From Bugula neritina (Eukaryota; Animalia; Bryozoa): DNA of 64,000 nucleotides. The notes beneath the pieces are model-generated. The model searched no databases. It was not told the DNA's origin and saw only the letters and a program-made list of their open reading frames with translations. The stretch covers positions 4,294,707 to 4,358,706 of the forward strand of contig OZ037767.1 of assembly GCA_964035545.1 (NCBI GenBank), in the 5' to 3' direction. Of the stretch, positions 1 through 64,000 are shown piece by piece (the first letter of the stretch is position 1; the number at the start of each line of letters is the position of its first letter). Position numbers and translations under genes: made by a program.

Positions 1-2833
1 AAAAACAGATATTGTTGTTTTTGTTAGCAATGAGAAAACCGCAACATACAATTACTAGAATCAATAAAATTATACAAAATGAACAGCTGCAAACTGTTGA
101 ATGCATTTAAAATTTATAAACTTATGTTACAAAAAATTTATAATGGATTTTGAACATCAGATTGTTTATTTCAGTTATGCAATCAAGTAGTTGTGATGGT
201 AATAGTCACTTGTGTCACTTGACTAAGATTTTAATAATTTTACAGCCGAAAATAGAACAATCCAATAGTCTTTAGATTTCTCCCATACAGTAATCCAACT
301 GATGACTATTATTTTCAGAAACTAAGTAAAAAATAATAAGATAAATAATTGCACATGACTAAAGTCTAGGCTTGTTATGTAAGTCTTATACTGCATTTGT
401 AATAGCATGATGTCATTGACATTTTACCACTGGGTGTAGACAAATATTATCACTTTGTGCCATAATATTATCACAATAACATCCAACACACATCAGTAGA
501 AATTAAATGCAAATGTATTATATATTTTAATCTGTGTCTATTTTTGCTAGCATTTGACAATAAGTATCGAAAGATGTACATATAATTTACATTACAAAGA
601 TTTCATTGATATATTTGAAAACAGAGTACAAAAATGAAAAATAGTGGCCAGTTTAATATTTATAGAAAAAGTATTGTTGTTGGCCATAATTTCTTAGGAA
701 GTCTTTAGTTTGTGTTGTCTTGAAAAAACTAAGTGCCTTTTTCTTAGAAAATACCAACAGTTTATGTGCTGCACTGCTTGCAATGTTACATAAGCAAGGC
801 TTTTATGAAATAGTCTAAAAATCAATATAACATAATATTATGCAGCAGATTTTGAACTGGTGAAGTAAACTATCACAAATCTTATTTCTCAAACTACTTT
901 CATAATACTTGAAAGTTGGCTAGTGTTTAGATGAAGCCTTGTTTTCTATTTGTACATTTGAACAGTTTGGAATATAAAGCAATATTGAGTCACTCAGATT
1001 AACAGTTTATACTTCTGCCTTTCTAACACACCACAGATTTCAGAGAATGGGTTGATTAAAGGGTTAATAGTAATTGCTTGTAAAACAAACAAAATACAGA
1101 CTATACTTCTTTATTATAAAAATATGATGCTTCACAACATAGCTAAGAATTAATACAACATATACTTATACAAATATTTCGATTTTTATGAAAAAGAGGT
1201 ATAGGATTATCTAGATTGTCTATGTTCAATTTAAACAGCAAATTTATATGCTAGTATCATATCTGAGTTTTAATATCTTTATTATTATTTATGTTCAGAA
1301 ACAAGATTTAAGAACTATTAGAATTATTTTTAAAATTAAATGTTGAAATATTTTTTATTGCAAAAAAAGGCTGTAACTGTATTTTCACCCATCAACAAAT
1401 AGTCAGCTGAGTTGACATGCAGGGGAGAGAGGATTTCATTTTATTTAAAATAGTTTAGCTAGTGAATTTTTTTTATGGTAACAAAAGCATATCTAGCTCA
1501 TATATGTTATAGCTTTGGGAATAAACAAATAAAAAAATCAAGTAAACAAACATGTTTTTGGTTTTTGCTAATGCATCCTTCCAACAGTAGTCATAACAAT
1601 TTTTTAATTGACCAAAATGACATAAGTTGTGGATGTACTATTTGTAAGGAGACCATAACAAAAATATTAAATTTATTAGAATATAAAAAATATTTCCATA
1701 ATAGAAGAGGAAGATATTTCTTCATGTACGCAATAAAAATATGCACTTAATTTACACATATAGCACCCCAAAAGGAGTTTTATAGTCAATATGTTTATGT
1801 CAATATAGTTCCTATTCACTTTGTATGCCTAGTGTTCATACAAATAGTTATCACATTGCTTGGTTTTACCACTATAAGTTGGTACAGCCTGGTCGAAAAT
1901 AATTCACCACCTGCATGTTTATAAGGTTTTAAAAACTTAACCCAAAAATAGGATCTGTTCAACGTAAGTAAAAGCTGGAAACACCGATTCAACCAGCAAT
2001 TTGAAAACCAAACTATTGAGTAATTAGAAAATCTTTCTACAAGATAAAAAATATGTCCTTGGCAATTTTCATAGTTTTTATGAGGCTCCTCCCTTAAAAC
2101 TGTTTAATTGGCTGAATTAATTTTCATTTTTTACAAACTACAAAATCGAGTCTTAAATGATTAGAGTCACTACAGAACACATAACAAAGGAAATGTTAGA
2201 AGGACAGAAAAAAAGATCAACAAAAATGTGAAGATACTGCATCCTCTGCTATTTTGATCATTATACAACCACACTGCACCTAAACATAGTGGATGCCAAA
2301 GACAACAGCTGACCTACTTTCTGACTCGTGATGACTTTGCACTTGCATAATCATGAAAGCTATATTTAGAATTATGTAAAATCTTCGTCACTGATTGCAA
2401 AGCTTTTTAGCGTAGATGGAATTTGGCAACTTTTTGGCCAATTCTGTTACTAATCAAACAAAACTTAAGTCTTTCTGATTGCTTCACGTTGACTGAACAG
2501 TATTCGTGCCAAATTTAACGGTTTATTTCCTTTTTGACGCATTTCAAATGTGCAATCATTGCAAGGCAAGAAAAAGTGTGATGCGGGAATGCATTGGCAG
2601 TTTTCACTGGAAGTAGCCAATTGCCAGACTTGTGGCAAATAAACAACTTTTTAATTTTAGCCAATCAACGTGGACACTTGGTTTGAATTAAATCACAGTA
2701 ACACCTTTATAACAAAAAATGCGCATCTGCAGTATGTATTTGTCAATCATTGCTGGCATTAATCATTACGTATAGAGATTTCTCTCTGCCAGCATTTCTG
2801 AATAATAAACCACCAACAACCAACGGCATTACT

Positions 2834-3886
2834 ATGGGGCGGTTATTCGCAAACCCCGAGTTCTACACAATTTCTAACATCACAGAAGAGGTCCCAGAGA
2901 TGCATTGCTTGTCAGAGAATGTGGCTGATGCCAATAACTATGATCTAATTCATCAGTTGTATTGTCAGGTAGGAACCATAGAAGCACATGTGACTAAGAG
3001 TTTACTGTCATGTGGTGCAGGTGTGTGTGTGACATCAGTATTAAAGTTCTCCTGTTTGTGTACGTTATGAATAATAATGTTGATGTAGTGGTTAACTGAA
3101 ACTCTTGAGTATAAACAAAGTAGTAAATGGTCTGGTGGTACACATTTTAGGTTTTAGTAAAGCCTGTATGAATATTTAAAGTTGGTAAATTCCGTGTAAA
3201 TTCTTCTACACCACCGAATAATCTGACATAAAAATATACTTTTGAAAGCACTATGATGTAATTAGGTATACATTATGATTAGGTTCAACCATACAAATGG
3301 TTATATTATATTATAATCATAATGTGCTATTTTATTACATATTGTGTTATATGTTATTATATTTTCTCATTGTTTGTGTCTCATTATTCTGCATTATATT
3401 AGGTTTTGATACATTAAGTTTTTAATGAAAGGACTTGAAGTTTAGAAAATTGCAATGTTAAATTCTTTAAAACTGATTTCAATCATTCAAAGTTGTATTT
3501 AATGATTAAAAGCCAATAAAATGTTAGCAGGTATTTGTACCATGTGTAAACATGGTACCACTGGCACATTTAAGTTTTTTTAGAGCTTAGGCAGTTGAAA
3601 AATAAACTTTAACTTAGAATACTACCTATTATTCAACAATGCAAGTTTTTTTCTTTTCTAAAAATAAAAATTGCTTCAACTGTTTAGTTTCACAATTTTC
3701 TTCAATACTTGTTGACAGCAAATGTGTGTTGGCTACTTTATGATATGAGAGAATAGCCGTATACCTAATACATTGTAGTACTTAATGCTTGCAATATTTC
3801 AGAGCTTCGACATCCCAGATAAATCTTCTCACCAGTCAAACAGGAGCTCATATGTAAAGCTGAAATCAGATCACTGGAGAAGGTGA
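2834..3886 (+). CDS. Microprotein paralog 1 (MGRLFANPEFY family), 2 exons, about 72 aa
   Basis: Exon 1 2834-2968 encodes MGRLFANPEFYTISNITEEVPEMHCLSENVADANNYDLIHQLYCQ (45 codons, as in paralog 5), then CAG|GTAGG, phase 0. Preferred exon 2 is 3803-3886 after tatttcag (SFDIPDKSSHQSNRSSYVKLKSDHWRR*), with AATAAA at 4299. Exon 2 is uncertain; alternative acceptors end at 3150 and 3282. Confidence 0.75.
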
Positions 3887-5147
3887 CCGATTACAACAAA
3901 TACATGTACTTGAAACACTTAGCTCAAAACTCCTAACTCATACTCGGTGGGGGACAGAGCTCACCTTACTCTTTTTTCTGCCTCTTAGTCTATTTATCTG
4001 TACATAGACATCTACCATTGTGACACATACTATTTATAACTTTCGATGCAATCCTGTAATTTAAATTGCATGTCGGTGTAGATGTATAATAATAAGTAGA
4101 GACAACCAGCTTATCTTTTGCTATCATAAGCTATACTTATCACTTATGTCTACCTCTACTTGTGAATGTATTGTATAATTATATCTGCATTCATCATACT
4201 TATTTTGCATCTTGTAATACAATCATATTTGACTAAAGGGCTAATATCTGCCCTCCTGCTGTTCATTTTGTTTATTATATAATATAATATAGTGTGAAAA
4301 TAAATTAATTTTCTTGTTTATAACAAATGATATTACTTGCCACTTACACCATCATGTAGCAATTACTGTGTACACCTCCTTGCGCAAGTTTAGGCATGCC
4401 TACCACAACAATGTGATTAGTATATAAGGAAACCCGACACCTTACAGAGTAGGGGCTAATAACTTCTATTAGATGTAGTGGAACTACTTATAGTATACGA
4501 TAGCTGGGAAGGGGCCGTGAATAAAAAGACTATGAAGGAACTAGCATAAATGTTGCTTACATCTCACTTCTTTTTATGCATTTAAGTTCCAATAAGAAAT
4601 ACTAATTTGTGAGCCTAGTTGTTGATCTGTAGCTGTTCCTTAAAGCGGTCTTGTGGGGATGTTTCAGGTTGTGTAGGTTCAAGAATAAATTGAGAATTTC
4701 AATGACAACTTAGAGAGAAAGTTAGATGCTATTAAATAATCATGATAAATACAAATACAAATATTTCAACCCTGAGGTAGGTGTGGCAAATATAGAAACT
4801 GCAGCAGATACAAGATATAACAGCATATACAGTACGAAAAATTATAGCTATAGTGTCTAAAGTATACATATTTACCTACAGTGCCTATGAGCAAGCTAGG
4901 ATTACATAACTATTGCTGTAGTTACTACAACAACCACAACAGTGGTAGTGAGCATATTTATCAGGAAGGAAGTTATCTGTCCTTGAGCTAAACTAAGCTC
5001 TAAACTGCATTTGCTTGTTTTAATGGCATTTATACTCAATGTTTTGCCTTTGAAAGTGTTGATAGTTTGCAGGTCTTTTAAAATTTCTAGAGTCCAAAAC
5101 TTGATTGTTGCTTAGAATACAAGGACTGCTATCAATACATAAACAAT

Positions 5148-5245
5148 CTAGCTACTACTACTACTACTAGCTACTACTGCTACTACTACTGCTACTGCTA
5201 CCACTGGAGTACTGGTAGTATTACTACTAGTAGTACTACTACTAT
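5148..5245 (+). repeat. (CTA/CTG)n degenerate microsatellite
   Basis: ctactactactactagctactactgctact... Confidence 0.8.
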
Positions 5246-8111
5246 TGCTGACAGTATATAATCTATACAGTTATAAAGTTGCTTTAGTTTTTATATTTAA
5301 TTTATGTCTTCTGTTTGAAGTACTGGTTGTAAAACCACAACATAATGTTAGATATCAGGCAGCCCTAAGATCTAAACTCTAAAGTCACCAGACTTGCACT
5401 TGAGGCTTCATGATTCAATATGAGTAATAAACTTCTCTCTATGCAATTGTTGTTCATTTCTAAAGAGCAATAATCTTGCAAAGTCACGATGCAATTCGCA
5501 TATTCATTGTCACAGTGATCAGCTGGTAGTCTGCATGTTGTTATGGCAAGTCTAATCATAACCCAATGGGCTGAAAGAGTGAATCACTTTGGGAGAATTT
5601 TTATGATTATTGGGACGGCAGCTTTAAGAAGCTAGCCTTGAATGCATACCCAACTTAAGGCATCCCGGTGCTTCGCCTAGGTCACTGCTGTTCTAGCCAT
5701 GTGTGAACCATATTTCGTATGAATGATAATTCTTTTGTTAGTTGAAAAAGCAATATTTCATAATTTATTGCATATTTGTGTAATTAAATGTGCATTTTAT
5801 TGCTAGAAATTGCATAAAATCGTGCATGTGTGTACAATATGCTTCGATCAATGCAGAACTTTATCCATTTGTAAACAAGTAACGTTTGTTTATTAGTGGA
5901 CAAGGTCTGAGTTTAAAACCATTCTTAGATGATAATTTAATAAAACTGATGCCGACTAGTTTCTCAAGGGGTTAGCGCTCAATAGATGTTTTATGTTTCA
6001 TGTTTCTCAAATTTAATGTTTATGGAGAATCGAAGGAATTCAAGTTTAACTATTTTATTTTAAATACCTTTAATTGTATATGAGTGCTTATAAATATGCA
6101 TCATATTTTGTGTTTTTGTGCCAAGATTCTGAGAATTATAAAAGCTTTAGAGCTAGCCCTTGAGTTAATCCACTTTATGATCTTGTTTATAATCTTATAC
6201 TGTCATTCTATAATTTTCGCAGTATTTGGATTTAAAACATCATTGCTTTAAATAGTCAAAAAAGTTGCAATGCCTAAAGGCTGTCCAAATCAGATTTAAA
6301 TGCATAAGCAAATCAGGGGCAAAAAATACTTGATCACCATTTTATTGCAATAATTAAGTTAATGATCACACAACAACAGTACTTTTTGATATAGTTATGG
6401 TGATCCATATTTTCTACAGTAAATTCTAGAGGCTGCTATGCACTAATTTCAAATGGCTTATAATTTTTTAAAACATTATTGATTGAATTTTTAACTAAAA
6501 ATTTTACTTCATTGTTATAGTTTTTACTTCATAAAATCAATGCTTCTAACAGTGAAACCTTTATAAAAACTCATACATTACTACAAAACAGCATGAAATT
6601 TAACGTTCAATAATTTATTTTTCAGTTATTTTATATTTTAGCCACATTTATATATACAGGCAGTACAGAGAATAAGCTGTGATGCTGAAAACAATATGAA
6701 TGCAATATAATATAATATAATATAATAATATAATATAATACAATATAACAATTTATAATTTATGGTATTTCTGATATATGGCTTCGGCTGACAAAATGCA
6801 GTGTGAAAGCAGCTCATACTTGATGACTTGCAGAGCAAATTGAAAATAAGGAAACTGACCAACTGGTCAGAATAAATTGACAGATATGACTCACTCAAGG
6901 AAACACCAACTGGAAGTTATTTTGAATGCAATATAAATATTTTCGTTTCAAAAGTTCTCATACTGAATGCAAAGTTTGGTGTGAAACATGTTTTTTTGAA
7001 AAGCAACAACCTGATGCAATTTGCTCTTTATGACTTTGTACTAGCATGATTAATTAAGCAAATATGATATAAAAGCAAACTACTTGCACAAATTGCATAT
7101 TAGTCTTAAATGTCTTCAATTTCACATTAAAATTTCAAATGAATCAGCGCTGAACTGACAAAATATTTATTTCAGCATATTTACTTAAAATTTATAATTT
7201 GGTTTTAGACTAATTTTGTTTTACAGAATATTTGACTGGCTGTACAAGACAAACAATGGCAAGCGTAGTTATAAGAGAAACATTGTGTTACCCACAGTAG
7301 TTCGGTATTCTCAAAATGTGTTATTCATTCTCAAGCATCTCTAGCTTTGTTAATATAATGACCGCTTTTGTAAAACATTAACTCAAAAATGAAAGGGCTT
7401 TAGCTTGTCCATATACGTGGTAAATTCATTGCACTGAGAAACGTTCTTTAATGATTCAGATATCCTTCTGCAAGTAACCAATTCCTGTACAGATGACCAT
7501 GAGTGAGTCAAGGAAAGGAATGCTGTCTCATGACCGTGAGTTGGTCCACCTACACATCTAGTTCCCTGTTCAGTAACTACGCTGCTTTGACAGCACACAT
7601 CTACCTACCACACACATTGCAGCCTGCTTTTAATCATACAACTAGTCTGCTTTCAATCATCATTACTCTGTGTTCTAGATTCATAACTTTTCTGAATCAT
7701 TAATTGAAACAAGTTTCTTTGCTTTTTCACTGTTTTTTGAAAAAAAAACATTTTTTAAAGCAGATAATTTTACTAATATTTATCTATGAAATTGGACGTC
7801 AGGAGAACTGTTACATAAAGACATGGCTTTCTTCAAGGTTTTTATACACAAGAAACCCTGTGTTGATTCCAATTATAGTATTGAATTTATTAATATATAA
7901 AAAAGACCTCACAATATCAAACTAATGTTTATTACAAATGATTAGTTTTATATACAAAAACCCGGGCTTCTTAAATTTAGTTTAAATATGATAAATTTAC
8001 GTAAAGTTAGTGAGATAACAAGCCTATGATGATCTGCTCTTAACTCCAACTCCCCACTATTGTATGGCATGATAAAACAAAGCTATTAAAAACAACAGAA
8101 AAAAATATTTG

Positions 8112-8636
8112 GTCCCATATAAAATCCAACCTCTGACCTCCACGTGGGAGGGACTAGACGGATGAAATTCTGGCCAACAAGAGGATATGGTACACGCCAG
8201 GATAGGCCTAGCAAGCCACTGGTGCTCAAAATTGCTACAAACACTTAAGGAAAATGAAATTCGGGATGGATATTACGGAAACGAACCCTGGAACGGAAAA
8301 AACGGACTACGATTCGGAATACTGAACATTGGAACATATCGATAGGAGTCGGAAGAAATAGTGGAGAGTGGTATGGTCACGTTAGATGAAGACCAACAGA
8401 GCATCCAACAATGGAAGCCCTGAATTACACAATACCAGGAACAAGATCTAGTGGTAGTCCACGAAAGAGATGGCACCAGTACATTGACGATTATTTAAAA
8501 GAGAGTAATACCAACCTGGAGAGAGTAAACGTAGAAAGATTATTTGAAAACAGACAAGTATGAAAAAGCCTGATTAACTTTTCTACCTGCATGACAGGCA
8601 CTAGCCTAATTCGGAGTATAGTAAAAAGGTAAAAAG
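8112..8636 (+). mobile_element. Internally deleted, non-autonomous RTE-clade non-LTR retroposon
   Basis: The endonuclease start motif GLRFGILNIGT (about 8304-8336) is fused almost directly to an RTE-type C-terminus, WYGHVR*RPTEHPT...GTRSSGSPRKRW...ENRQV*KSLI. Short gtaaaaag-like tail repeats; 11-bp TSD AAAAATATTTG at 8101-8111 and 8637-8647. Confidence 0.75.
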
Positions 8637-9450
8637 AAAAATATTTGAATATTCTCAAATTTATATATTTCGATTAAAAAAGTTGACATATATAATTGCA
8701 GATATTTGTGACTATGTTGAGATATTTATTAGGCTTAATTACTAATTATTCCTAATGATATCTTAGCTGCAAATAATATATACATGTCTATAAGATATGC
8801 AATTACATAATAAAAAATATTCCAAACATAATTATTTAATAATTTAATTAATATTAAAATAGTAACAATGATAGTATTAGTACTGGTAATGGTGATTATA
8901 ACCATAATGTTGGCTATAGTAATAGTAATAGTAATGGTAAAGGTAATAGTAAAATTCATCAAAATTTGTCTTCACTAAAAATTAAAATACGCTCATTTTA
9001 CAGCAAGTTTTGTAAGTAAGTAAAATGAGTAACAATTCAATTTTCTCATCAAAACCATGCAATGTGTGTTTTCTTTTTTTTGATATCTCAACAGTTTTGT
9101 CATCCTATAAATCACCTTTCATATAACTTTGTTTGTTTTTCTTTAAATAATGATAGAATAAGTTCAAAAAACAAATCATATTGCTTCCTGTTTGTTTATT
9201 TGGTCAGGTAAAGTAAATAAAGTTATTGAGTTTGAAATTGGTTCACTGTGATAAACCTACGATGTCGTAATAACAATACGATAGCATAACAATAGCGTAC
9301 TCTATTACCGCACAATGAATAATCAGGGCCTGACTAGACTTGTGAGAGCGTAAGCTAGGCATTGTGGGTAGCATAACTTCCTCGAACCACTCAACTGGAA
9401 CTCACTGCTATTAATAACTATCTGGCAATGCAACATGCAGTCAGGTGTTA

Positions 9451-9483
9451 TCCAATGAGCAGACCCGCCCAAATGTATAAAAG
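9451..9483 (+). promoter_or_regulatory. Core promoter of paralog 2 (CCAAT, GC box, TATA)
   Basis: tCCAATgag at 9451, CCCGCCC at about 9464 and TATAAAAG at 9476-9483, 108 nt before the ATG. Confidence 0.7.
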
Positions 9484-9583
9484 GCAGTATTTTGGACATT
9501 TTGAAGCACACAGCCTTCAAGCACAGCTGAAGAAACTTACCACATATCAAAGTTTCTGTTTCTAACACACTTCAACCACTAAA

Positions 9584-9932
9584 ATGGGAAAATTATACGC
9601 AAACAAAGAATTTTATCAGATTTCCGAGTGGACTGAAGAAGAAGCATCACAACAGGAGTTTTATTCTCAATTTATTGTTGAAAAATCTTCAAGACCTGAC
9701 TATCATGCTACACAGCCATCGACTGGAAATATTTTATTTTCAAAACCAACTTCAGCATATTTGGTAAGTATTTGCACTTGATTGACTCAAAATAATACTT
9801 TGAAATACTAGAAATAATTATGTTCTCAAATTCAGCATCTTTTTTAATTAATTGAGTTTAAAAGAATTCATTTTATTTACTAAATTATAACAATTTTAGG
9901 TTCAGACTAATTCCTACAAAGCTCTTTGCTAA
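9584..9932 (+). CDS. Microprotein paralog 2, 2 exons, 70 aa
   Basis: Exon 1 9584-9763 encodes MGKLYANKEFYQISEWTEEE...GNILFSKPTSAYL, then TTG|GTAAGT. A 136-nt intron ends caattttag. Exon 2 9900-9932 encodes VQTNSYKALC*. TATAAAAG at 9476; AATAAA at 10419. Confidence 0.85.
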
Positions 9933-12511
9933 AGAAAACAGGAAAAGTCCTACTCAAGCCAAAGACCAGCTATTATGAGCCACACTCTGCACCACTCATA
10001 AGCCTACCTGTGATAAACCTGCTATAGTATTATCAGAACATCCGTTACTGTATTGCATCATTGCCACACCTCTATGATATGCCAGACCTGTCAAATGTTG
10101 CCTGCCAGACCTGCTAGCTGTTAGTGTAATGATTTATATATGACAATATATTTAAGTATTATTGTTGTATTGCCTGAATTGGCATGAAATTGAGAATTAA
10201 AGCTAAAGCCAACTTCCAGTCTTACTTAACTATTATTTTTATTGCATATTGTTTGATCAAATATTTTGTAAATTCTTATGATATAATACCATATTATATT
10301 TATTTGATACGAATACCTCCGAAAATTATTTATTTTACCCAACAGTATGTTAGACTATGCAAAAAATTTATACTGTTTTTTAAATTATGTATTCAGCAAT
10401 TACTATAACCAGTAAATCAATAAATTTATGTGATACTTAATAAATAATTCTGGTGTATATATTTGTATATTTATATTCAAATGCAATCACCAATTGATTG
10501 AATTATATTAAAAGCTGATTCTACATAAAAATATACATCAATGAGTATATACATAATTTCAAAAGTTTCTACTAGTATTGGCTGCTGAAAATTGCATATG
10601 GCAGAATTGATACCCAACAGTTATGACATTGTCATAGCAAAAGCTTTCTTTCTACTTGCCTTAAATTAATATTTTTTGTAATCAACGTGACAAAATAGAA
10701 CAAGGCTGCTAAAATAGTGACGAAGTTAAGAAGGATCTTTCTCTCTGAAAGTCTATATTTCTTGAGCATTGAATAGAAGACAACTCCCACCAAGTTGATG
10801 CTGATGCAATACGTGATGTTTCACCAGCTCTTGGAGCTACAAATAAACTCAGTGAGACTAGCATGAGCTAACCATTAACGTCAACAACAATAACATTTTG
10901 TATCTTATCAGTAGACGTCATAACTTTTAGGTAGTTGAGCTATATTCATGATGAAACTGCATGCTGTGTAGTATTTACAATGGGTCATGGAGTGACGAAA
11001 CAACAACACGCATCATCTAAAATATAAACAATCATTGGCGTACTATTTTTTGACATACATGTAAGCTTGCCCTAGAAGCTTATATAACATTCCAGAATGT
11101 ACTGGATAGATTTGCAGTCATAGATTTTCAACAAACAACTCATTTTGTAATCTAAATATTGTATTTCCAATAAATACTCAACTGTATTGACAAATAATTT
11201 CTAATTTTCTTGCGTATAACAACAATTGATGAACAAATATGTCATCAATATTTGCACATAGTCAATATATTTAAGAGGAAGTGTTTATAACAAACAGCTA
11301 TTCTCACTACAGTTTGCTGTGAGCTACACACAATAATGAAACAGCTGGTAGAAACAGTTGTTTCAACTAATCAATGCTACGACAAAACAACTATCTACAT
11401 CAGCAAGAAGCTAGTTCTCCAGTCTAAAGTTGTAGTTTACAATGACATGTTGAACACTTTTGATTGACTCATTTTTAATCTGTTAGGGCAGCAATCTTCT
11501 TTCAGTCTATGCATAATAGTGCCAAGTTGTCTTCTTTTAAAGACATGCGTATTTGGTATAACAACTTATGATACATTTTCGGAATCCCACTATACTTGTA
11601 TTAGTAAGAGAGAAGGGTAGCAGGTAAACTTTCATTCTGACCTTGTTGTGGGCGTTGTCTAATTTCGTATTTCTATATTTAGATCAACAGGTGAATATTT
11701 CTAAACATTGACAGACTGATCGATCATCAAAGATGTTGTCTGCAAGTTTGATTCATTAAAAGTCAACAAAACTTTTTTTGACCTCTTCATTTATATTTCC
11801 ATTCATAGATTATATAGAAGTTGATATCTCATTTTCATTAGGGTCAGTGGAAATCATCTATTTCAATGGATTTGTGTGAGCAAAATCTTTTTTCAATAAC
11901 ATGCGTAGCTCAGGTTTCTAATATTTGTGAATGTATTGGTAAGAGGGGTATTGAAAACTGCCACATCTTCCTCTCCACCGTTTGAAGGCACCTCAACTAT
12001 GTTAGGAATTAAAAATAATATTTACCCACCCATTTTAGGAATGAAGGGCATCAAGAGATGGGACTGATACGCGAGTGCAAATGTATTGTTGCTATTGAAA
12101 GACGTAAAACATTTATCAATGGGTGTCAAATGGGGAACCACCTACACCGCCTACTACTGTGACCAGAAGATTCAGCCAAGCGAGTTGAATTATATTTCTT
12201 CATACATCATCAGAACTTCCTTTATCACAGAATTTAACCTGCTCAGTCAACTGAAACTGATTTTAATGACAACATTTATAGATTAAAGCCGCAGTTTGTG
12301 ACATAAAGCTAAGTAGTTGGGTAGTTACCTATATAATAATATAGTTATCAAACTAATACCTCCATATATCATCAGATATTAAAATTATTACTTGAGCACT
12401 ATCCATTAGCATAACTGTAGTTTAAGTAGGCATGTACCACCACAATATCCACCACCCATGTGTTATTCATCAAATTATATGAAGTATGCAAGTATGCGTT
12501 ACCAAAGTAGA

Positions 12512-12740
12512 GGGAGTAGTTGTGGTCTACTGGTTAGAATATGGGCTGGTGTGGTATAGCAGGTGGTTATAGGTGGTGAGTTAGAAACCCTCCAGAGTCA
12601 TTGATGATGTCAGAAGGAACATAGTTGATACTGCATGCCGCCAAAGAAAGAGCCTCTTAAACCAAGTTGCCATTTCTTAGCTAATACACCCTTTCCATCA
12701 GGAGCTCGAGGGGAGGGGGGGGGGGTTGAACAAACATGAG
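12512..12740 (+). mobile_element. Old, diverged copy related to the tRNA-derived SINE family
   Basis: gggagtagttgtggtctactggttag resembles the SINE 5' end. cattgatgatgtcagaagg and ccctttccatcaggag align with the core and 3' part of younger copies. Confidence 0.4.
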
Positions 12741-15163
12741 TTTTCCAAGAGTATTCAAAGTGGGAAGTCTAAACTCACAATTCTAGTACTATTTTATATA
12801 GTAATGTTGCACTTTATAATTTATGTCCACTGCAGAAAATTAATGTTCTTCATTTTAGATTGACTATGAGTATTTTGACTAACATTCATAACTGACCATT
12901 AACAGCTAGCTTTTATGGTTTTGAGTTCAAGCTTTTAATTGATCTTTGATATAGAAAACTTTTTACTATGTAATGTAATAACAACGTGCAGCTCGCGAAT
13001 CCCAACAGCATCTTGATATGAAACTTGCATGCTCAAGTTTCTCAACCATGTGACAGTCTGAAATTTGCATACCAATTACATTCTCAGGTAACTCCCTCAA
13101 TAAATTCTTTCACAATTTTAAAAAGAAAATATTTGTATTTATATCAGTTCTCAAGTTACAGTCATATCTTCTCATCTTTCCAATTTGTACTTCTACCTAT
13201 ACAAGAGAAGACAACTACGAATATAATCAATATGTCTAGCTTATTCAACAATTTATAGGGAACATAACTCTTCGTTTTGCAAAGTTTTTACATCTGCTGT
13301 CAATTTTGTTGCTTTGTAGAGTTTTGATAATTTTAAATACACAAATATTGCAAGAATATTGCTGCAAAGTTTTCAATAGGTAAGAATTGACATTTTCCTT
13401 AAAGTACTCTCTTTAATTATAAGCATCTTTAGCTGCTAGCATATCTTTGGCTATAAGCATATGGTATCGATAATTCTGGCTCATAAAATATTGCTTCGAA
13501 GAAAAGTATGCTTTATCCAAGAAATCTATTTTGTTTAATTGTTGTTGCAAGCAAAACACAGTTGATATCTCTTTTAAAAATTAAAAATTATAGCAAACAA
13601 CTTCCTGAACACACAAAATTACCAACTATTGAGAATATCTTGAGTCAGACTTGTAGGTATTTGAAGTTATTTTCTTTTTTTTATTCACTGAACCCGTGTC
13701 ATGGTATTTAGTTCTTTTCTGTAAAAACTATCACATCATGACCTGCAGACATCTATAATATTCTTGCTAACAATAGTAGTAAAGTTTGAATTTGCATTAT
13801 AGTGCCTTATATTCACATCACGGAGAGGGAGGAGGGAGGAGAGGAGGGTTTTAGGACTGAACTAAAATATGCCATAACAGTTGAACAATCTAACAGTAGA
13901 TTAATTAATTAATTAATTAATTCTTACAAAGAGTTAAAATACTCTACACTCAGCTCACCTAAAAGCACTGAGATTCTGTGTCACTATAAACACTTTCTTG
14001 TGTCACCAGGAAGTTAAAGACCTATACCGACCTACCATGCATTTACCCAACATAGAATTTTTTCACCAACCCTGTACTTTATACAATGCAAGAAAAACAG
14101 TGTCTGAAAATTAGCATTTAACGCAGTTCCATTTTATATCATAAATTAGTTTGTTTTTCTGCTGTAAAACCTTTTGTGTTATGAAGTTTTAGTACATCTT
14201 CAGCTCTCTAAAGTCTTAGATGACAGCTTCGAGAACGCTAAGTTCACTTTTTATATAAAGTTTTAAGCAAATTGCACAGTAGTCTCGCCAGAGTATTGTA
14301 AAATTTATATTTTAAAAGAAAGAAAATAAAATATTAAAGTCACGTTTTCTAGCAACAAGCATACATACATATTTTGCATTCTTTTTTTTAATTTATTCTT
14401 CTATTTTATAATCAAATGTGTGAATCCTGCAAACATTCTGTTTTTACTATAATTAACAAATCATTTCTGAGGTGATAAGTGACTATTATTAAATTATCAT
14501 TAATAGTTAGCTGTAAACGTGACATGAAAGTTTGAAGTTCAGGTGACATGAAATCATAAGCAAATTAATTTCCGATCAATCTTTAAATGTAAAAATAATT
14601 TACATTTCCGATAACAAATTCTATAAATACATATTGTATTTGACCACATGTAAAGGTTAAACCTCGTATATTAAGCTGATAGTGGATATTTGCGCAGCTT
14701 TAGTGATGTCTAGTTTCTAAACTGCCTTAATAACAACAAGAGTTTAAATCTGTCATGAATAGAAGTACGTCTATACTGATGATGAGTGAATAACAAGCTT
14801 TATAGTGTAAAGCTATTGTTACATACATTATAGTTTATGTTTTGAGTTGGCAAACACAATAGTCAAAACCTAAAAGATATAATTGTTTTTGCATTTGCTT
14901 TTTATTTTTGTCATTACATGGCATGATTGTATTTTCTACTAACATACGCTGGCATGTTCTATGATATTGAAGTATTGCCAATTACTGCTGTAATATAGTC
15001 TGTACTTTTGGTGCATGTTTTCAACTAATATTTCTTAAATAAAGTTGCTATAAATGAAGGACATTTTTATCTGTGTCAACTTAGTAACCAATATAGATTC
15101 AGGTCTGATAGTAACCTGATGAAAATTGTATACATGTGTACATAAATATTACAACTTTATAAT

Positions 15164-15378
15164 AAACTCACGCAAGTTTATAGTCACCATTCCTGTGAGA
15201 AACCCCTGATAGAAAGGGTTTTTGTTGAAGCGGGCTAAGGACTTATTTAAATGAGGCACAGGAGCAATTATGACTGGATGCCCTCCCTAACATCACCAAT
15301 GGTCTTTGTCTGGGCTCGAACCCATGGCCTTCGTGTTTACCAGGCAAACGCTCTAACCCTTAGACCACGGCTGCTCCC
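15164..15378 (-). mobile_element. tRNA-derived SINE, full length
   Basis: Minus strand GGGAGCAGCCGTGGTCTAAGGGTTAGAGCG (A box) and GGTTCGAGCC (B box), core GGCATCCAGTCATAATTGCTCCTGTGCC. TSD (C)TTTATAAT at 15155-15163 and 15378-15386. Confidence 0.85.
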
Positions 15379-18300
15379 TTTATAATGATATACTAAATTT
15401 AATTAAAAAAATAAAAATATAGGTCTGAGTGTATAATGTAGTTTGTATAAGAGCTATTCTTCACTATATTATACTGTAACACATATTTCGAATGAGCTAG
15501 TTTTAGTATTAGATGGTAGATGGCAACTCATTGTTAGATTCTTTCTCACTGTAGCTGTTTTAGTCTTTACCAGTAGAGAGAACTCTTGCATGTTTTAAAG
15601 TCTTCATCCCTTTGAGAACTCCTGAAGGCACAGAATCAATTGTGATTGGCTGCACTTTCTGACATCACCAATACTCTGAACTGTGTCACACTAGACCTGC
15701 ACTCTAACCTCTGACCTCTAGGCAAATTAGCAACTTATCATTGTGTTTTCGACAGCATATTATGCAAATGGATGCCCATACGAATTAATCTGTGCTTGCG
15801 GCTTGCATCAACTTATGGTTGTAGTTTTGCATAACGCGAATGATGAAAACACAATGTAAATTTGTTAATCTAACTCTATTTTAGTCTAGTAAATATATAT
15901 GAAGATCCTTATAGCGGCTGTGAACTAAATTTGTTCTCTTACAGCGCAGTTAAATTTAGCTGCAACGATTTCACATGTTAACTAATAAGACTTGGTGTGT
16001 TCTGTAATAGTATTTATATTATAAAATGAAATTTTCAAAATGCATGGCTCAATAATTTATACTTTATTATTAAAAAGCACTATTTAGAATGCTTGTAATA
16101 TTTACAGAATGCTGATTAATTTCTCTGAAAACATTATTTCTAGAAATACTATTCAGCATATTATACAACACTATTATTCAGATGTTTACATCAAGACTTG
16201 CACAACCTGCTATATACGTTTAAAAATAAAAAAAATCACACTAATGTTATTTCTATAAAGCTAAAATATTAATTTCTCTATGATAATTTAATAAATCAGC
16301 TACATTACGTCATTGTTTATAGCATAGACTTGAAAGGTGATGCCATTTAAATTATGATACTGAATAACAAGCTACATGATAAGAAACTGTATTGCATAAT
16401 GATGAGACATACTATAGTAATACCTTATTCACATTATTATCGGATTTGTCTAATCAGTTTGAATAAATTGCTAAATAAATAAACCATTAGAGGCAATAAA
16501 TTGTGCCTTATTAGTTTTTATAGGAGTTCATATCAGTTGAAACATGTTGCTATTGGCTTGTGCAACTTTTCTTTACATTCATTCTACAGACTTTGACAAA
16601 TTTATTTGATTCACACCATATTGTTGTTATGGGTCATAAATTATTCCACTTCCTTCTTTTGTGTGCAACATAATAAGAGATGCCACCATGTCCCTAATAC
16701 CTAGGGTCTGCGTTATTGTATGCAGTCTGAAAATAGAAATTATAACTAAATAATTAGACGTAGCCTATAATTATTATGTCGTCTAACATTTCACATAGCA
16801 TATGATTGTCATGCCCAGTATAACTTTATACTCAGCTGTATATCATACAAAATGCAATCTAACAAAATATCTTTGTGTAATTATAAACTCTCCTTTTCTA
16901 AACTGAGACTCCAGTGTTGTGTTCACTACGGATGATGTATTCCATGAAAGTTTTAAACTTATGACAGCTAAAGTCTCATGAAAAACATAATAGAATTATT
17001 AAAAAACTTTAAATTACAACTTTTATTGAAATTAACAAATTTTTTGAATTGTTCATTATAATAATTGTATCAAAACCGATGTAATAAAAGTTTTCTTAGT
17101 GTGGCTTTATTAAACAAAGTTTTTTAGCCAGTACAAACACTAATTACGAAGACGTTTTAACTTGTTTCTAAAAAGACATTACAAATATTTTCTACTAAGC
17201 CATATGCCAGAATTAGATTTAGAGTATTTACAATACCTTTTGCTTTATTTTTTTTTCACCCGAGTTTAAAAGATATGGAAAAGTTACTAGAAACTAAATT
17301 CTTGTTATTGTTATTTTTGATATGACTTGCCAAATTTTTATATTGATTTCTATTGCTTAATAAAATGTGGTTATTTCTTAACATGACATTTTGCTTAATC
17401 AATGTTTTCTTTGTGTTTTCTACTTGCATGCAAAAACAGAGCCTTCTGTATAACAAACCATTCTTACATGATCAAGTTTGATATTGAAAAAAATTATTTT
17501 GTTGCAAAAGCAGAAGGTTATATTTTTAAAAAAGAATAATAAATGAAATAATTAGTTATATGCCTTCTATTGGAGATAGATTTCAGTGCTATACAATTAT
17601 CATTTGCATTGGTTTGCTTGATAAATAATTAATAATTTTGTTTTTAAAATCAGCAATAGGATAAATAAAGCAATGATGTCAAAGTTTTTCATTTTATAAG
17701 AAAACAATCTTTCCAGATAAATTTCCTTTCCAAAATAAAACTCCCATGCTACCATGGGAAGTATGACAAAAATTATAAATTATCAGGTGCCTTTTGCAGT
17801 AATCTTAGAACTTTCCAGATCATTGCAAAGCTACTTGTTATAAGTCACCCCGTGTAACCTAATTACAATCTTCTCTCCGGAATATGTAGGATAAAATAAT
17901 GAGTCTACACCGCCTAACATATTAGATTAACATCCGTCACACCTACTTGCTAACTTGCAAAGATATGCTTTAATTGTAAAATGACGAGTTTAATATCATA
18001 TAGCACCTAAACCTACATTTTATGAGTTGTCAAAAATAGTTTCAAAATAATATTATTGAAGTTACAAGCTGCTCACCTCAACATCTAACATCCTCGTTCA
18101 GTGATGTTACATACGTCTGTGTTGCAATATTTAGCCTTCCACGTTAATCAACTCTTCTACTGCTGCATTTCTCTGTTAGTTGACCAACACACCATGGTGG
18201 TGCCTCATTTAACATGTAGGTGCCATGGTGGTGCCATAAACATATGTCTAATAAAAGTGTTAGAAAGTTTGAGTGGGAAAATTATCCTGTTGACTGAAAA

Positions 18301-21300
18301 ACAGCACAAATTATAAGCTTTTAATAACAAATAAACAATTTTTAAGTTATGTTCAGGTAGTGATAAGATTCCCTAATAGCCCCTATAATGTAATGATTAT
18401 TAGCCAGATAGCTTGCAAGTTGGACGGACTACAGATAGGACAGTTATTTGACAAGCTCTTTTGGTTAGTTCAGTGACAAATTCGCTATTGGAAATGTATA
18501 GTTTTATAGCGCATAATTTTTGGAAAAGTTAAAGTACACTAAAGTTGCGATATTTCAACATTATTTATCAAACTTTTTATGATTAATAATATACATTATA
18601 AATAATTTGATTCTGATTGTACTTGTGGCAGCTCTAAACTTCTTTAAAGGCTGCCTTTGTTATAATTGTGTAGCAAAATTATACCATAAAATTGCTCTAA
18701 AAATAGATAAGTTACTAAATTCTTCCAAAAAGTAAAATATCTTTTTAATATAATAAAACAAAGTTGTTGGTCAAAGTTATATACTTTTTAATATCCAACA
18801 AAGTTTAAGTAAACCAATGCCAACTAATATAAATAAATGTTATCACTTCGTTTAGAGTTTTTTTGTTTACCATAAAGTTATCATTAATTTTTGGCTTGTA
18901 TTATGCTACTAACATTAATAATATCAGTTTCACATATTTTTATTTTATCATAATGTTCTCTATTTCAATTATGCTTATCTTATTTTATGATTTGCAAAGT
19001 TTTTAACAAAAGTTTCAATTAAGTTAAATAACACTAAATCAGTGCGCAGCTGGTAATTCTAAGATATTCATACCAGTATATACAACATCAACTGATCTGA
19101 AGCAACCAACTTTTTTAATTCCCTAAAAATGAAAAGTCCTATACTCAAAATTTTGCAACTGCAATTTATTTTAAACGATGTGAAAAAGACATTTTAAAGT
19201 TTGAGCCCAAGTAATTAGTTTGATAAGTCAATAAATTAAATATAAAACACTTTATTACTTACATAATGTATCATAGTGTTGCTTAGATATATACAGTATA
19301 GTGTAGAACAATCTACTAGAGTGTGGTGTCATGCAACCTGCCATAATATAATGTAACCAAGTGGTGTCAAACTACTTATTTTGTAGATTATTTATTTATT
19401 AGAATACTCCTTAAACTTTCTTTTCAGGGTATAATAATTTTTGACAAACAAAAAAATCTGGAGATTTCTTTATATCTGTCTATAAAAACAATTTAGACAA
19501 TATTTAATTATTTTGCTTTTTAGACTTTAACTTAAAAAATAAATATAACATTTATAAAATTTTTAATGTAATCAATAAAATTTGTTTCAAATGGATGTCT
19601 TTCTAGTTTTACTATACCAGCTGCATTTTATTAGTTGGTTAATAATATCTAGTTATAATAAAATCAAATATATATCTATACCGGGAATTAAATTAAGTCA
19701 CTAAAGCTAATTCTTATACTTGAATTAAATCACCAAAAAACTAGTCGGCTTGAAAAAAATTAAAACACCTGTTTTTTTCTTCAATCACTATGAAAAATGT
19801 AAAAATAAATTCTTACTTCAAAAATGGTTTAATACATTTATAAATGGTGATAATTTTTCACCACCTCACCTTCAATGTCAATATTCCTTGTCTCTAGCCA
19901 TTAGATCATTGCTGCTAAGTAGAAAAAGTAGTATTTACTTTGAAAATGCAGTATTGGCATCTCAAAAACCATCAATGCAATATGCAGGGTTATTATTCAT
20001 AGTAAGTGCAGACACCATTCTGTAATCCAAAATCATTTCAAGAAATGAAGGCACAATAGATTCTTGTATTGTCTTACAAATTATGCAATAGATAACAACA
20101 AACTTAGCAAAGTTTTTAAACAAAATAATATACAAATGCATACAAATTTTATAGTATGATTATATGACTTTGCATATGACACCTCCATAATCTTTAGTAT
20201 TATGATATTTGCTTATGTAATAAGTTGATAATCCACCTCAAACCTTACGTATGGCAATAAACTTGAAACCAATCATATCTGGTTATGCAACTACGTACAC
20301 ATTAATTAAATTAGCAAGAATATTGATCATTGAACCCCATTGGCTAAAAGTATCATCCAAATATTTTAAGTCTATGTTAACAGCAATACTGTGTCTAGAT
20401 TTCCAAAATCTGTTTGCCATAAAAAATACCTCATGACTACTAATTCCAGTGCCATGTGCGCTACTTGGTGGAGCAAACATTTGTTTGGTAGAGGTGAATA
20501 AGTCACCAGAGAGATGATTATTGAATAAAGATTATACCTGTACCATATTGTGACCCAAGGAGCCTTGTTTAGTTAAGATGAGAATATCCTACAGTCCCAT
20601 TGAATATATGCTAATGTTTAGAGAACTAATTCAGTCTTTATATGAGGACCACCACACAAAAAAGCTACAGTTGCCTAAATTAAAGATATGTATGGAATAT
20701 TTCCCAACAAAGGAAGGAGTAGCCAGAATCCCTGATACACTTTATTTATTTATTTATTAAAAAAATTATGTATATCTTATCATTTGTGGTTGGCTTTTAT
20801 TGCATGGTACGTAAGTCTAAACTTTTAATCTTTAACCCAACTCAGTTATTATGTGTTGTATAGCAGCTAAGAAAAGAATGCCATGAAAGTCAGCAATAGT
20901 TACTGATAGTTTTATAATACAATGGCCTTAAAGTCCAGTATAAAACATCATCTGAAATCCCAAATCTTTTCAGCACATGTGCTGACAAAATTTATTATAA
21001 AACAAAATTGTTGGAGCATAAAACCAGAAAGCAGTATTTTAATACTGCATAGTTGAAAAGTGTATCGAAGATTTATAAAAGTTCTTTAATTGTCACATGG
21101 CAGGTTACATGACTTTAATAGCATTGCTAAATTCTAATTTCATAAGCAATGCCTTTTCATATGAGCTTAAAGGCCTATTTTCATTTCGTAATATTTATTA
21201 AATCTGACTAAAAAAAATTTTTATGAACAGTTTTAATGCCGCTAAAATTCAGAAAAGAAAAATGCCTTACCACTTGTTTTTAAAGTAACTAAAGAGTAAG

Positions 21301-21426
21301 GTGTATCTAAAGTATCTAAAGAGCAAGGCGTAGCTGCGATCAAAATGCAGGTTAGAGAATTTGCATATGTTGGAAAGACGAAACTAATTTATCTCATAAA
21401 AAAGTTTGGAAGTTTGAAGACCACAT

Positions 21427-21726
21427 CCCCTCATCACGCTTGCCGCACCGTACGCCATAACAGGAAATATCAGCCATTTTTACAAATGTTTGAGCTTCCT
21501 GTACGGCGTTGCGGTACGGTAGGATCAAGTACTGCTTGATTTAAATAAGTTGCGGCGGACTCCTATTGGACATAAAAATTTTTGCGTTAACTCATTGGAC
21601 ATAATTGTCCAATGAAGTGTCATAGATCGTACCTAATAGCGGACTTTGAAAAACTTCAGCCCAGACACATTAAAAATGGCTGATATTTTACACCATGACC
21701 TACGTGCAGCAAATGTGAATGAGGGG
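21427..21726. mobile_element. Degenerate inverted-repeat element (MITE remnant)
   Basis: Perfect 17-bp inverted repeat AAATATCAGCCATTTTT (21465-21481 and 21672-21688), with imperfect outer arms CCCCTCAT...ATGAGGGG. Confidence 0.5.
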
Positions 21727-22089
21727 TATTATGTATACACACCGGCATTACCATGTTAAGAAGTCATTTAATGTGGTGGCCATATTAACCGATGTGACCA
21801 AAATTAGTAGTGGAGCCCCTACTAACCTTATTCAACACTTTTAGAGTAACTGAGTCTAAGATTCTAGGTTCCCAAGGAGGGGACTTATGAAGATTAATGT
21901 AAGCATTGAAAATTGAAGCTTTTAATTATAATTTATTTCATAGGTTATTACAGACACTTCTATAATATAGAAATAAGAAATTTAAAGGGGAAATGAGGAC
22001 AGACCAGGTGATGTAAATTATATATAAGCTCAAATACCTATGGCATCAATCCAGTGTTTTGTGTTGAGATATAACAACAGAAAAGTGCC

Positions 22090-22177
22090 CATACATCATG
22101 TGATATCGTAACATACGCCATGTGACATTTCAACATATACCATGTGACTTTGCAACATGCATCATGTGATATTGTAA
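22090..22177 (+). repeat. 22-bp tandem repeat, 4 units
   Basis: catacatcatgtgatatcgtaa-like units, each containing CATGTGA. Confidence 0.85.
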
Positions 22178-25100
22178 ATAATAACAGTAATTATTTGTTA
22201 TTATATTTCTTGCAAAATCTAATGCATTGAGCCATAAAAAATAAAATAAATTAAGCAAGTTCATAAAAGACTTAAAATTACGAATGCTTTCACATATTTG
22301 GGTCACGATTGAAAATGAATAAATAGTTTGAAACTTCTTTGGAAATTCTTTCAGCAGTGAAAGAACTTGGATCCGTTTAGTCTGTTTAAATCTTGCACAA
22401 GATTCTGGTGAATTGCAGGCAGAGTGAAGATATATAATAATATAATACAGAGTACTTACAATGCAGTTCAGCTGACAGAAGAAGTAATATTGTTGACTGA
22501 AGTAGCTAATACTTTTGATTGCTGCAGTAAAAGTGCCTTCTGTCTCTTGCTAGTTCTGTACCAACAGACCTAACTGCTACCTCCATGCATGATCAGTGAC
22601 TACTACTGTCCTGGTTACAGATATCTGGTATTGGTAACAATGCTGTGAAATTATAATGTATTATTACCTTGGAATTCTTTTATTGTTGTTATGTCGCAAC
22701 TGTTTTGATGGTGTCATAGAGGAATGGAGTTTGTTGTAAAGAACTAATGGGAATTTAATTCGGACCTCACAATACATGTTACGAAAAGACAGGTGTGACA
22801 CAATGCCTAAGATTCCGTGGAGTTTTAAGAATTGCAAAATAAATGGCAGATGTGAAATAAGCTCTAAGTGATGTATTATTACACAAATTAATTTATATTA
22901 TGAATGAATTAGATGACTCATGCATAGTCATACAGAGTTTTGCATCACAGCTAAAATCTTCATGATGTAATCTGAACCGATTATACGCTCCGGTATTTTT
23001 TAATTTATGATCAAAAGACTTATAATCATAAAATAATTGGTTGATTAAAGTAAAACTACACAAAGTATACAGATTTTAATGGTTAAAAGTTTCAAAACTT
23101 TGAATATTCAGAGTGTCTTGTAGCTCACGAAACTATAGTCAATGTGAACAGTGAATATAGGAAATATGTTATGATTTCTCCGCTAATGAATCACTGATGT
23201 TATATTGATGACAACTATTAGTAATGTATTGGCTATCAACGTAACTACAAAGAAAAGCATTCTATCCTTATCACTATAACTACCTCGATACTTCAGAACT
23301 AATTATATACTTAGTCTTCTTCTGTTGTATTTTTAAATAAGCAAGTTGTTACTCCCGTTGCATAAGATTCTCTCAATTTAGTTTAGCTTCCGACTAACTC
23401 TATTTTTAATAAACTTGGCATTGCAGGGTAAAACGGTTGTATGAAGTTCCATACCTAACTATAGATAAGTTCTTTCAACAGCCTGTAATAATATGCATTT
23501 AGATGAATTAAAATTTGCTGTTTTTTGTTTTTCGTAACAGTAAAAAGCATGATATTTTAGATAGTCTTGGCTGTTGTAACATAAAAAAAATCTTATAGTG
23601 AAAGAGCAGTGAATCAGAGTTTTTTCTTTGAAAACTTAAAATATCTTTTAGTTTATTCATGTATATTATAACTGCATTGTCAAGGTTAAAAGTGATGGTA
23701 ACACACGTAGAAAAAGTTCGTCAACCAAGGTCAAAAGCCTGCTCTCCGCTTTAAAATTTAAAACATTGTTTCTATTATTTTGCAAATTCCGAAGTTCGAT
23801 GAAACCGGATAAATCTAGTTCCCGGGCCCACGCAGCGTCTGGCTGAGCAGGAAACACCCAGCTGTCTTCTGCTTGATTCATCTAAATTCAGGAGGTTTGA
23901 AAACCATATTACTCGTACGCATCTAGTGTAATCTTACATGAATAATATTGTATTAGGATATTCACTGCTTTAGAATCCTGTTGGGAAGAACATCTTGACC
24001 TGCTTTTGGCAGAGTTAAGTTCTGTTGGTGCCAAATGATATCCACCAAGCAGACATTGCAAGGTGCTTGCTCACCTAATTCAGGTAATCTGGAAAGCACC
24101 AAGTAGATCATTACAGGTGCCAAAGTGACTTTTTAAAAAAATTTAATGGCGAGTTAGAAATATTTCACACCAATTAAAATGTTGTTGCCTGGGAAAAGCT
24201 ACATAAGTAATAAATGTTATAAACATATTTGATTTAAGACTTATATATTTGTTAGTACTTGAAACTGAAGGTCAAACATGGTACAGATTTGTGCCAAAAA
24301 TATTCATGTGGAAGGGTAAAATATTGCGTTACTTGGTAAATGCCGTGTAACAGCTAACTATATTGAGCAGGGAGTTTGTAAATATTAAAAAAGGAAATAT
24401 GCATAAATTGCGAAAGTTACTGATTTCACTTACCTTTAGTATGTATCTACATAATATTTTCTGCTACATACTTGTTTTTGAAGTATTAAACAAAATTATG
24501 GTGGCCATGATACCTGTAAGAATCCCTGATGAAAGATTTTATAAGTGCTCTAAGGACCTTTTCACTATTAAGGCAAACGAGCAGTTACGAGTAGATGCTC
24601 TTTGTGAGTTTCAGTTTTAAGCTTTTATCCCAATCAGTTGTAAATGATTGAGAATCAGGAGTAAAAAGTAAAGTCATTAGTAAATACAAATGGTGAATAC
24701 AAAGGGTCACTCCAATTTTTTTTCGACTGTCAACGTGTTGTATGTGTGGAAAACAAAGCTTTGCACACAAACCCCGGTTCTATGTGGCAGAGCCTTTACT
24801 TCTTTCGTATAATTGTCAAAAATTACTAGCCTATTTTATATCACTACTTTTAAAACCAATTATCAGCTAATACTTATGCAGTTGCTTTCACTATAACTGA
24901 AAGCTGCATGTATAGATCTATTAATTTAGTCGTATAAGGAAAAGGTAAAGAGATTTCCTTCTAAACTAAAAACTGACTAGATTTATTAACCAGCTTAGAG
25001 CCGATCAGAGAGTTGCATATCATGCCTTTATACTAGTAACTAGAGGATTGTAAATGTGCTATAAAATGTGCATTGTCAGGTTAATGGACTTTAGAAGAAT

Positions 25101-25822
25101 TGTTGAAATATCACGCTATGTAGATGTGATGTAAACACTTAAATCAAAGTCCTTCCAGTCACTTACTTCTGTTGACTAAACCAACTTATACAAATTTGTC
25201 AAATTTGAACATGATTTACCAATTTTATGGTAGATATCAAAAAAGTTCTGATTGAGTTAGTAGGTTTTCTCTGCAGTAGTGTTACAAATACTCAATTATC
25301 TATACAGGTTAGGTGCAGTAGTAGAGAAGTGTGCTACGTGTGCAAGTGATACTTGCATGCATGATGCAACAATCTTGCCGGCAAAATAAATAATCTCTAA
25401 TGAAATACATCTCAGTCTCTAATAACTAACTCATGTGACTTTATATCTACTCTTCTCAAGAGATTAGACTGATGGGATGGTATGGAGCTTCATACAAACA
25501 TAAAACCTTTTTCGATTTCAAGATAGAATTAATAGTTTATTATTATTATTATAAAATAGCATCAGTATAACGCAGTAGAAAATATGACTTCAACATGTAA
25601 CAATGTAAAATTAAATGCAATTTTTTAAAATGATGTGCAACTTTCATATTTTTAGTGAAAAAAAGTCATTAATTTGCAAATAAAATATAATAATTTAGTG
25701 CAAAAGGAATCTATTTTTAGCAGTATGTAGCTAGCGTCAAGGGAAGAAATGAGATCAAACGAAAGTAAATGCATGAGGTTCACTGGTACGTGTAGAATTT
25801 CCATCACCCAGCCAAGGCTGAG

Positions 25823-26422
25823 TTAGAAGCAAGTGTAGCCTTTTGTCATATTATACGTATTTCTGTCTGCCATCTAAAATATTTTAAAGAAACAGTAGCA
25901 AAAAAACTATAGTAAGGTATGCAAGATTTTAGCAAAAGCCATTAAAAATTCAAGTAAGAAAGATGTTTGGAAGCGCTAAAAGTTTCTCTATATATTTAAG
26001 TAAGAAAGAAAGATCTTATTTTGTACAACTTCTGTATTCATAAAATTTAAATAAGCAATGTTTTGTTTTATTTCCCAGTTAACATTTTGCAGTTTCAAAA
26101 TTTTAGCAATATTAGAAATGTTAGAAACACAAAATTTGTTTTGGAAAATTGTTGAGTTTAAATTTGGTATTTTTAGCTTCCTTCTATTCAATTTTGTTAA
26201 CTAAACAATTGATATAGAAAATCCAACAAGTTAACCATTGCTCACCAAATATGCAGCAAATGCAGAACTTCTAAAGATAGCACCAGCTTGCAATATTTTA
26301 GGCTCAAACGCCCTGCTTTTTAAGCTTTCATCACCACCGATCATCACTAAATTGCCTGCAGCTACCTCTTCGCTGATGTTGTGGATCTCGTAAAACTCGG
26401 GGTTAGCGTTGATTCTGCCCAT
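25823..26422 (-). CDS. Microprotein paralog 3, 2 exons, 75 aa
   Basis: Exon 1 26422-26246 encodes MGRINANPEFYEIHNISEEV...GAIFRSSAFAAYL, then TTG|GTGAG. Exon 2 25873-25823 after attttag encodes MADRNTYNMTKGYTCF*. TATATAAG lies 99 nt upstream of the ATG. Confidence 0.8.
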
Positions 26423-26513
26423 CTTATCCTTTTGGTAGACTGGTTTCTTGGAAGCTTGTTTGTTGTCACTCGGCTTCAAATGAAGGTTTATAATTCGCTT
26501 TAGTTGCACTCTC

Positions 26514-26521
26514 CTTATATA
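26514..26521 (-). promoter_or_regulatory. TATA box of paralog 3
   Basis: TATATAAG on the minus strand, 99 nt upstream of ATG 26422. Confidence 0.65.
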
Positions 26522-29500
26522 CACGCGAGGTGAAAAGTTTTCTGGTGATTCTATTTTTGAATTGATTAATTAGAATATAAGATATGATAGTTACATTAAC
26601 ATGTAGGTGTTGTTGCGTGTTGGCCAACTTAGGTTACATGTCATGAAACACTATAATATATCATCATCTCTAATTATTAATACACTTATGGGAGGAGGAT
26701 TACATTCCCTAAGTTTTTCTGAGCTCCTGCATTTACCAGTGGAATCTAACATTTTTTAAGTAAATGCTGATTGGTCACTTTCCAACAAGTCAGGTGTTGG
26801 CCTTATATACTTCCCCAATTTTAAATGTTTATGTAACCAGCTTTAATACTTACTGTTTACATAGCCCCTATACATAATATGCAGTCATCATGACTTGCAG
26901 TAAACTCATTTCATCGGAAATGTCCGACAATTGGGAAAATATCTTAACTATTGTTTCATCATTAATCGTTATAGCAATAAATTTTTCGTTAGTGATTAGA
27001 GCTTATTTGTCAACACATTAATTATGTAGAGATGAAATGGTATAAACCATGATGTTAATGCAATAGAGTATTATTATGCTACTTATTCACAAAACATTTT
27101 GAACAACATTTTTTAGTATTTGTGCCAAAGTAATAGCCTTGACTATGTTGACAGTATGGTAAGAGTTGTAGTTCTGATATAGCTCCTTTAAAAACCCTTG
27201 TCATCAGGCGCTCTCACAGGAAATGGTACCTGTAAAGTTACATAAGATATAAATAAATATTTTATATCAGTTTTTAATGTAAACTTGTATGAAAGATAAG
27301 TTGTTTTCTTAAATAAGTAATTATGTTAGACATCTCTGTTATTAAAGACAAGAAAAAAGCGATCTGTAGAAAATTATGCAACGACATTGGTTGAAGGCTG
27401 CGACCGCACGTTTTTCGTCCTTTGGCAAGAGATAGATTCCGGTTCCGTGTCAAGGATTGTGAAACCAAACCAGTCATGTTCATCTGTGCACATATTGAGA
27501 AGATCCCTGTACCAGCATATACACCTTTCAAATCATAGATATGATAATTTAGTTTGTGAACAGCTAAAGGTATTCAGGAACTGCTATTGAGCACTTGCAT
27601 AAGATATGTAAATCTAGTAACCACAAATCATCAATTTAGCATGACCTGCATACCTCATACATAACTCTCTACTTTAATAAATTCATAGATTTTTTGTGTA
27701 AATATATAATTTTTACGACAAACACCTACTGGAAAGAAAATGAGTTATTCTCACTGCATGGTTTAAGTTTATATTATGTTATTCAGGCAAAGCATGTAGC
27801 TGAAATAGATGAATGTGTACAACTGTTTTGCAATGTGACAGCCCGGTTGTATAACCTTGAGTGCACACACACTCAGTCGCCAACACTCGCGCGCACGTAA
27901 ATCACATAAAAACGAATAACAGAGAGTTTTGGCAAGTGACAGTGGCTGTATAGTACTATGCATTGTGGGTAAAACTCAACATTGCCTGTTAAATTATCAA
28001 ACTTTGATGCTTTTAGACTTGCTTATTTGTCAAAACTGCTGTAAAGTCTTGTAAAATAAAGCAAACAGCCAAAGTAAAAGCCACTGTTGTATTTTTTTAT
28101 ATCTCTTTACTTATACATATGAATATGCTAGCTGGGAGGGATAAAAGGCATAATTATTGAACCAAAGTGGAAATTAATTGCAGCTGATTTTGCTTTACTA
28201 TGAACATCAGTAAGGGCAGTTTTCCTCAAGCAATATGGATACAAATAAGCTGGTAATTTCTTCATTTGCATGTTGATAAACTATAAACAGTTTCAAAGTA
28301 TAAAGAGTAAAAAATTTTGTCTCTATGCGCGATTTGATGGAGCAGCTGTCTGTCTAACATGTGTTACATCTTCCCATTTGAACTCAACAATGATGACATA
28401 ATCAATGAAGGTTAAACATGAGGTAGCTAATTGTTTTTTTTTCGTTATATGGTCATTGACTTAACAAACAATATGCAAATGTGCCAACAGACAGTCAATT
28501 TGTTGTGGGAAATAAAAAGCGCAGGTGACATTGGTGTGCTTCTGTGAATAGAGAATTGTGGTGTTGAAACCAGACAGACGGATTGAGACAATTCTGGTAA
28601 AAGTTTGACCATTTAATAGTAAAAAGACTTTGTGGACAAACTTTACAGATGATTTTTGCAGTGGCTTTTTGGCAGCTTTCCAAAAATCATTGTGTAACGA
28701 AAGCTATTTGTGAAAGCTTTCGCAATAGCTATTTACTGACAGTTTTTGGTCGATGAGTCAGTGTAGCTCAGTTTTCCTCCTGCTAAAGATGCAGGCAATC
28801 TATACTTAATTGTCAAAATAATTGTAAGTATCAAGTATTATATTATCTTTTGTTTTGAACTTCATTAACTAAATGTTTTGTCAGCTATGTAATTAATGTT
28901 AAGTTAACAATATGTTTGTAATTTTCATGGTTATAGGTTACAGTAAAGTACAAGTACAGTATGAGTACAAGTATGAGTATGAGTGTGAGTTCAAGTGTAA
29001 GTCTATCTTAGAAAATATACTGTTGGCAATAGACAAAAAATAGAGTTGTGGCCTGCATCTGTGTCCTTCATCCATTCACCCTTCATTAAGTGAATCACAA
29101 TACAAACAGCACCCATGCTGACGAAGCAACAATTATCAGCTGATACAGTAACCATTATCGGCTGTCACAATGATTACAACGAATTTTGTGAAAAAATTTG
29201 AAAGTTCTAGACCATTTAGTCGGGGTACGTCAGTTTTGAAGAATCTTTCGCTTACTCAGAAATATTTGAAATTACTGAACTATCTTGTATAAAATGTTGC
29301 AAGTTTTCCAAAAACTTCTGATGACATAATCGGCATGTTTTTCATGGAAAAGTCAAAAGGCCTCAATTGTGTCACAATTTGTTCCTACAAACCATGAAGC
29401 CATTATACTATTTTGGTTTATACAGAACGTACAACTGACTGACAAATAGCAAATTTTCTAATGCAACTAAATGTATATAATATGAATGGATAAGCAGTAA

Positions 29501-30577
29501 TCAAACATGCCGGACATGATATTATATGCCTGCATAAACTAAACCTTGCAGTAGCCACGGAGTATACATTCTACCAGGAAGTGTGTAGGAGTTACAGCAA
29601 TATGAGTTTCTTAGGTTACACAACGTGAGGAGGTATAATTGGTCAGCTGAGCTGCATGGAACAAGTCACTGTTGAAGCTTATTCACGTGGCTGAGTGTCC
29701 TTGGATCAACCTTGCACAGGATAGGAAAGCTATTTCTGTAAACCAAATCCAAGTGTTATTGGATTAGAAGTAATTCAATAAATATTTACTCAATTGATGG
29801 TCACTAAAGCCGAACTTACAGCTGAAGTGTTTTTTCCGTTTTCTAAATAGTGAGTATATGTAGTTTCATAGGATAAACCCAATGTTATTAGACATCTAAT
29901 TATTCTGTAGACTAATCACTAGTGACTGGTCACCAGTATATATTAAAGAGATGGTGATGACAGATGGCAAATCTTGCTGACAGTTTTACTTTTCTGACCA
30001 GACAAAGTTTATAATAATCACTCATAAAGTTGATGTTTTCAACTCCCAGTATAGCAGATTTATGTGATAATTATCACCCATATCCAGTGCAAGATTGAGT
30101 TCAACATAGGATTAACGGCTACCAATAAATTATTATCACGTGTTTGTCATGTTTATTTTGTTTACAATCTCTACAGCCTAGCATTTTAGGTGAAAATGAT
30201 ATCACCTTAGATTCACAATCAATTAGAATATTAAGTTCATTTATTGTTATATTCTCATATGAATAGTTCCAATAAAACTGCACCATGGCTTTAAAATTTC
30301 TGATTTTGAAAAACGTTTGCAGCTCACCGACTTTGAAGTTTAGACTAAAGCCAATTTGTAAACAATGTGATTTATCAACCCTCTCAGTTTTCTTTGCAAA
30401 ACTGTTGAAGTTGTCTCCTCACATATTTATTTAATAAACTTTTAAAAAAATGCAACAGTGTCCTAGAAGTGCATCTCGCACAATGTGAGTTGCTATTACA
30501 AAACATTGTGCTAGAGATGTTATTTTATGTTTCAATTTTTGTTCAGTCAACAGCAATAGTCTTTGCAATGACTAGAG

Positions 30578-30738
30578 AAGGTAGCCTAAGAACACGGGAG
30601 CACTACCTGGCAGCACAGAGGATAGCCTAAGAACTAGAAGTTTTACCTGGCAACACAGAGGATAGCCTAAGAACTGAAGCGCTACCGGGTAACTCAGAAA
30701 ATAGCCTAAGAACAAGGAAGCTTACGCTGGAACAGGGA
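30578..30738 (+). repeat. About 40-bp minisatellite, 4 units
   Basis: TAGCCTAAGAAC core at 30582, 30623, 30663 and 30702. Confidence 0.85.
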
Positions 30739-30808
30739 AGTAGTTTAAAAGCAAGGAGCATGAGATAAGAATGAAGAAGGTTATGACCTTCAGTGTATTG
30801 TTATCATT

Positions 30809-32364
30809 CACGGGCTTTCCATCACCGGCTTTCCATGTACCGATCTCAGCGAGATCGATCCATGGAAAGATGTCAAAGATCGATCTCAGTCGTTCTGAGC
30901 TGGTCGGTCTGTAGAGCTCGAACTCAGATCGATCTCAGTGAGATCGATCCATGGAAAGACTCCAGATCGATCTGAGAAGTAGAAAAAGACTGTTCGCTAA
31001 AATGTTGTCCGCTGATAAAAATGATAACTTATTGATAATTACCAAGCAAATTACTTAATAATTACGATAGCCACATTTTCAGATGCCAAAACTTTGACTT
31101 TCAGTACTATGATTAAAAAAACTCAATTATATAAAAGTATAGTCGGTAGAAATTACAAAAAATTGGAGCATTTAAATTGAATTTAAATGACTAGTAAAAC
31201 TTACTTTCATTAGTTATTTGCTGCGTAATTTCAAGCCTAACAATCCTGTAAGTTTATGAATAATCTGCAAGATAGCTATTAATTTTATTTAAGCTGTTAA
31301 GCTAAAAAATTAAAAGTTATTATCTTAAATTGGCTATATTACTTTACACTAAAAGCTTTGTTGTGTATTGTTTACAAGCACCATTAATTTTTAGACATCA
31401 ACAATCTTGTTTTTTAACCTCAGCAGCTTTAATCATCCAGATTTGTGAACAAATTATATTATTAAAGTACTCTTCACTTAAGAGGAGGCAACTCCGTGAG
31501 ATCGATCTGACACTTCTCATGGAAAAACGATCGATCTGAGAGATATGTTCAGATTGATCTCAGCGAGATCGATCTGAGATCGGTACATGGAAAGCCGGTG
31601 CATGTACCGATCTCAGATCGATCTTGCTGAGATCGATCTGAGACATGTGCTCAGATCGATCATTTTTCCATGAGAGTGTCAGATCGATCTCTCGAAGTTG
31701 CCTCCTCTTAAGTGAAGGATACTTTAAAAATATAATTTGTTTCCCTATTTGAGTGATTAAAGCTACTGCTGTTGAAAACAAGATGGTCATAGTCTAAAGT
31801 TTAATCCCAGCTATAAACTATACGCAGCAAAGCTTTCAGTGTATAGTAATTTGGCCAATTTAAAATAATTAATTTTAATTTTTTAGCTTGACAGCTTATA
31901 TAAAATTAATGGCTGTTTAGCAGATTATTAATAAACTTACAAGATTGTTAGGCTTAAAATTACAAAGAAAATAGCTAATGAATTAAGTTTTATTAGTCAT
32001 TTAAAATCAATTTAAATTCTCCCATTTTTTTACCTTCTACTGCATATAATTGAGTTTTCCTAATTATTGTACTGGAAGTCAAAGTTTTGGCATCTGAAAA
32101 AGTGGCTATCATAATTATTTATTACTTTGCTTAGTAATTATCAATAAGTTATCATTTTTATTAGCAGACAACATTGTAGCGCGCAGTCTTTTTCTACTTC
32201 TCAGATCGATCTGGCGTCTTTCCATGGTCTTATTGACATGAGATCGATCTGAGTTCGAGCTCCACAGACCGACCAGCTCAGATCGACTGAGATCGATCTT
32301 TGGCGTCTTTCCATGGATCGATCTCGCTAAGATCGATCTGAGATCGGTACATGGAAAGCCGGTG
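30809..32364. mobile_element. Non-autonomous DNA transposon (MITE), outer copy, interrupted in its left TIR
   Basis: Left TIR is CACGGGCTTTCCAT (30809-30822) resuming as GTACCGATCTC at 31604. Right TIR is GAGATCGGTACATGGAAAGCCGGTG ending at 32364. 3-bp TSD ATT on both sides; many subterminal AGATCGATCT palindromes. Confidence 0.85.
30823..31600. mobile_element. MITE of the same family, inner nested copy in opposite orientation
   Basis: TIRs CACCGGCTTTCCATGTACCGATCTC and GAGATCGGTACATGGAAAGCCGGTG. 3-bp TSD CAT at 30820-30822 and 31601-31603. Confidence 0.88.
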
Positions 32365-32905
32365 ATTAAGCATCCTCCAAGTGCTTTGATGGTAGAATCT
32401 TATGGCCTGCAAATTAAAAATCTAATGGCATCGCCATTACATCCAGCTAGATCAGATTAGCTGACAACATTACACTATATATATATAACTAAATCAACAA
32501 GCACCTGCACTGGTATTGTACAGATTTCTTTTACAATACCAGAAAGAAAATCCCCTTCAGTCGTCTTTGCATATCTTTTACTCCTATTTAGTAGCTCTCC
32601 GGTATAACTTGAATTAGTCACAGGGTCAGGTTAGTATTGGCTTCTATAAACTACGATGGTTTTTATCAGGAGCGAATAACTTCCAGTTGTAAAGGTTGAC
32701 TTTATTGATAATGCAAGAGACTCGCAGGTCTTTAGGACTTGAAGCTAGCCAAGCTCTGTTTTGAATACAGAAACATGTAAATGTGCAACAATCTAGTCAT
32801 TTGAAACTAGTTTATGCAGGTATCATGTGGTTTTATATACACGTTTGGCTCATTGAGATGTAGAGTGATATGATCTATAACATTGGAGTTATGAATACAG
32901 CAGCA

Positions 32906-33132
32906 GGGAGCAGCCGTGGTCTAGGGGTTAGAGCGTTCGCTCAGTGAACATGGGGCCATGGGGTCATGGGTTCGAGCCTGGACAAAGGTTATTGGTGATG
33001 CCAGGAAGAGCATCCAGTCATAATTGCGCCTGTGCCTTATCTAAATAAGTCCTTAGCCCGCTTTAACAAAAACCCGTTCTATCAAGGGTTTCTCTCATGG
33101 ATGGTGACTATAAACTTGCATGCGTGAGTTTT
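32906..33132 (+). mobile_element. tRNA-derived SINE, full length
   Basis: Same family, with A box TGGTCTAGGGG and B box GGTTCGAGCC. 18-bp TSD ATTG(G/A)AGTTATGAATACA at 32882-32899 and 33133-33150. Confidence 0.88.
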
Positions 33133-34792
33133 ATTGAAGTTATGAATACATTGTTCTGAATGCTAAATTATTTTCCAACTATCATATTAAATCATTTTTC
33201 GAAAACAAATATTTAATGTCAACATGCATTATTTCCTCAAGCAGAAAACTTTGTGCAAATCAAGAAGAGATAACTCCAAAAGAATTCATGTTGATGCTTA
33301 TTTATACCTTGCGGCCTAGCAACAACTCAGAGTGTTATCATGAAACTGCCAAAATTACTTCTCTGTGTTTAGATAAATTTTTAGTAAAAAGTTGAGGCCT
33401 AAACATTATAATGAGTAATAATTAACAACTATATTTATTCAATAATAAATATCATTAGTTACTTCAAACCTTTACGAGACATTTGGAGAAAAATAAACAA
33501 ATTAAGCAGCTATTATATACCGTTCATCTTCCTTTTCAGCTATATTTGGCATGTAAACTAAATGAACTCAACTAAAGCAGTAATTGTACTCTATAGTTAT
33601 CTAAAGTATAAATTGCTCTCACTCCTTGTACTATACCTATGTAGTGACAGGCTTCCTGTAGAACATGGCGGGAAGAAATGAATCTATTCATGCTGCTTGG
33701 AAAAGCGACCATACTATTGGTGGGTATCATGTAAAAAAAAGCTGAGTAGAAGTACTTGCAGAAGTTAAGCATCACCCAAAGCAATCTTCTTGACTCTACA
33801 GATTATACCATTTTCACTATCACATACTTGATATTGTTGAATATTTATTCCAAGGTTTAAAGTTGCTATTTTCAAATATTTAAAATGAAAAGATGCTCAA
33901 CGTGACTTTTTATTCAACTAATAATTGATAGCAAATGCTAATGTAAACTTCATTTAAAGATGTTCAGCTTCAAAGCAAGCCTCAGAATCTACTACAGTGT
34001 CTGCGGTCTGGAGGCAGTAATAATTATATAGGTTTAGTAGAATACTGGAGGATTTGCTCTCAATCTTTCTACTTCGAAAACTTAGAGCTTTCTAGCCACA
34101 ATTCAAAACGTAATCTTTTTAAATTGCCTTGCTGTGATACATTATTTACTTCTAACTAAGATCTAAACTAAATTCACATACTGTCATTTGCATGCTGCCA
34201 CTTGATCAGGGTACACAATTAAACAGTGAACATATTTCAAAGCATTTAACTTTTTGAAATACATGTAATTGTTGCTTTCTAGTGTAATAGCCATTGGGCA
34301 TATATTTGGGTTTTAGAAGCAAGTTTGCTAACAAAAGAAATGAATATTATTGTTTAGTGCTGACATATTACTATAGCTTATAATATTAATACTACGATAC
34401 AATAAATATTTAAAAATTTATTACAAACTTTTTCAAACAAAACAATCTCAATATGCAATATTAAATTGATAATTTGTTAAAACTAACAAAATAACATGCA
34501 AGTCAATGATATAGTTAAATAACGAAAACATAATAAATAGTGTATTACAGTTTAATTTAAGGTTGATCACAGATAGGCTTTGTTCACCAGCATTTAGAAA
34601 TACTCAGACTGCTGAAAGAATTTGGCCTCATTTGTTGAGTAGACAGATGCACCGGGTGTATTGGAAAACACGTCACGAGAAAGTTAAAGGGCATCTTGAC
34701 GAGGGTAGTGTGCACTCTCTTCTATCTAGAAGTGATATAAATATAAATAATCCTATTTCTTGCTTTTGAGCCAAAATTACTTTCAAACACTT

Positions 34793-35153
34793 CTATAGAA
34801 AGCGCTTAGCATGGTGAGTTTGTATCTGTTCTGGATATCATACATACAACTATTAGCTATAATATTGAGAAATTAATCTAAAACTCTTTCAAGGGATAAG
34901 CAACTTTCGTCTAAAAATCTATTAGGAATACTAGAAAAGAGATATTTTACTTGCTTACCAAGTGCATTGGAAGAAGATGTTCTAAGCATAATACAGTATT
35001 CCCATAAACTAAGATTCCAGAACTATTATTATTTGTTGAAGTGTTTTTGGCGAGAAATTTAGGACTGGAGCAAAGTTCTTCCCCTGCTGTTGTCTCTTCC
35101 TCAGTCCATTCAGACATTTGATAGAACTCGCTATTAGCGTAGAGTCTTCCCAT
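34793..35153 (-). CDS. Microprotein paralog 4, 2 exons, about 75 aa
   Basis: Exon 1 35153-34959 encodes MGRLYANSEFYQMSEWTEEE...LPMHL, then TTG|GTAAGC. Preferred exon 2 is 34825-34793 (IQTHHAKRFL*, 133-nt intron), matching the length and pattern of paralog 2 exon 2 (VQTNSYKALC*). Other AG acceptors exist nearby. Confidence 0.8.
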
Positions 35154-35245
35154 TATTAAGTGTTAGGATAAGTTAGTTTGATGATAGGTTATGATGTTTA
35201 GCTAAGAGTCAGTCTGCATCTGAGCTTCTAACTGCTTCACACGTC

Positions 35246-35253
35246 CTTATATA
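35246..35253 (-). promoter_or_regulatory. TATA box of paralog 4
   Basis: TATATAAG on the minus strand, 100 nt upstream of ATG 35153. CCAAT motifs lie at about 35305-35330. Confidence 0.65.
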
Positions 35254-38200
35254 TCATTGAGCAGAAAGAAAGGCTGTAGTTACTTCATGACAGACTGAAA
35301 TTGTCCAATCATTTAGTTGGCTCAGCCAATGCCGTCACAACTGCCCTCTTCTCTATTGTTTACCGCCCATGTACGAGCGCGCAGGTACCTTCGTAAAAGT
35401 GTTTGATTAAAAAGTGATAAATGCAAATCCTACGCCTCCACCCAACTAAGCCGCTTGTCTTATTGGATAGAATATTAAAAGTATATTCGACCACTTTCCA
35501 ATTACAAACAAGTAACTTCTTTCCATTTATCTGTCAAGCTGTCACAGATGAATAAGTGATATAATTTGTTGGCTGTTGCTTGTTTTTACTGCTTGGTTGC
35601 CTGCAATGGTGAAAGGTAAAACATGTGCTTATATAACTAATAACACATTTAAGAATACAGTTCTGCAGAGAAGAATTTTATTTCAAAATTGTAAGTTCAT
35701 AATTGAACCAACAGGTCTATTGCTTGTTTTATCATTAGATATAGTTTATATATTATAATTTTTATTTAAAAGCTAGTGACTATATTTTAAAGGCCCGCAA
35801 ACCCTTATAGGAGATAGAATAGCAATTATATCTGCTAATATAAAAGCTAAACAAACACATCTCTATAGCAACTAGAATTGTGAGCTATAGTAAAGTAGGC
35901 CAATGTTTTGTATCAGTTCTGTACTCAAGATGTAACTCTAATTAATTTTCTTTAAAAAAAGCTGCTTGCTAACTAAAAATTAAACTGATAAACTATGTTT
36001 TATCAGAAAAAAAACACTTTTCTGTTAAATCACAAGATATTTAATGCATATTGACATATATCCATGACCACCTATGTATATACCAAAACACTGACAAAAG
36101 GAGAAAATTTAAGAGTGCATTTGTGTTATATTTTTTGCCTAAGAGGTGTTGATTTGATTAGTTTCTTAGCAGTAACTCAGACAGCAGAAGTGGTCTGAGC
36201 ACTTTCTGTACCAGAAGCTTCACAGACGGCTATTTTAAGTTAACCAGTTAAAATAACACTCATCTGTAAATCAATCAGCTAATAAAGAGAACTTTCATGG
36301 ACGTTGGTGTTGCAAGAGTAACAGCTAACGAAAAAAGAGGGAACTACTAATACTTTTACAGATATAATAAAAATTATTTTAAATACAGTGCTTTTCAAAG
36401 GAGTAAATATATCAAAAACTCTTAATATGTTCTACAAGTCTATTATTAAGCAGTGGATACAAATATTTAAATAAATTCATCAAAGATTGCTTATCTTATT
36501 AAATTTAAAACGTACTTTCTGTAGTGATAATACAGAAAAAACTATATACAAGTTCACATTCCTAAGACATTCACAAATCTGGCTATTTTAGAAGGCTTCT
36601 AATACCCAACACGTGTTTGTAATATTGCTCTAAACAACATGGTCAACTGTACTTCAAACCAAGGTCCTGACCCCAATATAAGAAATATAGCAACACCATG
36701 AATTTTTTATAGCTAAGAGAATGAAGATCAAACCGCTTTTAGCGTAATGAATTGTAAAATGATTTGTACCAAGCAGAATATATATAGCATGAAGTCATTA
36801 AAAATCAACAAGCGCTTCCTCCGGTAGTTTCTTTCTTGGCACAACTAGAAATAAAAATAAAATCGAGATGGAAAAACACTCCTACAGTTTTTAACATGGA
36901 CATATCCGCTAATTTGTTATGATTTATAATAAAAACAGTTTTAAAATTAAGACACTTCCTAGGTTTAGGTAGTGTTGATTAAAAACTCATTATTCAAAGC
37001 CTCCACACACCTGGGTGGGCAGGTTGATCAGCTCATGTAGGTGTCAACTCATGACCATTATACCTCATGAGGTCTGCTATCAGTATATTTAGTATGCTAG
37101 TAACACGTGTTTTTACTAGCCACATGTTCAAATATATCTCTTGCCAAGTGTTTACTTCAAATTATAAACATAGTTAGTCATTCATTCCTATGCAATCAAT
37201 CACACGCTTTCAATGAAAAAGTGATATATTATAATCATGTTCTGGCTTAGGAGTTTACAATAATATTGCTTCCATGTCGTGGCTCGAATGAAAATACACT
37301 GATTCAGGTTATATTTATTTTACCAGCTGGTAATGTGCTTCTAAAAATAATTTGGAATTGCTCAATAATGACACGACAGTTTCTGTCATAGCATCACCAG
37401 TTACAAAATGGCGACTGGGATTGAAATTTATGACGAGGGTAGGTAATACCACTGGAGCCAACTGCCAGTGCTTCCTCCTGCATGGCCAAAAACAATGCCG
37501 TTGGCAATCACTCAACATACCAACATGTACATGTTTGCTTAGTTAATGCAGCTGATTCAGCCACACGTGTGAACAGAACTGTCCGTTGTCCACGCTCACT
37601 TTGATTGCACAATTCAGACTAGTATCGACTGGTTTTACTTCTGCATGCTTTGGCTATTACACACAGCCAGTTTGTGTAAAGGCTTGAGAAAAGATAGAAA
37701 CTCTCTACTGTTTTAATCAAGGTTGCTGCACAGTTATGTCATAAGCAAAGTCAATTCACGGACTGAATAGGATTGATGAATAACTTCCTGTATAATAATT
37801 ATATGTTTATTGTATAATTTCTAACGAAAAAAGTGTAGATTTTTTTTAAAACTGATTCAGATATTTAATAATAAACTGATTTTATTCTGTAATCAATTGC
37901 TTAAATTAAAATTATTCCCATCATGTCTTTTTTCGTCATAGATATTTATTAATAAAATTCTATAAAAACTTTTAAACTTCTATTTTCGCATTCTATTACT
38001 TAATTCTACTTTGATAGTTGACATTACTTATTTTAATATAATACTGCATCATCACAGCCTCTACATATTTAGTAATATGAAGCACACGCACAAGCTAAAT
38101 TTGGGGCAAACATAAGGTGTTCATTTATTGAAGTAAAAAGTAGTTATGAGCATTATGTGTGGGCAATTGACTCTTAATCTCAAGTACCTTAATTTAATTT

Positions 38201-38571
38201 TGGGCCCACAGTGGACTTGATAAGAAATCTAGTTGCATACACACTGCTGGTCTAAAAGCCTGACATTGATTTTACTAGAATACACTGCTTCCTGATTATG
38301 CAATCAATTAACCAAAGGAGGGAATGCTGTTTGCTCTGCACTGAACGGAAGGAATCTATATATAGCCCAGTGTCCTTGTGCTGTTACTTCACAATTAAAT
38401 TACAGCTTTCCATCCGGCACTCCCTTCAACATAACCAAAATTTCATTAGTCTTTTGCTAAATTTACCAATAATTTTTAGCATATGAGACCTGCACACATT
38501 TTCCATGCCAACGGCTTAATTATACAAACTGTTCTATTAATCATCTTTCAAGCGACACAGTCAGTTACTGG

Positions 38572-38579
38572 TATATAAG
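38572..38579 (+). promoter_or_regulatory. TATA box of paralog 5
   Basis: TATATAAG, 107 nt upstream of ATG 38679. Confidence 0.65.
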
Positions 38580-38678
38580 TTAGGGAAGTCCTCCTCGTCA
38601 CGAACACTGTAAAGCCAACCATTGCAAGAGTCAGAGCAAATTAAACTAAGAATAAGAGAATTTATTTTTTCAGTGATT

Positions 38679-38970
38679 ATGGGTCGCCTCTTTGCCAACC
38701 CGGAATTTTATGAAATCTCAGCTATAACTGAGGAAGAAACAGTCTTGAAATCTTGTTTGGAAAACTTCAGCCAGTTGAATCAACACGGAAATTATTTAAA
38801 TAACTTCTCAATGGTAAGTCTGTCTTCATTCATTAGCAACAGATTTGCATACTGAAATCAACCTTTCTTCTTTTATAGAAGAAATTATAAAATGCTGAAA
38901 GACATACGTTACTTAGTAAATTTATCCAGCTATTTGCTTTTAGGTATTTCCTAATGAAAGTAACACAGTG
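38679..38970 (+). CDS. Microprotein paralog 5, 2 exons, about 48-53 aa
   Basis: Exon 1 38679-38813 encodes MGRLFANPEFYEISAITEEETVLKSCLENFSQLNQHGNYLNNFSM, then ATG|GTAAGT. Exon 2 is either 38944-38970 (VFPNEVTQ*, 130-nt intron) or 38879-38890 (KKL*). TATATAAG at 38572. Confidence 0.8.
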
Positions 38971-39180
38971 ATGGAGTGTCAACAGTATAACAGAACTGGA
39001 GGAACAGTAGATACCATCAGAGTACTCAGTTTATCTAACTAATCAACTCTTTCCACAACCATGCTATGAGATTTATTTTTCTAAGCGTGATTTTGTAAAT
39101 GTTAAGCGGTCTGTGATAATCATTCTTAGTATATTGACAAACATTCATCTGCTAAAACAAGACTCCAGGCTCGGCCGAGG

Positions 39181-39343
39181 TAGGTGCAGTAACGGAGAAA
39201 TCGAAAAAATCTTGTGTTTTAGATTTGAAAATTTAGCAAAAGGAATTACGTTCTTACAAAAATTTCAACCCACGCCTCAAACCGAAATTTAATAATAAAA
39301 TTAAAGAACTTAGGCTATCTCAATTTCTCCACTACTGCACCTA
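39181..39343. mobile_element. Small MITE (about 160 bp)
   Basis: Imperfect TIRs TAGGTGCAGTAACGGAGAAAT and ATTTCTCCACTACTGCACCTA, possibly with a TA TSD. A similar terminus (taggtgcagtagtagagaa) occurs at about 25310. Confidence 0.65.
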
Positions 39344-39677
39344 AATGAATATTCCACCAGCATTCAACACATCTCCTGTAACTTACAAACTTTTCTATCA
39401 TTTTATTTATAATCTTTTTTAATAAGTTGTGCTAATGCGTTTATTTGTTATATATATATATTATATTATTGTAGTTTATTTAGTTTGGTTTCTATTTATA
39501 ATGATTATGAAATATGAAAGACAAATTCAAATATCTATTTTCAAAATATATGTAATACAATATAGTAAGACATGGTGTTTGGTAAATATAGTCAAAGACA
39601 ATAGTAGGCAGTTGAAGCCCCTGTTCTTCCACCCTATTGTATGCCATAACTGAGGCGTAGCAAAGACACTCCTTGTG

Positions 39678-42600
39678 TTAATAACTGGTCTGCGGACTTT
39701 TCTTGGCAACAATTGGTAGATGGAGGCCCGTCAAATAAGGGTTCAATTCATTCTTGACTTCAGATTCGGAGCTCTGGCAAAAAGAAACCAATCCCTTTTA
39801 ATGACAATCAAATATCACAATCATATTAGAAATAGGCGCCAATGTCTGTCACACTAATTAATTATTACATTCCAGGGTAGGAAAACATTCACATCAGCTT
39901 TGATTTTTTGTCAAATAAACAACACATCTTAATACCTATGAACAATTTTTGCAGAAGCCTGCAAAAAATGCTCTAGTCAAGTATTAGCAAATGTTTTTAA
40001 AAAGCTGAAGCCAGTGAGAATAATTAATATAAAATTATTTAGAAAAAGGAAGTGATAAACATGCATGTGTATAGACACTGCACACACACACATTTACTCT
40101 GTTCATGAAAATCATTGCTGCATCCGAATAGGAATCGAGCGAGACTGAGGTTTTAATGACGTCATTTCTTTGCCAAAACCTTGAGCCCAAGGCTAAGCTG
40201 AATTAGAATATTTATTAAAATTTAATCCCTTCCACCCGTACCATTGCTTATATAACTGACAAAAGTCTGAAAGCAAAGTAAAATGCTCTAATTTCATTTT
40301 TCATTTTCAAATGCCATAATGATGGATTAATTTTAAATAGGCGTTTGTTAAAAGAATGTAGATTTGATTTATAATTTGCAATGTTATGAATGTCATGAAA
40401 TTTTGCTTTGAATATACCAGTATAATAATATCAGACTATATTGTGATGTTATAGCATAGAATAACAATCTATGATATTATATCATGTGATAATATTATAA
40501 TACCCTATATGGTAATATTATATTATTAAAATTATAGCAGTCTATATCATGACATTGCAACATAATATGATAATTATATATTACAATATTATAACATTAT
40601 ATCATGATATACTATAAAATTATAATGCACTATATTATATGCAATAGTATAGCATAATATTATAACATGGTGTATCATAATATTATGTTATAATATTATA
40701 GTATATGATATTGTAATACATTATACTATAATACTATAGCATAATGTTATATACGACTAAAGCAGTTATCAAGTTAACATAAATTAATTAGAACATTCTT
40801 CGCACACCTGCGGTGTGGCCAAGCTTCTATAAATCGCCTTTCAGTGCAGTATTTGGATAAGATAGGGTTTCATAATGAATAAATTTACAGTCCAATAACT
40901 GAAATGTAAGTTTCACAGACTCACGCAATACCAGTCAAATGTTACCAACCATTTCTGCTCAATTTAAAAGTTCTCTCAGCAAATCTATTTTCATTTTGCA
41001 TAGATTTATAGGTTTATGGAATATACTTAAAACTAGCCTTTGACACTTTGGTTTGTCATCAATTTAATTAAGTTAGTGCTTGTGTTAGTTAAGTAGCCTA
41101 CTAGCTGCTCACAGGCTGCATAAACAGTAGAGATTTATTTAATCATAGCCTCACTTCTTAAAATGGTAATAGAAGCAGAAAAAGAGACCTTATGGGAAAA
41201 TCCCAAAGGCAAAACCAGAGACCTCCGTAAGCGAAGTGACGTCATGAAATAAGGAAAAAGGCGTAACATTTGCACCAGCTTTAGATAGCTGGTGGCAGTT
41301 ACTTAGTCCTAAAGTATTAGTAGACCAGCTCATCCCACCACCAAAGTAGCGAATTCCAGCTGTATGCTAGTTAAAGAAATAATTAAAAATAATTGGCCAC
41401 AATTAGCTTCTTGCTTAGTAATATATATGCGCTAAGCGTATTGCACATTAGAAACAACTATATGCGAATATCTTAGTTGAAAACAAGTAAAAAAAATTGT
41501 TACATAAGCAAAAAATAATTACCATCATTATATTAGCTCAAGAGTGCTTGGTTATTTGTCATGCAGGAGGGACAAGGTCTGTTAAGCCCCTCTCTTTGGT
41601 TAGATCTCAACCGCTCATTAAAATGGTTTATAATTCAACACTTTAAAAAATCATTTACCAATCACTATATAATTATTTATATACCAGATTAGTTTTAGTA
41701 TAAACTCAGTAAAAGATACTTTAATTTTCAGATTTAAATAATTTATATGCTGTCATAATCAAGTAAAGCATACCTCATGCATGTGGGCAAGTTATAGACT
41801 GAAAAACTAATAAATTAGGCTAGCTGTCACAAAGTTTATATAAGTTTTAAATATGTGGTAGACTTAGAATTAATTTCTACAGTATGGCCATTTAAGGGTC
41901 AACATACGGCGGGCCATGCCTCTTATGAATATCACATCCATGTTATCATGGCTGAGAATGTCGCTTAACCATTTGTATTCTGGAGATAAGAATTACTAGA
42001 GAACTAACTTAACACACTCAGCACACACAGCACACACAGCACACACAACACACACAGCACACACACGCTACACACACTACACGCTACACACGCTACACAC
42101 GCTACACACACTACACACATGTGGAAAAGTGTATGCATGTGTATGAATATATATGTATTTATATGCTTATATGTGTTTACAATATAAATAGATATCTATA
42201 TATGGACTAAAAGCAAAAAGCGGTAACCGTATGAAAGATATAACCCCAAACAGAGTTTACCCTTTTCATTATAATATGCTGAGAGCCTTTCTTTGCAGTC
42301 AGTGCAGTTCTCTTTTCTCCAGCAGATGCAGAGTATGGGTTATTCTAAAATATTAAACAGCAGCTGAAATACTTATCAATATGTCTTGTCAGCAACTACG
42401 AAAGGTTTGCTCAACATAACAGAAAATACCGCATGTGTTTAATCTCTGTGAAAATGTTACTATAAGATAACACCAAGGAAATAGTGTAGTTGTGAGCTGC
42501 AAGTTTGACAGTACTAAAGGAGCAGCTGTAGTCTATGGGCTAGAGTTTGGCCTAGCAAACATGGAGTCATGGGTTGGAACCCCAGTAAAGGCCATTGGTG

Positions 42601-45600
42601 ATGTTAGTCATAATTGCTCCTGTGCCACATATGGTTAACAAACAGGGGTCTCTCATAGGGAGAGTGACTACAAACTTGAGTGAGTGAGTAAATTTAATAC
42701 TAAAATCATTCTCATGGAGTAATGGTATCGGCTTTGATTTCTTTTTGAAGTTGAAATAATTTGCTAAAAGTTATAACTATTTCCAGAAGATTTAGAAGGA
42801 TGAACAAAAATGGAGACTACATGGCAGAAATGTTTGTCTCACCTCCACATCTCTAGACTCAAACTGCTTGTCTAGAATAGAGTCTAGCATGTGGTCCAAG
42901 TTCTGAGAAATGTCCCCATTCTACAAATACACAATAGGATGTTTGCATATCTTAATACTATGTATACTATGTATAGTATGTATACTATGAATACTATGAA
43001 TACTATGAATACTATGAATGTTTGCACAGAAATGGTTTTAAACCATCTTTTAGCATATCCTGTTTAGAGTATGGCCCTAGCCAACTTCAGCATTGGCAAC
43101 ATTAAGTTAGTAGTAGCGATTGAACAACGATCTTAAGATGAGACGAAACAGGACCTAGAAACTTCTCCGACAACCTAGCATATGGCAGACCGCAAATTAT
43201 ATGCTGGAACGCGGGATTAAACAACATATCTTGGCTTGTGAGATTTTATCAAGGCACGCTATGCAAAAGTCAACATAGAAAATAATTTTCTCACGACAAT
43301 TTGGCCGAAAACATTGGACATGTAAACTAACTTCTACCCTTCAAGTATACACACATACGCTTCACTTTGCTAAAAATCAACCAATATTGTGCTCATGAGA
43401 TGAATTTTCAACTAAGTTAATTTAGTTTTTTGAGCTCTAAAAAATTTGTTATTATGAAAAATGACAAATACAAATTGGTGGTAGAGTTAAAAATCGAAAT
43501 ACACCTTTATACTTGGAACAATAGTATGGCGTTAAATTCATAATTAAAAGATTGCATGTTTAGAAAATGTCCTCAAAACTGGAAAATGGAACTCTTTGTT
43601 GTTTACCATTACTTTAATCTTGAAATCCTACACAAATGCTATGAAGATATTAGGCAGTTTTTATCAAAGCAATTATTTTATTTGACCACCCAATATTACA
43701 CCAAAACACTCATTAATCACTACAGCCAATAATTTGCATTTACATTTAATGCGATTTTAATTTAGCTGCACAGAGTGACACTAATTCGTATTTTTGCATC
43801 AAAATAATTTTGTTATGCTTTTGATTTTCTAATCTTGTGAAGACAGAGACACTAGAAGGAAGAAAGTGTATATCATCATAATATTGCAACCTTTCAAACC
43901 TACCAAAGAAAGGATTTAACAGAAAGCTGCTATTGCCCAGAATTCTCCCTAAATGTAGCTAATGCAGTCCGTGTTAACAACCACATACAACCTTGCGGGC
44001 TTCTTGCACTAAGTCACTTGTAAGAAGAATGTTATTTAAGTTCTATTTTTGACAACCAGAAATTATATTGTTGACACTCGAGAACCTGTTGCAAACTAAA
44101 AGCCACCATGCAAAAACAGCTGCTACAATACTAAGACGCAAGGAAACAACAGAAGGTTTGTAAGGTTAATATCAGTAGAAATGTAAACCATCTTCAATTG
44201 GCAGTATTGTTATATAAAAACTGTGCATTTGCCCGTATTATAGGCAAAGTCATATAAGCTGCTAATAAATACATTAGAAAAATGAATCACTGAAATTATA
44301 GCAACTGGATGGTAATCGTGGTAAATAGATATAAGCTAATCAACATGATATCCAGCATTAGTATGGAGATACATGATTATAGATAGAGATGAGATTATTC
44401 TTAGCTTATACTGCATCTGTTCCTTATAATGCTGACACAAACCGGCACGTAACTGCAGGTGTTATGACATCACTCCATTTCAAAAGCTTGTGTTTATGTT
44501 CACATGACTGCCAAGCAACAAGTGGATATAAGAGGAGTTATATAATACCATGTAGCCGCTAGATAAATATATAGCAAAATATTAGAAACTTAATTGTATT
44601 TCTTTAATTTGACGCATTATAAGTATAATTTAGTTTAGTAATTCCACGACTATCTTTCTAGTCATCCCTTATTATCAAATAAAGAAAATGAAATACTTTA
44701 CTTAAAATGTGGCAAAAGTATCTGTACAGATCAAGTTTATTGTGTTTACGTTTTTCTTTAACAATCTATCATCGATGTAAGCAGGGTACGCATTACGATT
44801 TTCTGTTCGTATCTAGAGAGAAGAGATTTACATAGTTGAAGGCGTAGCTAGACATAGTTGCACCAGTTCTATCTTTCTAATCGCTTTGATCCCTAACGCT
44901 TATTGAGCTTTTAAACCCAGCTGTCATATAATCATAACAACTAGAAAGGAGGACAAAATTTAATTGCTGCATAAAATAAAATAACTGGCGTACCATTTAT
45001 GTGAATCCCTGTGGGAACTTTAACATTAAGTAGATTTTCTGAGCTGTGGGCAGCTTATGTTAAGACAACTGCGGTCAAACGCTTTTTTTAACAATAATAT
45101 GCAGCGTGGCTTTTAAAATTCAAACTAAGAGGTGAGCAAACTGGTATTTATATTCTGGCCATTAGGCCATAGTTAGCCTTAAATATAATAAATTAGATTT
45201 ATATTTTTAGTAATTATAATTTATAATTCGCCAGGAAAGTTTTGACCTAACGCTTTTAATGCTTTAATTCCTTTAAATGGTGCATAACGTTAATGAGTAG
45301 GCAACCTTGTACGTTAGCACCTGAAGAATGGGCATTAGGCTGTCTGGCTTTTTGTACTAATGAGTCATGCGTGGATATTTATAATTTATTGTTGGTAACA
45401 AGAGCCTCGTATATTATTGCCCCTGGTAACAAAGTATTTGCAACTTGTTTTTAGAAAATAAACCAACCTCGGCTTCTGTACAACTCTCAGCATCCATGTG
45501 GTCTCGGTCACATTCGCAGTATCCAGCCAGCATCTGTCTTTGAATGTAATTCTTGTTGAATGAAGCCGTGTCAGGGATGTTTTCATCACAACCATCAGCA

Positions 45601-48600
45601 GCTAGCAAGTAATATAACTAGATGTAGCTTGGTAACTTGAATTATGAAATATTTACAATATTTTAGACTTATATCTACACAAGAGATGGCTGATTGTGTG
45701 CTTTTGCAATGGAACAGACAACTTCTGATAACGATGCTATTATTATATCAAAAAAGTAATAGGATTCAACATTTTTCTTCTACATATAGCAGAAATGAAT
45801 ATTTTTAAATATAAACAGACAGCTTAGCCTAAAACTGTTAGTGTGTCAGTTTAAATACAAATATTATATATTCTTAATATGAAACTTTTATGCTGCAATG
45901 TTATAAAAAACAAGCAGTTTTCAATTCAGTACTACGCTATAATTGATGCTGTAATTTTATTATTTCAAATCAGATTTCCATCTCAGTTACACATGCTTTT
46001 GCCTCCAAGAAAGGCATTTTTGTAGAGCTTTGAATAAGAAAAGAAAATTATTTAAAAGTATACACGCGTCATATATGATGCACATTTTATCTAATGGTTT
46101 CCTTTGTGTGCAGTACGTAAGGAAATATCAATATGGCTTAATCAAAATTTTGGCTTTCTTTCAAACAATATATTAAATACCAAACACTACACTCATACTA
46201 AACTTTAAAGTAAAATATTTTACTGGCACTGTAACACATAATGAGCATGTGTCTGTTGACGCCATATGTTTTTTATTTTTGCATCAACAATATATGGCAT
46301 AAATAAGTTTAATGTTTGGTTAAAAATTAGGCCTGACCACTGAGCTTGCTGTATGCTCATATTTTAATGATTAATTGGTATCATTTAAGTCACAGACTAC
46401 TGGAAAGTTCCTACGGCCTGACGTCTCTGCCATTTTAACTGTCTAAACTTGATGACCAATCACGACTATTAGCAAAGAAATGTTGCATAACATTCAAAAG
46501 ATGCTATTTCACAATATTTTGTAGGCATATCATTGGCTTACCTCTATTAATCTATAACGTTATGTTTATTTAATACTAGACTATGACTAAGATACATAAT
46601 ACTTTTTATAGAAGCTTGTTTAACAGAATCACATGGTTAAAGTAATCTATAAATCTATAATCTCATTAGATCGTTTTAAATTTTTTATTTCTCGTTCTGG
46701 TCTCTGATGTCATCCATGATAGAAATATCCTTAGCTATCTTACAGTAATCTGTTTCCTTATTGCTCCAAGCACAAATTGTTATCGAAATGCAAAAGTCTA
46801 CATAGGTTTTTTTAGCAAATTGATTACAGCAAAGTACTACTGGTTGCTATATTATATCGCAAACATCAATTAATTCCTCTTTCTATTGAGTCACCAGTAT
46901 TTGCGTTTCACCATCTCTCACATCTGTAGCACATTATAATACCTGTTTTGCCAAAAGGACAGGGGTTTGGTGGTCTACAATATGACGGTAGAGTTGCGTC
47001 GGTTTTGACTTCCTGTTGATTTGTGACGGTGCCTTCTGGTTTGAGGTGTTGCCCTCCCTCCCCGGCACCACCTGCAGGTAAGAAATGGTAACGTTGCTCT
47101 AAGTTGAACTACCGCGTAATTTGGTTATTCCACAGTATTGTTATAGTGGCAACCAACTATAAGTAGAATGATGTAAACAAAAAGCAGTGAGATGTCTCAG
47201 GGCAAATAACTCTATGATAGTAAATATTCAGTATTAGAGCACTTTGTCAACGATTTAGATTTGAATACAGAGAAGGCTACAATAGCTTCTACACTTGCAT
47301 ACACTTCTACACTTGTAGTACACACTTCTACATTTGTATACACTTCTACACTTGCATATTCTCTTAAACTTGTACACAATTTCATTGCAATACCTGACAT
47401 GTACTGGAATCCTGATGGTACTACGGGGTTTTCTATCTCTGGGCGTCGTTGTTTGATCCAGTTGTTGAGTTGTGGCATCTTGGATCCCTGATAAGCCGAT
47501 AGGTTTTCTCTTGCCTTCAAGAAGTATGGAACTTCAGTGGTTGAAGTAAAGTCCTTTGGCACCCCATTGTAGTATAGTTGAAGAAGCCGCCTTTAAGAAT
47601 ACACTAGGTGGTATAGTACATGGTATATTATGTGGTGCAAGTACATGGTACACTAAATGGTGCATTAGATGGTACACTAAATGGTACACTATATATGTTA
47701 AGCTAAGATAGTATGTATAACATGGCAAACATCTTCATATTTCATGTCAGTTCATATATAAAAGCTGCATAATTTGCACATTTATTTTTCTTTCCTGTGA
47801 AATACAAATATTTTCCTCCTTTATCAATTATTAAATGCACCACTGCATTATATAAACAATAAAAGTCACATAGCTATAAAAAACCAAAACTAAATTATGG
47901 AGTCATTAATTTGCAATAATCCTGATACGAATTAATTGATAACAAGTATTGATACTTTGCTGGCCATAATTTACATAATCTGTAACTTGATGTATAAATA
48001 ACAAAACACTTGTTGAGGTTTCTCCTCGGCCACAAAAAGCACGTGGTTGTCAGTAAAGTCACCAACGGCTCTCACCATAGCCTTAAACCTGCAGGGTGTT
48101 TATACAATTAGCTCTGCATAACCATAGTTACTTGCTACTTCCTAAAATAAGCAACCAGCCATGTTTGACAAAAGTTACATTCCATACCCATAGATCAAAA
48201 ATGGTATGCAGTTAACAATCGTATCGAAAAAAGAAAAGAAGAACTCTTTTCTAAACTACTAAAAAAAGAAAAGAAAACTATTTTCAAAATAAAAGTTAAG
48301 TAATCAAAGTATCTGTTGGAATAAACCAATCATAGTCTATGCCTAAGCGTGTAAACAAACTCTTAGAAACATGATGTTAGGCGTGCACTGAATTACTTAA
48401 GGAAATATGTTATGTATGTAGTAAGTAATACAGCGTGCATTTGCAAAACTTGGCGTCTGGGTTGCACACAGCTCATTGGCTAATCATGATTAGCTGAAAA
48501 TACGATTAGCTTGCTTCACTAAAATACCGAGAATTCAAATTTACTACAAGTCATGACATCTGATTTCAAAATGACACCAGTGTTTATTGGTTGAAGCTCT

Positions 48601-48969
48601 GTGTTTTCGGACATTGACACCTCAATGACTTTATGTCACAAAAACATAAAATTATTGATAGATCAATAAATTTAGATTTAGTTTTGTAGCTTTAGCTTAT
48701 CATTAAAGAAATTGTGGGACAAACTAATAGAAAGAACAAAGTTTGAATTTGTTCTAGAAAATATTTTTCTCTAATTGCAGTATCAAAAACTGCAAGTGTT
48801 CTTTCACAGCAAAAAGATCTGACATATTATCAATTCTAGCACGTCATAAACAGATGTAATACCTGTAGTCGTTGTCTTGAAGTAATGAGCCCCAATTGTC
48901 ATCAGTATATGCATAGTGAACACCATGAAGCATGACGACACTAATCAGCAGGTAGCTTAGTGTAACCAT
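39678..48969 (-). CDS. SCG5: Neuroendocrine protein 7B2 (secretogranin V; PC2 chaperone/inhibitor)
   Basis: Phase-compatible GT-AG exons: 48969-48863 (signal peptide MVTLSYLLISVVMLHGVHYAYT), 47590-47394, 47071-46943 (GGAGEGGQHLKPEG...KTDATLPSYCRPPNPCPFGKT, the 7B2 PPNPCP hallmark), 45601-45468 (GCDENIPDTASFNKNY...CECDRDHM), a possible small exon 45356-45321, 42344-42261 (NNPYSASAGEKRTALTAKKG...KR) and 39773-39678 (ELNPYLTGLHLPIVAKKSPQTSY*, CT peptide). Confidence 0.93.
42011..42119 (+). repeat. CA-rich compound microsatellite (ACACACAGC / ACACGCT)
   Basis: Visible tandem units in a 7B2 intron. Confidence 0.85.
42519..42689 (+). mobile_element. tRNA-derived SINE, internally deleted, in a 7B2 intron
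   Basis: Aligns with the other copies: ggagcagctgtagtcta...ggccattggtgatgttag...taattgctcctgtgcc...gtgactacaaacttgagtgagtgag. Confidence 0.75.
42956..43019 (+). repeat. 9-bp tandem repeat (TACTATGAA/TACTATGTA)n
   Basis: About 7 visible units. Confidence 0.85.
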
Positions 48970-49311
48970 GGTAACAGAGCTCTACAACAAACTAGTAGCT
49001 TTGTACAGCTGGGCATCTAGACAACTAAATGTGGAAAGATTAGAATAGGCAAAAGTCTCCGAAATTATACATTTAGTCTTCAGTCGTTTGCCCACCATAT
49101 ACTTCAACAGTCCTGAGTAGATTTTAATTTTAAACAAAAAACATTGTACATCGTTGGTCAGGCTTTGTGATCACAAATAATCTCAATCAGAAAGATCTAT
49201 TATAGTAAACATATTGCGTCACATGTGAATTCAAAAGTTTATATCAAACACAGTTTATCTGACGCATATAAATGTTATAGGATTTATTTTGGTATTAGCA
49301 TCTTCTGTTCA

Positions 49312-49520
49312 ACTTACCGTGCACGTTCCACAGGTTAAACAAAACAAGAGGTTAGCTGAATACAGAAACTAACAAGAAATATGTTTGGAAATAGAGTTAG
49401 AGAACTATGAAAGTTATTGTACTAATGTTTAGATGTAGTGTGTATCTAGAAACAGTGTGACACAAATCAATAACTCATTATATATTACTGCAGTTTACTA
49501 TATTATCTACGTCACGTCAG
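49312..49520 (-). promoter_or_regulatory. Probable 7B2 non-coding first exon and CRE-like promoter element
   Basis: Donor CACG|GTAAGT at about 49317 pairs with acceptor ttgttgtag just upstream of the ATG. Overlapping CRE-like TGACGTGACGTA on the minus strand at 49508-49519. Confidence 0.45.
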
Positions 49521-49733
49521 TGAGCATAACACACGGGCCCTTTGGACTTAGAAATCAATATTAACAGCTCATAGCAAGCTTCCTGTGCCAACCAGCTTGT
49601 AACGATCATATATATATTTTTTTTTTCTTTTTTTCTGCTACCCAATCAGGACATGGCGGTGAAAGGTGAGAAAAAGTATACATATTCATTACCATTATAT
49701 TATTATTATTATTATAAGTAGCAATCATGTTTG

Positions 49734-49929
49734 TAGGTTAGAGCGTTTGCCTAGTAAGCACGACGTCATAAGTTCGGACCCCAGTAAAGGCCATTAGTGA
49801 TGTTAGGAAGAGCATCCAGTCGTAATTGCTCCTATGCCTCATCTGAATAAGTCTTTAGCCCTATTTAACAAAAACCCTTTCCACCAGGAGTTTTCTTACA
49901 GGGATGGCCATTATAAACTTGTGTGAGTA
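49734..49929 (+). mobile_element. tRNA-derived SINE, slightly 5'-truncated
   Basis: Same family. 15-bp TSD TAGCAATCAT(G/A)TTTG at 49719-49733 and 49930-49944. Confidence 0.85.
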
Positions 49930-51289
49930 TAGCAATCATATTTGCCTACGGTAGCATATTGCTTATAAACATGAAATAAATTTTAATAATGGACAATTAA
50001 ATAGAAAGCATTGTAATGTGTGCTTTTAGCTTTTGCTTTAATACATTTGACAAAACTTAATGTTACCAATCTTTCACTGTTGACAGTTTCTAGTTATGAT
50101 TGAAATATTAGTTGTTAAACTGACTTTTTAATGATATGTTGCAACCAAGCAGTGATAAATTTCATAAATGGAGATTTTTGTTAGTCTATAAATTCATTCA
50201 GGGCAATAAAACCTTCCCTTGGGTTTGCATGTATTTCCGACTCTACAGAATTCATATATATAATCTTTCAAAGTGTGCTGTCAGAATATCCTCTTTTTAT
50301 GTGGTCAGCAAAAAATAGCATGTGCAACTTTTCAATATCACTATAATCATTTTGAAATTAGTTAGCACACAGCTAATAAGTTGCAGAAATTTATTAATAG
50401 GTTTGTTATTATAAGTTGTAAAATAGAAGTTTCTCATGATTTTGAGAAAAGTAATGCAATGAAATGCCGAGCCAGGCATCGTTGGTAGGATATCAACAAT
50501 CCTATAATAATTTATTTTACTTAACAGCTAAAATCCAGCAAAATACTAAAAATAAAAGCATGTGAACTTGTCTTGTAAGAAGTTTATAGAAGCTAAGAAG
50601 GATGGAAAGCTTTAAAGAAAAAGGTGGGAAAAGCTGCTTGCAAGTATTAACAACCTTGAAGATTTGTTGGGAAAAATTTGATACTGATGACAAAGCAATA
50701 TTCATGGTTAAATGTTGCAATTGGCATTTTCAGGACAGTATATTGAATTAAAAAAAAATACTATTTTATATGATAAGGCAAAATATAGGGTAAAGTGTCT
50801 AGAGTTTTTGCAAAATCGTCTTTATGTGTACTGAAGATTTAACACATACAGACTGTGACAGGCTGAATGAATCATACACACACTAGTATATCAACATAGC
50901 AATAATTTGTCTTTAATGGACTAGACAAAAATTTTGCTGAATTGCTTTTTGTCAACAAAATTTTATTATTTATCAATACTATAATGCTGCACATATCTTG
51001 ACCTTCCGAAAATTCATGGGTGATTAGCACAAACATGCAAATCTTTTACCAATCAACTATGATGCAAGAAAGTGCAAGAGGTTATTTGTATTATAACATA
51101 ATACTTTATTGCAACGCATTAAGCACTCTTATGTCATGTGGATGGGCAAAAAATAAAATTAATCTTTCAGATTTGTTAACGGTGGAACAGCAGTGCTTGT
51201 TAAATTGTGATTTTAGTGACTTGATTACATCTAGATCAATTGCATAGGAGTAATTCATTTACAGCTGAGTTACAAGCTACATTATATGT

Positions 51290-51424
51290 GTATAATATAT
51301 AACATATAATATATAATATATAATATATAATGTATAATGTATAATGTATAATGTATAATATATAATATATAATATATTATATATAATATATAATATATAA
51401 TATATAATATATAATATGTATATA
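51290..51424 (+). repeat. (TATAATA/TATAATG)n AT microsatellite
   Basis: 7-bp tandem units. Confidence 0.85.
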
Positions 51425-52581
51425 CCAGATGTATTAATAACAAAGATGTGATTGTAAATTATAGCTATTATATGGAAACAAATTCATTTCAACACAAATA
51501 ATTTTTTAAATCAGTAAAATTAAATCGAAAATAAAGAAGGTACATAATTTTATAGTTACTACATTAGATTGCTACTGCATACCCACGAAGCAATAGAACA
51601 GCTAAATATTGTTTGTAGAACATTGGCTAACCAAATGAATCTTTTGGTCTCCTGTTTTTCATTAACAAATAAAATGAGTGTTATTAAAGCAGAAAAAGAG
51701 ATCTACAATTTATTTAATTGGTTCTTGTAGAAATAATGAACTATTCTTCTGGGAAAAGATTTCAGTAAGTATTTAAAATTAATTAAATTTGGATGATGTT
51801 AGTATAGGGTTGTTAATGTTCGTAGGTTATGACGCAGCAAAATAAACACTGGGCTGACAACTCTGCAACAGTACTTCAGTTATTTTAATGTTAGCAAAAT
51901 AGAGTAGTTGGAGTAGCCATATCTACACTGAAGTTGCAGATAGGTGATATCTAACAATACTTGACCCAACACATTTATAATTTAGTTGAAATTTTCACAT
52001 AATTGCTAAAATTAGTATATATTTTTAAAAATTGCACTCATATTTGCCAGTTACCCAGACACTTTAAACTCAATACAGTAAGATTTCTCACCGAAGAGCT
52101 TGCATAAATTTAGTTAATTAAGATATAGTAGGATTGTCTTAGGATTAACGCTTAATATGCTGTTGCAATGATGTGCGAGTAATGGGTGCAAACTTAAGTA
52201 TATATAGTAGACACTATAAGATGTATAAAATAATTAGACATGATTCAGCTAACTATATGTTGCATGCATTTAGAAACTATAGGTAATGTATCCTTCCTCT
52301 AATCCTTTTTATTAGCACACGCCGACAAGTTTGGCTAGACATAACATCTGAAGCCATTATATTACATAGCCCTTCTTAATCAACACAGAGCATAGCCTAG
52401 GGAAATGTTATCTGAATTGATGATGCATAGAAACATGGTGTCTGTGGCCACGAATAAACTTCTGTTGTACCCTCTCTAACTTCTTACTGTAAACTCTATC
52501 CATTAGTCCAAACAGATAGTACATGCAAGAAGCAGCAAGAAACGATTAATAATTTCTAACAGCATTTGTGCAACTTTTATC

Positions 52582-52601
52582 GGGGGGGGGGGGGGGGGGG
52601 G
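52582..52601 (+). repeat. G20 homopolymer
   Basis: 20 consecutive G in an AT-rich context. Confidence 0.9.
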
Positions 52602-53096
52602 TCTTAGAGGTCAAAATATGGGAACTGCAGAATTGGGGACAGGAAATTACCACCCATAGAAACTATTATGACCAGATTACAGATATATTAAGTATTATAT
52701 TTGATATATGAGCTACGTTCATATGAGATAATGAAAATTGGTAGACAAAAAAGTTTTAATAATTAAGAAAAACAGCATATCATTTTCATTTGGATAAAAT
52801 GAAAATTTGCATAAGAGTTAAAAATTGTCAGTTCACAAAGAATTTCTTGACATGGACTTAGGTACTTCAACATAAAATAAAGCCAGCAATGCTGAACAAT
52901 ATACAGAGCATCTGGCTGACCGCCATTATACTTACTTTAACCATACAAAAATAAGTAACAAGTAATTCCACTAAATAAATAGCTAACAGTAAAAGTTGCT
53001 GACATTAGCCAGTGTGAAGATGGCAGCTTTCCAGCATCCATCTGTGGAATATTAGGTGCACGGTGTAAAAATAGAGTCAGCATTTCCTGCTGCCAA

Positions 53097-56000
53097 TCAT
53101 AACGAGTTCATCACATGTTTCATACTCTCCCTTGCCTGCTTCATTTCTACAAAAGTAGCACATCATTTTGTTTACATGGACAGCACTAATAAACTGCCAT
53201 TCCATTGCTAAAACCAATTGCATCACAACATTCAAAGAAAATTATATATTATGGTAGAAAAGTAAATTAAAAATAGACCTGGGCAGAGAGCACACAAAAT
53301 AGCCTTAGGACCAGAACCCGTTACGTTGACCTTGACACAGTATACATACCATGTAGAAACACCTGGAACTTCCTCGCAGTTAAGGAGAAGCTAAGAGTCT
53401 GTGGAGAAAGATTGTCAGGGGAGTCGAGCACCAAACTTAGTTGTATTAGTGGTTCTTCCATAACCTGCATTACACCATAACACATCAACATATTTATCTT
53501 AAACATATAAAACTTATGGGTTTGCAGTCACTGTAAACCCTGAGAAAACCCTGAGATAAAGAGTTTTTTTAAAAAAACATGCTAAGGACTTATTCATATG
53601 TGGCACAGGAGCAATTGTGACTGGATGCTCTTCCTAACATCACCAATGACCTTTGTCTGGGCTTGAACCCATGACCTCGTGTTTACTAGGCAAACGCTCT
53701 AACCCCTAGACCACTGCTGCTTCCATATACTCCAACATATACTTCAACATAAATATCTATGATAGCATATACTCTAACATTATTATACCAATTATATGTC
53801 TATGTTAACATATAAATATATGTCAATTTATGTATATCTACATGTTGACATATATTATAACATATATATCTATGTCAACATATTCCTCTATAATATTGGA
53901 ACATGCTGAATATATTGTGTAGTACCACCATTAGGTGCAGTTTTCAACTCAAGATTCATAATCTCGATTTCACATTATTTGGGGTTTTATTTTTTAACAA
54001 CCTACATTTGATAAAGCCAAAGTTGAGCAATTTCTTATAAAAACATCTTAAAATAATTTTGATTTATGAACCATTTGTTTGTTTGAAAGCGACTGTTTTC
54101 CCTAAATTGGTCAGTACCAAATGTTATTTACTAATTCAATGTTTTATTGCTCGCCAGTCAAAATATGAAAGGAAGTTCCAATGTGAAGGTTTCTGGAGCA
54201 GATCTATTACAACGGAACAGCAATTGCAGGTATGAATGAACTCTGAATCTATTTATACTGAAACTGCTCAGGTAAAATCACACTAAATGTACACATAACA
54301 CATGAGCGATACTAGATTTGATATACAGTGAATATTATAGATAGATATTACATTAACCTGAGTGTTTGTAGGGTCTAGAACATGCTTCACTGTATAGCTA
54401 AGATCCTTTACTTGTGACACTACAACAGATAGATCACTGCAATGATTGTACGTGTAGACTAGACTGTAAGTATAAGTTGTTGTAAGATTATAGGAAAGTA
54501 AGTTACTGTCAACTCTACTTACATTTTAAACTTTTTAGTTTGAAAAATTCTTGCAGCTTTGTTGAGTTGTCTGCGAAGGTTTTGCACAGTGCAGTTGAAT
54601 GTTCTACAAAACATGCCAAGAATAGTACAAGTTACTATAGACTACATCTATAAATATAGTACACTAGCAGTAGAAAGATTTATAAATATATTACACTAAA
54701 AACATGCATATCAATAAATATATTATACTAGCAATACAAATATCTGCATATAGAATATTACATCATAAATATCAAAGCATATATTAATTTTCAAGGACTG
54801 TAAATCCACGATTAATTTAAACTTTAAAGAATACAAACTTCATCAACACTTAGCATAGCAAACCAGTACACATAGAGTCAGCATAGCCTTAGACAGTTAG
54901 TTTAACCTTGACCTATGACATTGCCACCATACCCTACCTTTAGGTAATCCAAGTTGCTGCAACTCGTCAAACAGGGGAGATGACTCAACGTTATATCTGG
55001 CAGCGCTGTTGAATATAAACTTGAGCACAGCAATGGCTGCCTTGACATCACTCGTGTCTGTAAGATGCACACGTCATAAACATTCATTTTGGTTACTCTC
55101 TGATATCTGTGGTAACAAAGACATGCACTCTGCCTTCCATACAATACACAAGGCTTCATCAAATGATTGCAAAGCAAATTATACATGTTTTTTTAAATTC
55201 AATATATTATTCTTTCAAAAAGTTTTGAAGTTATAAGTCTTTGCACAGACATAGTAAAAGTTAATAAACAAGATGAACATACCATATTTAGCATCTGAAG
55301 TGTACTTCTTCACCTTATCATACTGCAAATAAATTAATTGAAAATTATAAAGAAAATCATCTAAAATAGCAGATCCGTTCTTCTATCTACTTACTGACCA
55401 TTATATCCTACGTGATGGTAAAAATAACAATAGCAACTAACAGCAGTGGAATTCGTCATCTGGCTATTTGTATGAGTCAATATAGTGTCTCTCCACTCTA
55501 GTTAAAAGAGCTCATACACATAACATCATTACAAATACTATCAACCTATAAAGAGTTATCTGCTCATGAAAAAAAAGCCTCTTGTATTATAGAGTTGTCT
55601 GCCCAAAGACATAACTAACTATTTGTCAGCTTACATGTACATTGATTGAGTACGGACATGGAATCTAACAGTTTTAAACCCACAGCACGCATCATCTATA
55701 TTTTTGTATAGCTTTATAAGTTATCATATTAGCCTCAGAAATGTGTTAAGCTGCCAGAAACTGGTGTGAGAATAACTCCAATACTTTTAGGGAAGTTGTT
55801 ACTTTACTAAGCTGCAAACGGAGAGTTTAATATTGAAATACCACACTTACATCAAGTTCTTCACCCAGTAGGTTTTTGACTACCTGGGCACACAGCAGCT
55901 TCATCTTTATAGAAGACTAAAATATATAAGTGGCGCATGACATAAGTATATATTATTATCATTTTAGACCAGTTTCGTAAATAAAATCTGATATTCACAC

Positions 56001-56788
56001 CATAAAAGGATTGTTTTAATAACACAAACAATAATAGCATGTTGAAGGCATTTACAAAACCTGCAAATGATGAGATATCTTTCCAAAGATAAAATTAATG
56101 AAAATATTGAAATAAATGTGTGTGAAAAAAGTCAGATCTGGGTAACAGTCTACCGGTCTATTCATCAGACGTTGTGTCTCATTGGCTTGTAGAAGTAACT
56201 TACCATCTTAGCTAATATTGTTATCTCCGCCAGCACCCAGTCAGGGCAGTCTAAACCACCACAGAATCTGAATCTCTGAAGAAGAAGGAAGAAAACTTGG
56301 AGCATATTTCCAACATGTCAAAAATATTTCATAAGTCAAACTAATTGTCTCACAAAAGATGGGCATCTATAGACACACTAAACGGAGATTGAACAATCGA
56401 AAATACTCTATACTACCTACTGATAGCGATATAAGACTAAATTGACTCAAAGTGAAAGCATAAAAGCAAATAAAATTTAACTTAATGTAATTTGAGCCAA
56501 ATAACTCCGTAAGATAGAGTAACTTGTGCTAAGTAAGTGTTGAGCTCAGAAGTTCAGTGAGTTGAGACTCCGCCTACATACTAAGAGAGTGAAGTCTGGG
56601 TTTAATACACACTAAAGGCTAGTTATATTATTTGCATATGTATTGGAAGACGGTTAACTACAGGCAAAAATTGCTAAACTTTTATACTGCATTCATTCAC
56701 TATTCCTTCTAATAACAGTTCATTATAATGAAATCGACTTTGTGTTGAGTATTATATTATTAGTACACATTGGCTATTTGGCTACCAT
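53097..56788 (-). CDS. COMMD4: COMM domain-containing protein 4
   Basis: ATG-only first coding exon tentatively 56788-56786. Then 56275-56204 ([24 protein letters not shown]), 55916-55851 ([22 protein letters not shown]), 55322-55283, 55057-54938 ([19 protein letters not shown]...ELQQLGLPK), 54603-54523, 54419-54358, 53464-53350 and 53146-53097 ([16 protein letters not shown]). All phases are compatible and the protein matches recalled human COMMD4. Confidence 0.95.
53510..53724 (-). mobile_element. tRNA-derived SINE in a COMMD4 intron
   Basis: Reverse complement of the same consensus: ggcacaggagcaattgtgactggatgctcttcctaacatcaccaatg...ctctaacccctagaccactgctgcttcc. Confidence 0.82.
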
Positions 56789-57429
56789 AGTGATTAACTT
56801 GTCTTGGCCACCCTACTTTACGCTGTGCTTCTCATTCATTGATCTCTTCTTTGAATCTAAAGAAAATAATAAATCTTAACACATTGTCAATGCAAAGTAA
56901 ACTGTTCTAGAATACATCTTCAAAAATAACAACATTCAAACTAAAAAAGCGTTGTCGCAAAGTATGTGTATATCAATTATAGTACTACAAGACAAAAAAA
57001 TATCTAAGCTATACAAGAATGTACAACGTATTTGCTTATTAGATTAAGATAGTTGTTCACTCATTTGAGAAACCAAAATACAACAAATAACTTGACTAGT
57101 CTGACCAACTATTAGGACGCAAGAAAATTACATTCCCTTTTAGCATAATAATAAAGACAATGCGCAGTAAAAAAATATTAATTGCAACAAACTCTAGCAT
57201 ATAATAAATAAATGCAGTTACATAGCAATTTACTAATAATTACTGTCAAGTAATTGCAGATTATTTTTAATAACATTATGAAAGTAAATCAATTCAAAAG
57301 CAAGCTCATTATTAATTAGGCAGTCCAAAAAAAGCTAAATTGGACTGCACACCTTTTATAGACATTATTCAGTGTCTGAGTGTAACATGCATTTGCAGTT
57401 CTCAAGTTAAACTTGATCATAATGATAAC

Positions 57430-58080
57430 GTTGTACTTATAAACTTACTGTTACACTATAACTTAAACTATAAATATAACTATTACATTTACTTTTAGTG
57501 ATTTAAACTTACTATAAGTATTACTATTACTATTAGTATAACTTCTACTAATACTAATACTAATAGTAATACTTATAACTTATAAGTTATAACTATAAGT
57601 ATAAGTTATAAGGTATAGTAAGTCTAAATCACTAAAAGTAAATGCAGCAGTAAAATAAAGATGTAATACTTATAGTTATACTTGAAGTTAATCTTATAGT
57701 TCAACTATAAGTATAACTGCAAGTGTATAACTATAAGTATAACATTAACAATATCATTATGATTAAGTTCAACTCGAACAGCATAAGTATTAGTAGTACT
57801 ATTAGTATCACTGTTACCATTAGTATTATTAGTATAACTAATACTATTAGTTATACTAATAATACTAATAATAATAGTATAAGTATTACTATTAGTAATA
57901 GTAATACTTATACTATTATTATAGTTATACTTATAGTATTACTATGTCTATAGTATAACTATAACTATAAGTCATCAAGTGTAAGTATAAGTTATTAGTT
58001 AAACTTGAAGTATAACTTGTAAATTATACGTATACGTTTAAGTCATACTGATACTTATTGAGTAATAGTATTACAATAGT
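57430..58080. repeat. Low-complexity TATAAC/TATAAG/TAG repeat tract with an internal 31-bp inverted repeat
   Basis: Hexamer-derived repeats. CATTTACTTTTAGTGATTTAAACTTACTATA (57486-57516) pairs with 57614-57644 (1 mismatch). Confidence 0.8.
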
Positions 58081-59486
58081 TCTGGTATAAAATAAAAACA
58101 CAGTTTAAATTTATAGGGATAGCCACCACTATGATTAGTTGTAGGTTTAGTTCAGTTTCAGAAAATGTTTACTTTACATTTATATTGAATTTTATATCCT
58201 TGAAAATTGAATCACTTTTTTAACAGGCTCACATATATAGTTTTGTAGTAATTGTATACCTAACAATGGTTATATGATATGTAGTATGATAAAGAATGTA
58301 AGAAAAGATATTTTTGGGACTATAAAATAACCTTGACTTTCAACGCCCATTTTAACGAGTAGACAACCCGTAATTAGATTATAAACTTACTGAATGCTAC
58401 TATTGGGAAAAGCTTTTAATTGTGAGTATTTGTTATATAATTGATGTAAACTGCAAAATTTAACAGGCGCTCTTATATTATCATAATATTTCAGATTGCA
58501 TAGCTACTTGCTTATTTATAGCAGGAGCATAGCAATTTTTCAGAATGACTACAAACTCATGGCCTTTAAAATCTTAACATTTATTAGTTATTACCCTAAA
58601 ATTCCATTATGCATTTTTTTAATTTAAATTATGAACTGTGTCTTCTAGTTCTTTTTATATTATTTGTACTTTATCGAGTACCTGAGAATCATTGGCATGC
58701 TAGTGTAAGTCTTTGTAAAGATATGCTTTTACACTGTATGAAAACAAAATGCCCAAAAAAGTTGCAATTCAACCACACATGATGCACTTTTCCTTGCTGT
58801 TGCACATCTAATTTTCCTTCTATGCATAGACTTAACCAATTTTAGCTACCTTTTTAATGATATTAAGAAAAAGACCTTTAATTGAAATGTGTCTGGACTG
58901 TTTTATAAAATTAGTTGTCTTAAATCAAATATGAAATAATATATATTTGTATTGTACTTTTCCTATTAATTGCAGTAATACATAATTTTAATTACAAATG
59001 CAACCTTGATTTACACCTGTAGAGCTATAACCAAGATGTAGAAGCTATATATTACAACTACCTTGCAATACTTTAACCATGTGATTTCCCCCTCAAGTAA
59101 GTACTAACAGCCAGGAGAGTTCTATGTTACTTAAAGTATTCTACATGGTAGGCAGAAAATATAGCTATAGAAGTTGTCTTCTTTTTACCATATGTATTAA
59201 TTGTGAATGTATTAGCTTTAAACAAATATATTTCTTTTAATACAACAAAACCATATTTCCACATTAATTGTTAATTCATTTTAAAATATCAGTATCATCA
59301 AGCAAATGCAAGATTTTAAATTCAATACATCAAAATAATCATTTAATAACCAACTAACTAGGCAAGTAGCACATAGAGGTTATATTAGTGACTAGTAGGC
59401 AATATTATTCAGCCTGGCTTAAGATAGTAGCAAATGAGTTTGCAGTAAACACAACACAAAGATATATACAGCCATATGCTCAAGAA

Positions 59487-60073
59487 CTATATTCCATTCA
59501 TTAGCTTTGAAACAGTAATAGGGGGTAACTTCATTGGCTTTTTATATTTCTGGCATCCAGCGAATGCAGAAATTTGTGAGGGTAACCACCATACTTGTCG
59601 TCTTCTTAACCTTCTTTGTGATTGGTTGATTTGATTACCTGGGACGGATGTACTAGCATCTACTGAATTTACTAGTCTGTTGGAAAATTTGGAGTTGTTG
59701 GGCGAAATTCCAGGAAATGACTCAGTGGAATAATGGATCTTGTTGGCGGCTGGTGGTCGTACAGGTAACTCAACTACAGCTTTGAGCGGTTGTCTGGTGT
59801 TTCTAGTACCCTGAGTGGTAAATGTTCGCATGTACTTTCCAGTATGTATGTCGTACGCTAGCTTAGGGTCAACGAGGAGAGGGGAAGTGGAATAGTCACA
59901 TGGCTCTATGACCACTTCCTGGCTGTATGTATGGTGGTCTTGCAGAAACCTGATTATCTGTGAAAACTTGAACTTTGACTCATCATAGGCCTGATCTAAG
60001 AGCTGCAGAGATCTTGGTTTCACAGCCATGTCAAGGTCGTAAACATTCGTAGCTAGAGTCATCTCATTCAAAA
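59487..60073 (-). CDS. Uncharacterised protein (about 191 aa from ATG 60062, or terminal exon of a longer gene)
   Basis: Longest ORF in the window, GC-richer than its flanks, and immediately preceded by a strong acceptor (ctttctgttttag ending at 60074). No family recognised. Confidence 0.65.
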
Positions 60074-62524
60074 CTAAAACAGAAAGAAAATTATTAATAT
60101 GTAATATACTTTATTGGTAGGGAAAAAAAAGCAACTTTTTCCGCAAATATTTCAACATAAAGTGTACATATTTCCAATAAGTAGATAATAAGCAAACCCT
60201 TTTAAAATCAGCAATATTTAAACGTGGCAGTTTTACATGAGAGAGAAAACTCGATCTTGCATATTCAATTATAGTTCATTAAATCAAATAAATAACTAAA
60301 AGCAGCCATAGAATATTTATAACAAATATAATTGCTATACAGAGTTTCAGAAATACTGCATAAATAACATGTGAACTTGGTTCTCTCTTGTAACTCAACC
60401 TACTAATGCTAAGAACACCAAAAACATGCTATGAACTACTAGTCTAAGAATAGATGTTATTTGCAAACTAATATCAATTTGATGCTACAGCAAAACGGAA
60501 AACTTGCAGTTTATTTTTATTTGTAAAAAGAATATATTTCAAAGTTTAAAGTAGTTTCAAAGTTTGACTTTATAAAAAGTAATTTTGCTGGTGAAAAATA
60601 GATATGGTTATGATGTATTGTCTTAAAATTAATTGAATAGCTTTTACTCTATACTCTATAGTAACTAAGTTACCTTACCAGAAGAATCTAGAAATAAAAC
60701 CCGGAGTAAAATAGCTGTTTTACAGAAACGAAGTATACAGAACCTGATAGATATAAATTTCTACTGCCAATAGTTCTATGAACTCGCAATCAATACAACA
60801 TTTGCCAGATATACCCAGATTACCTCCCATAATCCCCTGCTAATTGTAAACGATTTAAAACCATAATTGAACTTTGTAAACTGCTTTCAATATTACTATT
60901 ACAATAAACTTTACAACATTTCTTACCTGTACCCGGGAGAAGTAGAAAATGTGAATAGATGGAATAAAGTGGAGTGTGGATGTAATAATGGTAGTGTCTA
61001 GCCACTTACAGTGATTATATACATGTACATGTTATTAACATGAAAATCTATGTTGAAAAGCACAATTATTATTGATATGAAGAATCAATAATTTGTGAAT
61101 AGCGAGCCTGCAGATCTACCGATTCCTTTATTACCTTTCTAATGTAGAAATATTCACAACCCTGTAGACCACAGATGGCTGCATCTCCATTGATTGATGT
61201 ATGGATTCGGCCAAGCTGTGACTTACATTTTAGAAAAACAAACCGCGTAATTAACATGTTCCTTTATTATTTGTAAACAGCCTTTATAATTGAAGACTAA
61301 TTATTTATAGATTTTCAATATCTTATAAATGGCTGGCACACTTAACCTGCATATGAAACAACTATGAAGAGTGGAAAGAGCATATTGTAGGCAATATACA
61401 CGACTAATTAAACTGTGATTGAACTCTAATTATATTTACTTACTCATAATTAAAATACGACAACAAAGAATTATATCAAAAGGTTTATTATAAAATATAA
61501 ATTATCTTTTGATAGAAAAATTAATTAGAAATTATTTTGATATCCATCAAGAAGAATCAACTGATTTAATCCACAGAATATATTTTTGGTGTCTCATACT
61601 GAATCTAACAGCGCCGATTACAAAGCAACACTATTGCAATCAAGGTGCCTTTGCTTTTGAAAAATGTAAAAATAGTTTAAAGCTGCTAAGTTTAAATCAC
61701 TATTAATAGATCTGTAAAGTGTGATGCAATAAACACTGTATAAACTATAATGTATAATTATAATATGTAGTGTAATATAATTCATATAGTGTGCAGTGTA
61801 ATTTATTGCATACAGTGTGAAGTATAATGTAGTGTATACACTATACAGTACAATGTAATGTATACACTATACAGTATAATGTAATGTATACAATGTGTAG
61901 TGTAATATATAAACTACACAGTGTAATATAATGTAACAGATTATAATAGCAGCCGACGATGCCATAACGGACTAAAATAATTGTTCAGACAATTCCCTCA
62001 GCTCTCATAATTTTATTTTTAATCATTTATTATAATTATGATTATACTTTACAATAATAAAGTAACAATTATACAGACTGTCATAGGAGAAGTGTGGAGG
62101 TCAAGAGACATTATAATCACTGATACTAGCTTTAAACTTTCCCTGCAGCCTAATAGTTGATTCACTTTTTTTCAACGACCCAATAATATTATTATTGTTT
62201 GACTTGAAGCTCCAACATTTGAATAATTTGATCACATGCTTCACCTGTACCCTACCAGATCTACACACAACACTGTGTAGCTATGAGGGGCTGCATAGAC
62301 CCACCCGTAACTCACCTGTTCTATGGAAAGAGAAAAGCTAAGAGTGAAATCCATCTATGAGTGGTTAACCCCAAAGAGTTTTAAATTATTTTTTTAAATT
62401 TTATATAATCTTATAACAACTTGACAACTGTTTCAGCAACAACCGCCAAAAGATTTAAGAATGTGGAAGTTCAGAGAGGTTTTCATGCTGCAGTTACCTG
62501 ATGAAACCTAACGAGTATAGACAA

Positions 62525-62745
62525 ACTATAGCTACCTATATACCATCTCCTAATAATATATCTCTGTTACTTATCTATACATTATCTACTAATGTTATAC
62601 CTGCCAGTATTATAGCTATCTATATATTATCTACCAACACAATATATGTTAATGTTACAGTTATCTATACGTCATCTACTAATGTAAATATGTTAGTTTT
62701 ACGGTTATCTATACATTATCTACTGACAGTTTCTATATATTACCT
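62525..62745. repeat. Degenerate minisatellite (tatctatacattatctactaat core) immediately 3' of the AAR2 stop
   Basis: Recurrent tatctata(c/t)attatctac units; this accounts for the spurious ORF 62501-62842. Confidence 0.7.
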
Positions 62746-62759
62746 CCTAAGAAAGAGAC

Positions 62760-62990
62760 TCAATAGTTGCCAAACTCATCTACCACGACAGGTTCGCAGT
62801 CTTCAGGTTCAAGGTCGAAATCCCAGCCAAAATGCTTCGTAAGATGATCGCTAAACTTCTGAGCTCTCGACTTTAACCCAGCACTGGCGGTACTCTCTGA
62901 TACGTTGGCAAAGAGGTTGTGTAGAGTAGTTGTAAGAAAGTTGTTACTAGATACGATATCAACAAAGAAGTCCTCGGGCAATTCTTTGAG
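62760..62990 (-). CDS. AAR2: AAR2 splicing factor (U5 snRNP assembly), last coding exon
   Basis: Acceptor ctatttttag, then LKELPEDFFVDIVSSNNFLTTTLHNLF...RAQKFSDHLTKHFGWDFDLEPEDCEPVVV...*. This matches the AAR2 C-terminus (PxDFFVDIVSxxNFL...KFxxHLTKxFxWDF..EPEDCxPVVV). Upstream exons were not identified in the window. Confidence 0.9.
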   Translation of the reverse strand, partial: LKELPEDFFVDIVSSNNFLTTTLHNLFANVSESTASAGLKSRAQKFSDHLTKHFGWDFDLEPEDCEPVVVDEFGNY

Positions 62991-64000
62991 CTAAAAATAG
63001 ATAGAAGTAAACAATACAATCTAAAATAGACAGCTGCATGACGAACGCACATAGGTTACTTCTTCTTTGGTCCATTTCAGTTTCCTAGAACAACACATGA
63101 CGCAAAGAGTCTGCTAATAAATAGAATAGCGTGATTTCAGTATATTACTGCGTTACCTGTTTACTGCGACCAATCAATAGTTATACTACATGATTAGGAA
63201 AGAGATAGCAATATAAGATGTTCACAGAACACTGTGGGAGGTGACATAGTGTACAGAGATAGTATCAGAGGTGTGAAGGGAGGAATCAGAAGTATTAATA
63301 AATATAACATATGAAGACCGCAAAGCTGATGTTTTACTATCAAATAGATGATTTATCATACAGGAAGCAGCGGCAGCATTGGCAGCATTGGCAGCATAAG
63401 TGGCAATTGAGAATCAAGGTGTATGCAAAAGCTTTGAAAGCAGAACATTATTGATTATTGGATATTTCAGAACTATTTATGTCACATTCAAGATCTTCTG
63501 CCACTTTTTCATATAATAGGAAATTTAGCAAATTCACCAGGCATAGAAATGCGAGTTGAAAAATAAATTTCATTATTCAGGGAGAGAAAACTGTCTCCTG
63601 AATGCAGAGAAAAAATTCAAATGATGAATATAGATTGATTCTGATCTTTCTACGTGCAAAATATATTTCCAGCTGTAAATATACTTCTACAGAATAAAAA
63701 ACGCATGGTTGGTTAAAATCAGTATGTATCCCAACCTGCACAGTAATAAAAAGCGTTAGGTAGACATTAAAAGGTTTCTGTGACTGGCCCATAAAACTAC
63801 ATTACAGCTATTACAACAATAGTATATAACAACACTGTTTTTGCCTAAATTAAAACAGCTTTGAATTACAAGTAGCAGAAGACTTGCTGATGGCAATTTT
63901 GCAACTAGTAGAAGGTTTGGATGTCCAAGTAATTCGACTCAACTTGACACCACAATATCATAAAGTATTACTCGAGGTGGCCAGATAATATAATTAATTT

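Follow-up and report, generated by a model that had tools for sequence, protein, structure and literature searches.

Five paralogous microprotein genes of Bugula neritina share a conserved 19-residue N-terminal module, and most of the family carries miR-2 sites

The window, which is the whole 64,000-nucleotide stretch of Bugula neritina DNA that was analysed, contains a cluster of five paralogous genes, p1 to p5, each of which has one intron and encodes a product of 70–78 residues from two exons. It is well supported that the protein family is undescribed, lineage-restricted, and missed in part by annotation. The explanation that best accommodates the data as a whole, to which we give slightly better than even credence, is that the five genes arose by tandem duplication and encode acidic microproteins of the cell interior, which are controlled by miR-2 and act as short-lived binders through a shared N-terminal module.

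The start codons and N-terminal sequences of p1 to p5 match positions 2834(+), 9584(+), 26422(-), 35153(-), and 38679(+) exactly, as proposed in the initial annotation. The genes are composed of the following features:

2834..2968, plus strand: p1 exon 1, 45 codons, codons 1–19 being the motif; orthologue EB796_024198
3803..3886, plus strand: coding part of p1 exon 2, 27 codons and stop; NCBI model P0005, acceptor conserved
9476..9482, plus strand: p2 TATA box, also kept in locus L010
9584..9763, plus strand: p2 exon 1, 60 codons; EB796_024199
9900..9932, plus strand: coding part of p2 exon 2, 10 codons and stop; NCBI model P0002
10008..10015, plus strand: p2 3'UTR miR-2 site (K-box, 8-mer), kept in the sister lineage
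25823..25873, minus strand: p3 probable exon 2, 16 codons and stop, inferred from the acceptor and frame conserved in L011
26246..26422, minus strand: p3 exon 1, 59 codons; orthologue in L011–L013
26515..26521, minus strand: p3 TATA box
34566..34572, minus strand: p4 3'UTR miR-2 site (7-mer), with a conserved polyA signal downstream of it at 34422
34684..34725, minus strand: coding part of p4 exon 2, 13 codons and stop; joint seen in RNA of runs X1 and X3
34959..35153, minus strand: p4 exon 1, 65 codons
35247..35253, minus strand: p4 TATA box
38572..38578, plus strand: p5 TATA box
38679..38813, plus strand: p5 exon 1, 45 codons
38944..39042, plus strand: coding part of p5 exon 2, 32 codons and stop; GT..AG joint seen in RNA of runs X2 and X3
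39111..39118, plus strand: p5 3'UTR miR-2 site (8-mer), carried together with exon 1 by one spliced RNA contig

Phase-0 GT donors follow codons 45, 60, 59, 65, and 45 of p1 to p5, within the predicted range of 45–65 codons, and are kept in a second B. neritina lineage. The second exons, which had been described as very short, comprise 10–32 codons, and the description thus does not suit all of the genes. According to the NCBI model, the p1 protein has 72 residues and its intron of 834 nucleotides is removed at junction 2968/3803. The p2 protein has 70 residues, and its predicted junction 9763/9900 is the one given by the sister-lineage NCBI model. The p3 junction predicted at 26246/25873 has a conserved acceptor and keeps the 16-codon frame; the joint remains a probable one, and the protein including the probable exon 2 would have 75 residues. 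The p4 acceptor had been placed wrongly at 34825; the RNA joint puts the junction at 34959/34725, giving a 233-nucleotide intron and a protein of 78 residues. The p5 junction is 38813/38944, with an intron of 130 nucleotides and a protein of 77 residues. The promoters are of the TATA type, and RNA contigs show both the transcription of p4 and p5, with 5' ends near 35208–35211 and 38630, respectively, and the splicing of their introns. A search for promoter words yielded only TATA and a CRE-like word, the latter non-significant. Contigs of p4 reach great depth in four runs from as many studies; contig depth is, however, a poor measure of expression level and cannot rank the genes. The depth of the p4 contigs would also suit a storage protein or an effector made in large amounts, as opposed to a regulator that acts at low dose.

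The N-terminal module has the consensus MG[RK]L[FY]AN[KP]EFYx[IM]Sx[MIW]TEE (19 residues). The motif begins at residue 2 in every member and contains no indels, and G2, A6, N7, F10, E18, and E19 are invariant in 23 of 23 distinct N-termini. Relative to the sister lineage, codons 2–19 carry 11 synonymous and two non-synonymous differences (pS 0.21, pN 0.009, Fisher P=3e-7), far from the neutral ratio of 1, and pN is 0.05 in exon 1 outside the motif. Between paralogues, pooled pS is about 1.0 (saturated) and pN is 0.24, which bears out the observation that the protein is conserved while its codons differ. These codon comparisons demonstrate strong purifying selection on residues 2–19. Outside the motif, the paralogous proteins cannot be aligned. 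The products of exon 1 have pI values of 4.2–5.1 and lack an N-terminal hydrophobic stretch; in some relatives, exon 1 ends in a hydrophobic stretch. In the AlphaFold model built from alignment A4, residues 8–16 are helical with a pLDDT of about 65, and the confident part is the variable tail, where several rows of the alignment contain intron read-through. The PTB-ligand pattern NPxY occurs in none of the 23 N-termini. A single incidental NxxN is located in the variable part of p5. Judged by eye, the tail of one relative may resemble the GH3 helix of Reaper, and the start may resemble Arf GTPases; neither likeness was given any weight.

Profile searches of the whole genome (216 Mb) returned p1 to p5 and nothing more, the next-best match (E=6.8) being interrupted by a stop codon. 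About 14 additional relatives come from marine metagenomes, the hosts of which are probably bryozoan. Searches of sets of 5.8 billion and 1.84 billion sequences converge on about 19–21 clusters, none of which has a named source other than a bryozoan, and relatives were not found in viral contigs, prokaryotic contigs, or plasmids. To date the range of the family is limited to Bugula and to marine samples in which bryozoans are probably present. A second species has two paralogues about 7 kb apart (overlapping loci L022 and L024). All branches of a tree built from 22 columns fell below the support threshold, and the three genes lacking a K-box cluster weakly together. Searches of Pfam, NCBIfam, and PDB with the family gave nothing credible, in keeping with the initial view that it belongs to no known family. 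The genes had also been expected to escape annotation owing to products shorter than 80 residues; the sizes agree, but NCBI already lists p1 and p2 as hypothetical proteins EB796_024198 and EB796_024199. A repeat or transposon origin was ruled out by the presence of only five copies, the saturation of synonymous sites, and selection. The flanks of the genes have identity at chance level, as expected from the earlier claim that they do not align and are not a repeat, and the restriction to a single cluster and the absence from viral and prokaryotic contigs likewise do not fit a transposon or viral reading frame.

The 3'UTRs of most family members contain a conserved island, the miR-2 seed site. 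CTGTGAT ranks first among 7-mers shared 200–1000 nucleotides downstream and occurs in seven of ten genes with unalignable flanks (expected 0.065 each; Bonferroni 0.008), and its antisense in none of the ten. With the interval widened to 200–1400 nucleotides, CTGTGAT still ranks first (Bonferroni 0.09). The spliced RNA contig of p5 covers 38675–39138. The word AAGC, which pairs with miR-2 bases 11–14 as additional 3' pairing, stands just upstream of six of eight sites and four of 30 other K-boxes (P=0.002, in a test set up post hoc, when the sites had already been seen). The genome carries two miR-2 hairpins, both on contig C4. The K-box is absent from the UTRs of p1 and p3 and from L016. Among the conserved words of fly and worm 3'UTRs it is the most frequent (PMC1309705), and the site therefore speaks for miR-2 control, not for any pathway. 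A literature search found no paper on miR-2 targets in bryozoans, and genes of this family seem to rank with the earliest concrete candidates for such targets in a bryozoan.

In the explanation that we favour, the 19-residue module would bind a single conserved cellular partner, probably through its free N-terminus, and would fold upon binding. The proteins may work by amount, as competitive inhibitors or adaptors. The expression pattern of each paralogue would be set by its own promoter, and miR-2 together with AU-rich elements would cap or clear the message. The arrangement would obey the same logic as the reaper and Bearded clusters of the fly, arrived at independently. If so, insects and a lophotrochozoan would each have evolved, on their own, a cluster of small genes with one short motif and K-box control. 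The partner is directly testable with a peptide of 19 residues, and the alternative readings are mostly specific candidates for it.

The motif may after all have some known relatives, given its resemblance to a segment of PAS domains. It might descend from, or mimic, the strand–helix–helix segment of the first half of PAS/LOV, in which case the products would be PAS-fragment microProteins that interfere with PAS proteins of this genome, such as KCNH/EAG channels or bHLH-PAS factors, and a microprotein would have originated from a sub-domain fragment. We regard this as unlikely, if the strongest of the alternatives. A language-model search with P0002 gave PAS clusters for nearly all listed matches (0.85–0.87), but atlas scores below 0.9 are leads only, and p4 exon 1 had no matches. 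With the motif profile, this segment is recovered in register from all 12 of the prokaryotic PAS domains examined and from both KCNH-type PAS domains of Bugula, and 11 of these 14 outscore the best of 33,606 background residues; however, the comparison set was picked via a domain chosen by eye, and helix-capping patterns can converge. Profile–profile alignment to PAS gave a probability of 84% and a pairwise P of 7.7e-6 over 18 columns, which is non-significant at library scale (about E 0.2 scaled to Pfam). Pfam, NCBIfam, and PDB contain no PAS match to the family, and a home-made PAS profile gives 2–9 bits for most members. A full PAS domain of about 100 residues at the Pfam/NCBIfam cut-off was not found, the remainder of the domain being absent from the microproteins. 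The invariant PAS glycine is missing in 23 of 23 N-termini, the next Tyr is mostly Met or Ile, and the fixed start at Gly2 is left unexplained. It is less probable still that both ideas hold together, so that a miR-2-gated cluster, an independent lophotrochozoan counterpart of reaper/Bearded logic, would use a module from a PAS fragment to inhibit transcription factors or channels that contain PAS, for instance while zooids develop or regress.

The module could instead consist of stacked short motifs, a PP2A-B56 docking site (residues 13–18 and the acidic tail) and/or an ATG8-binding LIR (residues 9–13), which would make the proteins phosphatase decoys or autophagy adaptors. We consider this improbable. 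The LIR-like pattern, acidic-[WFY]xx[LIV], matches 19 of 23 N-termini, yet is too common for diagnosis. Loose B56 rules, as published (PMC10970375), fit all 23, with hydrophobic residues 13 and 16, Ser14, invariant E18, and acidic residues 19–20. The strict pattern [LMFI]xx[ILV]xE is found in only seven of 23 in the conserved register (12 of 23 when any register is allowed), since 11 sequences carry Met and five carry Trp at position 16. B56 and LIR patterns are frequent by chance, and neither explains the invariant G2, A6, and N7.

An abundant effector or housekeeping protein, such as an ion-binding, chaperone-like, or myristoylated membrane-tethering one, fits the strong TATA boxes, the acidic composition, and the very deep p4 contigs of four studies, but depth gives no basis for ranking genes, and the conserved miRNA sites suggest dosage control. 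Invariant Gly2 and the small residue 6 match a relaxed myristoylation pattern, whereas the strict pattern, that of PROSITE, is violated by Arg or Lys at residue 3 in 23 of 23. We give little credence to an effector in place of a signalling regulator.

Even less probable are reaper/hid/grim-like IAP antagonists with an unusual Gly-start binding motif, possibly serving polypide regression. In favour are the short clustered genes conserved at the N-terminus only, the aromatic residue that most members have in fourth place once Met is removed, a hydrophobic stretch closing exon 1 in some relatives, and miR-2 sites (seven of ten genes) as in reaper, grim, and sickle, a shared trait that is not diagnostic. 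However, IAP-binding motifs require N-terminal Ala, rarely Ser (PMC7290580), found after Met removal in none of the 23, which all have Gly2, and span 4–8 residues rather than 19. A death trigger is also hard to reconcile with very deep p4 contigs in routine samples, and no homologues of these genes have been reported outside flies (PMC11463336). Bearded-like Neuralized inhibitors downstream of Notch are the least credible candidates: the K-box, the cluster of small genes, the Brd boxes in L019 and L025, and the GY box in L019 are outweighed by the lack of NxxN, which Neuralized binding requires (PMC12678834), in the conserved 21 residues of all 23, of Su(H) sites in the 1.5 kb that precede each of the five genes, of a Pfam ESM4 match (a genome ESM4 search was blank too, but had no positive control), and of a linked Hes gene, the only Orange-domain match being on another contig, C2.

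The initial analogy to both Drosophila complexes gained one independent point, the conserved miR-2 K-box, and the claim of non-homology is supported because their defining motifs are absent. With reaper/hid/grim/sickle, to which no sequence similarity was detected, the Bugula genes share a small-gene cluster, N-terminus-only conservation, and a 3'UTR miR-2 K-box; they differ in Gly at residue 2, the 19-residue motif, and one intron each. With the Bearded family/E(spl) complex, they share clustered small motif-only proteins and the K-box, with Brd and GY boxes in few relatives, but have no NxxN in the motif, proximal Su(H) sites, or ESM4 match. The family resembles PP2A-B56 LxxIxE ligands in the order hydrophobic-x-x-hydrophobic-x-E followed by acidic residues, and departs from them in 16 of 23 sequences, where the fourth position is Met or Trp. 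The first half of PAS/LOV in KCNH proteins and prokaryotic sensors shares [FY]-A-N-x-x-F-x-x-[ILM]-[ST]-x-hydrophobic-[ST]-x-E-E in register, of which the microproteins have only about 18 residues and not the PAS glycine. Like microProteins of the Id/emc type (PMC6003976), the members of the family are small and have a single likely interaction module, but they have no established larger parent protein.

The window encodes a genuine and hitherto undescribed family of microproteins. Its five two-exon genes (p1–p5) have reading frames that start exactly where the initial annotation placed them:

2834, forward strand: start of p1, predicted product 72 aa
9584, forward strand: start of p2, predicted product 70 aa
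26422, reverse strand: start of p3, predicted product 75 aa
35153, reverse strand: start of p4, predicted product 78 aa
38679, forward strand: start of p5, predicted product 77 aa

Nine of the 19 N-terminal residues are invariant among p1–p5, and the resemblance stops near residue 20. Across the complete 216-Mb assembly, profile searches picked up p1–p5 as the sole credible matches. The motif has no match in Pfam, NCBIfam or the PDB, so the earlier statement that it belongs to no known family holds; the closest database proteins, EB796_024198 and EB796_024199, are annotated as hypothetical in Bugula neritina, which points to this bryozoan or a cryptic sister as the source. Identity between the window and other B. 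neritina sequences (L010, L011 and L014, which cover the other assembly and the metagenomes) is 83–88%, consistent with cryptic species. Between orthologues, codons 2–19 of the five genes pooled contain 11 synonymous differences against 2 non-synonymous (pS 0.21, pN 0.009, Fisher P=3e-7), a ratio far from 1 that bears out the proposed purifying selection on an N-terminally anchored module. The remainder of exon 1 is under weaker constraint (pS 0.11, pN 0.05, P=0.046), with a pN above that of the motif (P=0.007). Synonymous sites are saturated between paralogues.

A phase-0 GT donor closes exon 1 in every gene and is retained in the sister B. neritina lineage. A TATA box is located 99–108 nt upstream of the ATG in p2–p5, and p1 has weak candidates only. 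RNA-type contigs from four studies, mapped onto window positions 33900–39850, cover the exons and UTRs of p4 and p5, and adapter-bounded contig ends lie immediately 3′ of the TATA boxes. Both genes are transcribed and spliced. The p5 joint, 38813 to 38944, has GT..AG ends; that of p4 runs from 34959 to 34725, which replaces the acceptor at 34825 suggested previously. The p1 and p2 junctions were taken from sister-lineage NCBI models, and that of p3 is predicted from its conserved acceptor and frame. The first exons encode acidic sequence, and none of the five products has a signal peptide. Each exon was used as a search query on its own. Short repeats are dispersed in the window (15086–15636, 33064–32907, 39257–39348, 49739–49887 and 53573–53721), and the one near 39300 draws many unrelated RNA contigs.

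Most genes of the family also have a conserved miR-2 site in the 3′UTR, which is new here. In an unbiased count of all 7-mers 200–1000 nt 3′ of the ATG in ten non-redundant genes, the miR-2 seed site CTGTGAT (K-box) ranks first, occurring in 7/10 genes (expected 0.065 each, Bonferroni 0.008) and on the antisense strand in 0/10; it still ranks first over a wider interval (Bonferroni 0.09). The flanking sequence is at chance identity between genes, and the site is therefore retained as an island. The p5 site shares one spliced RNA contig with exon 1. AAGC, which pairs with miR-2 bases 11–14, lies shortly upstream in 6/8 sites; in this test, chosen after inspecting the sites, the figure is 4/30 for other K-boxes and 4% for random flanks. 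The p4 sister allele has lost this extra pairing. No miR-2 site is present in p1, p3 or the comparison locus L016, which cluster together weakly in the tree. The source genome encodes two hairpins with a mature arm complementary to CTGTGAT. They are in tandem, 162 nt apart (G000:C4:8614760–8614988, L043), and both score below the Rfam cut-off yet have the canonical mature seed. In two distant relatives (L019:1650 and 2128; L025:2021), the K-box is joined by GY and Brd boxes, which are absent from the Bugula genes. The fly K-box occurs on E(spl)/Bearded genes and reaper/grim/sickle, and on ~260 genes overall (PMC1309705), so its presence points to control by miR-2 without identifying a pathway.

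Profile searching across 1.84 billion representatives produced 14 matches, and further searches converged on ~19–21 clusters. Every non-Bugula relative comes from marine metagenome or Logan contigs, and the marine relatives share TATA boxes and phase-0 donors with the window genes. Clustering is probably common to them too, because two contigs overlapping end to start place two paralogues ~7 kb apart. A record whose name begins BRYA16 appears to derive from a North Pacific plastic-debris study, in which bryozoans supplied 30–90% of eukaryotic rRNA reads (PMC5069773). The viral and prokaryotic collections searched yielded no relatives. The family is apparently bryozoan-restricted, but this does not prove that other phyla lack it, because small genes frequently go unannotated. 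NCBI contig VXIV02003502.1 carries two diverged copies of p4 (L026:3786 and L026:10001, annotated EB796_025084), with changes at residues 4, 5 and 8. They occupy a ~6.2-kb tandem unit alongside unknown ORFs without Pfam match, possibly a capture by a mobile element, and such copies were not found in the source genome.

Left of the window (G000:C3 ~4,234,000–4,293,000, L027–L032), Pfam identifies a tyrosine phosphatase and an innexin, beyond which is a long gene that by eye we take to be APC-like. The right side (L033–L038) contains AAR2 (Pfam) and, presumably, judged by eye, WSC-domain, ankyrin/EF-hand, FKBP, STIP1-like and heparanase-like genes. A 194-codon ORF at window 59487–60071 (reverse strand), without Pfam match, probably belongs to the next gene as one of its exons.

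We lean towards a mechanism in which the proteins would be translated, bind one conserved partner through the module and act by amount as inhibitor or adaptor, with miR-2 limiting dosage; the combination as a whole is somewhat probable. The motif could instead be a PAS fragment. A language-model search with P0002, the NCBI model matching p2, listed PAS clusters (0.85–0.87). The motif profile selects the same segment in 14/14 LOV/KCNH-type PAS domains, 11 of which outscore the best background, and aligns with the PAS profile with a probability of 84% (P=7.7e-6, equivalent to an E of ~0.2 for a library the size of Pfam). The motif profile found no such segment in the three bHLH-PAS/PASK-type fragments, the PAS glycine is absent from every family member, and the remainder of the domain is missing from the microproteins. 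We regard the likeness as a tentative resemblance, not as membership. A PAS-fragment microProtein is unlikely, and a PAS-derived inhibitor a little less likely still. A ligand of PP2A-B56 or ATG8 is similarly unlikely. Of 23 distinct family N-termini, 19 match a LIR-like (ATG8-binding) pattern, only 7 have the strict B56 pattern (PMC10970375) in conserved register, and none has NPxY (PTB). That the proteins are abundant effectors is improbable; p4 contigs are very deep in 4/4 runs, contig depth being no guide to ranking genes.

An IAP antagonist of the fly reaper/hid/grim type is slightly more improbable, because the binding motif requires Ala or Ser at the N-terminus (PMC7290580), where each of the 23 sequences has Gly. 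A Bearded-like function is very improbable: the NxxN that defines the Bearded family (PMC12678834) is absent from the motif, and neither a Su(H) site close to the genes nor a Hes gene linked to the cluster was found. The proposal of an analogous, non-homologous system is partly supported: the family parallels the fly reaper and Bearded systems in the design of its cluster, not in membership.
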